Positions 1-64,000 of a stretch of DNA of 64,000 nucleotides are shown in pieces. Origin of the DNA: Acidobacteriota bacterium (GTDB taxonomy: Bacteria; Acidobacteriota; UBA890; WLXD01); NCBI GenBank assembly GCA_963666215.2, contig CAXWPL010000005.1, positions 1,408,001 through 1,472,000 of the forward strand, in the 5' to 3' direction. A program made the position numbers and the translations under genes. Numbering within the stretch: position 1 is the first letter of the stretch; each line of letters opens with the position of its first letter. The notes below the pieces were generated by a model, which ran no database searches, was not told the DNA's origin, and was given only the letters and a program-made list of their open reading frames with translations.

Positions 1-1187
1 GGGAAGTACTGGCGTAGTAGTCCGTTGGTGTTCTCGTTGGTGCCCCGCTGCCAGGGGCTGTGCGGGTCGCAGAAGTAGATCGCGAGGCCGGTATCGACGC
101 GGAGTTGAGCGTGTTGAGCCATCTCGGCGCCCTGGTCCCAGGTCAAGGACCGGCGGAGCTGCTCGGGCAGCGTGGTGATTGACACCGCGATCGCGTCACG
201 GACGGCTTCGGCGCCGTGCCCGGCGAGGGCCGGCCCGTTCTTCACCCTCGATTCGGTCCCGTGCCCTTCCATGCGGGGCAGGTGCAGCAGCATCGTGAAC
301 CGCGTAGTGCGTTCGACGAGGGTCCCGATCGCTGAGCTCTCGAGCCCGACGATCAGGTCGCCTTCCCAGTGACCCGGCACGGCCCTGTCGGCGGCTTCGG
401 CGGGGCGTTCGCTGATCATGATCTCCGGAGTTACAAATTTCTTGCCTCTCCCCCGGGTTCGCGCATGCGGCACTCGTAGCGCTCGCCCGGTTCGCAGGCA
501 CGCGACGAGCTCGCGTTTGAGGGCTTCTCGACCTTGGATGTAGAGCGCTTGGTAGATCGCCTCGTGAGAGATCCGCATCGACTCATTATGGGGGAAATCA
601 ATCCGAAGCCGGTTCGAGATCTGCTCCGGACTCCAGGATTTCGCCCAACGCCGATCCTGGCGACGGCCGTGCCGACGGCCGATCCAACGCACATCCGGAC
701 CCGGCACCAGCTCCCCGTCAGGCCTTGCGATCACGCCGGCGAGGCGGTTCTGCACGTACTCACGCAAGGCATCGTTCGCGGCAAGCTTGGAGACCTTCGG
801 ACGGCTGGCGCGCCGCTCCGCGTGCCACTGCGCAGTCGTGGCCCGATAAGTTACGGCACGGCTGCGAGTCGCCGCGTTGCGGCGCAGCTCCCGCGAAATC
901 GTCGACGGTGAACGACCCAGGCGGCGAGCGATCTCACGTACCCCAACATGCTGAGCGTGAAGGATGGCGATCTCTTCACGCTCGGCGAACGACAGATAAC
1001 GCCCCGACACCGGAGCCAACGAGATAGGTCGCATTCCACCAGCTTGCCTGAACCATCTCGACCCGACAGCCGGCGACACCCCAGCCTCTGTTGCGGCGTC
1101 CTCGCTGGACGCCCCACGAGCGATCGTCTCCCAGAACCGGATCCGGTCCTCGCGCCGCGCTGTCGAGGGCCGGCCAGGTGACCGCAT
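1..1187 (-). CDS. IS30-family transposase (3' end outside window)
   Basis: Manual translation from ATG 1187: [20 protein letters not shown]...[15 protein letters not shown]...[27 protein letters not shown], typical IS30 motifs. Confidence 0.9.
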   Translation of the reverse strand, partial: [395 protein letters not shown]

Positions 1188-1282
1188 CTGGCCACGCATC
1201 GCTCGAATCGCACCCTGACACTTGCCAACTCCCATCGAAACACCTCCATCACGAGATGTTGCGACGACCAGTTGAATCCGCC
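1..1282 (-). mobile_element. IS30-family insertion sequence (partial, runs off window edge)
   Basis: Terminal sequence GGCGGATTCAACTGGTCGTCGCAACA on the minus strand ends at 1282. It encloses an IS30 transposase and truncates the adjacent VOC gene. Confidence 0.85.
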
Positions 1283-1615
1283 CACCACACCGCCATCTCG
1301 GTGAAAGACATGGAGAGGTCACTGGCCTTCTACCGGAATTTGCTGGGCATGGAGGTGCTCTCGGACCAGAGCTGGGAGAGCAGTCCAGAGAACAACCCGA
1401 AACCGGAAAAGATTCTGGATCTCGAGAACCCCGCTGCACGACAGGCCATGCTGAGGTGTGGAAACGCTCATATTGAGCTGTTCGAGTTCAGCAAGCCGGA
1501 ACCCGCCCCCATGGCAGTGGACCGGTCCGTGCATGATCATGGGTACACGCACTTCAGCCTGGATGTGAAGGACGTGGATGCGGAATACGAGAGGCTGCTG
1601 GAAGCCGGGGTGGAC
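1283..1615 (+). pseudogene. VOC/glyoxalase family protein, truncated at both ends
   Basis: HHTAISVKDMERSLAFY...IELFEF...YTHFSLDVKDVDAEYERL. Cut by the IS30 end at 5' and by the IS91-like ori end at 3'. Confidence 0.8.
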
Positions 1616-2082
1616 GGGTAGGAAATCGCTTTTCTGAGCATGAGGAGCATGAGGGTTTTCGGAGGCCTGGGCGAGAGCTGGAGGTCCTGGGGGTCACTTC
1701 TCGGCGGCTCGACAGCAGGATTAGAGTGCGCGGGCCTGGCGGCAGGTGGGTCGCGAGAGTGCTTGGGGGCGTGCGCGGCAGCGGGGCCCCCAGGAGTCCC
1801 CGGAGGGGGGCCAGAGGAGTCGAGGGTCCCCCGGGAGCGTCAGGCGCTCTTTGTGTCGGCAGGGATGGGTGTCTCAGACAGGCTCATAGACCAGCTCGGG
1901 GGCTGGCGGTGGTCTCGGCGACCTGTGACGTGTCACCGGAGTGGGGAGCGCCGGGCAGCGTTTGAGTAGAATCCCCAGTACCTCACGAGCTGCTGCGAGG
2001 GGTCGGGAATGTGCTGTGCGGCCAGGAGAGCATGTTGTCCACCGTGTCAGCGTCGATCCGTCCCTTCTCGAGCAGCATCCTG
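1616..2082 (-). mobile_element. IS91/ISCR-like element piece 1 (oriIS end plus deleted transposase fragments)
   Basis: Starts GGGTAGGAAATCGCTTTTC, as do four other copies. Three internal deletions relative to the longer copies. Confidence 0.85.
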
Positions 2083-2572
2083 TCGCCATCACCGAAGCAG
2101 AGGCGGCCTCGGCCAATGCCGCCGTCGAGCGGGCCCGCGCCGCCCTGCGGCGGGCGGAGCTCGATCTCGAGTACACCCGGATCCTGGCCCTGTCGACGGC
2201 GTAGTCGCCCGCAAGAGCGTCGAGTCCGGGGAGATTCTGCACCCGGGCCAGGCGGTGCTCGCGGTGGTCGAGATCGACAACGTGTGGGCGGTCGCCAACT
2301 TCAAAGAGACTCAGCTCGAGCACATGCGGCGGGGCCAGCCGGCCAAGCTCAAGGTCGACGCCTACCCCGGCCACGGCTTCCGCGGCCACGTCGAGTCGAT
2401 CGGCGCCGCCACCAGCTCGAGCTTCACTCTGCTCCCGCCGGAGAATGCTCCAGGCAACTTCGTCAAGGTGGTGCAGAGAGTGCCGGTCGAGATCATTCTC
2501 GACGACCCTCCGGATCCCCAGCGACCGCTGCGCGCCGGGATGTCAGTGGTCGTCACCGTCTCGACCCGCTAG
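2083..2572 (+). pseudogene. HlyD/EmrA-family membrane fusion protein, C-terminal fragment with frameshift
   Basis: VWAVANFKETQLEHMRRGQPAKLKVDAYP...LLPPENAPGNFVKVVQRVPVEI. The N-terminus is replaced by an IS piece. Confidence 0.85.
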
Positions 2573-2615
2573 CCGCCGGTGGTAGGATTGGCGTTTATCA
2601 AGAAAGGGGACTTTT

Positions 2616-4427
2616 ATGCGAGTCGATTCGGGGCTCTTGCTCTGCTTTCTCTTCACTCTGCTTACCGGTGCTGCAGAGCAAGCCTCCGGCGCAGACCCGG
2701 ATCCGGCTGCGCGGAGCGCTCTCTTCGGCGATCTCCACATCCACACCACCTATTCCTTCGATGCGTTCATGAGTGGTGTGCGTACGACACCCGATCATGC
2801 CTACCGATACGCCAAGGGAGAGGCGATACCCAATACCGACGGCTCGTTCCGACTCTCGGGACCGCCTCTGGACTTTCTCGCGGTCTCCGAGCACGCCAAG
2901 TATCTGGGCTCACATGCTCGCGTGCTCGAGCCCGGCAGCGGGACCTACGACCACGTTGCGAAGGCTGAGCTCATTACCCGATCCGGCGGCACGTTCGTCA
3001 GAAGGGAGCGCTTCTATGAGCTGGTCGACGAGTACCCCGAGCTGATCGACAAGAAGCTCGTGGCCGGTACCTGGCAGAAGATCGTCGACGCCGCCGAGCG
3101 ACACAACGACCCCGGCACCTTCACCGCCTTCATCGGCTACGAGTACACGCCGAACCCCAGCGGAATGCATCTGCACCGCAACGTCATCTTCCGGGGTCAG
3201 GCACCGGAGCTGCCGTTCAGCTCGCTCGATTCTCCCAACCCCGAGGATCTGTGGAGCTGGCTCGACGACATGAGAGCGCAGGGCTTCGAAGCGCTGGCCA
3301 TCCCGCACAACACCAACCAGAGCAACGGCCAGGCGTTCCAGGAGCAGACCTTCGAGGGCGGGGTCATCGATGCCGGCTGGGCTGAACAGCGGATGCGCAA
3401 TGAGCCGCTGGCGGAGATCTCGCAGCAGAAGGGGACCTCGGAGACACATCCCTCGTTGTCGCCGAACGACGAGTGGGCCGAGTTTCAAATCGTTCGGTAC
3501 TACCTCAACAGAATCGAGAACAAAGATCCCATCTCCATATTCAAGGGCGGTTATCTCCGCGACGCTCTGAAGACGGGCCTGGAGATGGAAGAGAAGGACG
3601 GGTTCAATCCGTACAAGTTCGGCTTCATCGGATCGAGCGACAGCCATGTCGCCGCGGGGGCCTTCGAAGAGGACCGTCGCTTCTCGGGCGGCTCGAATAC
3701 CCCGCGGGGACGCGGATCGGCACCCGATGGTGACTCTTGGGAGGGGTTCTGGACGCCGCGTCAAGCCACCTTTGGTACCGGCGGCGTCGCCGGCGTCTGG
3801 GCCGACGAGAACACTCGCGCATCGATCTACGATGCCTTCCGCCGCAAAGAGACCTTCGGCACCTCCGGTAACCGCATCAAGGTCCGCCTCTTCGGCGGCT
3901 TCGACCTTCCTGCCGGGCTTCTCGGCGATCCGAGCCCCATCGCCACCGCCTATGAGAGCGGCACACCCATGGGCGGAGTCATCGAGCGCGGCTCCAACTC
4001 GGCGCCTAGTTTCCTGGTGTCGGCCATGCGAGACCCCAACGCCGGCTGGCTCGATCGGGCTCAGATCGTCAAAGGGTGGATCGAGGGCGGAGAGGCCAAG
4101 GAGCGGGTGTACGACGTGGCCTGCTCCGAAGGCCAGCGACCGGACCCCGGATCCCACCGCTGCCCGTCCAACGGCGCCAAGGTCAATCTCTCCGATTGCA
4201 GTGTGAGCCGGGACAAAGGATCGGTAGCTCTCGAGGCGATGTGGACCGACCCCGACTTCGATCCCGGCCAGCGGGCGTTCTACTACGTCCGGGTTCTCGA
4301 AAACCCATCCTGTCGTTGGTCGACCTGGGATGCTCTCAGGCTCGGAATCGAGCCGAACCCCGACCTGCCCGCGATCCACCAGGAGCGCGCCTGGAGCTCG
4401 CCGATCTGGTACGCGCCGCCGATATAG
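2616..4427 (+). CDS. DUF3604 (PHP-like) secreted protein
   Basis: Signal peptide, FGDLHIHTTYSFDA, HLHRNVIFR, C-terminal QERAWSSPIWY. Confidence 0.88.
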   Translation: MRVDSGLLLCFLFTLLTGAAEQASGADPDPAARSALFGDLHIHTTYSFDAFMSGVRTTPDHAYRYAKGEAIPNTDGSFRLSGPPLDFLAVSEHAKYLGSHARVLEPGSGTYDHVAKAELITRSGGTFVRRERFYELVDEYPELIDKKLVAGTWQKIVDAAERHNDPGTFTAFIGYEYTPNPSGMHLHRNVIFRGQAPELPFSSLDSPNPEDLWSWLDDMRAQGFEALAIPHNTNQSNGQAFQEQTFEGGVIDAGWAEQRMRNEPLAEISQQKGTSETHPSLSPNDEWAEFQIVRYYLNRIENKDPISIFKGGYLRDALKTGLEMEEKDGFNPYKFGFIGSSDSHVAAGAFEEDRRFSGGSNTPRGRGSAPDGDSWEGFWTPRQATFGTGGVAGVWADENTRASIYDAFRRKETFGTSGNRIKVRLFGGFDLPAGLLGDPSPIATAYESGTPMGGVIERGSNSAPSFLVSAMRDPNAGWLDRAQIVKGWIEGGEAKERVYDVACSEGQRPDPGSHRCPSNGAKVNLSDCSVSRDKGSVALEAMWTDPDFDPGQRAFYYVRVLENPSCRWSTWDALRLGIEPNPDLPAIHQERAWSSPIWYAPPI

Positions 4428-4532
4428 TGGCGTCGCGACTGGGCATGCGCTTGAACCAGAATTGCTGATATGACATATTTGGGTTTCTTCATAGCCGCGA
4501 CAACGCGCTAGCAGGAGGTTGGTGGAGTCGAC

Positions 4533-4649
4533 ATGACGGCAGCCAGGCTCGCCGAACGACGGGTGACCTTGGGCCTGTGTCTCCTTCTCTGCACGCAGGG
4601 TACGTCCTTCGCCGGGACCTTCACGGCCGCAACCGAGGCCCACATCGAC
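4533..4649 (+). pseudogene. Signal-peptide-bearing gene stub cut by the oriIS end
   Basis: RBS then MTAARLAERRVTLGLCLLLCTQGTSFAG..., ending at the ori junction. Confidence 0.5.
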
Positions 4650-5156
4650 GGGTAGGAAATCGCTTTTCTGAGCATGAGGAGCATGAGGGTTTTCGGAGGC
4701 CTGGGCGAGAGCTGGAGGTCCTGGGGGTCACTTCTCGGCGGCTCGACAGCAGGATTAGAGTGCGCGGGCCTGGCGGCAGGTGGGTTGCGAGAGTGCTTGG
4801 GGGCGTGCGCGGCAGCGGGGCCTCCAGGAGTCCCCGGAGGGGGGGCCAGAGGAGTCGAGGGTCCCCCGGGAGCGTCAGGCGCTCTTTGTGTCGGCAGGGA
4901 TGGGTGTCTCAGACAGGCTCATAGACCAGCTCGGGGGCTGGCGGTGAGTGAGCGAGGGGCTCCGGCTCTTGGGGTTCCGCCTGGATTCCCGCCAACAAGG
5001 TCCTCGGCGCACCCGTTTTCCGCGGTACGCGGGTCCCGGTCAAGAATCTCTTCGACTACCTGGAAGCTGGCAATCCACTCGAGAGGTTCCTAGATCACTT
5101 CCCAACGGTTTCGCGCGAGCAGGCGTTGGCGGCTTCTAGAAGAGGCAGCTGAAGGC
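4650..5156 (-). mobile_element. IS91-like piece 2 (oriIS end fused to DUF433 fragment)
   Basis: Matches the ori copies to 4998, then matches the DUF433 gene at ~36270-36426. Confidence 0.85.
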
Positions 5157-5695
5157 TTTTGGCGGCCTGACATCGTGGTGAGTAATGCCGGTATATTCGG
5201 CGCCGGTGAAACGATCGACACCTTGAACCAAAACAAATGGGACCTTGGGTTGAAAGTGAATCTTACCGGCGCACAACTGTTGCTCAAACATTCGATCCCT
5301 TATCTGAAGCAAGGCATCAATGCATCCGTTATCATCATGGGTTCACGAAACGTAAACGCCCCGGCCCGGGCGCGGCCGCCTATTCCGTTCCCAAAGCCGG
5401 TTTAACCCAATTGGCCCGGGTGGCCGCACTTGAACTGGCCGGCGACGGCATACGCGTAAACGTCATTCATCCCGACGCCGTTTTCGACACCGCCTTATGG
5501 ACCCCGGAGGCCCTCGCCCGTTCCGCCGAGCGATACAGCATGACGGTGGAGGAATATAAACGCAAAAATTTAATGAAAACCGAAATCACCTCCAAGGATG
5601 TTGGCCGGATAGTGGCTGCGGTAGCCGGCCCCGTTTTCTCCGAAACGACCGGCGCCCAACTACCGATCGACGGCGGCAACGACCGGATTATTTGA
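5157..5695 (+). pseudogene. SDR oxidoreductase C-terminal fragment (RhaD-like bifunctional aldolase/SDR), frameshifted
   Basis: DIVVSNAGIF...AAAYSVPKAGLTQLARVAALELAGDGIRVNVIHPDAVFDTALW...PIDGGNDRII, split over two frames. Confidence 0.8.
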
Positions 5696-5723
5696 CATTT
5701 CCCCCACTCGCTCGACAGGAGAA

Positions 5724-5785
5724 ATCCCAATCGGAGTTGGGATCCACGCAGAGGGTAAAATGCAGGTCCCAACTCCGATTGGGAC
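5724..5785. repeat. Inverted REP-like doublet
   Basis: ATCCCAATCGGAGTTGGGATCCAC (5724-5747) and its near reverse complement GCAGGTCCCAACTCCGATTGGGAC (5762-5785), each a hairpin. Confidence 0.6.
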
Positions 5786-5798
5786 TTGAAAGGGAAAT

Positions 5799-7316
5799 GT
5801 GAAAAGCACCTTGATCTTCAATATCTGCCTCTTCTTTTATGCTTACCTCATTGCGCCGGTTTTTGCCGCCAAACAACCCAACATCGTGGTTTTTCTCGTT
5901 GACGACATGGGCGTCATGGATACCTCGGTTCCGTTCATGGCCGACGCAAAAGGTCAACCGGAACGACATCCGCTCAACAATCTGTATCGCACGCCCAACA
6001 TGGCTCGCCTGGCCAGGCAGGGAATTCGTTTTCGCCAATTCTATGCCAACAGTGTCTGCTCACCCACCCGGGTCTCGATTATGACCGGCCAAACATCGGC
6101 GCGACATCGCACCACCCAATACATTAAACCGGAATCGAACAACGCCGGAACGTATGGCCCGAAAGATTGGCAATGGGAGGGGATCACCGCTAAACACCAA
6201 ACCCTCCCTGCCCTTCTCCGTAAGGGTGGATACCGCACCATTCATGCCGGGAAAGCCCACTTCGGGTCAAACAACTCCTTTGGCGCGTTGCCTCAAAACT
6301 TTGGTTTCGATGTCAACATAGCCGGGCGCGCTATTGGACTGCCGGGCAGTTATTATGGAACCGATGATTTTACTCGTTTCGAGAACGGCAAGGCATTTCG
6401 ACCCGTCCCGGGTCTGGAAAAATACCACGGCCAGGATATGTTCCTCACCGAAGCCCTCACCCTGGAGATGAACGCCGAAATCAAGCGGGCCGTGGACGAG
6501 AAGAAACCGTTCTTTGCTTACATGTCACACTATGCCGTACATTCACCCTTCCAGTCGGACAAACGATTTGCCGCCCATTACGCGGATACACCCGAGTTGA
6601 GTAAGCAGGCCAAGGCCTTTGCCACTATGATTGAAGGCATGGACAAATCACTCGGAGATATTCTCGACCAACTGGAACGATTGGGAGTTGCGGAGAATAC
6701 GTTGGTCTTCTTCCTGGGTGACAACGGGACCGACGCGCCACTCGGTGCTTCCCATGGGATTGTCTGCGCGGCACCCTTACGAGGTAAAAAGGCAACCCAT
6801 TACGAAGGCGGCCTGCGGGTTCCATTCATCGCCGCCTGGGCGAAACCGAATCCGAAGAAAGCCGTGCAGAAAAAACTCCCGATCCCGGCCAACCTGCTCT
6901 CCGATCAAGTCGGAAGGATTTATGATCTGTTTCCAACCATTCTCAACTTGACCGGGATCAAATACGAAGGCTCGATCGATGGCGTCGATCTGTCTTCACT
7001 ACTCACCGGGGCAAAATCAAAGCAGACGCCCACCTTCCTGATGCATTTCCCCCACAGCCATCGCAGCAGTTACTTCACCGCTTATCGGGAGGGAGACTGG
7101 AAATTGATCTATCACTACCACAAACCGAAAACACAACGTTACCAGCTATTCAATCTGGTCCAGGACCGCAGCGAATCGAAAAACCTGGCCAAAAGCCAAC
7201 CGAAACAGCTTCGCCGGATGATCGAAGCCATGACCTCCGCCCTGACAGATGCCGATGCGCAGTATCCGGTGTCGAAACAAGATTCCAAGATTGTTTTAAA
7301 ACCAATGATCGAGTAG
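5799..7316 (+). CDS. Sulfatase (secreted)
   Basis: PNIVVFLVDDMG, CSPTR formylglycine motif, GYRTIHAGKAH. Visibly lower GC and different codon usage than the neighbours. Confidence 0.92.
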   Translation: MKSTLIFNICLFFYAYLIAPVFAAKQPNIVVFLVDDMGVMDTSVPFMADAKGQPERHPLNNLYRTPNMARLARQGIRFRQFYANSVCSPTRVSIMTGQTSARHRTTQYIKPESNNAGTYGPKDWQWEGITAKHQTLPALLRKGGYRTIHAGKAHFGSNNSFGALPQNFGFDVNIAGRAIGLPGSYYGTDDFTRFENGKAFRPVPGLEKYHGQDMFLTEALTLEMNAEIKRAVDEKKPFFAYMSHYAVHSPFQSDKRFAAHYADTPELSKQAKAFATMIEGMDKSLGDILDQLERLGVAENTLVFFLGDNGTDAPLGASHGIVCAAPLRGKKATHYEGGLRVPFIAAWAKPNPKKAVQKKLPIPANLLSDQVGRIYDLFPTILNLTGIKYEGSIDGVDLSSLLTGAKSKQTPTFLMHFPHSHRSSYFTAYREGDWKLIYHYHKPKTQRYQLFNLVQDRSESKNLAKSQPKQLRRMIEAMTSALTDADAQYPVSKQDSKIVLKPMIE

Positions 7317-7324
7317 CCGAGTTG

Positions 7325-7349
7325 GATGCCCCGCCGTGGGGCACACTAC
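7325..7349 (-). repeat. GTAG-type REP-like palindrome
   Basis: Minus strand GTAG-TG-TGCCCC-ACGGC-GGGGCA just after the sulfatase stop. Confidence 0.45.
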
Positions 7350-7385
7350 AACGTATCCAGAGGGCTCACCACACCCAGGGGCCTA

Positions 7386-7997
7386 GCGCAGCAGGCGAGC
7401 CCAGCTGATGCTCCGCCGCCGGGTTCCTAGATCACTTCCCAACGGTTTCGCGCGAGCAGGCGTTGGCGGCTCTAGCAGAGGCAGCTGAAGGCCTTATCCG
7501 CAATTGCGACTGCTTCTCGATGAATCGGTTCCTCGGCAGCCTTGCGCGAGCTGGATGCTGATCGTGGAATCGGATCCGAGAGTCCGCGGTAGGCTTAGGA
7601 CATGGAAGCTGCGTCTGATACCTGGCAGGACTTCATTGCTGTCGATCCAGCGATATGCCACGGACGGGCCTGCATACGGGGTACCCGCGTCATGGTGTCT
7701 GTGATCCTAGACAACTTGGCTGCGGGACTATCGGCGGAAGAGATCCGAGCCAGCTACCCGACGGTGAGCAAGCAGGCTCTTCAGGCCGTTATGGGCTATG
7801 CGGCCGACCTGGCACGGGAGCGCATCGTTGACATCTCGTCGTAGAGGCCCGTGGTGAGGCTCAAGGTCGACGAGAACCTCCCCGTCGAGATTGCTCAGAG
7901 TCTCGGTGAATCCGGCTATGACGCTCAGACGGTCCCGGACGAGGGCGGCGCAGAGGACGAAACCATCAGCGCCCGCTGCTTGGCTGAAGATCGCGCC
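7386..7997. mobile_element. Backbone piece 3: 39-bp transposase fragment joined to the DUF433/DUF5615 cluster
   Basis: 7386-7424 matches ~35378-35416, then it matches ~36357-36890. Confidence 0.8.
7602..7844 (+). CDS. DUF433 family antitoxin
   Basis: IAVDPAICHGRACIRGTRVMVSVILDNLAAGLSAEEIRASYP. Near-identical to 36535-36777. Confidence 0.85.
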   Translation: MEAASDTWQDFIAVDPAICHGRACIRGTRVMVSVILDNLAAGLSAEEIRASYPTVSKQALQAVMGYAADLARERIVDISS

Positions 7998-8024
7998 CGC
8001 TCTCGGGTAGAGTAGACTCAGATC

Positions 8025-10589
8025 GTGCTTCGGACCGTGAAAGCCGAGATTGCAACCATCCTTCTTGCCCTCGTTCTCGCTCTTCCCGTGTCGGGTTACG
8101 ACCTCTCGCCGGAGCTGCGTCAGCGGGTCGATCGACTGATCGCCGACATAGAAGCTACCCCGACCACGGCCACAAACGCCGTTGAACGGGTAGCCATCCT
8201 TTGGGACTGGGCCAACGCCGTCTCTCTGCAGGGGGCAGTGGTGCCGAAGAACCTGCCGAAGATCGCTTTCGGCATCCCGTACCCCATCCCAGGGCTCCAG
8301 ACCTCTCTCCGGCAAATCAAGGCAGTCGATACCTATGCTCGCTATCTCGCCACGATCGAACGGGACCCCGGGGCGTTCGGAGAGGTCTCTGTCGAGCCTG
8401 CGTCCGCCGTACACGCCGGCTCCTGGCAAACCGTCCGCGTGGTGTGGAAGGTCGGCAGTTTTGGACTACCCGAGGGCGGCGGTGTGGTGGCCAGCCAGCA
8501 CTATGCCGGCGGTTATGGCCGGCTCCAGGTCGACGACCCTGACGGTGACAACTACGTCTCGGCTACGACCAGCAACCCGGCAGTCCGCTTCGAGCTCGAT
8601 CGGGCTGCGGTGTGGGGTTCTTACGGCGGTTTTCGAGGGCCAGAAAGCTTCCCCATGTTTCGCGTGCGCGGCGGTGCGCTGCGGGCCGGAGATACCGTCG
8701 CCGTGGTCTACGGCGATCGCTCTGGGGGCGGTCGGGGGCTCGAGATCGGGATCTTCTCCAACGACGCCATCGCGCTGCCCCTGCTCGTCGATGCGGGTAA
8801 CGGTGATCTCCACGAGCTGCCGCTTCCGACCTTCGAGGTCGTCGGTGGCGAGGCCTACGGAGTGCACGGTTTCGCCCCGTCGATCGTAGCTAGCGGAGAG
8901 GAGCTCACGATCTCGGTGCGCAGCGAAGATCGTTTTTACAATCGGGCAACGGAAAAGATCCCGGGCTATGAGGTCCTGCGCGACGGCGAGAAGATCGCCG
9001 ATCTCCCCGCCGGTCAGGCGCTTCATGATCTGCCGCTGCGCTTCGCCGAGCCGGGCGTAGCCCGCGTTTCGTTTCGCAGCCCCGACGGCAAGATCGTAGG
9101 TTCCGCCAACCCGATCTGGGTCCGCGATCGCCCCGTCGAACGGATCTATTGGGGCGAGACCCACGGTCATTGTGGCTTTGCCGAGGGTCAGGGGACTCCC
9201 GAGGGCTACTTCGCCTTCGCCCGCGACGACGCTCGGCTCGACTTCGTCACCTTGAGCGAGCACGACCTCACCATCACCGATGGTCATTGGAAGTATCTCA
9301 ACGACGCGGCTGAGCAGTTCCACCGCGAGGGCGAGCTCATCGTCTTCCCCGGCTACGAGTGGTCGGTCAATCGCCAGCGAGGTGGGCATCACAACGTTTT
9401 CTTTCGTGGTCCGGGATTCGATCGTGTCGCGGGACACGAAGCGCCGGATCTGACCATGCTCTATCGGGGGTTGCGTGAGAAGCACGATCCCGAGGATGTC
9501 CTGATCATCCCGCACGCCCACCAGAACGGGGACTTCCGACTTTCGGATCTCGGCATGGAGCGCCTGATCGAGATCATGTCGGGGCACGGCACCTTCGAGT
9601 GGTTTGGGCAGCGCTACCTCGAGCATGGTTACCGTGTCGGCTTTGTCGGAGCTTCGGACGACCATAGAGGACACCCCGGATACTCGCCCGGTCATCAGTC
9701 GACGGCCGGCGTTCGTTCCAACATCTTCCAGTTTGGGGGCCTCGCTGGTGCCTGGGCACCGGCGAAAAGCACCGATGCGGTGTTTGACGCTCTGAAGGCG
9801 AGACGCGCGGTCGCTACCACCGGCGCCCAGCGGATCATTCTCGACGCTCGCCTCAACGGCGGTGCGATCGGCAGTGAGCTGGCGCAGTCCGAGACGAGAG
9901 AGGTCGAGGGTCGGGCCATCGGCACCGGTCCGATCCGTACCATCGAGCTGCTCAGAAACGGCGAGGCGGTGGGGAGCTATGACACCGGGGAAGCAGCGGC
10001 GGCAGAGGCGCCTGCCGGCGAGGTTATCGTGCGCTTCTACTCCGAGTCCTACGTGACCATTCGAGACAACCCGCGCGGCCAGCACACCTGGCGCGGCAGC
10101 CTGCGGGTCGAGAACGGTCGACTCCTCGGTGCCCGCTACCTCGGCACCCCCCACCGCGATTCCGACCAACTCGAGATCGAAGGTGATGAGCTGCGCTTCG
10201 ACCTCGCCACCCGCGGGTCGAGCCGTGCCATCGCCCTCACCCTCGAGGGCGCTTCGGCCTCGACCCGCCTTGCCTTCGATCTCGATGCGGTTCGCGAGCG
10301 CGGCACGGCGCCGACGCAGGTGCGGACTCCGCAAGAGTTTCCGGCCACGACGTTTTCGCTGGTCGTTCCCACCGCCGAACGAGTGCCGAACGAAGAGGTT
10401 CTCGAGGCTGGCCGCTACCGCGATCGAGTCAGCGTCGAACGGGCGGCAGGCTTCCGCGACGACGTCGAGTTCAGCTTTTCCGATCGCGGAGGTCAGCCGG
10501 GAGATTGGTACTACGTCCGCGTCGAGCAGGTGGATGGCCATCTGGCCTGGTCGAGCCCCTGGTGGGTCGGAGGCGAGCCTCCTCGTTGA
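8025..10589 (+). CDS. Large DUF3604/PHP-like secreted protein
   Basis: IYWGETHGHCGFAEG, LDFVTLSEHD, GGHHNVFFR, GASDDH, C-terminal WYYVRVEQVDGHLAWSSPWWV. Confidence 0.8.
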   Translation: MLRTVKAEIATILLALVLALPVSGYDLSPELRQRVDRLIADIEATPTTATNAVERVAILWDWANAVSLQGAVVPKNLPKIAFGIPYPIPGLQTSLRQIKAVDTYARYLATIERDPGAFGEVSVEPASAVHAGSWQTVRVVWKVGSFGLPEGGGVVASQHYAGGYGRLQVDDPDGDNYVSATTSNPAVRFELDRAAVWGSYGGFRGPESFPMFRVRGGALRAGDTVAVVYGDRSGGGRGLEIGIFSNDAIALPLLVDAGNGDLHELPLPTFEVVGGEAYGVHGFAPSIVASGEELTISVRSEDRFYNRATEKIPGYEVLRDGEKIADLPAGQALHDLPLRFAEPGVARVSFRSPDGKIVGSANPIWVRDRPVERIYWGETHGHCGFAEGQGTPEGYFAFARDDARLDFVTLSEHDLTITDGHWKYLNDAAEQFHREGELIVFPGYEWSVNRQRGGHHNVFFRGPGFDRVAGHEAPDLTMLYRGLREKHDPEDVLIIPHAHQNGDFRLSDLGMERLIEIMSGHGTFEWFGQRYLEHGYRVGFVGASDDHRGHPGYSPGHQSTAGVRSNIFQFGGLAGAWAPAKSTDAVFDALKARRAVATTGAQRIILDARLNGGAIGSELAQSETREVEGRAIGTGPIRTIELLRNGEAVGSYDTGEAAAAEAPAGEVIVRFYSESYVTIRDNPRGQHTWRGSLRVENGRLLGARYLGTPHRDSDQLEIEGDELRFDLATRGSSRAIALTLEGASASTRLAFDLDAVRERGTAPTQVRTPQEFPATTFSLVVPTAERVPNEEVLEAGRYRDRVSVERAAGFRDDVEFSFSDRGGQPGDWYYVRVEQVDGHLAWSSPWWVGGEPPR

Positions 10590-10654
10590 CGTCGATCAGC
10601 CTGGCCGCGTACTGGCTGGCGTCATGTTTTGGCTTGCAAGGGCTCGTCGCCAAC

Positions 10655-11027
10655 GGGTAGGAAATCGCTTTTCTGAGCATGAGGAGCATGAGGGTTTTCG
10701 GAGGCCTGGGCGAGAGCTGGAGGTCCTGGGGGTCACTTCTCGGCGGCTCGACAGCAGGATTCGAGTGCGCGGGCCTGGCGGCAGGTGGGTCGCGAGAGTG
10801 CTTGGGGGGCGTGCGCGGCAGCGGGGCCCCCCGGGAGTCCCCGGAGGGGGGCCAGAGGAGTCGAGGGTCCCCCGGGAGCGTCAGGCGCTCTTTGTGTCGG
10901 CAGGGATGGGTGTCTCAGACAGGCTCATAGACCAGCTCGGGGGCTGGCGGTGAGTGAGCGAGGGGCTCCGGCTCTTGGGGTTCCGCCTGGATTCCCGCCA
11001 ACAACCTGCGGATGGAAGAGAGCTTGG
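10655..11027 (-). mobile_element. IS91-like piece 4 (oriIS end plus transposase C-terminal tail)
   Basis: Same ori sequence. Encodes KLSSIRRLLAGIQAEPQEPEPLAHSPPAPELVYEPV*. Confidence 0.85.
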
Positions 11028-11121
11028 GGACGTCGACCTCGCTGAGGCGCGCAAGCGCCTCAGCCACCAGGAATCGCTCGTTGTAGACGGGGACGATGAC
11101 GCTGAGCGTCGCGCTGTCCAC
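11028..11121 (-). pseudogene. Glycosyltransferase family 2 N-terminal stub
   Basis: MDSATLSVIVPVYNERFLVAEALARL, fused in frame to the transposase tail. Confidence 0.7.
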
Positions 11122-12161
11122 TACTGCTTCACGTACTTGTGCAGCTCAGGCTTGATGGTGTCGGCGACGTAGATGTCGCCGTTCTGCGCGATCGTCATGT
11201 AGTGGGCCTCACCAAATTCTCCGAGTCCGGGACCGGGTTGTCCCGTGGCCCCGATGGCCTTGCCGTCGGCGTCGAGGTGCAGGATCTCCCCAGAGAAGCC
11301 GCTCACCATGTACATCTCCTGATCCTTGGTGATAAACAAGCCGCACGGGAGTCCCTTATAGGCACGCTCCGAGAGGTAGTTGCCGTCCGCGTCGAAGATC
11401 TGCACGCGTCGGTTCTGCCGGTCGGCGACGTAGACGAGCCCGTCAGCGTCGACCACGATCGAGTGCGGCGTATCGAACTCGCCCGGCCCGGTTCCCTCGC
11501 TGCCCCACGTCGTGAGCAGCGTGCCACCGCTGTCGAACTTCAGGATCGCGGGCGGGCCCTTGCCGTGCCCGATGATCAGGTAGATCTCGCCATTGAGTCC
11601 GAACGCCAGATCGGTGGGCTCCATGAGCATTCCACTGTCCGCGCCGACTTCCCACTCTCCGGCCTGCTCATGGACCCCGAGCGTCATCAGTACTTCGCCA
11701 TCGGGACTCCACTTCCGCACCGTGTGCCCGCCAACGTCGGTTGCCCAAACGTTGCCCTCCGGGTCGAGGCGCATTCCGTGCGCCCTGACGTACATCCCCT
11801 GGCCCCACGAGCGCACAAAGACGCCATCGGCATCGAACTCGGCCAGCGGATCACGACCGCGATTGAACACGATCAGGTGATTCGTGTCGGTCCAGACGAC
11901 GCCGGATGGGGCGCCCATCTCGAGCTCTGCGGGAATCTGTAGCCCGTGGGGAGCGGGGCGATACCCGAGATCAGGCGCGTCCTCCATCTGCGCCGGGTCC
12001 GGCCCGTCCAGCCCGATCTGTCTCCCGGGGAACGGGTTCGGCCCGAAATCCGGTCTGGCTTCAGCGTGCGCCTCCTCGATCGGTGCGTCCTCCATCGGCG
12101 CGGAACCACACGCGGTGAGCAGCGGGAACAGCAACGGCAGGACGCTGATGGTCAATCGCAT
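11121..12161 (-). CDS. NHL-repeat (peptidylglycine lyase-like) lipoprotein
   Basis: Lipobox LTAC, repeats such as GPGEFDTPHSIVVDADGLVYVADRQNRRVQIFD. Confidence 0.88.
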   Translation of the reverse strand: MRLTISVLPLLFPLLTACGSAPMEDAPIEEAHAEARPDFGPNPFPGRQIGLDGPDPAQMEDAPDLGYRPAPHGLQIPAELEMGAPSGVVWTDTNHLIVFNRGRDPLAEFDADGVFVRSWGQGMYVRAHGMRLDPEGNVWATDVGGHTVRKWSPDGEVLMTLGVHEQAGEWEVGADSGMLMEPTDLAFGLNGEIYLIIGHGKGPPAILKFDSGGTLLTTWGSEGTGPGEFDTPHSIVVDADGLVYVADRQNRRVQIFDADGNYLSERAYKGLPCGLFITKDQEMYMVSGFSGEILHLDADGKAIGATGQPGPGLGEFGEAHYMTIAQNGDIYVADTIKPELHKYVKQ

Positions 12162-12234
12162 AGGTTCTCCTTCTAGGCTGAGCGACGGGTCCTACCATAC
12201 ACCGAGAGCCACATCGGGAACACGGCTCCCGCGC

Positions 12235-12700
12235 TCACGACAGCACGTAGCTGACGACGGTCACGAACACGCAGGTCCCCAGCAGGATGTAGCCGAAGGG
12301 TCGTCCAAGAACGCCGTCGCGCGCCGTCAAGGTGCCGATGCGGAAGACCGCCAGCACGAACAGCATGGCGGGAAACTGAAGCACGAAGAAGTGCGGCTCG
12401 GCAACCAGCCCCTCCGGTGTCACGGCGGCGGCACCCGCAACGAACAAGACGTTCAAGATGTCGGCCCCGACGATGTTACCGACGCCCAGCTCGCCCTCTC
12501 CCTTCAGCGTCGCCGTGACGACGATAACGAGCTCGGGCAGCGAGGTGCCGAAGGCGACGAGCGTCGCAGCAATGATGCTGGGTGGGACCGCAAGTCGCTC
12601 TGCGATCTCCGTCGCGGATGAGATCAGAAACGCCGATGCGATGACGACGACGGCGACAGCAATGGCCAGGCTCGCGCCCGTCGCTGTCTTGCCTCGAAAC
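12235..12700 (-). pseudogene. Ca2+/Na+ antiporter C-terminal fragment
   Basis: TLVAFGTSLPELVI...GNIVGADILN alpha-repeat. The N-terminal half is absent and the upstream boundary is approximate. Confidence 0.75.
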
Positions 12701-12779
12701 TGGTGCGCGTCGCCGGGGGCGTTGAGGGCAATGTCAGAGGGGGCGTTGGGGCCGTCCGGAGAGAACGGCGCGCACGGTG

Positions 12780-14609
12780 CTATCGCAACGGCTGAGCGCG
12801 GCGGGGGAGGGCAAACACGAACAGATTGCTGCCGCGGCTGGTGCGGAGCTCGGGAGTCATGAGGGCGTTGGTCAGTCTGCCCGGGCCGGTGCTGACGGCT
12901 ACGTACTGGCGTCCGTCGACAGCGTAGGTGATTGGAAAGCCCATCACCGGGGATCCGAGATTGATCTCCCACAACACATCGCCGGTCTCCTGGTCGAAGG
13001 CTCTGAACCGCCCGCCCTGGTCGCCGCCGAAGAGGAGTCCGCCGCCGGTGCTGAGCAGCGAGAAGGTCGCGGCCCGCGTTTCGTAGATCCACTTCGTCTC
13101 GCCGGTCTCTACCGAGATCGCACGCACGGTTCCGAGCTGGTCGGTGCCCGGTGCCAGTTGGTGATCGACAGCGAGCGAGTAGAACGGGCTAGATTGAACC
13201 ATGGACATCGCCCGTTCGCTGCGGAGATTGTCGGTCGCCAACATGACCGCACAGGCCTGGCGAAGCGGGAAATACATGGTCTTGGTCAGTGGGCTGTAGG
13301 TGCCGGTCTCCCAATCCTTGCCGCCCGCCCAGGTCGGGCAGATCAACGCCTCCTGCTCCATTTCGGTGAAGATGACCTCCAGATTCTCGGTCACCTTGCC
13401 GGTGGCGGGGTCGATGTCGCTGATTACGTTCTGCGCGATGGTCGGCGTGGCCCAGAGAAACTCTCCGGTCTCGCGGTCGAGGGTGTAGACCAGGCCGGTC
13501 TTGCCCGGGATTCCGGTCACCACTTTACGCACCTTTCCCGGCTGCAGCCGCGGGTTGATCCAGCGGACGCTGTCGGGGTCGGGGCTGACGACGGTGTCGA
13601 GGAGGATGCGCTCGAAGACGTGGTCGAGATCCCAGTGATCGTTGAGGTGCTGGTAGTACCAGCTGATTTCGCCGGTGTCGACCGCGAGCGCGAGGGTCGA
13701 GTTGTGGTAGAGGTGGGTTTTGTCGGTGCCGCCGAGCATGAACTTCGGCGCCGGCGAGGTGACCCCGGTGCCGATATAGACCAGCTCGAGCTCGGGGTCG
13801 TAGCTCGGCGGCATCCAGGTGCCTACATGGCGTCGCCTCTCCTGGGGCACGTCGCCCCAGGTCTCGTCGCCGGGTTCTCCCTGGGCGGGTATCGTGCGCC
13901 GCCGCCACACCTCTTCGCCGGTGTGTGCGTCGTGGGCCAGGATGACGCAGGCATCGGGGCCACCGCTGGGTCGGCAACTTCGTCCAGAGATGAGCTTGCC
14001 GTCGGCGACGATGGGGCCCGCGCTGTGATGGGCAATATTAACCTTGTAGTCGAGGATCTTGGTCTCCCAGGCGAGCTCACCGGTCGTTGCATCGAGCGCG
14101 TAGGCGTAGAGGTCGGCACTGGTGTTGAGGATGAATCGGCCGTAGATGGCAATGTTGCGGGACTTACGGGCGAGAGGGCCGCCGTAGCCCCAGACATCAT
14201 CCGGCAAGTCTCGTTTGTACTCCCACAACAAGTCCCCTGTCGCGGCGGAGAGCGCCTGAATTGTGTCTTCTGTGTTGGGGACATAGAGGACGCCTTCGTA
14301 GGCCAGCGGCGTGAGCTCGGCGGTTCCCGGAGCGAGGGCGCGAGTCCAGACCATGCGGATCTCGTCCACGTTCTCTCGGGTGACCTGGTCGAGCGGGCTG
14401 TAGCCCCAGCTGTCGAGGGTGCGGCGATAGTTGATCCAGTCCTCCGGCGCCGGATTCGCGAGCATGGCGTCGGTGACCGGAGTGAGCTCTGTCGACAGCG
14501 TGGCGGCGGTCGTCGTGTCCTGGCCGAGGGCGACCGAGATCACTAGACAGGCAGCGATCCCACTCAGCACGAGTCTCGCGCGGCAAGCAGAATTCATCGC
14601 TCGATTCAT
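12780..14609 (-). CDS. PQQ-dependent dehydrogenase (beta-propeller)
   Basis: DWINYRRTLDSWGYSPLDQV, YDPELELVYIG, PITYAVDGRQYVAV. GGAGG RBS before ATG 14609. Confidence 0.9.
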   Translation of the reverse strand: MNRAMNSACRARLVLSGIAACLVISVALGQDTTTAATLSTELTPVTDAMLANPAPEDWINYRRTLDSWGYSPLDQVTRENVDEIRMVWTRALAPGTAELTPLAYEGVLYVPNTEDTIQALSAATGDLLWEYKRDLPDDVWGYGGPLARKSRNIAIYGRFILNTSADLYAYALDATTGELAWETKILDYKVNIAHHSAGPIVADGKLISGRSCRPSGGPDACVILAHDAHTGEEVWRRRTIPAQGEPGDETWGDVPQERRRHVGTWMPPSYDPELELVYIGTGVTSPAPKFMLGGTDKTHLYHNSTLALAVDTGEISWYYQHLNDHWDLDHVFERILLDTVVSPDPDSVRWINPRLQPGKVRKVVTGIPGKTGLVYTLDRETGEFLWATPTIAQNVISDIDPATGKVTENLEVIFTEMEQEALICPTWAGGKDWETGTYSPLTKTMYFPLRQACAVMLATDNLRSERAMSMVQSSPFYSLAVDHQLAPGTDQLGTVRAISVETGETKWIYETRAATFSLLSTGGGLLFGGDQGGRFRAFDQETGDVLWEINLGSPVMGFPITYAVDGRQYVAVSTGPGRLTNALMTPELRTSRGSNLFVFALPRRAQPLR

Positions 14610-14965
14610 CGTTGGCCCCTCCTGGGTACTGCGAGCTGGCGTGAGGTGACGCTGTCGCAGCGCGCGAGGGATCATGGTCTGCCGGCATGGCTGTCGTCAA
14701 GAGGAGTCCAGCCGGCGCATCCAGGGCGCCAGTCCCCTAAGACGGCGCAAACGGTGACCACCGGCTCCGCCCTGATGCCGTCGCCCGGCTCGCCATACGG
14801 AGCGCTGCGTCATGACTGATCGACTGATGGCAATCAGGCGGTCTCCGCCTCTGGAGCTAGTAAACATAAGGGTTCAACCGCTGTTGACTCGAAGGGTGTC
14901 ACGCCTTTGTCACCCCAAGAGCCGCCGTTTGGCGCTTCTGGGCTTGATTCGGCACCGTCCACGGT

Positions 14966-15307
14966 GTGTCGCTGCGGGGCGGCTCTACACGCCAGACTCA
15001 CGGATCGCTGCGCTGCTGGTCACCTCATCTCGGGCAACACCACCAGGCGCGCCGTAACCTCGTCGAGGCAGTCCTCGCCGACGCCGGCCACAGCAACACA
15101 GACGCACCGCGGGCTCTCGAACTAGCTGCCGACGGGTTGGCCCAGGCGGTTCTGGTTCGGGACAGCGCATATCAGCGCCTGGTCGAAGCAGGCGGCCCGA
15201 TGACCTCCAGCGGGCGCACTCGCCGCGTGTTCCAAGTCTGGCTTCAGGCCGCGGATAGGGTCGACAAGCACGTACGCCTCGTCGGCTTGAAGCGGGTGCC
15301 GCGGAGC
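14966..15307 (+). pseudogene. Hypothetical protein fragment cut by an IS piece
   Basis: Coding-like frame (RRNLVEAVLADAG...VRLVGLKRVPR) that runs into piece 5. Confidence 0.35.
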
Positions 15308-15809
15308 TGCCCCGGGCAGCGTTTGAGTAGAATCCCCAGTACCTCACGAGCTGCTGCGAGGGGTCGGGAATGTGCTGGGTGAGACGGGCGATGAAGTCCA
15401 GGACATCCCAGCGGGCCACAGTGCCGTAGGGGCTGGCCGTGCGCCGCGGCCGCGCCGAGTAGACGGCCTCTCCGCTCTCAGCATCCCACTCCAGACGGGC
15501 GAGGACGAGGGGGCAACGAATCATGGTTCGGCCGAGTCGTACCGCGCCCTGGCGGTCCTCAGCCCGCACCGAGCCGTGGGTCCACAAGCCGCTGTGCGGC
15601 CAGGAGAGCATGTTGTTCACCGTGTCAGCGTCGATCCGTCCCTTCTCGAGCAGCATCCTGAGCACCTCGGCTCGGAAGAGGCGCTCCACCTTCTCAGCGT
15701 CGAAGTAGAGAAGGTGTCGAAAGGTCCCGTCAGGGAGCCAGGCACCATCGGCCATCAGGACGTGGATATGTGGGTGAAATCGCAACAGCTCCCCGGACGT
15801 CTGGATGAA
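15308..15809 (-). mobile_element. IS91-like piece 5 (transposase HUH region)
   Basis: FIQTSGELLRFHPHIHVLMADG...LDFIARLTQHIPDPSQQLVRYWGFYSN, IS91-family transposase motifs. Confidence 0.9.
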
Positions 15810-16018
15810 GCCGTCGGATCTCCCGATGAGCTTGGCCAGATGCGCACGATCGCGAAAGAAGTGCTCCCTCGTCTTCGGGGGATCTCCCCAGCCTAGGGTC
15901 TTCTGCTGGGACCTCAGAGAGAGGATGTCCCTTCTGGCAGTAGCCCGGCGCCCTACGAGTGGGCGCCTCAGTTGCGGAGAAAGGGTGTAGACTGTGACGC
16001 AACCCGGGAGGATCCACG

Positions 16019-17959
16019 ATGTCGATGCCCTCTGTTCGCGCGGCAGCGCGCCTCCGCTGGCTGCTGCCGGGGCTCGTCCTCTTCGTCGCTGCGGCCTACG
16101 CAGAGGACGACTGGCTCTCGCACTTCGGCCAAGGCGCCGGTCCCCCGAACTGGGTCGGTGACCTGACGCCGGTTACGGCGGCGGACTGGAGTTACGCCAA
16201 GGCGGCTCATCTTCTTGAGCGCGCCGGCTTCGGCGGCACTCCGCAGGAGATCGAGCCGCTGGCTGCGATGTCTCCCGAACAGGCGGTGGCCACCCTCGTC
16301 GACTACGATTCGATCGATGCGGAGGCACTTCTCCCCTTCGAGGAGTCAGGCGTCTTCGGGCCGGAGATGCTCGCCGATCTCGCCGACGGGCTGAACTTCC
16401 GCGGGGCGCTCGCGCGCGCTCGGCAGCGCGGCTCTGTCTATGGTGTCGAGCCGCGCGAGGGCGGAGTTCGGCCCTACCAACCAATCGTCGACGTCAGCTA
16501 CTACCGCAAGTACGCCCCCCGTCACGAATGGCTGCGGGTCGCGAACTGGTGGGCCGAGCGCATGATGCTCACGCCACGTCCGCTGGAAGAGAAGATGACC
16601 CTCTTCTGGCACGGGCACTTCGCCACCGAGCAGGAGAAGGTAATGGACTACCGCCTCATGCTGGATCAGAACACCATGCTGCGCGAACACGCGACGGGGA
16701 GCTTCCGCGATCTCCTAATCGGTGCCTCCAAAGACCCGGCGATGCTGATCTACCTCGACAACCGCAAGAACGTGGTCGGCCACGCCAACGAGAACTATGC
16801 GCGCGAGATCATGGAGCTCTTCGCGCTGGGTGTGGGTAACTACAGTGAAGACGACATCAAAGAGGCGGCGCGGGCCTTCACCGGGTGGCGCAACGAGGGA
16901 CGGCGCTTCGTCGACGATCGCCAGCTCCACGACGCGGGCGAAAAAACCATTCTCGGGCGCACGGGGAACTTCGACGGCGAGGACGTGGTCGACATCCTAC
17001 TCGGGCAGGAGGTTTGCGCTCGCTTCATCGCGGGCAAGATCTACCGCTTCCTGGTGCGCGAAGATCTCGGTGCAGACCTCGAAGAGAGCTTGGCGGCGAT
17101 CTTGCGCGACGCTGACTATCAGATCGCGCCGCTGTTGCGTGCGATCTTTCTCAGTCGGGATTTCTACGCGCCGCCCGCCTTCGCCACTCGGGTCAAAGGG
17201 CCGGTGGGGTTCTTGGTCTCGACCTACCGCAAGCTCGGGCTCGAACGGATGCCGGGGTCTCTCTATTTCCCGCTGGTGTCGACGCAGCTCGGCCAGGCGC
17301 TCGGCGATCCTCCAAACGTCGCCGGATGGGCGGGCGGTCGCTCCTGGATCAATCCGTCGACCCTCATCGAGCGCGGCAATGTGATCGGCTACCTCCTCTT
17401 CCCAGAACGCCAAGGTGAGGCCTATCGCTACGGACCCTTCGAAGCCCGGTACCAGCGTTACCAGTTCGCGCCGATTGGAGCCTACGAGCGTGATCGAGTC
17501 GCCGCAATGGGCGCTGCAGCCCCCTCTTCTGAGGGAGCGATGATGGCGGAAGGACCGTCGGGGGCGATGCCGGAGGGTGTTATGGCTACCGACATGAAGA
17601 AAGCTCCCTCGGCGACGATGATCAACGAGACACCGCGCCACGACGTGCCCCTGGGTGTTTACAACGGCATGAACCGGGCCTTTCGCACCATCCTGCCGGT
17701 CGATCAATCGCCTGCCGACTTCGATCTCGCCTCGATGCTGAAAGAGGCGGACGTGACGACGACCGCGGATGCCGTCGGCTATTTGAGCCTGCGCTTTCTA
17801 CGCCTCCCGCTCGACGCCTCTGATCGTCGAGCTCTGGAAGCTTTTCTGCGCGATCGCACCGGCGATGAGAGCCTCGACTTCGCCGCCCCGTCTCTGGAGC
17901 GCGATCTACGCGAGCTGCTCCACCTCATCCTGTCGACGCCCGAGTACCAGCTCGGCTGA
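16019..17959 (+). CDS. DUF1800 family protein
   Basis: HLLERAGFGG, EKMTLFWHGHFAT, PAMLIYLDN, NENYAREIMELF, STPEYQL. Confidence 0.9.
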   Translation: MSMPSVRAAARLRWLLPGLVLFVAAAYAEDDWLSHFGQGAGPPNWVGDLTPVTAADWSYAKAAHLLERAGFGGTPQEIEPLAAMSPEQAVATLVDYDSIDAEALLPFEESGVFGPEMLADLADGLNFRGALARARQRGSVYGVEPREGGVRPYQPIVDVSYYRKYAPRHEWLRVANWWAERMMLTPRPLEEKMTLFWHGHFATEQEKVMDYRLMLDQNTMLREHATGSFRDLLIGASKDPAMLIYLDNRKNVVGHANENYAREIMELFALGVGNYSEDDIKEAARAFTGWRNEGRRFVDDRQLHDAGEKTILGRTGNFDGEDVVDILLGQEVCARFIAGKIYRFLVREDLGADLEESLAAILRDADYQIAPLLRAIFLSRDFYAPPAFATRVKGPVGFLVSTYRKLGLERMPGSLYFPLVSTQLGQALGDPPNVAGWAGGRSWINPSTLIERGNVIGYLLFPERQGEAYRYGPFEARYQRYQFAPIGAYERDRVAAMGAAAPSSEGAMMAEGPSGAMPEGVMATDMKKAPSATMINETPRHDVPLGVYNGMNRAFRTILPVDQSPADFDLASMLKEADVTTTADAVGYLSLRFLRLPLDASDRRALEAFLRDRTGDESLDFAAPSLERDLRELLHLILSTPEYQLG

Positions 17960-17969
17960 GGAGCGAGAG

Positions 17970-19244
17970 ATGAAGACGAACGAATGCCCCCACTGTACCT
18001 CGACCGCAGATGATGCGGGATGGACACGCCGTGACCTCATCGGACGCGGCCTCAAGACCCTCGGTGTGGGAGCGGGGCTACCGCTTTTTCTGCGCGAGAC
18101 GTCGCTCGCCATGGCGCTCAACGAGGTCGTGGGCACCGACCCGACGCACCCGGAGCGCATTCTGGTCGTGCTGGAGCTCTCGGGTGGGAACGACGGGCTC
18201 AACACCGTCGTACCCTACACCGATGACGAGTACTACAAGGCGCGGCCGACGATCGCGGTCGCGCCTGGAGATGTGCTCAAGCTCGACGATCGCTTCGGCT
18301 TCCATCCCAATCTTCTGGGTTGGGAGCGCCTCTTCAAGGATGGGCAGATGGCGGTTGTGCACGGCTGCTCCTATCCGAACCCGAACCGATCTCACTTCGT
18401 GTCGATGGAGTTCTGGCACACCGGCGTCCCGCACGGTGCCGAGCCCCAGGGGTGGCTAGGCCGCTTCGCCGATCGCTACCACCCCGACCCAGAGAAGGCC
18501 TACATCGTCAACATCGCCAAGGAGCAGACCAGGGCCGTTGCCAGCGGCCGACACGCCCCGGTGGTCTTCACCGACCCGGATCGCTTCGTACGACAGGGGA
18601 GCGAAGAACAGAAGATGATCTTCAAGGAGCTCGAGCGCGAGAGAGAGGCCGGCGCCAATCCGTCGCTCGACTTCGTGCGCGGCATCGCCACCACCGCCGG
18701 AGAGAGCTCGGAGTTCATCCGCACCGCCTGCGCGGAGTACCGCTCCCAGGTCGACTACGGCTACGGAGAGGTCGGCGTCGACATGAAGCGCATCAGTGCC
18801 ATGATCGCGGCCGAGGCGAAGACCCGCATCTACTACGCCAGCCTTTCCGGATTCGACACCCACGTCGCACAGGCTGGCGCCCACGGCGGGCTCTTCAACC
18901 GCGTGGGCGATGCCGTCTACGGCTTCATGCAGGACATGGAGCGCATCGGCCGCGCCGACGACGTGTCGGTGCTGCTGTTCACCGAGTTCGGTCGCCGTGT
19001 GAAGGAGAACGCCAGTCGTGGCACCGATCACGGCGTGGCCTCACCGATGTTCATCGTCGGCAAGGGTCTGAGTGGCGGCTTCTACGGCGAGCACCCCTGC
19101 CTCACCGACCTCGATGAGGGCGACCTCAAGATGACCACAGACTTCCGGTCGGTCTACGCCACCATGATGAAGGAGTGGATGGCGTACGACGATACGAAGT
19201 CGGTGCTCAGGGGGGATTTCCCCACTCTGGAGATCTTCTCCTAG
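17970..19244 (+). CDS. DUF1501 family protein (Tat-like signal)
   Basis: TRRDLIG, LELSGGNDGLNTVVP, NRSHFVS, TEFGRRVKENASRGTDHG. Usual partner of DUF1800. Confidence 0.9.
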   Translation: MKTNECPHCTSTADDAGWTRRDLIGRGLKTLGVGAGLPLFLRETSLAMALNEVVGTDPTHPERILVVLELSGGNDGLNTVVPYTDDEYYKARPTIAVAPGDVLKLDDRFGFHPNLLGWERLFKDGQMAVVHGCSYPNPNRSHFVSMEFWHTGVPHGAEPQGWLGRFADRYHPDPEKAYIVNIAKEQTRAVASGRHAPVVFTDPDRFVRQGSEEQKMIFKELEREREAGANPSLDFVRGIATTAGESSEFIRTACAEYRSQVDYGYGEVGVDMKRISAMIAAEAKTRIYYASLSGFDTHVAQAGAHGGLFNRVGDAVYGFMQDMERIGRADDVSVLLFTEFGRRVKENASRGTDHGVASPMFIVGKGLSGGFYGEHPCLTDLDEGDLKMTTDFRSVYATMMKEWMAYDDTKSVLRGDFPTLEIFS

Positions 19245-19302
19245 CCGCTCTCCCCCTGTAGGCTCAGAAGAATCGGGAATCAATAGAGGTAGAGAGTCCT
19301 CA

Positions 19303-19701
19303 CTACGGGCGACGAAAATCGTCCAAGCTCAACGCGTTCACGTCGTTCACGATCTTCGCGAGCTCTGGACCGCCGGCATACCAGCTCGACACGCCTGGCG
19401 CATTGCTGAATTGTGTGGACGCAACGCCTGTCTGCCTCACGCCTGTATGCTCGCAGTTCAGCAAGAGTGCCGCATTCTCGAACACTTCTGGATGTTGCGC
19501 CAGCCATGTGCCACTTCGTGATCCGTTGTTATGGTGGCCGCTGGTGCCGAGAAAGGTGATCGTCCGGGGTCTCTGTTCCCGCGGCACCCGAGCGAAGAAG
19601 TCAGCCAAGCCGATCGCCGTCGCCATACCGGTTCCGTTGTCGTTGGCGGCTTCGAACCAGCCATCTCGATGGGCAACGACAAAGATCGTTTCGTCCGTCA
19701 T
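19303..19701 (-). pseudogene. M28 peptidase internal fragment
   Basis: ETIFVVAHRDGWFEAANDNGTG motif. Both termini are missing. Confidence 0.65.
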
Positions 19702-19913
19702 GCCAGGCAGGGTGGCCCTCCTCCAGGCCTAGGGAGAAGGTCGGAACCCGGCTCCCAACCGGGTAGAACTGCGTGCGGAGATTGCCTGGCGCCGGCTTCG
19801 ATGCCTACATGCGGCACAAGCGGGCGGAGATCGAGATCATGAAGGATCTCGATCGCGACGATCGCTGTGCCCGTTACGCGGAGGTCTACTAGGCGGTCCG
19901 CTGCGACCTTCCG

Positions 19914-21005
19914 CTATCGCCCCGCCGCGCCCGTGGCCTCGGCCTCTAGGAAGCGGGCCCCACGGAGAGTGTTTCCCATCGAGTAGTTGCCCTCGTGGCA
20001 AGCGAACTCGTACATCTTGTCGGTGGTGGCCGGCCAGGTGTACTCACCGCTGTAAGGCGTTTCCCAGTCACCGCTCTCGACGGTGAACTGGTAGAGCAGA
20101 GTGTCCTCGTCGGTGCGAGTGAAGCGCTCGACCACGTGCTGATCGTGCGGGGGAGAGGGCTCGCCGAAGAGGGTCATCTGCAGCCAGGTCTCTTCGAGGA
20201 AGTTGGTGGTGTCGACCACCAGCGTGTCGCCCTCCCACCAGCCGATCGAGTCGCCGCTTCGCGAGCGAATCTCCGGTGGGGCGTGCTCGGGCTTGGCCTC
20301 GGCCATGCCCAAGCGAATCACTCGTGCCTCGTGCATCCACTCCACCAGGATCATCAGGTGGCTCTCGGTCTGCACGATGGTCTTCACATTGTTGTAGTTC
20401 TTGGGCAGCGCCGGAATCGTCGCCTCCAGCGAGAAGATGCATCGATCGGCAATCGACAGTACCTCGGGCCCGTCGTAGGGTCCGACTTCGCGGTCGCGCC
20501 ACCACGCGACAGCTGTGTTCTTCTTGGAGAAGCGGATCTGCTCCTCCGCCAGATCGCGCCGGTGATAGAGGCCCTTCCGACGCTCTCGCCCCCTCTCGGT
20601 GAGGGGAGGAAAGCGCCCATCGGGCGGATCGGTGAGGAGAGAGGTGCGGTACTTGCCGTCGACCGCAACCGCCTCGGTGCCGCCGTCATGGTAGAAGTCG
20701 TTGTAGCCGCCGAGTCTGCCGGTGACCGGCGGAGCTTGGCGGTTCGGGTCGCTGGGTCGTGCTCGCTCGGCCGTCCGGGTGGCTGCGCTCACCCTGATCT
20801 CTTCGGCCTCGGCCGCGGTGAGGAAAAGGCGCTCTCCGAGCTCGGGACTTCTCTGCATCCGTGTCAGCGTGCTGATGTCGTAGTTCCCGGAGAGATCCGG
20901 CTTGCCGTCGGCGGTCCGCGGAATGTCGCGCTCGGATGCGGCTCCGACCGAGCTCGCTACCACCACGATGAGGGAGGCGATGAAACAAACTACTCTGTAG
21001 CTCAT
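19914..21005 (-). CDS. Conserved secreted hypothetical protein
   Basis: Signal peptide, PRTADGKPDLSG, GDSIGWWEGDTLVVDTTNF, YEFACHEGNY. Confidence 0.8.
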   Translation of the reverse strand: MSYRVVCFIASLIVVVASSVGAASERDIPRTADGKPDLSGNYDISTLTRMQRSPELGERLFLTAAEAEEIRVSAATRTAERARPSDPNRQAPPVTGRLGGYNDFYHDGGTEAVAVDGKYRTSLLTDPPDGRFPPLTERGRERRKGLYHRRDLAEEQIRFSKKNTAVAWWRDREVGPYDGPEVLSIADRCIFSLEATIPALPKNYNNVKTIVQTESHLMILVEWMHEARVIRLGMAEAKPEHAPPEIRSRSGDSIGWWEGDTLVVDTTNFLEETWLQMTLFGEPSPPHDQHVVERFTRTDEDTLLYQFTVESGDWETPYSGEYTWPATTDKMYEFACHEGNYSMGNTLRGARFLEAEATGAAGR

Positions 21006-21209
21006 GATCGTTCTTCAGTATATACCCGCCGCCGGTGACTCGCGATCAGAAGATCGCGGGTGGGAATTGCCGCGGGGGCGTCGAGGCGCGTAGAGTGGTT
21101 GTGATGATCTGGTTCGAGGTTCGCCAACGCCAGTCGAGTCACTTTCGAAGTAGTCGCATGATTCCTCTTCTCCCCATCAAGGATTCGTCAAGGCGCTCCA
21201 GCATACATC

Positions 21210-22667
21210 TCACCCGGACCGTGCGCGAATCTCTTCGAGCTGCCGCCGAGTCTTTTCGTACCGCTGGCGGTTGATGCGGTACTGAGCGTAGAAGCAGGCG
21301 GCAATGACGCCCGGAAAGATCGAGAGAGGCGACTCGATCAAGCCCAGCCAGTAGATGGTGTCGGCATCGACCGCGCCCGGCTGCGCGTTTTTCGGAAAGC
21401 CGATGAAGGTCAGCGATAGAGCGGCGATCCCCTGACCGAGCGAGTTATCGAGCTTGGCGAAGAAGGTCCGCGCGGCATAGAGCGTGCCCTCCTGTCGATG
21501 ACCGATGCGAACCTCGTTCTCGTCCGCGATGTCCGCCAACGCCGACATGACGCTGATGTGCAGAATGCTGCCGGAGCCGGACGAAAGGGCCTGGAATCCG
21601 GCGACCGCCCACATCAGCCAAGGCGAGCCGTTCTCCGGAAACGTGCCCATCAATCGGAGGACCACCGGCATTGCCGGGAAGACCGATAGTCCGAGCGCGG
21701 TGAGAACGATGGTACCCCGCTTGTCGAAGCGGGTGTGCAGACGCGCCGCGAACACGAACCCGGTGACATAGCCGATGAACGATCCGGTGAAAAGCAAGGT
21801 GCCGATGTCCTCCGACCGCAGCTCCCAGTAGAAGATGTTCATGTAGTTGGTGAGCGCCAGGCGCAGGCCGAACATCAGCGACAGGGCGACGACGGCGATC
21901 ATCAGCATCCGGTAGTTGCGGTTCGACAAGGCGGAAGCGACGTCGCGACCGAATGCGCGAATCGAGAACCCCTCCAGATCTTCGGGTGCCTGCGGCAAAT
22001 TCGGAATACGGTCTCTGGTGAACCACGCGGAGCTGAACAGCACGATCAGGACGAAGAGAGCCATCACCATCGAGAAGCGCGGATAGGCGTCCCGGTTCAA
22101 CAGCCCATTGGTGGCCACCGCCACCGAAGCGAAGAAGAGGACCGTGTTGAGCTTGAACAACCCCGCACCGCCCAACCAGTAGAAGAGGTTGTTGTAGCTC
22201 ATGATGCGGGAGCGTTCGATGTAGCCGCTCGACAGCTCGGCGCCCATCGCCAGGTGAGGCACGTGGTACACGGTCATGAACGTCCGCAGGCTGATGGACC
22301 AGATGAGGAACCACCCGAAAAGCTGGTTTGGCGTCAGGTCGTCCGGCGGGTTGAAGACGCAGAAGAAGCTGAGCGCGATGGGTATCGGCGAGATCAACAT
22401 GAAGGGATGACGCCGCCCCCATCGTTTGGAGCGATAACGATCCGAGAACGAGCCGAACAGAGGATCCGAGATGGCGTCGGTCAGCAGGGCGATCGTAGGC
22501 ACCAGACCCGCCAATAGCACGTCCAATCCGAGCACCTGGTTGTAGAAGAGCAGGCCGAGAACCGACAGCGAGTAGAGCGACATGTTCTCGGCCGCGGCAC
22601 CAATGCCGAAAGCCAGCCGAGTGCGGGTCGGCACGGTCCTTCCCGGGACCGGTTCGCCCCTCGTCAT
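21210..22667 (-). CDS. MFS transporter (GPH/MFS_2 family), copy 1
   Basis: DAISDPLFGSFSDRYRSKRWGRRHPFM, multiple TM helices, ADIADENE. Confidence 0.9.
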   Translation of the reverse strand: MTRGEPVPGRTVPTRTRLAFGIGAAAENMSLYSLSVLGLLFYNQVLGLDVLLAGLVPTIALLTDAISDPLFGSFSDRYRSKRWGRRHPFMLISPIPIALSFFCVFNPPDDLTPNQLFGWFLIWSISLRTFMTVYHVPHLAMGAELSSGYIERSRIMSYNNLFYWLGGAGLFKLNTVLFFASVAVATNGLLNRDAYPRFSMVMALFVLIVLFSSAWFTRDRIPNLPQAPEDLEGFSIRAFGRDVASALSNRNYRMLMIAVVALSLMFGLRLALTNYMNIFYWELRSEDIGTLLFTGSFIGYVTGFVFAARLHTRFDKRGTIVLTALGLSVFPAMPVVLRLMGTFPENGSPWLMWAVAGFQALSSGSGSILHISVMSALADIADENEVRIGHRQEGTLYAARTFFAKLDNSLGQGIAALSLTFIGFPKNAQPGAVDADTIYWLGLIESPLSIFPGVIAACFYAQYRINRQRYEKTRRQLEEIRARSG

Positions 22668-22936
22668 CGTTCTCCCATCGCTGATCCGCAGTCTATCTCT
22701 ACCCCCGACACTGGTGTTGTCGGCGGCTTCGCACTACCATGAGGCCTGCTTCTTGGACCTGTGAACCGGCTGCAACACACTCCCGGACTAGTCCCGTAGA
22801 GGAGCTCTATGCACGCCGTCGGCACCTCGGCGTGGGTGAGGCACCTGACCAAACGCTACGGCCGCTCGGACGGTCCTTGGGAAAGCGCGTCGGTCTATTG
22901 GGTGATGATCTCTACCGCCGTTTGGTGCTGGGGGAC

Positions 22937-23167
22937 GGGTAGGAAATCGCTTTTCTGAGCATGAGGAGCATGAGGGTTTTCGGAGGCCTGGGCGAGAGCT
23001 GGAGGTCCTGGGGGTCACTTCTCGGCGGCTCGACAGCAGGATTAGAGTGCGCGGGCCTGGCGGCAGGTGGTCGCGAGAGTAGTTGGGAGCGTGCGCGGCA
23101 GCGGGCCCCCCCGGGAGTCCCCGGAGGGGGGCCAGAGGAGTCGAGGCGCCGCGGCCGCGCCGAGTAG
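22937..23167 (-). mobile_element. IS91-like piece 6 (short oriIS end plus ~22-bp internal fragment)
   Basis: ori sequence to ~23146, then CGCCGCGGCCGCGCCGAGTAG. Confidence 0.85.
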
Positions 23168-23183
23168 CGTAGCCCGATCGCCC

Positions 23184-26100
23184 TTACCAGGTATCCAGGA
23201 ACTTGTACCGCCCGCGGCGCAGGGGCTCCGAGTCAGGCACCGACCTCAGCCCGTCTGCGATCCAGCGGCGCGTTTCCGCGGGGTCGATCACATCATCTAT
23301 TCCGAACACGGCGGCTTTGTTCAGCGCGCTGCCGCGCTCGTAGGCCGCTTCGAGGAGCTGCTGGTACTCCTTCGCGCGTTCCTTGACGTCCTCGATCTCA
23401 GCCAGGGCATCGCGATTCGACAGCAGGATGGCGGATTCCAGGTTCATGCCGCCGTGCTCGCCTTCGGGCCAGGCGACGGTGAAGATGGGAGCTCGCGAGC
23501 TTCCGGTCAACATTGACATGGCGCCCAACGCATAGCCCTTGCGTAGGATGACGCTGAAGCGGGGCGTCTCGAGGTTGGCGCCGGTCACGAACAAGCGGCT
23601 GCAATGTCGAATCAAGGCGGTTTTCTCTACCTCCGGGCCAACCATCATGCCCGGCGTGTCGACCAGAGTGAGGATCGGAATGTTGAAGGCATCGCAGATC
23701 TGCCAGAAGCGCGCCGCCTTGTCGGAGCCGGGGCTGTCGATGGCCCCGCTGATGTAGGCGTTGTTGTTGGCGCTGAGCCCGAAGGGATGGCCCTCGATCC
23801 TGATGAATGCGGTGACCATGCTGACGCCGAACTCTTCTCGCAGCTCCAAGACGGAACCCTTGTCGGCGAGAAGATGGATCAACTCGCGGATATCGAAGCT
23901 GCGCATGCGGTTCTCAGGGATGACATGGCGCAGCAGCCGCTGGTCGGCACACTCCCAGGATTCGATCGAGCCCTGGAAGTAGGAGAGGCACTTCTTCGAA
24001 GCGGCGATCGCCTCGTCGTGGTCCTTGACGACGACGTCGACGGTGCCGGCGGGGGCGAGGTCGCACATCGGGCCGACCTCTTCCGGCAGGAACACGCCCA
24101 TGCCGCCACCTTCGATGGTCGACGGACCGCCCATCGCGATCAACGAGTCTTCGGTCGCGATGATGATGTCGGTGAGTCCCAGAATCGCAGCATTGCCGGC
24201 GTAGCACCAACCGGCGGTGACGCCGATCATCGGCACCTTGCCACTGAGCTGTGCCATCTTCTCGAAGGTGCGCACCGCTGGGAAAATGTTCGGGGAGCCT
24301 TCGGTATCGCCGGAGCGGCCGCCGGCGCCCTCGGCGTGGAAGATCAGGGGCAGCGACAGCTCGTTGGCCAGCTCTATCATGCGGTCCGTCTTGTCGTGGC
24401 CGCGCACTCCTTGGGTTCCGGCGAGGACCGTGTCGTCGTAGGAGAGAAACATGGTGCGGGCACGCTTCTCGTCAAAGAGATCGCCGTTCACAGAACCGAT
24501 GCCCGCGACCAGGCCGTCTGCCGGCGTCTTGCGAATCAGCTCTTCCAGAGGCCGCTTCGTCCTTTGCCCGGCGATAGTGAGCTGCCCGTACTCGACCCAG
24601 GTGCCGGGGTCGATCAGCATCTCGATATTCTCTCGCACGGTGCGACGGCCCTTAGAGTGGCGTCGCTCCACGGCCTCCGGACGATTCTCGTCCAGGCCAG
24701 GCTCGCGTCGATCCAACACCGCCTGCAGGTTGGGCCGAATGGTGTCCAGATCGATCTCGCGGGCCTCCTCTTCGATGGCTTCACCGACCTCCATCGGCTC
24801 GATGAAGGCGAGAGGATGCTCCTCATACACCGCCTCACCAGTGGCCACAGTCAACCGGCGGACCACGCCGCCGATCGGGGCTCTTACCTCGTGCTCCATC
24901 TTCAACGCGCTCATGACGACGAGAAGCTGGCCTTGGCGAACCCTGTCGCCTTCGGCTACGTGAATCTCGATAACAGTCGCCTGCAGCGGCGACGGGACCG
25001 GTTCTGTACCCGGTGGCGCGACGACAGGCGCCGCCATCGGCTTGCCCATTTGCCGCGTGGGCTTTCCCTTACGGAAGTAGTCGAGCGATGCGAGGGGGTC
25101 GCGCTTGTCGATGGCGGCACCGGCTCGGCTCGTCCCTGCCGGTGCGACGGCAGTGAGTTGAACCATGTTGTCGTCGAGCCAACGGGTGGTTGTGTTTTGA
25201 GCCACGAAGTCCTCGTGACGCAGGATGTTGCGCAGCAAGGGTAGATTCGTCTCGAGACCGCCGATCCCAAACTCACCAAGCGCTCGGCCGAGGCGCCTTC
25301 GCGCGACTTCGAATTCGTCCGACGTCGAGTGAGCGATGACCTTCCCCAGCAGCGAATCGAAATTGGGGTTGGCGACAAAGCCTGGAGAGGCGTAGGTGTC
25401 GATACGGATTCCGGGACCGGAGGGCAGGTGAAAGGACGTGATCTGCCCACCGGCCGGCTTGAGGTTCCCTTCTGCCCCCATCCGCTCCGCATTCACTCGT
25501 GCCTGGATGGCGAATCCGCGCGGTTGCGGGACCGATGCCGATGTCAGACGAAGCTCCGCGATGGTCTCGCCTCCGCCGAGTCGCAGCTGCACCTGCACGA
25601 GGTCCACTCCGGTGACCTCTTCGGTCACCGTGTGCTCCACCTGCAAACGCGGATTTGCCTCGATGAAGAAGAAACGATCGCTGTGCGAGGCATCTACCAG
25701 GAATTCGAAGGTTCCAAGACTCTGGTAGGCCAGGCTCTCAGCCATACGGACAGCTGCGTCACAGATCTCTTGCCGAGCAACCGGGCTCAGACTCGGGCTC
25801 GGAGCGATCTCGACAAGCTTTTGATGCCTGCGCTGGACGCTGCACTCACGCTCTCCGAGATGAGTTACCGCTCCGCTGCCGTCGCCGATGACCTGGACCT
25901 CTATATGGCGAGCCCTCGGCATGAGCTCCTCGACATAGACCGCGCCGTCGCCGAAAGCCGAGGCTGCCTCGGACTGGCAGCGTGCGTGTGCCTCCTCGAC
26001 CTCTTCGAGATTGGTGACCACCCGCATCCCGCGCCCTCCGCCACCGCTGATTGCTTTGATGACCATGGCGGCGCCGTCGCCAAGACTCCGCAGGAACTGT

Positions 26101-26531
26101 CCCGCCTCGCCCGCCGTGACCGGCCCGGGACTTCCTGCCAGGACAGGCACCCCCTTCTCCCGAGCCAGCCCCCGCGCGCGTGCCTTGTCACCGAGAAGCT
26201 GCATTGTTTCGACGGAGGGACCGACGAAGGTGACGCCTTCCTCGGCGCAGCGGCGGGCGAGCTCGGCGCTTTCGGCGAGAAAGCCGTAGCCAGGATGGAT
26301 CGCGTCGCAGCCAGTCGATGCTGCGATCGCCAGGAGGCGCTCGATGTCGAGATACGCGCCAGCGCCCTCTCCTACAAGCGGACAGGCTTCGTCTGCGCTG
26401 CGCACGTGGAGCGACTCGGCATCGTCGTCCGAGAAGACGGTCGCGCACGCCAATCCCAGCTCCTCGGCCGCGCGAGCGATGCGGATCGCGACCTCACCCC
26501 GGTTGGCGATCAGTAGCTTTCTCAGACCCAT
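23184..26531 (-). CDS. Single-chain acyl-CoA carboxylase (biotin carboxylase + BCCP + carboxyltransferase)
   Basis: KLLIANRGEVA, HPGYGFLAES, ERECSVQRRHQK, ALKMEH biotin-like motif, DTPGMMVGPE. Confidence 0.92.
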   Translation of the reverse strand: MGLRKLLIANRGEVAIRIARAAEELGLACATVFSDDDAESLHVRSADEACPLVGEGAGAYLDIERLLAIAASTGCDAIHPGYGFLAESAELARRCAEEGVTFVGPSVETMQLLGDKARARGLAREKGVPVLAGSPGPVTAGEAGQFLRSLGDGAAMVIKAISGGGGRGMRVVTNLEEVEEAHARCQSEAASAFGDGAVYVEELMPRARHIEVQVIGDGSGAVTHLGERECSVQRRHQKLVEIAPSPSLSPVARQEICDAAVRMAESLAYQSLGTFEFLVDASHSDRFFFIEANPRLQVEHTVTEEVTGVDLVQVQLRLGGGETIAELRLTSASVPQPRGFAIQARVNAERMGAEGNLKPAGGQITSFHLPSGPGIRIDTYASPGFVANPNFDSLLGKVIAHSTSDEFEVARRRLGRALGEFGIGGLETNLPLLRNILRHEDFVAQNTTTRWLDDNMVQLTAVAPAGTSRAGAAIDKRDPLASLDYFRKGKPTRQMGKPMAAPVVAPPGTEPVPSPLQATVIEIHVAEGDRVRQGQLLVVMSALKMEHEVRAPIGGVVRRLTVATGEAVYEEHPLAFIEPMEVGEAIEEEAREIDLDTIRPNLQAVLDRREPGLDENRPEAVERRHSKGRRTVRENIEMLIDPGTWVEYGQLTIAGQRTKRPLEELIRKTPADGLVAGIGSVNGDLFDEKRARTMFLSYDDTVLAGTQGVRGHDKTDRMIELANELSLPLIFHAEGAGGRSGDTEGSPNIFPAVRTFEKMAQLSGKVPMIGVTAGWCYAGNAAILGLTDIIIATEDSLIAMGGPSTIEGGGMGVFLPEEVGPMCDLAPAGTVDVVVKDHDEAIAASKKCLSYFQGSIESWECADQRLLRHVIPENRMRSFDIRELIHLLADKGSVLELREEFGVSMVTAFIRIEGHPFGLSANNNAYISGAIDSPGSDKAARFWQICDAFNIPILTLVDTPGMMVGPEVEKTALIRHCSRLFVTGANLETPRFSVILRKGYALGAMSMLTGSSRAPIFTVAWPEGEHGGMNLESAILLSNRDALAEIEDVKERAKEYQQLLEAAYERGSALNKAAVFGIDDVIDPAETRRWIADGLRSVPDSEPLRRGRYKFLDTW

Positions 26532-26696
26532 CTGATTCCGTCTCCTGGCTCGCAGGGTCAATCGACCTCCAAGGCCCTGAGGTACTATAGAGCATGCAGG
26601 CGATGCCAAGTTCTTCGGTCTGGCGTCCAGCCCGGTCTGTCGGGAAACTATGAGATTCTCCTTCTCACCACCCGAGCTCCCGGTGTCTAGGAGTGG

Positions 26697-28307
26697 ATGA
26701 TGAGGACTCCCGATGTCAGCCTGATCAAGACCCTGAACGAGCGGGCCGAAGCTGTGCCCGACGCGGTCTACGTCGTCGATATCGACGACCGCGCGCTCAG
26801 CTACGGCGAGACGGTTGACCAGGTACGTCTGTGGGCCGGCGCCTACAGGCGCTTCGGTGTTGTCGCGGGCGAGCATGTCGTCACCATGCAGCTCAACACC
26901 ATCGAATCGATGCTGGGGTGGCTCGGCTTGGCCGCCTTGCGTGCTGTGGAGGCGCCCATCAACATCGACTATCGGGGCGCTCTATTGACCCACGCCCTGA
27001 ATCTGACCCGCGCGCGGATCATGGTCGTGCTGGAGCGCTACGCCGAGCGACTGATCCCGATCGCGGACGATCTCGAAACCCTCGAGCAAGTGATCGTGCT
27101 CGATGCCGACAAGCCGCCGACGCTGCCCTTCGAGGTCAGCTCGGGAGAAGAGCTTCTTCGAGAAGTGGAGCCGGTATCGGCGCTCCGAACGCCGGCTCCG
27201 TGGGACATCATGGCGATCCTGTTCACTTCCGGCACTACCGGTCGGTCAAAAGCCGTGCGCCTGCCTTGGGCGCAGATCCACGCCATGAGCACGGGCTCCT
27301 TCCGGCTCGAGGATCTCGGCCCGGAAGACGTGATCTACAACCCCGGGCCCACCTACCACGTGGGCGCGAAAGTGCGTCCCTACCTGGCTGCCCTGGTCGG
27401 AGGTCGACATGTGATGCGGCCCTACATCAGCGCCAGTGCACAGTCGAAGGAGTACCTGAAGTACGGTGTCACCACCGGTGGCCCCGTAACCGCCTGGCTC
27501 GCTGAGCCGCCGCATCCCGACGATCGGGACCGACCGCTGAGGAACGTCCTGGCTCCCTACAAGCTGCCTTACGTCGACGAGTTCATCCAACGCTTCGGCT
27601 GTCGCCGCATCGGCTGCTTCAACATGACCGAGGTGAGCTGCCCGATCAGGTTTCGCGGCTGGGACTCGGTCGTCTATGACGACGAGGGTCGGATGAGCTG
27701 TGGGGTGATTCGTGACGGCTACGAGGCGCGGGTCGTCGACGGTCACGACCAGCCGGTCGAGCCAGGTGTGGTCGGGGAGCTGATTCTCAGGTCGGATGTG
27801 CCGTGGTCCCTGAACGCCGGCTACCTCAACAACCCCGAGGCAACAGCGGAGGCTTGGCGCAATGGCTGGTTCCACACTGGCGACGCCGTCATCTGCGACG
27901 CGGACGGTAACTACTACTTCATCGACCGCACGAAAGATTGCATCCGACGGCGCGGCGAGAACATCTCCAGTTTCGAGGTCGAGGCCTACGCCGCCGAGCA
28001 TCCGGCCATTGCCGAGGCTGCGGCGGTGGCGGTGAAGAGCAGCGCAGAGCCGGGCGCGAACGAGGAGATCAAACTGGTCGTCCTGCTCGCCGAGGACGAG
28101 ACACTCGATCCGGCTGAGCTGATCGCTTGGCTGATCCCCCGCATGCCGCGGTTCATGATTCCGCGCTACGTAGAGCTCGTCGACGAGCTGCCACGCACGC
28201 CTACTTTGAAGGTGCGCAAGAAAGTGCTGCGCGACGCTGCGCTAAACGAGCACACTTGGGACCGAGAAGCTGCCGGTATCGAGCTACCGCGGCTGCTCCA
28301 CCTGTAA
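26697..28307 (+). CDS. AMP-binding acyl-CoA ligase (CaiC-like)
   Basis: FTSGTTGRSK, WFHTGD, RRRGENISSFEVE, LPRTPTLKV. Confidence 0.9.
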   Translation: MMRTPDVSLIKTLNERAEAVPDAVYVVDIDDRALSYGETVDQVRLWAGAYRRFGVVAGEHVVTMQLNTIESMLGWLGLAALRAVEAPINIDYRGALLTHALNLTRARIMVVLERYAERLIPIADDLETLEQVIVLDADKPPTLPFEVSSGEELLREVEPVSALRTPAPWDIMAILFTSGTTGRSKAVRLPWAQIHAMSTGSFRLEDLGPEDVIYNPGPTYHVGAKVRPYLAALVGGRHVMRPYISASAQSKEYLKYGVTTGGPVTAWLAEPPHPDDRDRPLRNVLAPYKLPYVDEFIQRFGCRRIGCFNMTEVSCPIRFRGWDSVVYDDEGRMSCGVIRDGYEARVVDGHDQPVEPGVVGELILRSDVPWSLNAGYLNNPEATAEAWRNGWFHTGDAVICDADGNYYFIDRTKDCIRRRGENISSFEVEAYAAEHPAIAEAAAVAVKSSAEPGANEEIKLVVLLAEDETLDPAELIAWLIPRMPRFMIPRYVELVDELPRTPTLKVRKKVLRDAALNEHTWDREAAGIELPRLLHL

Positions 28308-28436
28308 CGGCTGGAACGGGGCCTCGTTCGCGCTTTTCAGGACCAGAACGATCACTTTGCCTTCATCCTCAAACGGTCCGGATATCCAAAACTTTGAATA
28401 TCGATGCATTTTTTTGAGTATGGGGTTCTAGCTAAA

Positions 28437-28494
28437 ACACAACATATGGTATCCGACCTGCGTCAGCCCCCCCCCAGTACACAACATGTGGATT
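28437..28494. promoter_or_regulatory. Tandem NrdR-box-like operators
   Basis: ACACAACATATGGTAT (28437) and ACACAACATGTGGATT (28479), 42 bp apart in an AT-rich intergenic stretch. Confidence 0.45.
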
Positions 28495-28651
28495 GGCATT
28501 GTATTCGCAACAAGATCTCTAAACATTGTGTCAACTCGACCGGCATGAGGTATCATTACCAAAAGAATTCGAGTAGTGGCTACGTTAGGCCGCTGTGCCC
28601 ACAGAACGGCTCGGTGGTCACGCCAAGGTCGAGAAACTGGAGGACCGGATC

Positions 28652-31375
28652 ATGAAGGCAATCGCACTTAGGTCACTTATTTGCATCTGCGCCATCGCCG
28701 TCTGCGCTCTACCGCTATCGGCGGACGGTCCGTCGACCGCAACCATCGACGGCCGCGTCCTCGACGCCCAGGGGCAAGCCCTGCCCGGGGCGACGGTGAC
28801 CCTGGTCGGTCCGCAGCGAACGACGAGCACCATGTCCGATGCCGCAGGGCGCTATCGCTTCGCACTCCTGCAGGCAGGGGAGTTCACCGTCACCGCAGAG
28901 CTGGAGGGGCTGGGGACGGCCGAGCTGGCGACCACGCTCGCTCCGGGTCAGCGCCGTGGCGTCGACCTCACTTTGGAAGGGGGAAGCGCGGAAGAGATCA
29001 CCGTCACCGGCGAAGCGCCGATGATAAGCAGGTACGAGACCGGCTCCATCAGCTCACTGAAGTCGGAGGTGACCGAGAACGTTGCCTTCAACAGTCGCAA
29101 CTATGCCTCCACCATTCGCGCGCTTCCCGGCGTGGTGAACGTCGAAGATGCCGACCATCTTCCCGCACTCAACGGCGGCATTGAGAACGAGACGCAGGTC
29201 TTGATCGAAGGCGTCGACACCTCGAACACGCGCCGCATGGGCGAGGCGCGCGTGATCATGCCGGCGTCGGCGCTGTCCGAGACCAGGCTCGAAACGATGG
29301 GCTTCGGCGCCGAGTACGGCCGGGCGAGCGGCGGCATCATCAACTCGACCGTCAAGACCGGCACCAACAACTTTCACGGCGATTTTCTCTACGTCGGCCA
29401 GAACGCGAAGTGGAGAGCCGAGGACCAGTTTCAGTTGGAGCGGCCGGACGACCAGGTCAACAGCTACGAGGCGTCGCTGGGCGGGCCGATCTTGCGCCAA
29501 AGGGCGTGGTTTTTTGCCGCTTACGCCGACTTGAGCAACAACAGGCTGGACCAATTAGCGAGCGGCGAGGTGGTTGACAACAGTCGCAGCTCGGAGCCCC
29601 GCATCCTCAAGCTCAACTTCCAGCCCAGCGATCGCCACCAGCTGGCGGGGACGTGGATCGATTCGCGGGGCGACGGCATCACCGCGCCGTCTAAAAGCGG
29701 CGACATTGCTGCCATCACGGCCCGTCCGCTCTACGCGGAGGTACTGACCGGGAGCTGGAGCTTCGCCGCTACCAGCTCGACCTTCATCGAGGTCAAGGTA
29801 TCCGAGCGCAAGGATCTCTTTCCTCGCACTCTCAAATTCCCCAAGGATCCGGCGACACTGTGCCCCGAGTGCTCCGACAATCCGGTCGACAACAATTTCC
29901 GCTACCGCGATCGGGCGCAAAATAACGTTCGCTTTAACGGCGTGACGAGCGGGTCCGGGATCGGCCACAACGACTTCCCTCGCGACACGGCCCATGGCTC
30001 TGCGACCTTGTTCAAAGGGCGCAACGAGATCAAGTTCGGCATCGACATCCAGGACATCGGGTTCACCAATTTCGGCAACGTGGGCAAGGAGTATCGCGGC
30101 CAAAACTTCTGTTTAGAATGCCCCGGAGGCTTCCTGAAACCGCAGCAGTTGCGGGTCTTCGTGGAGTCCGTGCCGTCCACCAGCGACGGTATCGAGAGCT
30201 CGGCCTATGTGCAGGACCGCCTCGATATCGGTGATCGCTGGAGCCTCCACATGGGCGTGCGCTACGACGCCGAGACGATCGACAACGACGTCGGCACGCG
30301 GGTCCACGATTCCGAAGACATCGCACCCCGTCTGAGCGTGGTCTACGACGTCAATGCCGACGGCAAGCTGCTGGTGCGCGGCAGCGTCGGGCGCTTCTAC
30401 CAGAACATCGGCCTGGATTTCGCCTTCCGCGAGTTCAGTGTGCTACCCACTGGGTCGCAGAGCTACGACCGGTTCGATTGGAACAAAAAAACCCTGCGCT
30501 ACGACAAGTTCAAGTTTTCCAGGTCACCGGCGGGCGTGACCCAGACTCTCCAGACGGTCGACCACCCCTACAAGGACCAGGTCACGGTTGGAGTGGACTG
30601 GCAGCTGGCCCAGAACTGGGTCTTCAAGTCGAGCCTGGTGTACCACGAGACCGACAACCTTTTCTTCGGCAACGACCAGTACATCGACGGCGGCACGGCC
30701 GTAGCGCGCGTGGTTCGCAACTGGCCCGGTGCTTTTCGCGAGTATACGGGGGTCAGCCTCGAGCTCAATCGCAGGTTCCGCGGCGGCTGGACGTTCCTGT
30801 CCAACCTGACGGTGGGCGACGCCGAAGGGAATGCGGCCAACACCAACACCAGCAATAGCCTGTTCGGCCTCCTCGGCGGCATCGAGCTGCCGAATCAAGC
30901 GGTGCAGGAGGCGGGTATCCCACCTGGCGCGACCGACGCCACCACCAGATTCAGGGCCGGGCGCATGCGTCACGACATCGATCGGCTCAACCTCATCGCC
31001 ATGAAGCGATTTCAGTTCGGCAAGCAGGCCCTGACGCTGGGTGGCTTTTTCGCCGCCAGCACCGGCAGGTACTTTGGCCCGTCTTCCCCCACCGACATTG
31101 CGCATCCGGTGACCGGTCTCGACGTCCAAACCACTACATTCACCGCGCCGCGCGACGGCCAGCAGCTGGAGGAAATCTTTACTCTCGACATCTCGGCGAT
31201 GTGGTCGTTTCCGATCAAGGGCCCGGTGGAGGGGCAGCTCGGCTTCGAGGTCGCCAACGTCACCGACGAGCAGGAGGTGCTCGAGATCGACACCATTACC
31301 CTCGCGCCCATCAACTCGCTCATTGCCTGGCAGGTGCCGCGCGAGTTTCGTCTCAAGGTTGGGATTCGCTTCTAG
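28652..31375 (+). CDS. TonB-dependent receptor with carboxypeptidase-regulatory-like N-domain
   Basis: GRVLDAQGQALPGATVTL, AEYGRASGGIINSTVKTGTNNFHG, C-terminal Phe (GIRF). Confidence 0.9.
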   Translation: MKAIALRSLICICAIAVCALPLSADGPSTATIDGRVLDAQGQALPGATVTLVGPQRTTSTMSDAAGRYRFALLQAGEFTVTAELEGLGTAELATTLAPGQRRGVDLTLEGGSAEEITVTGEAPMISRYETGSISSLKSEVTENVAFNSRNYASTIRALPGVVNVEDADHLPALNGGIENETQVLIEGVDTSNTRRMGEARVIMPASALSETRLETMGFGAEYGRASGGIINSTVKTGTNNFHGDFLYVGQNAKWRAEDQFQLERPDDQVNSYEASLGGPILRQRAWFFAAYADLSNNRLDQLASGEVVDNSRSSEPRILKLNFQPSDRHQLAGTWIDSRGDGITAPSKSGDIAAITARPLYAEVLTGSWSFAATSSTFIEVKVSERKDLFPRTLKFPKDPATLCPECSDNPVDNNFRYRDRAQNNVRFNGVTSGSGIGHNDFPRDTAHGSATLFKGRNEIKFGIDIQDIGFTNFGNVGKEYRGQNFCLECPGGFLKPQQLRVFVESVPSTSDGIESSAYVQDRLDIGDRWSLHMGVRYDAETIDNDVGTRVHDSEDIAPRLSVVYDVNADGKLLVRGSVGRFYQNIGLDFAFREFSVLPTGSQSYDRFDWNKKTLRYDKFKFSRSPAGVTQTLQTVDHPYKDQVTVGVDWQLAQNWVFKSSLVYHETDNLFFGNDQYIDGGTAVARVVRNWPGAFREYTGVSLELNRRFRGGWTFLSNLTVGDAEGNAANTNTSNSLFGLLGGIELPNQAVQEAGIPPGATDATTRFRAGRMRHDIDRLNLIAMKRFQFGKQALTLGGFFAASTGRYFGPSSPTDIAHPVTGLDVQTTTFTAPRDGQQLEEIFTLDISAMWSFPIKGPVEGQLGFEVANVTDEQEVLEIDTITLAPINSLIAWQVPREFRLKVGIRF

Positions 31376-31392
31376 GTTTCTGAGCTCTGTCT

Positions 31393-31425
31393 CGAGGCGG
31401 GTGGCGCTCCGGCGCTCCCGCCTCG
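31393..31425 (+). terminator. Stem-loop downstream of the receptor
   Basis: CGAGGCGGG...CCCGCCTCG inverted repeat 18 bp after the stop. Confidence 0.5.
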
Positions 31426-31535
31426 CGACGGTCTTTCGGCCCGGGTAGCCCTGGATCTTCGTCTCGACGAGATGGGGCAGGTGAGCTAGCCTCTAGCTCT
31501 CCCCATCAGATCAAAACAGGGTAAGATCGCGCCCA

Positions 31536-32135
31536 GTGCGCTGGATGCCGCTTCTTGGTCTCGCGATGCTCTTGGGGTTCTTGGGACCGGGATCTTCTGG
31601 CCAGAGCGATCGACCACGAATCCTCGTCGAAAGTCCCGACCTGAGGACGGGCGAGCATGTGCCCCGCGACTACACACCCGACGGCCGTAATCTCTCTCCC
31701 CCGCTCACTTGGAAGAACCTACCCGAGGGAACCAAGGAGATCGCAGTCGTCTGCGCCGACTTCGGTGCCGGCAATCCTCCCCCCTGGGTGCACTGGGTTA
31801 TCTACGGGATTCCAGCAAAGGTGAACGGGCTGCCAATTGGCCTGCCGATCCAAAAGGACGAGCCCCTGCCCGCCGAGCTCGCGAACGCCAAGCAGGGCCT
31901 GAACAGCTGGAAGCTGCCCCTCTATCGAGGCCCCGCACCACCCCCCGCCAAGCCACATGTGTACCACTTCACCGTCTACGCGCTCGATGCACAACTGAAT
32001 CTCCCTCAAGGCCTGAACCGCGAGGAGCTCCTCGAGGAGATGGCCGGTCACATCCTGGGACAGGGAGACCTCGTTCCGATCTATGAGCGCGGGCGGTCGC
32101 GCGAGCCCAGGGGCGCGTTTCCTCGTAGGTCATAA
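31536..32135 (+). CDS. YbhB/YbcL (PEBP) family protein, tail chimeric
   Basis: NLSPPLTW, PWVHWVIYGIP, YRGPAPPP, HVYHFTVYALD. The last ~15 codons come from the opposite-strand stub. Confidence 0.85.
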   Translation: MRWMPLLGLAMLLGFLGPGSSGQSDRPRILVESPDLRTGEHVPRDYTPDGRNLSPPLTWKNLPEGTKEIAVVCADFGAGNPPPWVHWVIYGIPAKVNGLPIGLPIQKDEPLPAELANAKQGLNSWKLPLYRGPAPPPAKPHVYHFTVYALDAQLNLPQGLNREELLEEMAGHILGQGDLVPIYERGRSREPRGAFPRRS

Positions 32136-32331
32136 ATGACATCGGGGCGACGAGCCCGCTGAGGTTGAAGCCGCCCGTGCGGTGACATGTCTGACAGTTC
32201 TCTTGCACGATCGGCAAGACGTCTTTGTAGTACGTCAAGGCTGCTTCTTTGTCAGCGGCCATTCCGGGCATGGCTACCAGCCCTATGGCGACGAGAACGA
32301 CGAGCGAGACGACGCCTGGCTTCAACTTCAT
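32090..32331 (-). pseudogene. Secreted c-type cytochrome domain protein, N-terminal stub
   Basis: Signal peptide, TYYKDVLPIVQENCQTCHR (CxxCH), TYEETRPWARA, then truncated. Confidence 0.7.
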
Positions 32332-32501
32332 GCTTTGCTCCTGCAGTCGGAGAAGGCGGCGCCAACAGATAGGCCTATTCGCCGATTGCCTGCCAATCTA
32401 TCTCAAGGCTTGGTCAAGAAGACAGATCGAGCGCCAGGACCGACTCGCGGTCTCTCACGGCTTGTCACCGAGCAGTGTCGGGGCCGGCTATTGCGTGGAA
32501 A

Positions 32502-34259
32502 TCAGTCCGCCTCGGGTAGGGCGAAGACCCAGAGCACCCCGCCGAAGGGGATGTAGGTCTTGGTACCGAAAAATCGATCGATGGCGCGGGTCCCACGCTG
32601 GGCATCGACTCCCCAGCCCGATTGGACAGCGACGTACTGGGTGCCGTCGATCTCGTAGGACGAGGGCACTCCGGTAATCCCCGAGTTGGTGCGCTGCCGC
32701 CAGAGGATATCGCCCGTCGTGGCGTCGAAAGCACGGAAGTATCGGTCGCTGGTACCGCCCATGAACACCAGGCCCCCTCCGGTGGTGAGCACCGGCCCCC
32801 ACAGCTGGAGCTCGAACTCCTGGGTCCACACCTTCTTGCCGGCATTGAGATCCCAGGCCTGGAGCTCTCCGATGTGATCCCAGCCCTCGCGCAGAAAAAA
32901 GCTCCCCCCGCCTTTGTTTTTTTTGGCGGCTCCGCTACGACGAGCACCTGTGGCCACGCCGGTGAAACGGCGGCCGGGGCGGTACTCGATCTCCTCGCCT
33001 TCCAAGGAGGAACACGTGTTCTCGTTGGCGGGAATGTAGAGCAGGCCCGTCTTCGGGTTGTAGGCCGCGGGCGGCCAGTTTTTGCCGCCAGCCACGCCCG
33101 GACAGGTGAGCGCCGATTTGCCGGTACCGGGCGTGTGCTCGGGGTCGTAAGAGGGGCGCCCGGTCTTCGCGTCGATCGAAGTGAACGCATTCTGGTAGAC
33201 GTAGGGCACAGCGTCGATAAAGCGGATGGCTTTCTTCTTGCGCTCGAGAATCCAGAGATAGCCGTTGCGCCCAGGGTGGACCAGGACCTTGCGTGTGCGG
33301 CTGCCACGCTTCACATCCAGCAGCATCGGGGGGTCGACCTCGTCCCAGTCCCAGGAGCCGTTCCAGTGATATTGGTGATGGCCTCGCAGCTTGCCCGAGT
33401 CGGCATCGAGAGCGATGACCGAGGTGGCGTAGAGGTTGTCGCCCGGACGGGCGTCGCCCATCCAGGGACCTCCGTTGCCGGTGCCCCAGTAGGTCAGGTT
33501 TAGCTTCGGATCATAGGTGCCGGTGACCCAGACCGGGGCACCTCCGGTGCGCCAGGTCTCGCCCGGCCAGCTCTTGTGCCCGCGCTCGCCGGGGCCGGGA
33601 ATGGTGTAGGTCTTCCACACTTCGTCCCCGGACTCGGCGTCGAGCGCGGTGACGAATCCGCGGATGCCAAACTCTCCGCCAGAAACGCCGACCATGATCT
33701 TGCCGTTGATCGCCAGCGGCGCCATGGTCATGTAGTAGCCGACGGAGTAGTCCTCCACCGCCTTTTCCCACACCACCTCACCGGTCGTCGCTTCCAGTGC
33801 GACGACGAAGGCATCGACTGTCGCGACATAGACCTTGTCTTGCCACAGCGCCACGCCCCGGTTGGTGGGGTGCAGCTGCTGCAGGTCTTCGGGCAGGTCG
33901 CGCACGTAGCGCCACAGTGGATTGCCGGTGCGCGCGTCGAGAGCGATGATGCGGCTGCCCGGGGTGGTGATGAACATGATGCCGTCGTTGACGATGGGCG
34001 GTGACTGGTGTCCCTCGTTCGCGCTGGTGGAGAAGGTCCACAGCGGAGCGAGCGAAGCTACGTTGGAGGTGTCGATCTGCTCCAGGGGGCTGTAGCCCCA
34101 ACCGTCGTAGGTGCGGCGATACATGAGCCAGTTCTCGGGCTCGGGCTCGAGCAGCCTCTCTTGGGTGACCGGACGGTAGGCCGGTGAATCCTGGGCGGCG
34201 AGGGCCGCCGGGACGACCAGGGTGGCAATGAGCACGAGGATTTTGCTGGAACAAATCAT
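32502..34259 (-). CDS. PQQ-dependent dehydrogenase (methanol/ethanol-like family), copy 1
   Basis: NWLMYRRTYDGWGYSPL, TNRGVALW, GGEFGIRG, WGTGNGGPW, WDWDEVD. TGATG coupling to the Rieske gene. Confidence 0.92.
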   Translation of the reverse strand: MICSSKILVLIATLVVPAALAAQDSPAYRPVTQERLLEPEPENWLMYRRTYDGWGYSPLEQIDTSNVASLAPLWTFSTSANEGHQSPPIVNDGIMFITTPGSRIIALDARTGNPLWRYVRDLPEDLQQLHPTNRGVALWQDKVYVATVDAFVVALEATTGEVVWEKAVEDYSVGYYMTMAPLAINGKIMVGVSGGEFGIRGFVTALDAESGDEVWKTYTIPGPGERGHKSWPGETWRTGGAPVWVTGTYDPKLNLTYWGTGNGGPWMGDARPGDNLYATSVIALDADSGKLRGHHQYHWNGSWDWDEVDPPMLLDVKRGSRTRKVLVHPGRNGYLWILERKKKAIRFIDAVPYVYQNAFTSIDAKTGRPSYDPEHTPGTGKSALTCPGVAGGKNWPPAAYNPKTGLLYIPANENTCSSLEGEEIEYRPGRRFTGVATGARRSGAAKKNKGGGSFFLREGWDHIGELQAWDLNAGKKVWTQEFELQLWGPVLTTGGGLVFMGGTSDRYFRAFDATTGDILWRQRTNSGITGVPSSYEIDGTQYVAVQSGWGVDAQRGTRAIDRFFGTKTYIPFGGVLWVFALPEAD

Positions 34260-34831
34260 CAGAGCTCCTTTTGGAAACGGATCTTGCCGCTGAAGCTGCC
34301 GGCAGCGATGAGGGTCCCATCCTCCTGCTTGAGGGGAAGGTAGGGAAGCCTCCGCGGCGCCGGGCCGGAGATTACCACGGCGCTGTTGCGCGGATCGAAC
34401 TCGGTCTCGTGACAGGAGCAGAGCATGTAGCGTGTCCCGTCGTCCCACATCGAAATATCACATCCGGTGTGGGTGCAAATCCCCGAGTAGGCAACGACTC
34501 CCTCGGCCGAGACCGCTCGCGTCTCCTCGGCGAGCTCCTCGGGATCGAAGCGAAGCACGAGTACCTGATTGAGCCGCGAGCCATCTCGCACCACTCCGGT
34601 GTTCGGGTCCTTGGCGTAGCAGGTCACCTGCTCGCCGTTCGGCTCGAGATCGGCGATTCTGACCGTCTCTCCCTGCTTGTCTCCGAAGGCGTAGATGAGG
34701 AAGTCGCCTTCTTGCGGACGCGCCTTTCGCGCCGCCTCCTCGTCCTGGGCATGCGCACGTCCGACCCCGCGCAGGCCCAGCAAGAACGCGAGGGTCGACT
34801 TGAAGAGGGTACGGCGATCTCTTGGCTTCAT
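34259..34831 (-). CDS. Rieske [2Fe-2S] protein, copy 1
   Basis: Tat-like RRTLFK, CTHTGC...CSCHETEFDP, GPAPRRLP. Confidence 0.92.
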   Translation of the reverse strand: MKPRDRRTLFKSTLAFLLGLRGVGRAHAQDEEAARKARPQEGDFLIYAFGDKQGETVRIADLEPNGEQVTCYAKDPNTGVVRDGSRLNQVLVLRFDPEELAEETRAVSAEGVVAYSGICTHTGCDISMWDDGTRYMLCSCHETEFDPRNSAVVISGPAPRRLPYLPLKQEDGTLIAAGSFSGKIRFQKEL

Positions 34832-35194
34832 TGCCGAAGCTGGAGCCTATCTCACAGCGCCTGGTACCGCGCGCTTAGGCCCAGCTCATGAAGGGGTAGC
34901 TACCACGTGCACCGATTAGCGAGCGGCCGGGAGACGGGTAGGAAATCGCTTTTCTGAGCATGAGGAGCATGAGGGTTTTCGGAGGCCTGGGCGAGAGCTG
35001 GAGGTCCTGGGGGTCACTTCTCGGCGGCTCGACAGCAGGATTAGAGTGCGCGGTCCTGGCGGCAGGTGGGTCGCGAGAGTGCTTGGGGGCGTGCGCGGCA
35101 GCGGGGCCCCCCAGGAGTCCCCGGAGGGGGGCCAGAGGAGTCGAGGGTCCCCCGGGAGCGTCAGGCGCTCTTTGTGTCGGCAGGGATGGGTGTC

Positions 35195-36041
35195 TCAGGC
35201 AGGCTCATAGACCAGCTCGGGGGCTGGCGGTGAGTGAGCGAGGGGCTCCGGCTCTTGGGGTTCCGCCTGGATTCCCGCCAACAACCTGCGGATGGAAGAG
35301 AGCTTGGTGACGAAGGCCACGATTCTCACTTCGCCGCCGCAGTACGAGCACAGCAGGGGATCGATCTCGTACACCTTGCGCAGCAGGCGAGCCCAGCTGA
35401 TGCTCCGCCGCCGGGTCCTGTTCCCTGTGCTGGCGGTGGTCTCGGCGACCTGTGACGTGTCACCGGAGTGGGGAGCGCGGCGGCCCTTGCCCCGGGCAGC
35501 GTTTGAGTACAAGCCGCGCCGAGTAGACGACCTCTCCGCTCTCAGCATCCCACTCCAGACGGTCGAGGACGAGGGGGCAACGAATCATGGTTCGGCCGAG
35601 TCGTACCGCGCCCTGGCGGTTGGCATGAGGGGCATACGCAGCGCTGTTTGCAGGAGAACGCGACGATTGCGCTCTGACCGCATCCCTCGCACTTGAGGCG
35701 GGCGAAGCCCTGTTCGAGAAGGCCGCAGTCCTAGGCATCTTCAACGGCCCAAACGCGAAGAGATGGATCAAGTTTCGAAGCCTTTGAAGATGCCTGAGCC
35801 GCGCGGCGGGAGCCGCGCTTGGCGGGAAGCAAACTAGGGCGGCCCGTGGTAGTCACCACGGGTTGCACTAGTACCAGTACACCACCCTTGCGACCACGCT
35901 GCGCAGGTAGCCGAAGGTCGGCTCGAAACGATCTTCGTAGACCTGGAGGAAGCGCTCGAAGTGGTGTGTCAAGGCGCGGTACGCCACGCTCCGCTCCGGC
36001 CGCCGCCGGCGATAGACCTGGCTGTGAGCCGCCTCTGCCAT
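35195..36041 (-). pseudogene. IS91-family transposase, multiply deleted and interrupted
   Basis: N-terminus, zinc-binding domain and C-terminus are present. The HUH region is deleted in this copy and there is an insertion at 35731-35871. Confidence 0.88.
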
Positions 36042-36223
36042 TGCCTCCCGTCGAAGACAAGAGACGGAAAGCGGCGCTCAGATCTGGCACCGATCGCACC
36101 TGATGCTCTTCCGCCCCGAGCTCGGCTTCCGCTCGAACCTCGCTGGGGAACGACCGTGGGCGGCAGCTTTCCCCCGGCTGCTGCAGCTGAGTTCAACGCT
36201 GCGTGCCTTGATACGATCGGTCC

Positions 36224-36434
36224 ATGAGGGTCTCAGAAACACCCAGCGTCATTCATTCGGATCCTGAGATCCTCGGTGGCGCACCCGTTTTCCGCGGTAC
36301 GCGGGTCCCGGTCAAGAATCTCTTCGACTACCTGGAAGCTGGCAATCCACTCGAGAGGTTCCTAGATCACTTCCCACGGTTTCGCGCGAGCAGGCGTTGG
36401 CGGCTCTAGAAGAGGCAGCTGAAGGCCTTATCCG
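36224..36434 (+). pseudogene. DUF433 antitoxin, frameshifted, followed by a DUF5615 stub (MRLLLDESVPRQ)
   Basis: IHSDPEILGGAPVFRGTRVPVKNLFDYLEAG. One A is missing relative to the copies at ~5104 and ~7441. End approximate. Confidence 0.8.
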
Positions 36435-36534
36435 CAATGCGACTGCTTCTCGATGAATCGGTTCCTCGGCAGCCTTGCGCGAGCTGGATGCTGATCGTGG
36501 AATCGGATCCGAGAGTCCGCGGTATGCTTAGGAC

Positions 36535-36777
36535 ATGGGAGCTGCGTCTGATACCTGGCAGGACTTCATTGCTGTCGATCCAGCGATATGCCACGGACGG
36601 GCCTGCATACGGGGTACCCGCGTCATGGTGTCTGTGATCCTAGACAACTTGGCTGCGGGACTATCGGCGGAAGAGATCCGAGCCAGCTACCCGACGGTGA
36701 GCAAGCAGGCTCTTCAGGCCGTTATGGGCTATGCGGCCGACCTGGCACGGGAGCGCATCGTCGACATCTCGTCGTAG
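36535..36777 (+). CDS. DUF433 family antitoxin
   Basis: DPAICHGRACIRGTRV motif. Followed by a truncated DUF5615 PIN-like gene (RFKVDENLP). Confidence 0.85.
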   Translation: MGAASDTWQDFIAVDPAICHGRACIRGTRVMVSVILDNLAAGLSAEEIRASYPTVSKQALQAVMGYAADLARERIVDISS

Positions 36778-36920
36778 AGGCCCGTGGTGAGGTTCAAGGT
36801 CGACGAGAACCTCCCCGTCGAGATTGCTCAGAGTCTCGGTGAATCCGGCTATGACGCTCAGACGGTCCCGGACGAGGGACTTTGCGGCGCAGACGGACAG
36901 ACGACGGCCCAAGCACGACT

Positions 36921-37245
36921 GTGAGTGAAACGCTCGCACAGATTCAAGCCCTGGTACAGCGCGCTGAAGTCCCGTGTTTCCCTACACGGGTATGACGAGC
37001 TCGCCGACGACGAGATCAGCGTGCGAGACATCGTCAGCGGGGTAGGGGACGCCGTCCTGATCGAGGACTACCCGGATTACCTGAAAGGCCCATGCTGCCT
37101 CGTGTTGCAGCGAGATGGAGCAGGGCGACCGATTCATGTAGTCTGGGGTATCAGGGCGGGTCGAAACTCTCCGGCCGTCGTTGTCACGGCATATCGACCC
37201 GATCCGAAGAAGTGGGAGGAGTCGTGGCAAAAGAGGCGGACATGA
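36921..37245 (+). pseudogene. DUF4258 family toxin-like gene, frameshift near 5' end
   Basis: [14 protein letters not shown]...[17 protein letters not shown]...IHVVWGI...[12 protein letters not shown]. Confidence 0.75.
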
Positions 37246-37460
37246 GCGACCGATCGACGACGAAGCTCGTTCGCGAAGGCGACTTTGTCGCCGAGGTGGC
37301 TGTGCGCCTCGTCGAAGACGAGAGCGGCTGGTCACCGTATCTGTCTCTTGAGGACGCGTTCAAGCTCGATGAGGTCCGGGACGCGCTGCGAGCGGGAGAC
37401 GTGAAGCGAGCGGCCCAGCTCGCTGCTTTCCTCTACCGGCTGACGCCGGTGGAAGCCTGA
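37242..37460 (+). CDS. Small protein coupled to DUF4258 (putative antitoxin)
   Basis: ATGA overlap. [12 protein letters not shown]...[25 protein letters not shown]. Confidence 0.7.
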
Positions 37461-37755
37461 CGAACAAAACCCGACGTCCGCACGTCGTCACGAGTCTCGG
37501 CAAGCTACTCCGACAAGGACCAATGCTACCTGCGAGCGCAAGTCGTGCAGTTTGAAGAGGCAGCCGCTGCGCCCATATCGGAACAGGGTGGGACTCCCCA
37601 AAAAGGATACCCGCCGGGGTGCATTTTCAGGTGCATCGAGTGGCAACAAAAGCCCATTCTCGGCCGCGAAGGTCAACAACAGATCTGCCTCTAAATCGTT
37701 CTTTTTCTTACAGTTGAGAGTGGGGGAGAGTTGCCTCCAATTGGCCCAGGCCCGT

Positions 37756-37810
37756 CTCAAAATCCCCCGCCCGCAAGGGCGTGAGGGTTCAAATCCCTCC
37801 CCCGGTACCA
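37756..37810 (+). other. 3' half of tRNA-Leu(CAA), att-site-like
   Basis: CTCAAAA anticodon loop, variable arm GCCCGCAAGGGC, GAGGGTTCAAATCCCTC T-arm, CCA end. No matching 5' acceptor or D arm upstream. Confidence 0.8.
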
Positions 37811-37875
37811 CTCTAAATAGTTAATAACAAGCGACTTAGTATCGATCTCGATGCTCCGCGAATAATCGGCTGGCA

Positions 37876-39910
37876 GTGCGACACGAAGGAGGAATCTGAT
37901 GACCTGATCGAAAGACAGAGATAGGAGACCTCTGGGTCTCGAAGGCCGGCGGGTGAAAGTCCCGCCCGGGGAGTTGTCGGTACACCCCGGTAGCCGCCGG
38001 AGCAGTCGATGCGGGTGACCGTCCGGCTGAAGCCTCCGGAACAGCTGGAGTAAGTCCAGTGGGCAAAGGTGCAGGCCGCAACGCGAGTGAACCCTGAGAA
38101 GGCCCCGAAAGTTACTTGCTGGAGCCGACCCTCCTGCCATAAGGGGAAGGCCGCCGCTCGACGGAGGAGCAACCGACCGTTGAATCCGCCGAATCCAGCC
38201 GGGGTAGTGGGGGTGGCATGTACCGAAGGTCTTTGAGGCAACGTGTGAGACCCACGTCGGTGGCGGGTTGCGACCGCCAACCGGGAAGGCGTAAAAGGTC
38301 GTTCTCGGGCCGTTGTGGGAGTCGGAGGGGCTTGTATTACTGAGGAAGCCGGGTAACTCCGGTGAAGGGAAGGAGCCCTAGTTCTGGTGCGCTTTGGAAG
38401 GAGAAGGAGACCGGGATTGACGCAAAGTCTAGGACCCGAACGAGTCGAGCGACTCCGGAAGAAGCTGTGTGACAAGGCCAAGCGAGAGCCCGACTTTCGC
38501 TTCTACACCCTGTACGACAAGGTCTGCTGGCCCGAGACCCTATCTGTGGCCTACGCCCGCGCGAAAGCCAACCGGGGAGGCCCGGGAGTGGACGGAGTCC
38601 GGTTCGAGGAGATCGAGTCGTATGGGGTCGAGCGATGGCTGGGAGAGCTCCGAGAGGAGCTGGTAGAGGAAAGCTACCGTCCGCAACCGGTGCGGCGGGT
38701 GAAGATTAGGAAGCCCGGCGGCGGAGAGCGTGCGCTCGGGATCCCGACGATTCGGGATCGAGTGGCGCAAACCGCCGCAGTGCTGATCCTCGAGCCGATC
38801 TTCGAGGCCGATTTTGAAGAGAACGTGTATGGGTATCGACCGAAGCGGAGCGCCCATGATGCGCTAGCTGCCGTACGAGACGGTTTGTACGAGGGCCAGG
38901 CCCACGTCGTCGACGCCGACATCGCCCAGTACTTTGACACGATTCCCCATGGGGATTTGCTGAAGTCGGTGGCGCGTCGGATCGCCGATGGGAAGATCCT
39001 GCGACTCTTGAAGCTGTGGCTGAAGTCTCCAGTGGACGAGCAAGATGGCTCGGGTCGCTGGCGACGGACAGGCGGCAAGAAGAGGAAGCGGGGGATTCCG
39101 CAGGGTGGGGTGGTCTCACCCCTCCTGGCCAACATCTACATCAACCGGCTCGTGCGTCACTGGCGCAACTCAGGCGCCTCGAAACGCCTAGGTCAGATCG
39201 TCTCTTACGCCGATGATTTCGTCATCCTGTGCAGGAGCGAGGCGCAGGCTCGCGAGAGCTTGGATCTCGTCTCTCACTGGCTGACAAAGCTCGGCTTAGC
39301 GATTCACCCGGACAAGACCCGCCTGTGCGGGGTGTGGGAGGAGTCGTTCGACTTTCTGGGGTACACCTTCAGATCGCATCGACGCTTCCGCACCGGCCAG
39401 CGGATCTTGACTGCGAACCCTTCGAAGAAGGCCCAGAAATGGCTCCGTTTCCCGCCGCCTCTCATCGAACCGTGCTTGCGGTTCTCCCGCACACGGCTCC
39501 CGGACTGGCTTCACGACGAGGCATGCGCGAGTCGACCCTTTCGATCCCGGTACTGCTTGATGTCGAGGACTGCGGCTGAGCCGTAGACCTCGGAGGCAGA
39601 AAACCGGGCGACTCCTTGCGATTGGAGTTTGTGTCGTCGACAGAGGAATCGTCGGGCACGTCTCGCGACATGCCACCAGACGGCGCGATCCGCAGCTGCC
39701 GTCCATCCGAAGCTGAAGTAGTTGGCCCATCCCATCAAAAGACGGTTCAGCTGCAGACGCAGCTCGGGCCAGGGCTCCGGGTTCCCCCGATACAGCAGGG
39801 CGTTGACCTTCTCCTGGAGCCATGGTCAGGAGATTGAGGCACTCGCAAACGAAAGGGCGAGAAAACAGATGGGCCTGACCTACAGCCACCGCGCCCGCCG
39901 TCGACTCCAC
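37876..39910 (+). mobile_element. Group II intron with internal inversion
   Basis: 5' GTGCG at 37876, RT ORF, 3' end ACTCCAC at 39910. Domain V (GAGCCGTGTGCGGGAGAACCGCAAGCACGGTTC) lies on the minus strand. Confidence 0.9.
38387..39823 (+). pseudogene. ltrA: Group II intron reverse transcriptase/maturase, maturase domain inverted
   Basis: RALGIPTIRDR, GYRPKRSAHDA, PQGGVVSPLLANIY, YADD, FDFLGY. GWANYF domain X is on the opposite strand (39511-39823). Confidence 0.9.
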
Positions 39911-39935
39911 CCTAGGGGCAGCCGGAGGCTGCCGG

Positions 39936-40368
39936 GCTGCTGCGAGGGGTCGGGAATGTGCTGGGTGAGACGGGCGATGAAGTCCAGGACATCCCAGCGG
40001 GCCACAGTGCCGTAGGGGCTGGCCGTGCGCCGCGGCCGCGCCGAGTAGACGACCTCTCCGCTCTCAGCATCCCACTCCAGACGGTCGAGGACGAGGGGGC
40101 AACGAATCATGTATCGGCCGAGTCGTACCGCGCCCTGGCGGTCCTCAGCCCGCACCGAGCCGGTGGTCTCGGCGACCTGTGACGTGTCACCGGAGTCGGG
40201 AGCGCGGCGGCGCTTGCCCCGGGCAGCGTTTGAGTAGAATCCCCAGTACCTCACGAGCTGCTGCGAGGGGTCGGGAATGTGCTGGGTGAGACGGGCGATG
40301 AAGTCCAGGACATCCCAGCGGGCCACAGTGCCGTAGGGGCTGGCCGTGCGCCGCGGCCGCGCCGAGTA
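39936..40368 (-). mobile_element. IS91-like piece 8 (two overlapping transposase fragments)
   Basis: Matches piece 5 to ~40162, then jumps back and repeats part of the gene. Carries RLGRYMIRCP. Confidence 0.88.
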
Positions 40369-40583
40369 ACAACCTCGAGGACTACTTGACGCTCAACCTG
40401 AATGCCACCTACCAGTTCCCGATCAAGGGTGGGGTGCAAGGCATTATCGGCGGCGAGGTTGCCAACGTCACCAACGAGCAGGCCCAGGTCAGGATCAACT
40501 CCTTGAACGGCAGACCGCCCCCCTCGATCCAAAGTTTCCAGTTCCCGCGGGAGTATCGCCTCAAGCTCGGTTTCCGATTCTGA
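40369..40583 (+). pseudogene. TonB-dependent receptor C-terminal stub
   Basis: FPIKGGVQGIIGGEVANVTNEQ...PREYRLKLGFRF, paralogous to the C-terminus of 28652-31375. Confidence 0.8.
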
Positions 40584-40623
40584 GCGCGTCGAAGCAACAT
40601 CGGCTTAGCTGAGATTGCAAAAC

Positions 40624-40759
40624 ACCGGCGGCGGCCGCCGGTGTTTTTCTTTGTGCCGAGACAGGAGCGTCTGAGACCGGCTGGCTTCGGCCGCCGGTGT
40701 TTTTCTTTTGTGCCGAGGCGCAGGCGTCTGAGACCGGCGGCCGCCGCCGGTGTTTTTTT
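40624..40759 (+). terminator. Three tandem intrinsic-terminator units
   Basis: ACCGGC..GCCGGTGTTTTT hairpin plus T-tract at 40624, 40676 and 40733, with similar spacers. Confidence 0.7.
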
Positions 40760-41103
40760 ATGTCTTGTCGGCTTCGCGCGTGAAGCGCCAGCTCTCGCCG
40801 CGCAGCGCTTCGGCGAGGAAGCCTTGCGTCGAGGGTCTCTCGAGCTCCCGGCGGGTGTAGGCAAAGACATCCATGCCGACGGGGAAGGACTCCGGAACAG
40901 TCCGGGCTTCGGTCACGGAAGCGCCTGCCCGACCCACTGAGGATCAAAAGCACGTCGATGTCGCTTCCTGGCGCGTAGGTGCCGCGGGGAAAGGAGCCGA
41001 ACACCACTACTTCCTCGACCTCGGGACGAGTCTCGAGCAGGCGACGGGCGAACTCGGCAGTCTGCTTCCGAATCGCCTCGAAGTCAATCGATTTGACGAC
41101 CAC
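40758..41103 (-). pseudogene. Minimal nucleotidyltransferase (MNT) antitoxin, frameshifted
   Basis: VEEVVVFGSFPRGTYAPGSDIDVLLIL. The frame is lost afterwards. 3' end approximate. Confidence 0.75.
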
Positions 41104-41473
41104 AGAGCTCAAGAATCTCTCCGGCGGCGGCGATGGCGCGCTCGGCTTCTGAAGAAGTGTAGAAATCGGTTGGTGCGCCCTGCTCCAATCCGTTGGGATC
41201 GCGGGTCGGGATGTAGTGCTTATCGAGCTCCTTGGCTCGATCAAACAGGGAGCTCTCGATCTCGACCCTCTCGCCGAGATGGCCCAGGAGAAGTGAGAGC
41301 GTGTGACCCCATGCATCGAGATGCAACTTCTGGAAGACCGCCTTGATCGCCTTCTCGGCGGCCTGATGACAGGCAAAGGCCGCCCAATCGTAATCGCCGT
41401 CGTCGCGAGAGTTCTTCGCATGGCGCAGATCCGCCTGTGCCTGGCGCATCCAGTCTTGTGATCTCTCGGGCAT
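41084..41473 (-). CDS. HEPN domain protein
   Basis: DWMRQAQADLRHA...WAAFACHQAAEKAIKA...WGHTL...LDKHYIPTR. Confidence 0.88.
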   Translation of the reverse strand: MPERSQDWMRQAQADLRHAKNSRDDGDYDWAAFACHQAAEKAIKAVFQKLHLDAWGHTLSLLLGHLGERVEIESSLFDRAKELDKHYIPTRDPNGLEQGAPTDFYTSSEAERAIAAAGEILELCGRQID

Positions 41474-41499
41474 CTTGGCGAGAAGCATCCAGCGGGGGG

Positions 41500-41730
41500 C
41501 ACTCTGTCGATTGTGGCGGTCCGCGAAAGCGGTCTCCGCGGTGAGGACGGAGGGCGGCTCGGAGTTGAAGCGCACTCCCAGGTCCCGTCCTTTCTCGCGC
41601 AAGAAGAGATGGAGCGACTTCAGAGTCCCGGTCTTCCCGGCCTTGACCTCGACCGGGACGATGCGGCTTCCCTGCGAGAGGATGTAGTCGACCTCGGCGG
41701 CAGAGCCCGGCTTTTCCCACGCCGTGCTCG
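41500..41730 (-). pseudogene. AAA-ATPase/DUF4143 C-terminal fragment
   Basis: Manual translation AEVDYILSQGSRIVPVEVKAGKTGTLKSLHLFL. Boundaries approximate. Confidence 0.7.
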
Positions 41731-41791
41731 TAGTACAATCGACCCTCTTGACCGCACAGAGTGGATCGACGGGTCTCGGAGAGGAGGATCA

Positions 41792-43615
41792 ATGGGAGTG
41801 AAGACTGTAGCGCTGTGCCTGCTTCTGTCGCTGGCAATCACTCTGACTCTCGGGGGGCTGGCGTTCGCCCAAGAAAGCTCACCTCGATCGGCCTTCTTCG
41901 GCGACATCCACATCCACACCATGTATTCGCTCGACGCTTTCATGGCGAATGTGCGGACAACCCCGGATGATGCCTATCGCTTCGCCAAGGGCGAGGCGAT
42001 CGCACATCCTGCCGGCAAGATGTTGCGGCTCTCCGGGCCGCCGCTCGATTTTCTGATGGTCAGCGATCATGCCGGCTATCTGGGAGTGTTCGCCGGATTC
42101 TCAGACCCGCGCAGCCCGAACTACAACCACCCGGCGAAATCGCAGCCGCCGCCTGCCGTTCAGCAGCTCATCCGCGAGGGCAGCGAGCTCGGAGGCCCGG
42201 CGGTCATAGGCGACGCCTGGCAGCGCGAGATCGAAGCCGCGGAGAGGCACAACGATCCCGGAAAGTTCACCACCTTCATCGGCTATGAGTACTCCGCATG
42301 GACGGGGCCTTCTTCCGCCAGGATGAGCCCCTCACCTGGGAGTCGTCATATGCACCGCAACGTGGTCTTCCGCAGCAGTAATGTTCCGAAGCTTCCCTTC
42401 AGCCGTCGCGATTCCGCCGATCCGGAAGACCTTTGGGACTGGCTCGATCAGCTACGCGCCGAGGGTATCGAGGCGCTCGCGGTACCCCACAATATGAACC
42501 AGAGCGACGGAATCGCCTTCCCCCTGACGACCTGGAAGGGCGGCCCGATCACCAAGGAGTTCGCGAAAAAGCGTATGCGCAACGAGCCGATCGCCGAGAT
42601 CACCCAGAAGAAGGGGACCTCGGAGGTACATCCCTCGCTGTCGCCCAACGACGAATGGGCCGATTTCCAGATCGTGCAGTACTACTTGGATCGAGTGAAC
42701 AACAAGGATCCGATCTCGATCTTCAAAGGCGGTTACTGGCGCGACGCGCTCAAGACCGGTCTCGAGATGGAGGCAAAGAGTGGCTTCAATCCCTATCAGC
42801 AGGGTGCGATCGGGTCGAGCGATTCCCATGTGAGCGCGGGCTCCTACGAGGAGGACAACCGCTTCGACGGTCGAGCCGACACACCCTATTCACGCTTCTC
42901 GGCCTATACCCCTGAGCAGGGAGGCTGGGACGGGTTCTACACCCACCGCCGCGCAACCCACGCAACCGGGGGGTTGGCGGGAGTCTGGGCGGAAGAGAAT
43001 ACCCGTTCGTCGATCTACGATGCGATGCGACGTCGAGAGACCTTCGCGACCTCGGGCCCACGAATCCGGGTCCGCCTCTTCGGAGGCTTCGATCTGCGTG
43101 GGCGGCTCGATGGCTCCTCGGATGCGGCCTCGAGAGCCTACGCGCACGGAGTGCCGATGGGCGGCGTTCTCTCCGGCAGCTTCAAAGGCGCACCGAGCTT
43201 ACTGGTGTGGGCGCTACGCGATCTGGATGCCGGCTGGCTGCAGCGAGTACAGATCGTCAAGGGCTGGGTCGAGAATGGCGAAGCGCAGGAGAAGATTTAC
43301 GACGTGGCTTGTTCGGACGGCCTCGAGCCCGATCCCCAGACCCACCGCTGCCCCGATAACGGGGCCAGAGTGGATCTGAGCGACTGCTCGATAAGCCGCG
43401 ACAAAGGAGCGGTGGAGCTGGATGCGGAGTGGACCGATCCGAGCTTCGATCCCAGCCAGCTGGCTTTCTATTACGCCCGCGTGCTGCAGAACCCCTCCTG
43501 CCGTTGGTCGACCTGGGACGCTGTGCGGCTGGGTATCGAGCCCAATCCCGAGCTCGCCAAGATCATTCAGGAACGGGCGTGGAGCTCGCCGATCTGGTAT
43601 CGGCCGGACCCTTGA
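41792..43615 (+). CDS. DUF3604 (PHP-like) secreted protein
   Basis: RBS plus MGVKTVALC signal, FGDIHIHT, HMHRNVVFR, QERAWSSPIWY. Close paralog of 2616-4427. Confidence 0.88.
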   Translation: MGVKTVALCLLLSLAITLTLGGLAFAQESSPRSAFFGDIHIHTMYSLDAFMANVRTTPDDAYRFAKGEAIAHPAGKMLRLSGPPLDFLMVSDHAGYLGVFAGFSDPRSPNYNHPAKSQPPPAVQQLIREGSELGGPAVIGDAWQREIEAAERHNDPGKFTTFIGYEYSAWTGPSSARMSPSPGSRHMHRNVVFRSSNVPKLPFSRRDSADPEDLWDWLDQLRAEGIEALAVPHNMNQSDGIAFPLTTWKGGPITKEFAKKRMRNEPIAEITQKKGTSEVHPSLSPNDEWADFQIVQYYLDRVNNKDPISIFKGGYWRDALKTGLEMEAKSGFNPYQQGAIGSSDSHVSAGSYEEDNRFDGRADTPYSRFSAYTPEQGGWDGFYTHRRATHATGGLAGVWAEENTRSSIYDAMRRRETFATSGPRIRVRLFGGFDLRGRLDGSSDAASRAYAHGVPMGGVLSGSFKGAPSLLVWALRDLDAGWLQRVQIVKGWVENGEAQEKIYDVACSDGLEPDPQTHRCPDNGARVDLSDCSISRDKGAVELDAEWTDPSFDPSQLAFYYARVLQNPSCRWSTWDAVRLGIEPNPELAKIIQERAWSSPIWYRPDP

Positions 43616-43667
43616 TCAGGCGTGGGATTCCCCACTGCAAGGACTACGAGCCAGCGGTCCCCGCCCA

Positions 43668-43905
43668 TGCTTTTTCAAGCGGGGAGGGCATCTCTTCGTA
43701 GTTCTCGCTCTCTTGTTCGGCTGCGCCGCCCCGTCTGATCGAGAAGATCCGCTGGGAGCAGAGCTACGCCGCGAGGTCGAGCGCTTCATGGCCGAAGGGC
43801 TCGAGGTCGCGACGACGGCGGCGAGCCTGGAGCAAAGGAGCGATCTACTGTGGCGGTGGGGCAATGCCTGGGCCCTCGCCGGCCACGAGCTGCCGGCTCA
43901 GCTCT
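43668..43905 (+). pseudogene. N-terminal stub of a paralog of the 8025-10589 protein
   Basis: LGAELRREVERFMAE...LLWRWGNAWAL aligns by eye with LSPELRQRVDRLIAD...ILWDWANAVSL. Confidence 0.6.
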
Positions 43906-44884
43906 GGCCACTTCCTGTCCAAAATAGCCAGTGTAGATCTGGTATTGATGCCGAGCAATATCGGTAGGGACTCGAATGCTAGTGGCGTCGAGAACCTGCA
44001 CATTGCTGACAGTTTCCCCGTCACAGATCACGACGGCTTCTGCTGCATTCGGCAGGTTGGTGATCTGCAAGGTCGTTGCCTGTCCGGCCACACTGCGATC
44101 GGCGACGTAGGTGCCGATGTTCAGCACCCCGATGTCCTTGTCGTTCCACGCCGTGTCGACACCGAGGCTGGGGTAGTCCACTCCTTCGAGCGTTGGAGCG
44201 GTGAACTTGTCCAGGTGCTTGACCTTGAAGGCATCGATCCAACTCCCCTCGGCGATTTCGCTCATCATCAACTGGGCGGTGCCTATACCCCGAGGCCAGG
44301 GTTCGTCGTAGTTGAACCACCAGCCGAACTTCTCCATGCCGTCGCCAAACCATCGGGGTTCAAAATCGCGCTCGGCCGCCGCGCTCAGGCGCACGACAGC
44401 GGTGTGATCACCGAGTGCCCTGGCCATCACCAGGGCGAGTGCATGGGGTTGAATCTCGCGCTTGGGGTCGTGCCAGCCGTTGGTCTCCGCTGCGGCCTCG
44501 TAGATCTGAGTCGCTAGTTCAGGCGACTGCGGCATGAGATAGAACGCAGTACCCACACCGGCGCCGGCCCTCCCGGGCAGGTTGACTTTGAACTTCTCGA
44601 GAGGGTCGTAGTACATGGTGATCCACTCGATCTGGTTCTGGCCATTGACGCTCATGTAGTTGTCCTTCATGAACTCGATCCAATTCTCGAACCTGCCAAA
44701 TGAAGCGCAACCAGCCCTGGGTGCGTTCGTTGTGTTTCGGGTAGAAGTTCGGCGCGAACCTGGGCGTGCCCGAAGAGACACGACTTTGCGACACGCCAAC
44801 CGAGGCACCCAGAGATGCGGCACCGCCTGCTATTGCAACACTCTTCAGGAAGTTACGCCTGGTTCTGCCTTGCGACCGCGACAT
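43905..44884 (-). pseudogene. Tat-exported linalool dehydratase/isomerase-like protein, internally deleted
   Basis: RRNFLKS Tat signal, FYPKHNERTQGWLRFIWQ, then a frame jump to MYYDPL...FYLMPQSPELA...GWWFNYDEPWPRG. Confidence 0.55.
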
Positions 44885-44901
44885 GCCTCCACCTCCTAGG
44901 T

Positions 44902-44992
44902 CACCCGAATATTCTGACACGCGGGCGGTGAGGGATTTGCGGCCAAGCCGTCAGCCCAAAGGGCTGATCGCGCACGCCCAGAATCCCGTTGG
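44902..44992. repeat. Dispersed direct repeat copy A (IS-end-like)
   Basis: CACCCGAATATTCTGACAC...AGGGATTTGC...TCAGCCCAAAGGGCTGATC...GCCCAGAATC. Confidence 0.6.
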
Positions 44993-45206
44993 ATTTCACT
45001 GCCTCTGCGCCTCATCTTCCGACCCGGCGTTGTACGATCATTCTCTCCAGTGATTACCGGGTCGACGAAGCCGAGGCCGCAGGTCACTGCGGTCGGGCGT
45101 CGCGAACCGGGCGACGATCAACGGCGGATCGCGGACGCTTTCGCGCGCCTCGTAAACCGCCTCGCGGCCACTCAAGACGGCCGTCGGACACTGCTGGATC
45201 ATCGTC

Positions 45207-46250
45207 ATGCGCATCAACTACACCAGACTCGCGTTGCTCCTTCTCGTCATCGCGGCCCCCGGCGTCGCGGCCCAGCCGCCCCCGAATCCCTATCGTCTCG
45301 TCGAGGACTGGCCACAGCTCCCAACGACGATGAACGGCGGCGAGTGGGGGGAGACGATCGGCGTCGATCGTGATCACGACGGGAACATCTGGGTCTTTCA
45401 CCGGTGCTTCAACGATGAGCCGGCCGGCGCAGCCACCTGTGTCGGCAGGGACGATGATCCACCGATCCTGAAGTTCCATCCGTCCGGCGAGCTGCTCGAT
45501 AGCTGGGGCGAAGGTCGCTTCGCGGCACCGCACGGGTTTCACATCGACCCGGAGGGGAACCTCTGGGCGACCGACTACAACGGCAGCGAGACCGTGCTCG
45601 GTCTGTCGGCCGGCGGCCGCGGGCATCAGGTGTTCAAGTTCAGCCCGACGGGCGAGCTGCTGCTGACGCTGGGTCAAGCGGGGGTCGCGGGGAACGGACC
45701 GGACACCTTCGACCGGCCGTCCGATGTCGCGGTCGCCGACAATGGGGACATCTTCGTGACCGATGGCCACGGGCCCAACAACCGGGTCGTGAAGTTCGCG
45801 AAGGACGGGCGGTTCATCACGACCTGGGGAGGGCCAGGCGACGGACCCGGCGAGTTCAACCAACCGCACACCCTGTCGCTGGATACGCAAGGACGCGTGT
45901 TCGTCGGGGATCGATCGAACAGCCGTATTCAGATCTTCGAGCCCGACGGCACGTTCGTCGCTGAATGGAAACAGTTCGGTCGGCCGAGCGGCATGTTCAT
46001 CGACGAGGACGACATCTTGTATGTCACCGACTCGACGTCGAATTCGAGAAACAACCCCGGCTTCAACCGCGGGATCTACATCGGCAGCGCGAGGGATGGC
46101 TCGGTCACCGCCTACATTGCGGATCCCGATCTCGACCAACAGGAAGTGCGTGGCATCTCGGGGGCGTCGGGCATCACCGCGGATCGCGCTGGCAACGTCT
46201 ACGCAGCCGACGTCGGCCCAAAACGGATACGGAAATACGTCAAGCCCTGA
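45207..46250 (+). CDS. NHL-repeat (peptidylglycine lyase-like) secreted protein
   Basis: FAAPHGFHIDPEGNLWATD, FDRPSDVAVADNGDIFVTDG, GEFNQPH. Confidence 0.88.
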   Translation: MRINYTRLALLLLVIAAPGVAAQPPPNPYRLVEDWPQLPTTMNGGEWGETIGVDRDHDGNIWVFHRCFNDEPAGAATCVGRDDDPPILKFHPSGELLDSWGEGRFAAPHGFHIDPEGNLWATDYNGSETVLGLSAGGRGHQVFKFSPTGELLLTLGQAGVAGNGPDTFDRPSDVAVADNGDIFVTDGHGPNNRVVKFAKDGRFITTWGGPGDGPGEFNQPHTLSLDTQGRVFVGDRSNSRIQIFEPDGTFVAEWKQFGRPSGMFIDEDDILYVTDSTSNSRNNPGFNRGIYIGSARDGSVTAYIADPDLDQQEVRGISGASGITADRAGNVYAADVGPKRIRKYVKP

Positions 46251-46307
46251 TGGTCCGTCCAGAACCCTGAGCCGGGTGCGCTACACTCGCCGGCACTGGA
46301 GGCCAGA

Positions 46308-47414
46308 ATGCTCGCAAAACAGCTAACGACACTCGCTGCACTCACGCTTCTCGCCGCCGCGTGCGGGTCGCCGCCGTCCGCCACCGAGGCGCCCGCCGCC
46401 GAGATGGACGTCCTGCAGCCACCGCCTGGGGTCGACATCGACCGCGCCTATGCTCCCGGTCAGGTGGTCGATGCGCAGGGGCTGGCCGGTTGGTATCCGC
46501 ACGAAGGCGGGTTGATGGAGTATCGCGTTGCGATCCGCTTCGGTCTGGAGCCGAACACGATGCCGGACGGCTGGACCTTCGGCCGAGTGTCCGCCGTGGC
46601 GACCGACTCCAGCGGTCAGGTCTTCGTGTTTCATCGCGGCGACGTCGCCGATCCGATCATCGTCTTCGATGCCAAAGGCAACTACCTGCGGTCCTTCGGG
46701 CGCGATCTGGACTTCGGCAACGAGCACGGGCTGCGCATCGACCGCTATGACAACGTCTGGGTCACGGACAACGGCGACCATCAGGTGATGAAGTTCACCA
46801 ACGATGGCGAGCTGCTCATGACGCTCGGCACCAAAGGAGAGGCTGGCACCACCGACGACACCTTCGATCGTCCGGCAGATATCGCCTTCGGTCCCGACGA
46901 CGAGCTCTACGTCGCCGATGGGTATGGCAACAGCCGGGTGGTCAAGTTCGACGCCGAGGGGAATTTCGTCACGACGTGGGGCACGCCTGGCTCAGCCCCC
47001 GGCGAGTTCGACCTCGTGCACTCGATCGCTGTGGACTCCCGGGGGCGCGTGTATGCCAGCGACCGCGAGAACAACCGGATCCAGATCTTCGATGAGAACG
47101 GCGAGCTCCTGAGGATGTGGACTCATCTCGGGGCGACCCAGAACATCTTCATCACACCTGACGACCAGGTGTGGGTCATCACCCACCGCGACAACGTCGA
47201 GAACATCACCTACGACACACTCGCCGGCCGGATCATGCGGGTCGACATCGAGACGGGTGAAGTCATCGGTGCCATGGAGAGCCCCGGGCACTGGATTGAC
47301 GTCGCCGCCAGTGGCGAGATCTTCATCGGGAGTCTTACCGGTAACGTGTTCCGATGGTACGAAGGCTGGATGGAGACCGAGGAAGCGGCGCAGGCGGAAC
47401 GGCCGGCTGCTTAG
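46308..47414 (+). CDS. NHL-repeat lipoprotein
   Basis: Lipobox AAAC, FDRPADIAF...VADGYGNSRVVKFD, GEFDLVHSIAVD. Confidence 0.88.
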   Translation: MLAKQLTTLAALTLLAAACGSPPSATEAPAAEMDVLQPPPGVDIDRAYAPGQVVDAQGLAGWYPHEGGLMEYRVAIRFGLEPNTMPDGWTFGRVSAVATDSSGQVFVFHRGDVADPIIVFDAKGNYLRSFGRDLDFGNEHGLRIDRYDNVWVTDNGDHQVMKFTNDGELLMTLGTKGEAGTTDDTFDRPADIAFGPDDELYVADGYGNSRVVKFDAEGNFVTTWGTPGSAPGEFDLVHSIAVDSRGRVYASDRENNRIQIFDENGELLRMWTHLGATQNIFITPDDQVWVITHRDNVENITYDTLAGRIMRVDIETGEVIGAMESPGHWIDVAASGEIFIGSLTGNVFRWYEGWMETEEAAQAERPAA

Positions 47415-47418
47415 GTGC

Positions 47419-47504
47419 CACCCGAATACTCTGACACCCGGGCGAGGGATTTGCAGTCGAGCGGTCAGCCCGAAGGGCTGATCACGAACGCCCAGAATCG
47501 TTGG
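47419..47504. repeat. Dispersed direct repeat copy B (IS-end-like)
   Basis: CACCCGAATACTCTGACAC...AGGGATTTGC...TCAGCCCGAAGGGCTGATC...GCCCAGAATC. Confidence 0.6.
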
Positions 47505-47678
47505 GGCTACCTGCCCGCTCACGGGGTACCTCAACCCAAACGTTTTCTTGCTGGAACAAGCTCGGGCTCGAGGATGGCCGGCTCGCTGGCGCGAACACCA
47601 TGAGGCGATCAATTTCCAGGAAGCACCCCGGGTGATCGGGCTCGAGATATCGTATCAGCGGTGAGCAAGGAGGCTTTG

Positions 47679-49490
47679 ATGCGCATCCGTTCGAGTATCG
47701 TGTTGGGCCTGCTTTTGGCCGGGGCCCCCTGCGGGTCGCGTGCATCCGAGAGAGCGGCCTTCAAGAATGCCTACTTCGGCGACCTGCACGTGCACACCGC
47801 GATGTCGTTCGACGCCTTCATTTGGCATGTCAGGGGCACGCCGGATGATGCTTATCGCTTCGCGAAAGGCGAGGCGGTGCGCCATGCGTCCGGCGAGGTC
47901 ATGCGCCTGTCGGGTCCACCGCTGGACTTTCTGGCGGTCACGGATCATGCAGAGTACCTGGGTGTGATGGATAAGCTGACGGATCCCGACCATCCGTTCT
48001 CAAAGCTCCCCAGCGCGCGTCGGTTGATCAAGGATAGTCGGGAAGGAATTCAAGCTGCCTTTGACCTGGTTGCGGGACCGTTTGTTGCGGAAAGCCGGCC
48101 CGTCGAGGGCTTATGGGATCATGGGGTGATTCGCCAGAGTTGGCAGGAGGCGCAGGCCGCGGCCGACCGGCACTATGAGCCCGGCGTGTTCACCACGATC
48201 AAGGGGTTCGAGTACACGTCGTCGCCCACCGGCCATGGCAACCTGCACCGCAACGTGTTCTTTCGAACGGGGAAGGCGTCCGACACCGTGTTCAGCCTGT
48301 TCGACTCGCCCAACCCAGAGGATCTCTGGCGATGGCTGGACGAGCAGCGCTCCCGTGGCATCGAAGTTCTCGCCGTACCCCACAATCCGAACTGGAGCCG
48401 GAATTCGATGTTCGCTCGAGTGACGTATTCGGGCGAGCCGGTGGATGCCGAGTGGGCCGAGCGACGAGTGCGCAACGAGCCGCTGGTGGAGATCACGCAG
48501 ATCAAAGGCACATCCGAGACCAATCCCGCGCTCTCGCCCAACGATGAGTGGGCGGACTTCGCCCTGTACTTGGGCGACCGGAATGACCCGGCGCCCGCCA
48601 GCTACGTCCGCAGCGCACTACTGACCGGGCTGTCCCTGGCAGACGAGCTGGGGATCAACCCGTATCGGCTGGGGATCATCGGCTCGACGGATGCACACAA
48701 TGCGGCCTCCACGTTCGAGGAAGATGCGTTGTTCGGGTTCTTAGGGTTGAAGGACGGCACCGCCGAGTTGAGACAATCGGTGCCGCCGGACGGCGCGTCC
48801 GTCTGGCCCGAGGAAACAATCCCGCTCACGACCTCCGCCACGGTAGGAGCGAGTGGCCTGGCTGGCGTATGGGCGGAAGAAAATACCCGCGAGGCGATTT
48901 TCGACGCGCTCGCGCGTCGGGAGACGTTTGCCACCTCCGGACCGCACATCCGCGTCCGATTCTTCGGCGGGTACGGAGTCGCCAGCTTGATCAGTCGGCC
49001 AGACTTCGTAGAACAGGCATACCGGAAGGGCGTGCCCATGGGCGGCGAGCTGAAATCCGAGCGACGCCAAGCACCGGAGTTCCTGGTCTGGGCGGTGCGC
49101 GATCCGAACAGCACTTGGCTTCAGCGGGTGCAGATCGTGAAGGGCTGGCTGTCCGATGGCAAAACCCACGAACGGGTCTACGACGTCGGGTGCTCGGACG
49201 GCTTGCAGCCCGGTGAAACCCACCGGTGTCCGGACAACGGCGCCCAGGTGGATCTGCGGGACTGTTCGGTCTCTCGGCACTCGGGTGCGTCGGAGCTGCG
49301 TGTCGCCTGGCGGGATCCAGACTTCGAGCGCCGCCAGCCCGCTTTTTATTACGTGCGAGTATTGGAAAACCCCACCTGCCGGTGGTCCACTTGGGACTCC
49401 CTGCGAGCGGGCGTTGAACGGAATCCGCAACTACCGGCTACGATTCAGGAACGGGCCTGGTCCTCGCCCATCTGGTACTCGCCTCGATAA
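47679..49490 (+). CDS. DUF3604 (PHP-like) protein
   Basis: YFGDLHVHT, NLHRNVFFR, GSTDAH, QERAWSSPIWY. Confidence 0.88.
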   Translation: MRIRSSIVLGLLLAGAPCGSRASERAAFKNAYFGDLHVHTAMSFDAFIWHVRGTPDDAYRFAKGEAVRHASGEVMRLSGPPLDFLAVTDHAEYLGVMDKLTDPDHPFSKLPSARRLIKDSREGIQAAFDLVAGPFVAESRPVEGLWDHGVIRQSWQEAQAAADRHYEPGVFTTIKGFEYTSSPTGHGNLHRNVFFRTGKASDTVFSLFDSPNPEDLWRWLDEQRSRGIEVLAVPHNPNWSRNSMFARVTYSGEPVDAEWAERRVRNEPLVEITQIKGTSETNPALSPNDEWADFALYLGDRNDPAPASYVRSALLTGLSLADELGINPYRLGIIGSTDAHNAASTFEEDALFGFLGLKDGTAELRQSVPPDGASVWPEETIPLTTSATVGASGLAGVWAEENTREAIFDALARRETFATSGPHIRVRFFGGYGVASLISRPDFVEQAYRKGVPMGGELKSERRQAPEFLVWAVRDPNSTWLQRVQIVKGWLSDGKTHERVYDVGCSDGLQPGETHRCPDNGAQVDLRDCSVSRHSGASELRVAWRDPDFERRQPAFYYVRVLENPTCRWSTWDSLRAGVERNPQLPATIQERAWSSPIWYSPR

Positions 49491-49539
49491 CATCTCGAGG
49501 GGATAGACGGGGCGCGCGGGGCCGGCTATTGCGTGGAAA

Positions 49540-51276
49540 TCAGTCCGCCTCGGGCAGAGCGAAGACCCAGAGCACCCCGCCGAAGGGGATGTAGGTCTTG
49601 GTACCGAGAAATCGATCGATGCCGCGCATCCCACGCTGGGCATCGACTCCCCAGCCCGATTGGACGGCGACGTACTGTGTACCGTCGATCTCGTAGGACG
49701 AGGGCACTCCGGTAATCCCCGAGTTGGTGCGCTGCCGCCAGAGGATGTCGCCCGTGGTGGCGTCGAAAGCACGGAAGTATCGGTCGCCGGTACCGCCCAT
49801 GAATACGAGACCCCCTCCCGTGGTGAGTACCGGCCCCCACAGCTGGAGCTCGAACTCCGTGGTCCACACCTTCTTGCCGGCATTGAGATCCCAGGCCTGG
49901 AGCTCTCCGATGTGATCCCAGCCCTCGCGCAGAGAAGATCTCCCGCCCGACCCGCTCGGCAGACGGGGGCAGCAGCCGGTGAAAACGCGGCCGGGGCGGT
50001 ACTCGACCTCCTCGCCTTCCAAGGTGGAACACGTGTTCTCGTTGGCGGGAATGTAGAGCAGGCCCGTCTTCGGGTTGTAGGCCGCGGGCGGCCAGTTCTT
50101 GCCGCCAGCCACGCCCGGACAGGTGAGCGCCGATTTGCCGGTACCGGGCGTGTGCTCGGGGTCGTAAGAGGGGCGCCCGGTCTTCGCGTCGATCGAAGCG
50201 AACGCATTCTGGTAGACGTAGGCAGTTGCATCGATGAAGCCGATGGACTTCTTCTTGCGCTCGAGGATCCAGAGGTAGCCGTTGCGGCCGGGGTGAACGA
50301 GCGCCTTACGTGTGCGACCGCCACGCTTCACATCCAGCAGCATTGGGGGGTCGACCTCGTCCCAGTCCCAGGAGCCGTTCCAGTGATATTGGTGATGGCC
50401 TCGCAGCTTGCCCGAGTCGGCATCGAGAGCGATGACCGAGGTGGCGTAGAGGTTGTCGCCCGGACGGGCGTCGCCCATCCAGGGACCTCCGTTGCCGGTG
50501 CCCCAGTAGGTCAGGTTTAGCTTCGGATCATAGGTGCCGGTGACCCAGACCGGGGCACCTCCGGTGCGCCAGGTCTCGCCCGGCCAGCTCTTGTGCCCGC
50601 GCTCGCCGGGGCCGGGAATGGTGTAGGTCTTCCACACTTCGTCCCCGGACTCGGCGTCGAGGGCGGTGACGAATCCGCGGATGCCCCACTCTCCGCCAGA
50701 AACGCCGACCATGATCTTGCCGTTGATCGCCAGCGGCGCCATGGTCATGTAGTAGCCGACGGAGTAGTCCTCCACCGCCTTTTCCCACACCACCTCACCG
50801 GTCGTCGCTTCCAGTGCGACGACGAAGGCATCGACTGTCGCGACATAGACCTTGTCTTGCCACAGCGCCACGCCCCGGTTGGTGGGGTGCATCTGCTGCA
50901 GGTCTTCGGGCAGGTCGCGCACGTAGCGCCACAGTGAATTGCCGGTACGCGCGTCGAGAGCGATGATGCGGCTGCCCGGAGTGGTGATGAACATGATGCC
51001 GTCGTTGACGATGGGCGGTGACTGGTGTCCCTCGTTCGCGCTGGTGGAGAAGGTCCACAGCGGAGCGAGCGAAGCTACGTTGGAGGTGTCGATCTGCTCC
51101 AGGGGGCTGTAGCCCCAACCGTCGTAGGTGCGGCGATACATGAGCCAGTTCTCGGGCTCGGGCTCGAGCAGCCTCTCTTGGGTGACCGGACGGTAGGCCG
51201 GTGCATCCTGGGCGGCGAGGGCCGCCGGGACGACCAGGGTGGCAATGAGCACGAGGATTCTGCTGGAACGAAGCAT
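49540..51276 (-). CDS. PQQ-dependent dehydrogenase, copy 2
   Basis: Near-identical to 32502-34259 except one loop and scattered substitutions. Confidence 0.92.
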   Translation of the reverse strand: MLRSSRILVLIATLVVPAALAAQDAPAYRPVTQERLLEPEPENWLMYRRTYDGWGYSPLEQIDTSNVASLAPLWTFSTSANEGHQSPPIVNDGIMFITTPGSRIIALDARTGNSLWRYVRDLPEDLQQMHPTNRGVALWQDKVYVATVDAFVVALEATTGEVVWEKAVEDYSVGYYMTMAPLAINGKIMVGVSGGEWGIRGFVTALDAESGDEVWKTYTIPGPGERGHKSWPGETWRTGGAPVWVTGTYDPKLNLTYWGTGNGGPWMGDARPGDNLYATSVIALDADSGKLRGHHQYHWNGSWDWDEVDPPMLLDVKRGGRTRKALVHPGRNGYLWILERKKKSIGFIDATAYVYQNAFASIDAKTGRPSYDPEHTPGTGKSALTCPGVAGGKNWPPAAYNPKTGLLYIPANENTCSTLEGEEVEYRPGRVFTGCCPRLPSGSGGRSSLREGWDHIGELQAWDLNAGKKVWTTEFELQLWGPVLTTGGGLVFMGGTGDRYFRAFDATTGDILWRQRTNSGITGVPSSYEIDGTQYVAVQSGWGVDAQRGMRGIDRFLGTKTYIPFGGVLWVFALPEAD

Positions 51277-51848
51277 CAGAGCTCCTTTTGGAAACGGATC
51301 TTGCCGCTGAAGCTGCCGGCAGCGATGAGGGTCCCATCCTCCTGCTTGAGGGGAAGGTAGGGAAGCCTCCGCGGCGCCGGGCCGGAGATTACCACAGCGC
51401 TGTTGCGCGGATCGAACTCGGTCTCGTGACAGGAGCAGAGCATGTAGCGTGTCCCGTCGTCCCACATCGAAATATCACATCCGGTGTGGGTGCAAATCCC
51501 CGAGTAGGCAACGACTCCCTCGGCCGAGACCGCTCGCGTCTCCTCGGCGAGCTCTTCGGGATCGAAGCGAAGCACGAGTACCTGATTGAGCCGCGAGCCA
51601 TCTCGCACCACTCCGCTGTTCGGGTCCTTGGCGTAGCAGGTCACCTGCTCGCCGTTCGGCTCGAGATCGGCGATTCTGACCGTCTCTCCCTGCTTGTCTC
51701 CGAAGGCGTAGACGAGGAAGTCGCCTTCTTGCGGACGCGCCTTTCGCGCCGCCTCCTCGTCCTGGGCATGCGCACGTCCGACCCCGCGCAGGCCCAGCAA
51801 GAACGCGAGCGTCGACTTGAAGAGGGTACGGCGATCTCTCGGCTTCAT
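51276..51848 (-). CDS. Rieske [2Fe-2S] protein, copy 2
   Basis: CTHTGC...CSCH. Two residue differences from copy 1 in the ORF track. Confidence 0.92.
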   Translation of the reverse strand: MKPRDRRTLFKSTLAFLLGLRGVGRAHAQDEEAARKARPQEGDFLVYAFGDKQGETVRIADLEPNGEQVTCYAKDPNSGVVRDGSRLNQVLVLRFDPEELAEETRAVSAEGVVAYSGICTHTGCDISMWDDGTRYMLCSCHETEFDPRNSAVVISGPAPRRLPYLPLKQEDGTLIAAGSFSGKIRFQKEL

Positions 51849-51877
51849 TGCAGAAGCTGGAGCCTATCTCACAGCGC

Positions 51878-52303
51878 GTGCGGTGACGCCTACTCTCTGC
51901 AGCGCCTCGACGAAGGGCGCCGCCTGCCGGGCCACGTCGGCTCGACCGTCGGAGTGAACGACGAGGAAGGGAGGCGTCGTGCCGTCGGGGCCCAAGTGAT
52001 GGATAGGTGAAACGGCGTTCCAGGCGGCGGGGTCCTCGCCGAAGACCCGCCGCATCATCTCGCCAAAAGTGCTCGCCGGATCAGTCTCTTCGATGATTCG
52101 CTCTACGTTGTAGGGGCCGGTCGCGAGAGAGATGACCCCGGCGATGGTTGCCGGGGCGATATTCTGCTCGGTGAGGAATGCCGTGTTGGTGCCGACGACC
52201 GAGACCAGATGTGCGCCGGACCAGCCCATGAGGAAGATGCGCGATGGGTCGCCGCCGTAGTCAGCGGCATTATCGTGAAGCCACCGCGTAGCTCGGGCAA
52301 TGT
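51878..52303 (-). pseudogene. Alpha/beta hydrolase internal fragment
   Basis: DIARATRWLHDNAADYGGDPSRIFLMGWSGAHLV...SPIHHL...PPFLVVH. Confidence 0.7.
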
Positions 52304-52659
52304 CGCCGAGTAGACGACCTCTCCGCTCTCAGCATCCCACTCCAGACGGTCGAGGACGAGGGGGCAACGAATCATGGTTCGGCCGAGTCGTACCGCGCCC
52401 TGGCGGTCCTCAGCCCGCACCGAGCCGTGGGTCCACAAGCCGCTGTGCGGCCGGAGAGCATGTTGTTCACCGTGTCAGCGTCGATCCGTCCCTTCTCGAG
52501 CAGCATCCTGAGCACCTCGGCTCGGAAGAGGCGCTCCACCTTCTGGGCGTCGAAGTAGAGAAGGTGTCGAAAGGTCCCGTCAGGGAGCCAGGCGCCATCG
52601 GCCATCAGGACGTGGATATGTGGGTGAAATCGCAACAGCTCCCCGGACGTCTGGATGAA
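52304..52659 (-). mobile_element. IS91-like piece 9 (HUH region)
   Basis: RFHPHIHVLMADG. Ends at the same base as piece 5. Confidence 0.88.
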
Positions 52660-52714
52660 CCACCGTCAGCGCGATCATCAGTGCACCGATGAGAACGAGA
52701 ACGAGCATCAGGGT

Positions 52715-53245
52715 CTAGTCGGCCCGGCGCACTGTCTCCAACGGGACTGGCGAGCCTCCCATGACGAACCGCCCCACGCCTGTCGCCTCGTCGATCTGCG
52801 CATCGGCCCCAAGCACTGCCATGCCCTTTCCGTTGCCTTCGGCATCGACGGTGAGATCGATGATCGTCATCGCCTGCTCCAGGGAGCCGCTGACGACTAG
52901 CTCGGGGGTGCGGCTGATCGGCCGATCCGCGACCAGATGGATTCGTCGGCCGTCGCCGGCCTTGAAGGAGATGGCATAGTGGAGGTCGTAACGTAGCTCC
53001 TCGGTGAGCACGACATAGCCTGTCGTCTTCTGTTCCTCCAGCGCCTGCAGAGTCAGCCCCACATCGCTCTTCTTGACGACCTCGATCAAGGCAGCCCGCT
53101 CGGCGGGGGTCGTCCAGCGCTCGACGACGACCTCGACCGGCGTCTCGAGCTGTGAGCCTTCGACGATGAAGCGGAGAAGTAGCTCACCCAGTTGCGCTCT
53201 CAGCGCGCCGCTGAGAAGCAGGGGCAGGATCAGGAGGCCGAGCAA
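52715..53245 (-). CDS. Secreted hypothetical protein
   Basis: Hydrophobic N-terminus, VVERWTTPAER...LRYDLHYA...LVADRPI. Start uncertain. Confidence 0.6.
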   Translation of the reverse strand: MLGLLILPLLLSGALRAQLGELLLRFIVEGSQLETPVEVVVERWTTPAERAALIEVVKKSDVGLTLQALEEQKTTGYVVLTEELRYDLHYAISFKAGDGRRIHLVADRPISRTPELVVSGSLEQAMTIIDLTVDAEGNGKGMAVLGADAQIDEATGVGRFVMGGSPVPLETVRRAD

Positions 53246-53448
53246 AGCGCGCCGAAGCGTGTCCGGGTATCGCTTCAGGTGTTGCGCGAGTGGTCACTCA
53301 TCATAGAGCTCCTCTACGGGACTAGCCCGGGAATGTGTTGCAGCCGGTTCACAGGTCCAGGAAGCAGGCCTCATGGTAGTGCGAAGCCGCCAACAACGCC
53401 AGAGTGGAAGGCCGATGCGCTAGACTCCCGGCAAGCGATTGGAGAGCG

Positions 53449-54945
53449 ATGAAACCAGGGAATCGGGTCCTGGCCCGAACCGTGCCGACCCGCACACGAC
53501 TGGCTTTCGGGGTCGGCGCCGCGGCCGAGAACATGTCGCTCTACTCGCTGTCGATCCTCGGCCTGCTGTTCTACAACCAGGTGCTTGGACTGGACGTGCT
53601 ATTGGCGGGCCTGGTGCCCACGATTGCCCTGCTGACCGACGCCATCTCGGATCCTCTGTTCGGCTCGTTCTCGGATCGTTATCGCTCCAAACGATGGGGG
53701 CGGCGTCATCCGTTCATGCTGATCTCGCCGATACCCATCGCGCTCAGCTTCTTCTGCGTCTTCAACCCACCGGACGACCTGACGCCAAACCAGCTCTTCG
53801 GGTGGTTCCTCATCTGGTCCATCAGCCTGCGGACGTTCATGACCGTGTACCACGTGCCTCACCTGGCGATGGGCGGCGAGCTGTCGAGCCGCTACATCGA
53901 ACGCTCCCGCATCATGAGCTACAACAACTTCTTCTCCTGGTTTGGTGGTGCCGGGTTGTTCAAGCTGAACACGGTCGTCTTCTTCGCTTCGGTGGCCGTG
54001 GCAACCAACGGACTCTTGAATCGCGACGCCTACCCGGCGTTCTCGATCGCGATGGCGGTCTTCATCCTGGTCGTTCTTTTCAGCTCTGCCTGGTTCACCA
54101 TAGACCGGATTCCGACGCTGCCGCAGGCACCGGAGGATCTGGACGGGTTTTCGATACGCGCATTCGGTCGCGACGTCGCTTCCGCCTTCTCGAACCGCAA
54201 CTACCGGATGCTGATGATCGCCTTCTTCGCCCTGTCGCTGATGCTCGGCCTGCGCCTGGCGCTCACCAACTACATGAACATCTTCTACTGGGAGCTACGG
54301 TCGGAGGACATCGGCACCTTGCTTTTCACCGGATCGTTCATCGGCTATGTCACCGGGTTCATGTTGACGGCGCGTTTGCACACCCGCTTCGACAAGCGGC
54401 GTACCATCGTGCTCACCGCGCTCGGACTATCGGTCTTCCCGGCAATACCGGTGGTCCTCCGATTGATGGGCACGTTTCCGGAAAACGGCTCGCCTTGGCT
54501 GCTGTGGGCGATCGCCGGATTCCAGGCCCTTTCGTCCGGCTCCGGCAGCATTCTGAACATCAGCGTCATGTCGGCGTTGGCGGACATCGCGGACGAGAAC
54601 GAGGTTCGCATCGGTCATCGACAGGAGGGCACGCTCTATGCCGCGCGGACGTTCTTCGCCAAGCTCGACAACTCACTCGGCCAGGGGATCGCCGCCTTGT
54701 CGCTGGCGATCATCGGCTTTCCGAAGAACGCGCAGCCGGGCGCGGTCGATGCCGACACCATCTACTGGCTGGGCTTGATCGAGTCGCCTCTCTCGATCGT
54801 TCCGGGTCTCATAGCCGCGTGTTTCTACGCCCAGTACCGCATCAACCGAAAGCAGTACGAGGACACGCGTCAGCAGCTCGATGAGATACACGCGCGACGC
54901 GCCACGGATGTGTCCCGTTTTTTGTGGAAATGGGTTCAGGCGTAG
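53449..54945 (+). CDS. MFS transporter (GPH/MFS_2), copy 2, last codons replaced by IS256
   Basis: Close paralog of 21210-22667. The original end (RATG*) lies beyond the IS at 56270-56284. Confidence 0.9.
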   Translation: MKPGNRVLARTVPTRTRLAFGVGAAAENMSLYSLSILGLLFYNQVLGLDVLLAGLVPTIALLTDAISDPLFGSFSDRYRSKRWGRRHPFMLISPIPIALSFFCVFNPPDDLTPNQLFGWFLIWSISLRTFMTVYHVPHLAMGGELSSRYIERSRIMSYNNFFSWFGGAGLFKLNTVVFFASVAVATNGLLNRDAYPAFSIAMAVFILVVLFSSAWFTIDRIPTLPQAPEDLDGFSIRAFGRDVASAFSNRNYRMLMIAFFALSLMLGLRLALTNYMNIFYWELRSEDIGTLLFTGSFIGYVTGFMLTARLHTRFDKRRTIVLTALGLSVFPAIPVVLRLMGTFPENGSPWLLWAIAGFQALSSGSGSILNISVMSALADIADENEVRIGHRQEGTLYAARTFFAKLDNSLGQGIAALSLAIIGFPKNAQPGAVDADTIYWLGLIESPLSIVPGLIAACFYAQYRINRKQYEDTRQQLDEIHARRATDVSRFLWKWVQA

Positions 54946-56269
54946 TCCTCCGAGTCGTCTTTTGCTAAATCCTACCGTTTACGCGGCCCTCTCAACCTCG
55001 AGCAGGAGCTGAAGCGCCCGGTAGCCGTTAATCCTTCGCAGGTGTATCTGCCCGAAGGCGACGAGCCCCCAGAGGAGCGTGACGCCGGCAGCCTCGGTGG
55101 CAAAGGAGCCCTGGGTTTTAGTGCGGCGACGAAACTCGCGGTTCAGGTTCTCCAGAGCGTTGGTCGTGCGCACCGAACTCCACAGCGATTTGGGGAGCTC
55201 GTAGAAGGTCAGTAGCTGGAACCCTGCCTCCTCAAGGCTGCGAGCCACCGCCGGGACTAGTCGCGACCACTTGGTGACGAACGCCGCGTAGGCCTTGCGG
55301 GCCTGTGCCGCGTCCTCGGCTCGTACGATCGAGTGCCAGTCACGCCGCAGCTCGTCGTGTGCGTGCACCGGGCAGTGTTTCTTCAGATTCTCCCACTTGT
55401 GTTGGACGCAGCGCTGGACTTTGACCTCAGGCCAAGCCTTCAGCGCCGCGGCCAGCCCTTTGTGGCCATCCGTGACCAGGTAGCGCGGAGCCTGAAGACC
55501 TCGGGCCTTCAGATCCTCGATCAGCCACTTCCAGTGCTCGGCGGCCTCGCTCGCGGCTAAACGTAAGGCCACCAGCACCTTGGTGCCGTCCGGAGTCACA
55601 CCCAGCACCACCAGCACCGGTACCGAGACCACTCGACGGGCCAAGCGGACCTTCAGGTGAAAGCCATCGAGAAACAGAAGCACGTAGGACTCCTCCGACA
55701 GATCGCGCTCACTCCAGCGAGCAAAAAGCTCCTTCAGCCGAGACACCACACGCGAAACTGCGCTCTTGGACAGGTGCTCCTCACCCAGCAGCGGAGCCAA
55801 TGCCTTCTTGATCCGGCGGCTGTTAGCGCCAGCCAGATACGCACCCAGGATCGCGTCATCGACCTCCTGCGTACGACGAGCGTAACGCGGCACGATCGCA
55901 CTGCGAAACTCTACGCTGGCCCCATCCTCGCCGACTAGCCGTCCTCGTGGAATGTCCAGTTCCTTCGACCCACACGCCGTCGTGATCAGACGACGCTGCT
56001 TGCCGTTGCGATAGCCCGCACGCTCGCCTGAACGCTCGTAGGCGCTGCAGCCCAGCGCCTCGGACAGCTCTTCCTCGAGTGTGATCTCGATCGCCGCACG
56101 AACACGCTCGCGTAACAACGAACGAATGTCCTGACGGAAGCGTGCAGCTTCCCCTTCCTCGTTGATATTCTCCACCATGGCGTAATCCTCCGTTCGCCCT
56201 AACCGGCGATGTGTTTGACCACTAGGAGGTTACGCCATTCTCAATTTCCACAGCATTCGGGACGGATCC
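54906..56269 (-). mobile_element. IS256-family element, intact
   Basis: Imperfect IRs GGATGTGTCCCG...GTGGAAAT and ATTTCCAC...CGGGACGGATCC. 8-bp TSD CGCGCCAC (54898-54905, 56270-56277). Confidence 0.93.
54979..56178 (-). CDS. IS256-family (mutator) transposase
   Basis: GYRNG, LFLDG, VTDGHKGL, VQRCVQHK, RTTNALENLNREFRRRTK. Confidence 0.95.
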   Translation of the reverse strand: MVENINEEGEAARFRQDIRSLLRERVRAAIEITLEEELSEALGCSAYERSGERAGYRNGKQRRLITTACGSKELDIPRGRLVGEDGASVEFRSAIVPRYARRTQEVDDAILGAYLAGANSRRIKKALAPLLGEEHLSKSAVSRVVSRLKELFARWSERDLSEESYVLLFLDGFHLKVRLARRVVSVPVLVVLGVTPDGTKVLVALRLAASEAAEHWKWLIEDLKARGLQAPRYLVTDGHKGLAAALKAWPEVKVQRCVQHKWENLKKHCPVHAHDELRRDWHSIVRAEDAAQARKAYAAFVTKWSRLVPAVARSLEEAGFQLLTFYELPKSLWSSVRTTNALENLNREFRRRTKTQGSFATEAAGVTLLWGLVAFGQIHLRRINGYRALQLLLEVERAA

Positions 56270-56300
56270 CGCGCCACTGGCTAGCTATAGCTATAGCTAG

Positions 56301-56900
56301 GGTACTGTCAGGTTGAGCCTGTTGGTGGCAGAGTGCGCCCATGAAGAGCAGCACACTCAGCTACCGCGGCTATCGGTTCCCGCCCGAGATCATCGCCCAC
56401 GCAGTCTGGCTCTACCCTCGCTTCTGTCTGAGCCTTCGGGACGTCGAAGATCTCCTCGCGGAGCGCGGAATCACTGTCTCTCACGAGACCATCCGCCAAT
56501 GGTGCCGGAAGTTCGGCACCGAGTACGCACGGAAGCTGAAGCGGCGGGGAGGCAGACTGGGCGACACGTGGTTCTTGGACGAGCTCTTCGTGACCATTCA
56601 GGGCAAGAGGCAGTACGCCAACAACCGAGCCGAAGTCTCCCACCAGCCGACCCGGCAACGAGAGCGACAGATGCGCCGCTTCAAATCACCCGGCCAAGCG
56701 CAGCGATTCCTGTCCGCTCACGGAGCCATCCAGAACCTGTTCCGCGTTGGGCGGACCTGGTCAGCTCCGCAAACCACCGAGTTCTACGAGATCGCTCCTT
56801 CGGTGTCTGGCGACAGGAGACGTGTGCCTCCTGAGTCCGAGTCGAACCAACCTTCGACAACGCCGGAGCTCGCCTCGACCAAGGCCAAGTTGACAGTGCC
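56301..56900 (+). mobile_element. IS6-family element with internal deletion
   Basis: IRs GGTACTGTCA and TGACAGTGCC. The transposase (YRFPPEII...WFLDE...GKRQY) jumps directly to ANNRAEVSHQPTR, so the central catalytic segment is missing. Confidence 0.88.
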
Positions 56901-56961
56901 GCACTAACCCTTCAGGAGCGCGCTTACTCCTCTCCGATCTGGTTGATACCGCGATAAGGAG

Positions 56962-57336
56962 CGGCTCGAAACGATCTTCGTAGACCTGGGGAGGAAGCGC
57001 TCGAAGTGGTGTGTCAAGGCGCGGTACGCCACGCTCCGCTCCGGCCGCCGCCGGCGATAGACCTGGCTGTGAGCCGCCTCTGCCATTGCCTCCCGTCGAA
57101 GACAAGAGACGGAAAGCGGCGCTCAGATCTGGCACCGATCGCACCTAATGCTCTTCCGCCCCGAGCTCGGCTTCCGCTCGAACCTCGCTGGGGAACGACC
57201 GTGGGCGGTAGCTTTCCCCCGGCTGCTGCAGCTGAGTTCAACGCTGCGTGCCTTGATACGATCGGTCCATGAGGGTCTCAGGAACACCCAGCGTCATTCA
57301 TTCGGATCCTGAGATCCTCGGTGGCGCACCCGTTTT
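56962..57336. mobile_element. Backbone piece 10 (transposase 5' end, upstream region, DUF433 start)
   Basis: Near-identical to ~35918-36291. Confidence 0.88.
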
Positions 57337-57792
57337 GTTGGCGACCGCGAGTGGTTCGACTACGAGATCCGGGTCGAAGCGCCAGCGGTTGTAGCCTTCG
57401 CCGGTGGTCGCCGTCAGCGGCTTGTAGGCCTTGCCCAGCCAGTAGCCGCGCTCCGAGCTCTCGTTGTACATGAAGTCGGCGGTCGAGGCTTGTCGAGTGG
57501 CGTCGCCGCCGTTGGGGACGATGCCCTGGTAGTGGCCGTTGAGCTCTGCCATCGGTACGGCGGGTAGGGATTTCCACAGGGCTAGGACGGCGTCGCGGTC
57601 TAGAGCCAGGAGTTGCTCCATGGTCCAGGTGCCGGAGTGCGACAGCGGGAGGCTGCTTGGCGTTTGGGTGGTGGCTGTGGTGGTGGCGTCTTCGGCGGGT
57701 TCTGTTGGCGGGGCCGCGGGTGCGGTGGTGGGCGTGCAGAAGAGGATGGCTAGCGCTGCCATTGCCACGAGAGTCGTGGGGGTTCGTCTCAT
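57337..57792 (-). pseudogene. Secreted hypothetical protein truncated by the backbone piece
   Basis: RBS and signal peptide, then WTMEQLLAL...GYWLGKAY...GEGYNRW, cut near 57337. Confidence 0.6.
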
Positions 57793-57856
57793 AGGGAGGC
57801 CTCCTTATCGAGTGGTTTGAATATAAGGCAGGCCTGGGGCGGTGTCGAGGGCGTAA

Positions 57857-57884
57857 GACGCCCCCCAGGGACGGGGGGCGCTAC
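57857..57884 (-). repeat. GTAG-type REP-like palindrome
   Basis: Minus strand GTAG-CGCCCCCC-GTCCCT-GGGGGGCG, 3' of a gene. Confidence 0.55.
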
Positions 57885-57912
57885 ACGAAGGAAGGAAGGA
57901 ACGGGACGGCCA

Positions 57913-58282
57913 TTACGGCGCGAAGCTCGAACGGGCGCTAATTCCCCACGTGTCGTTCTCTTTCGTCACCAGGTACAAGGTGTTGAAGGTCGAGATCACT
58001 TCGCCGGCGGCGTTGTAGCGACTGAAGGTGAGCGCCACGTTGGCGGCGTTCTCGGCGACCTGGATGGCCTCGATCTCATCCCAGGCGCTGTGGTCCCAGC
58101 CGAAGCGCTCGGCGAAGGCGTCGAAGTCCATGTTGGCGACGAACTCTTCTTCGGTTTCGGTCACGACCACTTCGCCGCTCGCGAGGCGAAGGTGGGGGAA
58201 GTGGAGGGTCGATGCCCAGGCCTGCGGGTCGCGTGCGTTGAACGCCGTCATGTACTCCTCGACCTTGGCGACGGCGATCTCA
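57913..58282 (-). pseudogene. NTF2/SnoaL-like protein lacking its N-terminus
   Basis: VEEYMTAFNARD...LHFPHLRL...TWGISARSSFAP, fused to the upstream stub. Confidence 0.55.
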
Positions 58283-58645
58283 TCGCTCTGGTGAAGGTAT
58301 CGACGACCAGGGTGGCTACCGCCACACCCAGAGTCTCGACGTACTCGCAATCCGTCATTCCCTGCTCCAGAAGCCCCTCGACCCAATGTCCCGCGATCCG
58401 TCCGGGGTCGGTGACAACGCGATGAACGACCTCCACCACCTGGTTGGGCAACTCGCCCAGGCTGTCGTGCGAGCCCTCGAGCCCATACGGTGACAAGCCC
58501 GCGCGTTTCGGGTCTCTCCCGCGATGGCGACCCGGCGCTCAGAGGTCCACCAGGTGCCCGGCGTTCCCAGGTGGCGCCAGATACGTCGGTGGGCCTCGAC
58601 GAGATCTCCTCTGACGAGCAGAGAAGAAGCGGTATAGTCGATCAT
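58283..58645 (-). pseudogene. Alkylhydroperoxidase-related protein stub with internal deletion
   Basis: HRRIWRHLGTPGTWWTSERRVAIAGETRNARAC, frame jump, VVEVVHRVVTDPGRI...EYVETLGV. Confidence 0.55.
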
Positions 58646-58713
58646 CGGCGGTAGCGTACCAAGCCGAGTTGAGGGTTGGAAGAGCGATGGCGTAAGAGGT
58701 CTCCTCGGTCGAT

Positions 58714-60267
58714 TTGATCGGGAGAGGATTGGAGGGGCGCTGGGTGAGAACGCCGCTATCAGGGTTGATATTACTGGTCGCCTTCGGCTTGAGCGCCTGC
58801 GCAAACGAGGGGTCGGATCCCTCGGCGGCGGAGAGCGCCCAGGCTCCGGAGCCGGCACGTCAACCGAACATCATCGTGATCCTCGCCGACGATCTCGGCT
58901 ATGCCGACATCTCGACCTACGGCGACCGGGTGGCGACACCCAACATCGATCGCATCGGCAAAAAGGGCGCGATCTTCGAGCAGGGCTATGTGACCACGCC
59001 GGTCTGCTCCCCTTCGCGCGCGGCGCTGGTGACCGGTCGTTACCAGCAGCGCTACGGCTTCGAGCACAACGCTCGCGAGTCACCCGAGGTGCCCGATGTC
59101 GGCCTCATCGCCGGTGAGCTGACGATCGCCGATCATCTCAAGCGCGCCGGCTACGCGACCGGAATCGTTGGCAAGTGGCACCTCGGTTTCAAAGACGAAC
59201 ACTATCCGACCCATCGCGGCTTCGACGAGTTCTACGGTCATCTCTCGGGAGCAACGCAATTCGTCAATGTGCTCTCGCAAGGGGTTCATTCGATGGCGTT
59301 CGACGACGAACTTCGTGCCAGACCGCCTGAAGACCCGCGCACTGATCTCCTCGTTCGTGGAAGCGAGCCCCTCTCTCCGCCCAACCGAAGCGGAGGCAAC
59401 CAAATCGTCGAAGGGCCCGAGAGGACGGTCCGCGAAGTGGCGGAGTACATCACCGACGTATTCGGTGAGAGATCGGTCGACTTCATCAGCCGGCACAAAG
59501 ACGAGCCCTTTTTTCTTTACTCCGCGTTCAATGCGCCGCATTCGCCCTTTCAAGTCACCCAGGAGTACTACGACCGCTTTCCGGACGAGAAAAACGAGCT
59601 CCTGCGCATCTACTTCGGGATGATCGCTGCCCTCGACGATGCGGTCGGGCGCATCCTCGACACTCTCGAGGAGAACGGTCTTGCCGACAACACCCTCGTC
59701 GTTTTCCTCGGCGATAACGGCTGCGCAGGCTATGTCCCGGGACTGTGCTCTTGCGAGCCGCTTTCGGGCGGCAAGGCCACCTTCTACGAGGGCGGCGTGC
59801 GAGTGCCGTTCTTGATGCGGTGGCCACAGGCGATCGAAGCGGGTAGCCGCGTGACGACGCCGGTGTCTTCACTCGACATTCTGCCAACCGCAATCGCCGC
59901 CGCCGGGCAGACCGCGCCCGAGGGTCTCGCCCTCGACGGTCACAATCTCCTGCCGCTGTTCGAGGAAGGGGGTGGGGGTTCGCATCACGACCGTCTGGTA
60001 TTCCGCATGTCTCCGGCCATTGCAGTTCGCCAGGGCGATATGAAGCTGATCAAGCCCAACCAGGATGAGCCCCTGGGCTTCCTCTACGACCTATCTGTGG
60101 ACGTGCGCGAACAGAACAACCTCGCGGATGAGCGCCCCGAGGTGATCCAGTCGCTCGAGGAGGAGATCGAAGACTGGCGATCGATCACCGCCGAGCCGCT
60201 CTGGGGTCCTCGCCCGCCCTTGACCTACTCGATCTGCGGTATCGAGCCGATCGGCTTCGAGGTATGA
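58714..60267 (+). CDS. Sulfatase (lipoprotein)
   Basis: LSAC lipobox, PNIIVILADDLGYAD, CSPSR, GKWHLG. Confidence 0.93.
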   Translation: MIGRGLEGRWVRTPLSGLILLVAFGLSACANEGSDPSAAESAQAPEPARQPNIIVILADDLGYADISTYGDRVATPNIDRIGKKGAIFEQGYVTTPVCSPSRAALVTGRYQQRYGFEHNARESPEVPDVGLIAGELTIADHLKRAGYATGIVGKWHLGFKDEHYPTHRGFDEFYGHLSGATQFVNVLSQGVHSMAFDDELRARPPEDPRTDLLVRGSEPLSPPNRSGGNQIVEGPERTVREVAEYITDVFGERSVDFISRHKDEPFFLYSAFNAPHSPFQVTQEYYDRFPDEKNELLRIYFGMIAALDDAVGRILDTLEENGLADNTLVVFLGDNGCAGYVPGLCSCEPLSGGKATFYEGGVRVPFLMRWPQAIEAGSRVTTPVSSLDILPTAIAAAGQTAPEGLALDGHNLLPLFEEGGGGSHHDRLVFRMSPAIAVRQGDMKLIKPNQDEPLGFLYDLSVDVREQNNLADERPEVIQSLEEEIEDWRSITAEPLWGPRPPLTYSICGIEPIGFEV

Positions 60268-60292
60268 AAGCGAGCTCGCCGCTCGTCGTCGC

Positions 60293-60535
60293 TCAGCTCG
60301 CTGCGGTGCCGAGCTCCTCCAGGTGCCGCGCAATCAACATCTTGATGAGGGACTGACGGGGAACCCCTAGCCTCGAGGCCTCGCGATCGAGAGACTCGAC
60401 CATCCAGTTGGGAAAATCGACATTGACTCGGCGCTGCTCGTGACCGGGGCGTCGCACCTTTGACAGATCAAGATACCTGGTGATGTCCTCGCCCGCATCG
60501 AACTTCTTGTCGAGCTCCTTCGCCTTAGCCTTCAT
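60293..60535 (-). CDS. brnA: BrnA/CopG-like antitoxin
   Basis: KELDKKFDAGEDITRYLDLS...RVNVDFPNWMVESLD...RQSLIK. Confidence 0.85.
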   Translation of the reverse strand: MKAKAKELDKKFDAGEDITRYLDLSKVRRPGHEQRRVNVDFPNWMVESLDREASRLGVPRQSLIKMLIARHLEELGTAAS

Positions 60536-60785
60536 AGAGTTCGATCTCCTCTCTGCGAGACCGTCGAACCGAGATAATCCGCAGACGGTCGCCTCGATAG
60601 GTGATGATCGCGGACCACGACAGATCCTCGATCTTCCCGACGATCAGGATCCTTGGCTCGTCCGCAGTCCTCGCCGGGACGGCAATCAAGTCGGGGTCGT
60701 TCCACAGCTCTTGCGCCTCGATGAAATCGATGCCGTGTTTCTTCTGGTTCGAGCGACTCTTGCGGACGTCGAACTCGAACCTCAT
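60525..60785 (-). CDS. brnT: BrnT family toxin
   Basis: MRFEFDVRKSRSNQKKHGIDFIEAQELW...RIISVRRSR, overlapping the antitoxin start. Confidence 0.88.
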   Translation of the reverse strand: MRFEFDVRKSRSNQKKHGIDFIEAQELWNDPDLIAVPARTADEPRILIVGKIEDLSWSAIITYRGDRLRIISVRRSRREEIELYEG

Positions 60786-60898
60786 GGTATAAAAATTATA
60801 CCTCACAAGGCCAAGTCTCGGAGGGCCTTCGCTCTCTGGCAGCAGCTCGCAGCTCTCCAGGCCAAGCGCCGGTGCGGCTCGAGCGACTGCGCGGTACT

Positions 60899-62850
60899 TC
60901 AGCGACCGACAGACAGATCGCCGAGCACGAAGGCGATGAACTCGGGCTTCGTCGTGCGGTCGCCGAAGGCCACGACGATGTACTGCTTGCCCTCGTGCTC
61001 GTAGGTCATCGGCGCCGAGGTTACGCCGGCCGGTAGCTCGGTCTCCCAGACGACGTCGCCCGTCGCCTTGTCGAAGGCCCGGAACATGGGACCGCCGCCA
61101 CCCTCCGGAACGGCGATCATGTCGGGCGAGCCCTCGCCGAGGAAAAGCAGCGTCTTGGTGACCAGCGGCGACGCCCGCCCGGTCTGTCCCAGCGCCGGCA
61201 GGTCGAGGCCGGCGAGCAGCGGGTGGTCCTTCGGCCCGTCCCCGTTGGCGGCGACCCACAGATGCTCGCCGGTATTCATGTCGATGGCGGTGATCCGACC
61301 CCAGGGCGGCTTGGTGATCGGTAGCCCGCCCTCGAGCTGGATGTGCCCACTGCGGGGACCGCCGTGCCGGTAGCGGAAGTCGGAGCGGTTGGGGTCGGGC
61401 TGGTAGAGGTCGATCACCAGTAGCGCCGTCACCGAAGGAACGTAGAGGATCTGCGTTTCGGGATCTAAGGCGGCCCCGTTCCATGCCGTCGCGCCGATCG
61501 CCGAGGGCACCTGGACCGCACCACGAAAGCGCTCCCCGTCGAGCAATGCCGGCGGCAGATAGAGCGGCCCGAGCTGATAGCCCTCGAGGCGCTGCATCGC
61601 CGCGCGCCGCAGCTCCGGCGTGAGGTCGATCAGATCCTCAACGGCAAGACCTTGGAGATCGTACGCCTTCGGCCAGCTCGGATGCGGCTGGGTGGGATAG
61701 GCCTGTTCCCCGGGAACCGTCGATGGTGGCGCCGGCAGCTCGACGATGGGCCACACCGGCTCGCCGGTCTCGCGGTCCAGGACGTAGGCGTAGGCCTGCT
61801 TGGAGACCGCGACCAGGGCCTTGATCTCCCTGCCGTCGACGGTGATGTCAGTGAGAGCACCGGAGCGGCCGGGAAGTCGTAGTCCCAGAGGCCGTGGCGG
61901 ATGGCCTGGAAGTGCCACACCCGCTCACCGGTGCGTGTGCGCAAGGCGACGATGCTCTCGCCATAGAGGCCTGCGCCCGGGCGGTGACCACCGTACCAGT
62001 CGTTGTTCGGCGTCGAGGTGTTCGCATAGACCATGTCGAGATCCGCATCGCAGCTGAACCAACCCCACACGTTTCCCCCGCCGGTGTAGTCCGCCGAGCC
62101 CTCCTCCCAGGTCTCGTAGCCGGGCTCGCCCTTACGCGGAATGATGTGAAAGACCCAAAGCAGCTCTCCGGTCGGGATGTCGTAGGCCTGGATCAAGCCC
62201 GGCGGCGCCTTCTGGTGCATCGAGTTGTCGTGGGTCGAGCTGCCCAAGACGATGGTGTCGCCACACACGGTCGGCGCCGAGCTCCAAGAGTAGCCGCGCA
62301 ACGGCGGGTCGACGGCTTTGCGGATGTCGACCCGGCCCTCCTCCCCAAAGCTCCGGTCGGGTTTGCCGGTCGCAGCGTCGAGGGAAACCAGGTAGCCGCT
62401 GGAGAGGAGCAGAAAACGTTCCTTGCCCTCGCCGCGCCAGAACGCACCGCCTCGATTTCTGAACTCGTAACTCGTGCGATCGATCCTGTCGTCGTTATCG
62501 TAGGGGTCGTACACCCAGAGGCGCTCGCCCGTCGTCGGATCGAGTGCGGCGCCCATGCCTGCGGCGCTCGAGATCAAGAGCCGGCAGCTGGCGTAGAGCG
62601 GAGTGGTCTCGAGGATCGGCGACGCGCGCAGGGTCTCCCCCGCCGGGTACTCGATGGATGGCTGTCGCCAGGCGACGTCGAGCCGCGCCACGTTGGATTC
62701 GTCGATCTGCGCGAGCGACGAATACTTCGTGCTGGCGGCATCGCCGGCGTAAGCGAGCCATTCGGGAGCCGCGGCCCCGGACTGCGCATGTGACGCCAGG
62801 GCCGTCACCGCCAGGGCGAGCCCCAAGAGAGAAGCTCGGACCTCAAGCAT
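60899..62850 (-). pseudogene. PQQ-dependent (glucose/quinate-like) dehydrogenase, single frameshift
   Basis: WHFQAIRHGLWDYDFPAAPVL continues as TDITVDGREIKAL in another frame. Extra TC dinucleotide at ~61855. Confidence 0.85.
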
Positions 62851-64000
62851 TTGCGAAGTGCTTCTCGAGACGAGCTACCACGTCGGGCTTGCTGGCGGCA
62901 ATATTGTGGTCCTCGAATGGGTCCGCCTCGGTGTCGAACAAGATCTTCTTCTCCTCGAAGCCATCGACCAACTTGTAGCGATGGTCCTGCACCAATCGGA
63001 ACCTGCCGGAGGCGGCGTTGCCCGTCTGGAGCGCGGAGCGGAGATGCTCCCGATGCTCTCCCTTGCCGGAGTCGAGCACAGGCCGCAGCGAGCGACTATC
63101 CATGTCGTCGGGCACGGCGACCTCGGCGTAGTCGAGGCTGGTGGCAGCCAGGTCCATAAAGGAGACCAGGGAGTCACTACGGACACCCCTCGCGATTCCC
63201 GGGCCGGCCATGACCAGCGGCACCCTCGCCGAGGCCTCGTGGGGAAGCGACTTGCCCCAGTAGTCGTGGTCGCCGAGCATCTCGCCGTGATCGCTGGTGT
63301 AGACGACGATGGTGTCGTCCGCCTCGCCACGCTCCTCGAGCCGCTTCTGGTAGATGCCGAGCTGGCGGTCGATGTTCTCGATCATCGCCGCGTAGTTCTG
63401 GCGGATGCGGATGTGGTGCTCCGGCGTGAAGGGGGACGGAGGAGCGAGCATCCGCCCGCCACGCCCGATGCCCTTGTAGTTATGCGGCTGCGGGAAGTCC
63501 TCGATCACCCGGTCGGGGCCACGGTACAGCCGCTCCATCCTGCGAGTGATGTCCATCGGCGGATGGGGTCCATTGAAGTTGACGATCAGAAACCACGGGC
63601 TCCCGTCCGGAGCACCGTCGAGGAGATCCAGCCCGGTGCGCGCCGTGTAGTTGGCTTTGTAGGCCTCGTCGCTGAGCGGCGTGGGCTCCGTCCTTCCCCA
63701 CCAGTTGAGATGCCGCGGTCTGGCGCGCTTGGCCATATCTTCCGCGTGGATCCTGAGCATGGGTGGGTCCAGCGATTGGAGGTAGTGCCCATAGGGATTG
63801 TCGAGCGAGGTCCCTTTGCTGCCGGTGATCAGCATGTCGGAGAAGCCCCACTCCTCCATGTGCAGCTTGCCGTCGGGAGTCCGCCCGTCCGCTCCTTTGT
63901 GCAGATCGATCTTGCCGCAGGCCATGGTGTGGTAGCCGCTCTGGTGAAGGTGCTTGTAGAAGGTGGTCCGGTCAAGCGGCATCGCAACCGCGTTCGTCGG
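62843..64000 (-). CDS. Sulfatase (5' end outside window)
   Basis: GYHTMACGKID, FNGPHPP, YTSDHGEMLGDH, EASARVPL. Confidence 0.88.
   Translation of the reverse strand, partial: PTNAVAMPLDRTTFYKHLHQSGYHTMACGKIDLHKGADGRTPDGKLHMEEWGFSDMLITGSKGTSLDNPYGHYLQSLDPPMLRIHAEDMAKRARPRHLNWWGRTEPTPLSDEAYKANYTARTGLDLLDGAPDGSPWFLIVNFNGPHPPMDITRRMERLYRGPDRVIEDFPQPHNYKGIGRGGRMLAPPSPFTPEHHIRIRQNYAAMIENIDRQLGIYQKRLEERGEADDTIVVYTSDHGEMLGDHDYWGKSLPHEASARVPLVMAGPGIARGVRSDSLVSFMDLAATSLDYAEVAVPDDMDSRSLRPVLDSGKGEHREHLRSALQTGNAASGRFRLVQDHRYKLVDGFEEKKILFDTEADPFEDHNIAASKPDVVARLEKHFANA

Follow-up and report, generated by a model that had tools for sequence, protein, structure and literature searches.

IS91-Family Elements and the Capture of Neighboring DNA

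Several rolling-circle elements are known to carry along the DNA that lies beside them. In the IS91 family, the signature motifs are known as the HUH motif and, for the paired catalytic tyrosines, YxxxY. ISCR elements (e.g., ISCR1 and ISCR2, in resistance islands) are IS91-like, and the idea of an integron without an integrase has already been proposed for them. Insertion of IS91-family elements takes place beside a tetranucleotide with a T in second position and makes no duplication; for IS91 itself, which likewise leaves no target duplication, the account in PMC13181058 gives one-ended transposition at 1–10%. The same one-ended process is described for IS801, where it yields miniature fragments of the ori end and mobilizes neighboring DNA; on plasmid p1448A-A, which carries eight ori801, most IS801 fragments are attributed to reorganization (PMC3189936, PMC6354349). 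In eukaryotes, Helitrons are described as using HUH rolling circles, capturing genes by reading past their end, and existing as many non-autonomous copies (PMC4778049).

A Co-Oriented Array of IS91-Family Remnants

The first-pass annotation of the window, i.e., the whole stretch of 64,000 nucleotides analyzed here, had described ten near-identical pieces of one backbone in the same orientation. Self-comparison of the window, mapping on the genome, and Pfam all confirmed this description. In the self-comparison, the ten pieces start at 1613, 4647, 7382, 10653, 15298, 22927, 34926, 39933, 52304, and 56962, each at most 10 nt from where that annotation had placed it; all ten are in direct orientation, and their identity is mostly 95–100%, two short indel-rich stretches (82–88%) being the exceptions; the self-comparison revealed no inverted repeats involving the backbone. 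When three reference segments served as queries over the whole genome, the matches were not scattered in random orientation: all 27 fell on the + strand of contig C5, between 1384862 and 1496741. They group into 17 remnants over ~112 kb (C5 1.385–1.497 Mb), ten of which lie inside the window, and the chance of one common orientation for 17 pieces is 2^-16. Replication-strand bias was considered as the cause of this single orientation, and GC skew gave it no support, being near zero and uninformative at the island and at seven loci of G031, a distantly related Thermoanaerobaculia genome.

An IS91-family insertion sequence makes up the backbone: its zinc-finger and HUH/Y2 transposase is encoded on the minus strand, and the ori end lies downstream of this gene; we estimate the length of the intact element at ~1.75 kb. 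Pfam bore out the HUH transposase, DUF433, and DUF5615 as backbone parts. Indeed, Y2_Tnp (PF04986) fragments are found at 14985–15785, 39880–40326, and 52372–52635 and Zn_Tnp_IS91 (PF14319) at 35620–35751, all on the minus strand and with matches of the transposase fragments to both families exceeding the cut-offs, while DUF433 is present at 36224–36409, 36535–36777, and 7602–7844 and DUF5615 stubs at 36784–36924 and 7851–8015. The HUH motif HPHIH and the motif YWGFY, both in the fragment 15318–15809, align with 14 homologues. The best full-length homologue (P0001, 438 aa) is 84% identical; among the 67 homologues found, the full-length ones (~435 aa) possess both Zn_Tnp_IS91 and Y2_Tnp, and shorter ones Y2_Tnp alone. 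An intact transposase elsewhere in the genome, which the first-pass annotation had proposed to look for, was not found: tblastn with P0001 retrieved 16 fragments and no complete transposase, residues 96–167 being covered by none, in a genome that is 92% complete, so that an intact gene could sit in the portion that is missing. Every copy in the genome is dead, each with different deletions, and G031 is likewise devoid of an intact transposase. No orf121-like gene was seen upstream of the transposase.

The ten remnants of the window, all on the minus strand, differ widely in what they retain. Remnant 1 (1612–2082) comprises the target tetranucleotide GGAC (1612–1615), the ori end, and pieces of the transposase C-terminus (backbone 8–307, 504–584, 591–649, and 863–932, with three internal deletions). 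In remnant 2 (4646–5159), the ori end (backbone 8–359) is followed by 7 nt of filler and by backbone 1939–2090 (first DUF433). Remnant 3 (7382–8052) has no ori end; backbone 449–491 is fused there to 2018–2559 and beyond, with the intact DUF433 (7602–7844) and a DUF5615 stub (7851–8015). Remnant 4 (10652–11032) is an ori stub (backbone 9–387) with CAAC before ori, and remnant 5 (15298–15813) holds the transposase core with Y2_Tnp (residues 168–335 of P0001, including HPHIH and YWGFY). Another ori stub, remnant 6 (22933–23167), joins backbone 8–221 to 22 nt of backbone 713–734 and ends at GAGTAG. The longest copy, remnant 7 (34932–36898), runs from the ori end through the transposase C-terminus (35195–35548) and a deletion to the zinc-finger N-terminus (35620–35751 and 35868–36041, split by a ~135-nt insertion at 35735–35869), then to the upstream region, two DUF433, and a DUF5615 stub cut at 36898. 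Scrambled or duplicated transposase pieces (backbone 619–854, 509–584, and 591–733) compose remnant 8 (39933–40368), which ends at GAGTA. Remnant 9 (52304–52659) encodes transposase residues 169–287 (backbone 725–1081). Finally, in remnant 10 (56962–57336; backbone 1580–1952), 32 aa of the transposase N-terminus remain, with the upstream region and the beginning of DUF433; what is left of a DUF3604 3′ end, 56 nt long (56906–56961), stands directly before this remnant.

In several runs, the pieces had also been said to continue in backbone order, which would place the cargo inside single backbone copies. Six of the eight transitions into non-ori pieces do ascend, but 10.7% of 100,000 permutations reach this count (p = 0.107), and backbone order was thus rejected as a sign of one interrupted copy. 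Moreover, backbone 2018–2090 is present on both sides of the cargo 5160–7381, and backbone 725–854 on both sides of the cargo 40369–52303. Since these neighboring pieces overlap and differ in their internal deletions, they are separate copies, and the claim of cargo inside single copies was not supported.

The ori End and Its Target

All nine ori ends in the genome and all three in G031 display an identical, exact boundary with unrelated flanks. In the nine remnants, the ori end starts at the same nucleotide (GGGTAGGAAATCG...), ~260 nt past the transposase stop codon. The tetranucleotides that precede the 12 ori ends (GGAC four times, CGAC three times, AGAC twice, and CAAC, ACAC, and GTAC once each) all read NNAC. 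On the transposase strand, each of the 12 is therefore followed by 5′-GTNN (GT and two variable bases), mostly GTCC or GTCG, and two copies of a relative with 60% protein identity (L018 and L019) show a near-identical terminal sequence and then GT. One exact ori boundary beside unrelated flanks ending in NNAC shows that nine or more of these joints are separate, site-specific products of the HUH transposase, in line with the HUH nicking invoked in the first-pass annotation. These 12 natural joints define a target rule, 5′-GTNN, for an uncharacterized IS91 relative. The exact 26-nt pattern of the ori end had 0 matches in metagenome contigs, and a protein-based metagenome scan returned relatives of at most 66% identity, none with the ori motif. 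Near the ori end, where the IS91 family has subterminal palindromes, lie two 4-bp stems, whose fold is no better than that of shuffles (z = 0.6).

No copy has both ends beside one target. For the ter end, which in the IS91 family has a subterminal palindrome and a cleavage tetranucleotide, the only candidate is a right boundary located 175 nt upstream of the start codon and common to two copies with different flanks (+86541 here, L132 in G031). This boundary is unlike the left end of L018 and L019, and its folding energy is no better than that of shuffled sequence.

On the other side of the remnants, where the backbone gives way to cargo, a GTNN-like tetranucleotide, as would be expected of premature termination, closes only two of the eight ori stubs, and the tabulated right ends follow no NNAC/GTNN rule. 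A common motif at these joints was looked for and rejected, leaving a post hoc coincidence with GAGTA. This motif is the exact end of 3 of the 31 right-hand breakpoints, including the deletion in the 34926 copy; the other 28 share no motif. The 2.36-kb backbone contains it at just two distinct sites (three if the stretch common to segments K1 and K2 is counted twice), and the binomial probability for 2 of 31 is 0.003, for a motif picked after seeing the data. Only 3 of 31 breakpoints have any motif in common, and ordinary illegitimate deletion or recombination thus looks like the source of most joints.

The Cargo and Its Relationship to a Distant Genome

The truncated genes previously noticed at the edges of the cargo were recovered for HlyD (2009–2572), SDR (5237–5695), the Na/Ca antiporter (12235–13092), M28 (19303–19701), and the TonB receptor (40377–40580), and more weakly for the hydrolase (51864–52229). 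The block 2083–4646 (+ strand) associates the HlyD stub with an intact DUF3604 gene (2616–4427); it matches, over its whole length, G031:5182260–5184835 at 77%, and the match ends at most 4 nt from both backbone joints. The next block (5160–7381, + strand), with the SDR stub and an intact sulfatase (5799–7316), has a GC content of 54–55% versus ~64% elsewhere. A single divergent DUF3604-like gene constitutes the block 8053–10651 (+ strand), of which positions 8060–10589 match G031:1539836–1542365 at 87%. All seven full-length DUF3604 genes of the genome are inside the ~112-kb zone. Farther right, a block with a PQQ-dehydrogenase and a Rieske gene (32479–34863, − strand) has a duplicate at 49517–51880 (96% identical). 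To the left of remnant 1, a glyoxalase stub (1283–1612, + strand), 98% identical to G031:6206566–6206895, is cut exactly at the ori joint. The G031 gene has 39 further codons, which are absent from this genome; as this is the only joint where the other half of the interrupted gene was sought, and it was not found, simple insertion is not demonstrated.

Other mobile elements are present in the window, which contains no tRNA genes: an IS30-like insertion sequence (HTH_38 and rve; 1–1290, full extent −661 to 1290, − strand) with an inverted copy 90 kb to the right; an IS256-family (Mutator) insertion sequence (54905–56270, − strand); and a group II intron adjoining remnant 8 (37861–39930, + strand, 3′ end approximate; RNA domains 37947–38086, reverse transcriptase 38387–39586). 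In G031, the IS30-like element has one partial match at 99% and no fewer than 14 full-length ones whose identity rounds to 100%, and eleven copies of the IS256-family element round to 100% identity.

The cargo blocks match G031 loci at 77–98% and are collinear with them, whereas the housekeeping ACC gene is only 65–67% identical between the two genomes. The same IS91-like element is found in G031 at 96–99%, beside IS30 at 99–100%, IS256 at 100%, and the group II intron at 99.7–100%. Between one G031 ori stub and two local copies, only 2 positions in 200 differ, so that this stub is closer to them than most local copies are to each other. The view of the cargo as foreign fragments is thereby upheld; the cargo is chromosomal DNA, in cut fragments that are close relatives of G031 loci. 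Ten genomes of the same family and 20 further relatives lack the element, three of them giving weak matches (71–81%). Synteny was discarded as a means to delimit the island, as the 20-kb flanks at 1.34 and 1.52 Mb are themselves crowded with multi-copy elements, to which all their matches with relatives are due. With flanks so rich in repeats and an element missing from relatives, the order of events is not reconstructible.

Origin of the Array

We propose, with moderate confidence, that the locus is a decayed ISCR/IS801-like array, built through rolling-circle insertion in one orientation and one-ended transposition, and given its present shape by deletion and recombination. The IS91-family element would have inserted repeatedly in one orientation by rolling circle, and in one-ended events, as in IS91, IS801, and ISCR, replication would have started at ori, passed the far end, and carried neighboring DNA. 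Part of the array would have been imported by horizontal transfer. Erosion and reshuffling would have followed, through deletions, recombination between homologous pieces, segmental duplications, and the insertion of IS30, IS256, and the group II intron. In the absence of a transposase acting in trans, it would now be an inert scar. Several observations stand against this explanation: the textbook outcome of one-ended transposition, in which cargo comes after a complete element, is seen in no unit, and every copy needs an extra deletion to fit. The single candidate for the ter end, the count of two in eight ori stubs with a GTNN-like end, the glyoxalase joint without the other half of its gene, and the relatives devoid of the element also weigh against it.

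Such a patchwork could also come from a metagenome assembler threading strain variants or different genomes through a common repeat. The genome is indeed metagenome-assembled (5 contigs, 2.97% contamination), and the runs show extra joints absent from the assembly, such as 4998 to 15554, a junction seen in G031, so related genomes co-occur in the samples. We nevertheless hold this to be very improbable. Four backbone–cargo joints (5159/5160, 7381/7382, 11032/11033, and 15297/15298) are bridged with 0 mismatches by independent k-mer contigs, rather than by long reads, from three samples of two studies (runs X15, X16, and X17); a single contig (5105–7415) spans both joints of the cargo 5160–7381; and depth over unique cargo is even. 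This evidence concerns individual joints, the long-range order across 300–390-nt repeats being outside its reach. Each piece moreover has its own breakpoints, which repeat collapse would not create. Run X1 and other small-share runs cover repeat or paralogue bins only, and no habitat is therefore claimed. A less remote, though still unlikely, reading gives the transposase no part in cargo capture: element pieces would be mere patches of homology for incoming DNA, integrated through double crossover, or with homology at one end and illegitimate joining at the other. The near-identity of all four mobile elements with those of G031 against the divergent ACC gene, the closeness of its ori stub, the collinearity of the cargo, and the short backbone duplications on both sides of two cargo blocks are all consistent with it, and the authors of PMC3189936 reach a similar conclusion in what they report of IS801 fragments. 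Recombination, however, cannot set nine different sequences at one exact ori nucleotide, each ending in the target tetranucleotide. For these exact joints, cleavage must have been site-specific, even if some of them may be imports that were first formed in a donor.

The capture of foreign fragments inside the element, as in Helitrons, is a more doubtful proposition. They would enter between ori and the far end by template switch or illegitimate repair, and the resulting non-autonomous cargo units would then be moved by a transposase supplied in trans. The units most suggestive of this lie outside the window. At +84147 to +86541, an ori stub (backbone 9–208) precedes a complete DUF3604 gene, after which comes the region upstream of the transposase (from backbone 1637), and the right boundary is common to a cargo-free derivative in G031 with different flanks beyond; the unit −17133 to −14224 is similar. 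The three breakpoints at GAGTA also point this way. Against it stand the non-significant backbone order, the overlapping and differently deleted neighbors around the cargo 5160–7381 and 40369–52303, the 28 of 31 right joints without a common motif, and the lack of an intact transposase in both genomes; nor was a second copy of any cargo-carrying unit found with different flanks. We are just as skeptical that ori stubs are working handles and that units like +84147 to +86541 are non-autonomous rolling-circle cassettes, moved between co-resident bacteria by a community-encoded transposase. If true, such units would be to bacteria what non-autonomous Helitrons with gene cargo are to eukaryotes, and would feed an array that grows by accretion in one direction only. 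No new mechanism is established by the locus.

Comparison with Known Systems

Helitrons encode a Rep-helicase fusion, whereas the transposase homologues found here carry Zn_Tnp_IS91 and Y2_Tnp only. An integron has the tyrosine recombinase IntI with attI and attC sites, whereas the window has no tyrosine recombinase among the 60 ORFs scanned with Pfam. The array also resembles ISCR elements: in these, a sharp oriIS boundary stands beside variable captured DNA, truncated co-oriented copies have cargo between them, and these elements have been proposed as gene-capture systems. By way of contrast with ISCR, some copies here (the variant running on into DUF433) may have lost their far end. ISCR islands carry resistance genes, and none was found among the 60 ORFs scanned here. 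With IS91, as presented in PMC13181058, the array shares the domain make-up of the transposase, the position of the ori end downstream of tnpA, and a tetranucleotide with a T in second position; its target differs (5′-GTNN, mostly GTCC or GTCG, versus CTTG or GTTC), as do its weak terminal hairpins and the absence of a visible orf121-like upstream gene.

The closest documented precedent is IS801, an IS91-family element of Pseudomonas syringae virulence plasmids. Both show many truncated copies keeping the ori end, adjoining adaptive genes, and nearby toxin–antitoxin genes (PMC3189936, PMC6354349). Unlike IS801, the array lies on a chromosome, that of an uncultured and probably Acidobacteriota (Thermoanaerobaculia) bacterium, without an intact copy, with 17 of 17 pieces in one orientation over ~112 kb, and its cargo is metabolic (DUF3604, PQQ dehydrogenases, sulfatases, and TonB receptors) instead of virulence-related. 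A patchwork of foreign fragments joined by broken rolling-circle elements is a pattern already known in other bacteria. What this locus adds is a case of IS91-type gene accretion outside the resistance and virulence plasmids of Proteobacteria: it would have helped to assemble a chromosomal zone with every DUF3604 gene, paralogous dehydrogenases, sulfatases, and transporters. Much of the DNA of this zone is common with a distantly related genome, a clear example of a common mobilome moving metabolic genes between community members.

IS91-Family Remnants and Their Transposase

Self-comparison of the window recovered the ten backbone pieces at most 10 nt from the starts that the first-pass annotation had proposed, and it also bore out their single orientation, all ten being direct. 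In this comparison, the pieces are 95-100% identical, except for two short indel-rich stretches. Three reference segments were compared with the whole 4.65-Mb genome, i.e., K1 (34926-35515, ori end and transposase C-terminus), K2 (15319-15809, transposase core), and K3 (35621-36898, transposase N-terminus, upstream region, DUF433 twice, and a DUF5615 stub). The 27 matches correspond to 17 backbone pieces, 10 of which lie in the window, and all are found on the + strand of contig C5 (CAXWPL010000005.1), between 1384862 and 1496741. Hence, the array extends past both sides of the window and is absent from the remaining genome.

The minus strand of the backbone carries transposase fragments with Zn_Tnp_IS91 and Y2_Tnp domains (Pfam), and the fragment at 15318-15809 retains the HPHIH and YWGFY motifs. 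The closest full-length homologue, P0001 (438 aa), is 84% identical; 67 homologues were found, and both domains are present in the ones that measure about 410-450 aa, while many shorter ones have Y2_Tnp only. A tblastn search with P0001 returned 16 fragments in the genome, none of which covers residues 96-167, and this 92%-complete genome therefore contains no intact transposase gene. On four of the features that we tested, the element is, as judged from its sequence, a member of the IS91 family. At the far (ter) end there is a candidate boundary, and the terminal hairpins fold no better than shuffled sequence. Two peculiarities of the coding sequence can be added. The two copies read (15318-15809 and 35460-35771, minus strand) carry GRTMIRCP, against GRYMIRCP in 13 of the 14 homologues aligned and GHYMIRCP in the fourteenth, the Y of this motif being conserved in all 14. 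In the longest copy only, the transposase N-terminus is split by an insertion of about 135 nt (35735-35869), which is absent from the other copies, both here and in G031, a distantly related Thermoanaerobaculia genome; an 85%-identical relative of this insertion lies in G031 at locus L133 (9709-9776).

Cleavage at the Ori End

To the nucleotide, nine pieces have their starting point in common (GGGTAGGAAATCG...), which lies downstream of the transposase, about 260 nt from its stop. The DNA preceding these nine ori starts is mutually unrelated and its last bases are NNAC, a rule also obeyed by three further copies in G031. On the transposase strand, the ori flank thus reads 5'-GTNN. IS91-family insertions adjoin such a tetranucleotide, with T in the second position, and produce no target duplication (PMC13181058). 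A relative with 60% protein identity is present in two copies that have a near-identical terminal sequence, then GT. Nine different sequences joined to one ori nucleotide, each with the target tetranucleotide, require site-specific cleavage by the transposase, so that the role initially given to the HUH enzyme holds for the ori joints. The cleavage would accompany either the insertion itself or the closing of a product of one-ended transposition.

Cargo Genes and Their Position Relative to the Backbone

The cargo was annotated by Pfam scans of 60 ORFs. They identified intact DUF3604 genes at 2616, 41513, and 47661, and a divergent one at 8025. Others lie outside the window, at -26381, +84258, +93038, and +102525 (a leading sign denotes, on the same scale, coordinates beyond the window). 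The seven full-length DUF3604 genes of the genome are all located in the array zone and none elsewhere; they are on the + strand wherever the strand was checked and have 42-74% mutual protein identity. The other cargo includes PQQ dehydrogenases, sulfatases, NHL proteins, a TonB-dependent receptor, two MFS transporters, an acyl-CoA carboxylase, and DUF1800 and DUF1501 proteins, and the block edges hold cut genes (HlyD, SDR, Na/Ca exchanger, M28, TonB receptor tail, and glyoxalase). The GC content is 54-55% in 5001-7000, which covers the SDR-stub and sulfatase block, vs about 64% elsewhere, and this suggests a more distant donor for this block than for the others. The PQQ dehydrogenase at 60899-62850 (minus strand) is read as two overlapping ORFs (profile positions 1-303 and 301-595) and is likely frameshifted or a pseudogene.

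The proposal that cargo sits within single backbone copies is hard to sustain. Of the eight transitions into non-ori pieces, six go up in backbone coordinates; this order is not significant, being equalled in 10.7% of 100,000 random reorderings of the 17 pieces, mainly since most non-ori pieces come after short ori stubs. The pieces that flank cargo 5160-7381 carry different deletions (359 joined to 1939 vs 491 joined to 2018), and their overlap is 73 nt; those that flank cargo 40369-52303 overlap by 130 nt. They are, therefore, separate copies. The backbone-to-cargo ends have no motif in common beyond GAGTA, which is the exact end of 3 of the 31 right-hand breakpoints and for which the backbone has just two distinct sites; this motif was picked after seeing the data, and the coincidence is suggestive at most. 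Independent breakpoints at or beside GAGTA are found at 35505-35515, 23162-23167, 40364-40368, and, outside the window, +86529..+86541. They adjoin a GC-rich palindrome containing GCGGCCGC, and the site could be a pseudo-termination site of the transposase or merely a fragile hairpin.

One unit outside the window, +84147..+86541, consists of an ori stub, one complete DUF3604 gene, and a transposase-upstream segment. Its right boundary is common to a cargo-free derivative in G031, beyond which the DNA differs, and its DUF3604-to-backbone joint persists as a remnant at 56906-56962. Together with the GAGTA breakpoints, this unit would fit non-autonomous, cargo-carrying units mobilised in trans, now or formerly, which we regard as improbable. 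We rather favour, as a fairly probable history, rolling-circle insertions in a fixed orientation together with one-ended transposition, then decay and reshuffling. In this history, rolling-circle events would have built the array, horizontal transfer would have brought in part of it, and deletion, recombination between pieces, duplication, and other mobile elements would have remodelled it later.

Other Mobile Elements, Duplications, and Joints in Sequencing Runs

Besides the IS91-family remnants, the array zone contains an IS30-like element, an IS256 element, an IS6 fragment, and a group II intron. Most of the array lies between two inverted copies of the IS30-like element that are 99.8% identical (-661..1290, i.e., window 1-1290, and +90451..+92394). 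Three segmental duplications were found, involving an MFS transporter (21220-22811 and 53302-54896, inverted, 91%), a PQQ dehydrogenase with a Rieske gene (32479-34863 and 49517-51880, direct, 96%), and a PQQ dehydrogenase (-19829..-17822, outside the window, and 12724-14730, direct, 99%). At a larger scale, the IS91 array is part of a far more extensive region in which mobile elements abound: a 3.4-kb repeat outside the window has three copies at 100% identity (C5 1321568, 1364678, and 1525712), many further multi-copy elements occur in C5 1.32-1.56 Mb, and the sign of the GC skew switches near 1.25-1.3 Mb.

A test stretch was 73-89% present in each of six sequencing runs from two studies, and the assembly may derive from one of the samples. 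Three of these six runs, plus one run with a small share, were checked against 1000-17000 using k-mer contigs. Four joints are bridged with 0 mismatches, at the level of contigs and not of long-range order through the 300-390-nt repeats: 5159/5160 and 7381/7382, both on one 2311-nt contig (runs X15 and X16), 11032/11033 (X15, X16, and X17), and 15297/15298 (X16 and X17). At three further joints, only 26-30 nt are covered on one side.

A Mobilome in Common with a Distant Genome

G031, which was reached via locus L020, is a 6.8-Mb MAG chromosome. It carries the same IS91-like element, with 96-99% nucleotide identity, in 13 fragments that are scattered and lie in either orientation, none of them an intact copy. 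One of its ori stubs differs from two copies here at 2 of 200 positions, and is closer to them than most copies here are to each other. The IS30 element has at least 14 full-length copies rounding to 100% identity and one partial copy at 99%, the IS256 element (window 54905-56270) has 11 copies at 100% (rounded), and the group II intron is 99.7-100% identical. The window carboxylase gene is only 65-67% identical to its closest G031 matches. The IS256 identity, set against about 66% for this housekeeping gene, suggests that distant lineages exchanged mobile elements very recently.

Several cargo blocks also have homologues in G031, at 77-98%. For block 2083-4646, the match spans 2082-4650 and thus ends at the backbone joint on either side. 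The glyoxalase stub (1283-1612) shares 98% identity with a G031 gene that runs 39 codons further; these codons are absent from the present genome, and the break is the ori joint. With its 66 DUF3604 matches, spread genome-wide, G031 resembles a donor pool for this family. Given the divergence of the carboxylase, these near-identical elements and cargo homologues indicate movement of the IS91-like element, of other mobile elements, and of chromosomal fragments between distant lineages.

Comparison with Known Gene-Accreting Systems

A Helitron is ruled out, since the homologue domains that we checked include no helicase. An integron is likewise ruled out, no tyrosine recombinase being detected among the 60 ORFs scanned (Pfam). 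For IS801 (PMC3189936, PMC6354349), one-ended transposition generates miniature fragments of the ori end and carries neighbouring DNA along; most genomic fragments are attributed retrospectively to reorganisation, the pieces acting as recombination substrates; and one plasmid bears eight ori801 plus toxin-antitoxin genes. The pattern of the present array agrees with the one documented there. What is new is the lineage of the host, the size of the array, with 17 co-oriented remnants spread across about 112 kb, the metabolic nature of its cargo, and the clear evidence of a mobilome in common with a distant genome. The kind of array is already known, i.e., gene accretion of the ISCR/IS801 type by IS91-family elements, and the present one works as the gene-accreting arrays of ISCR and IS801 do.
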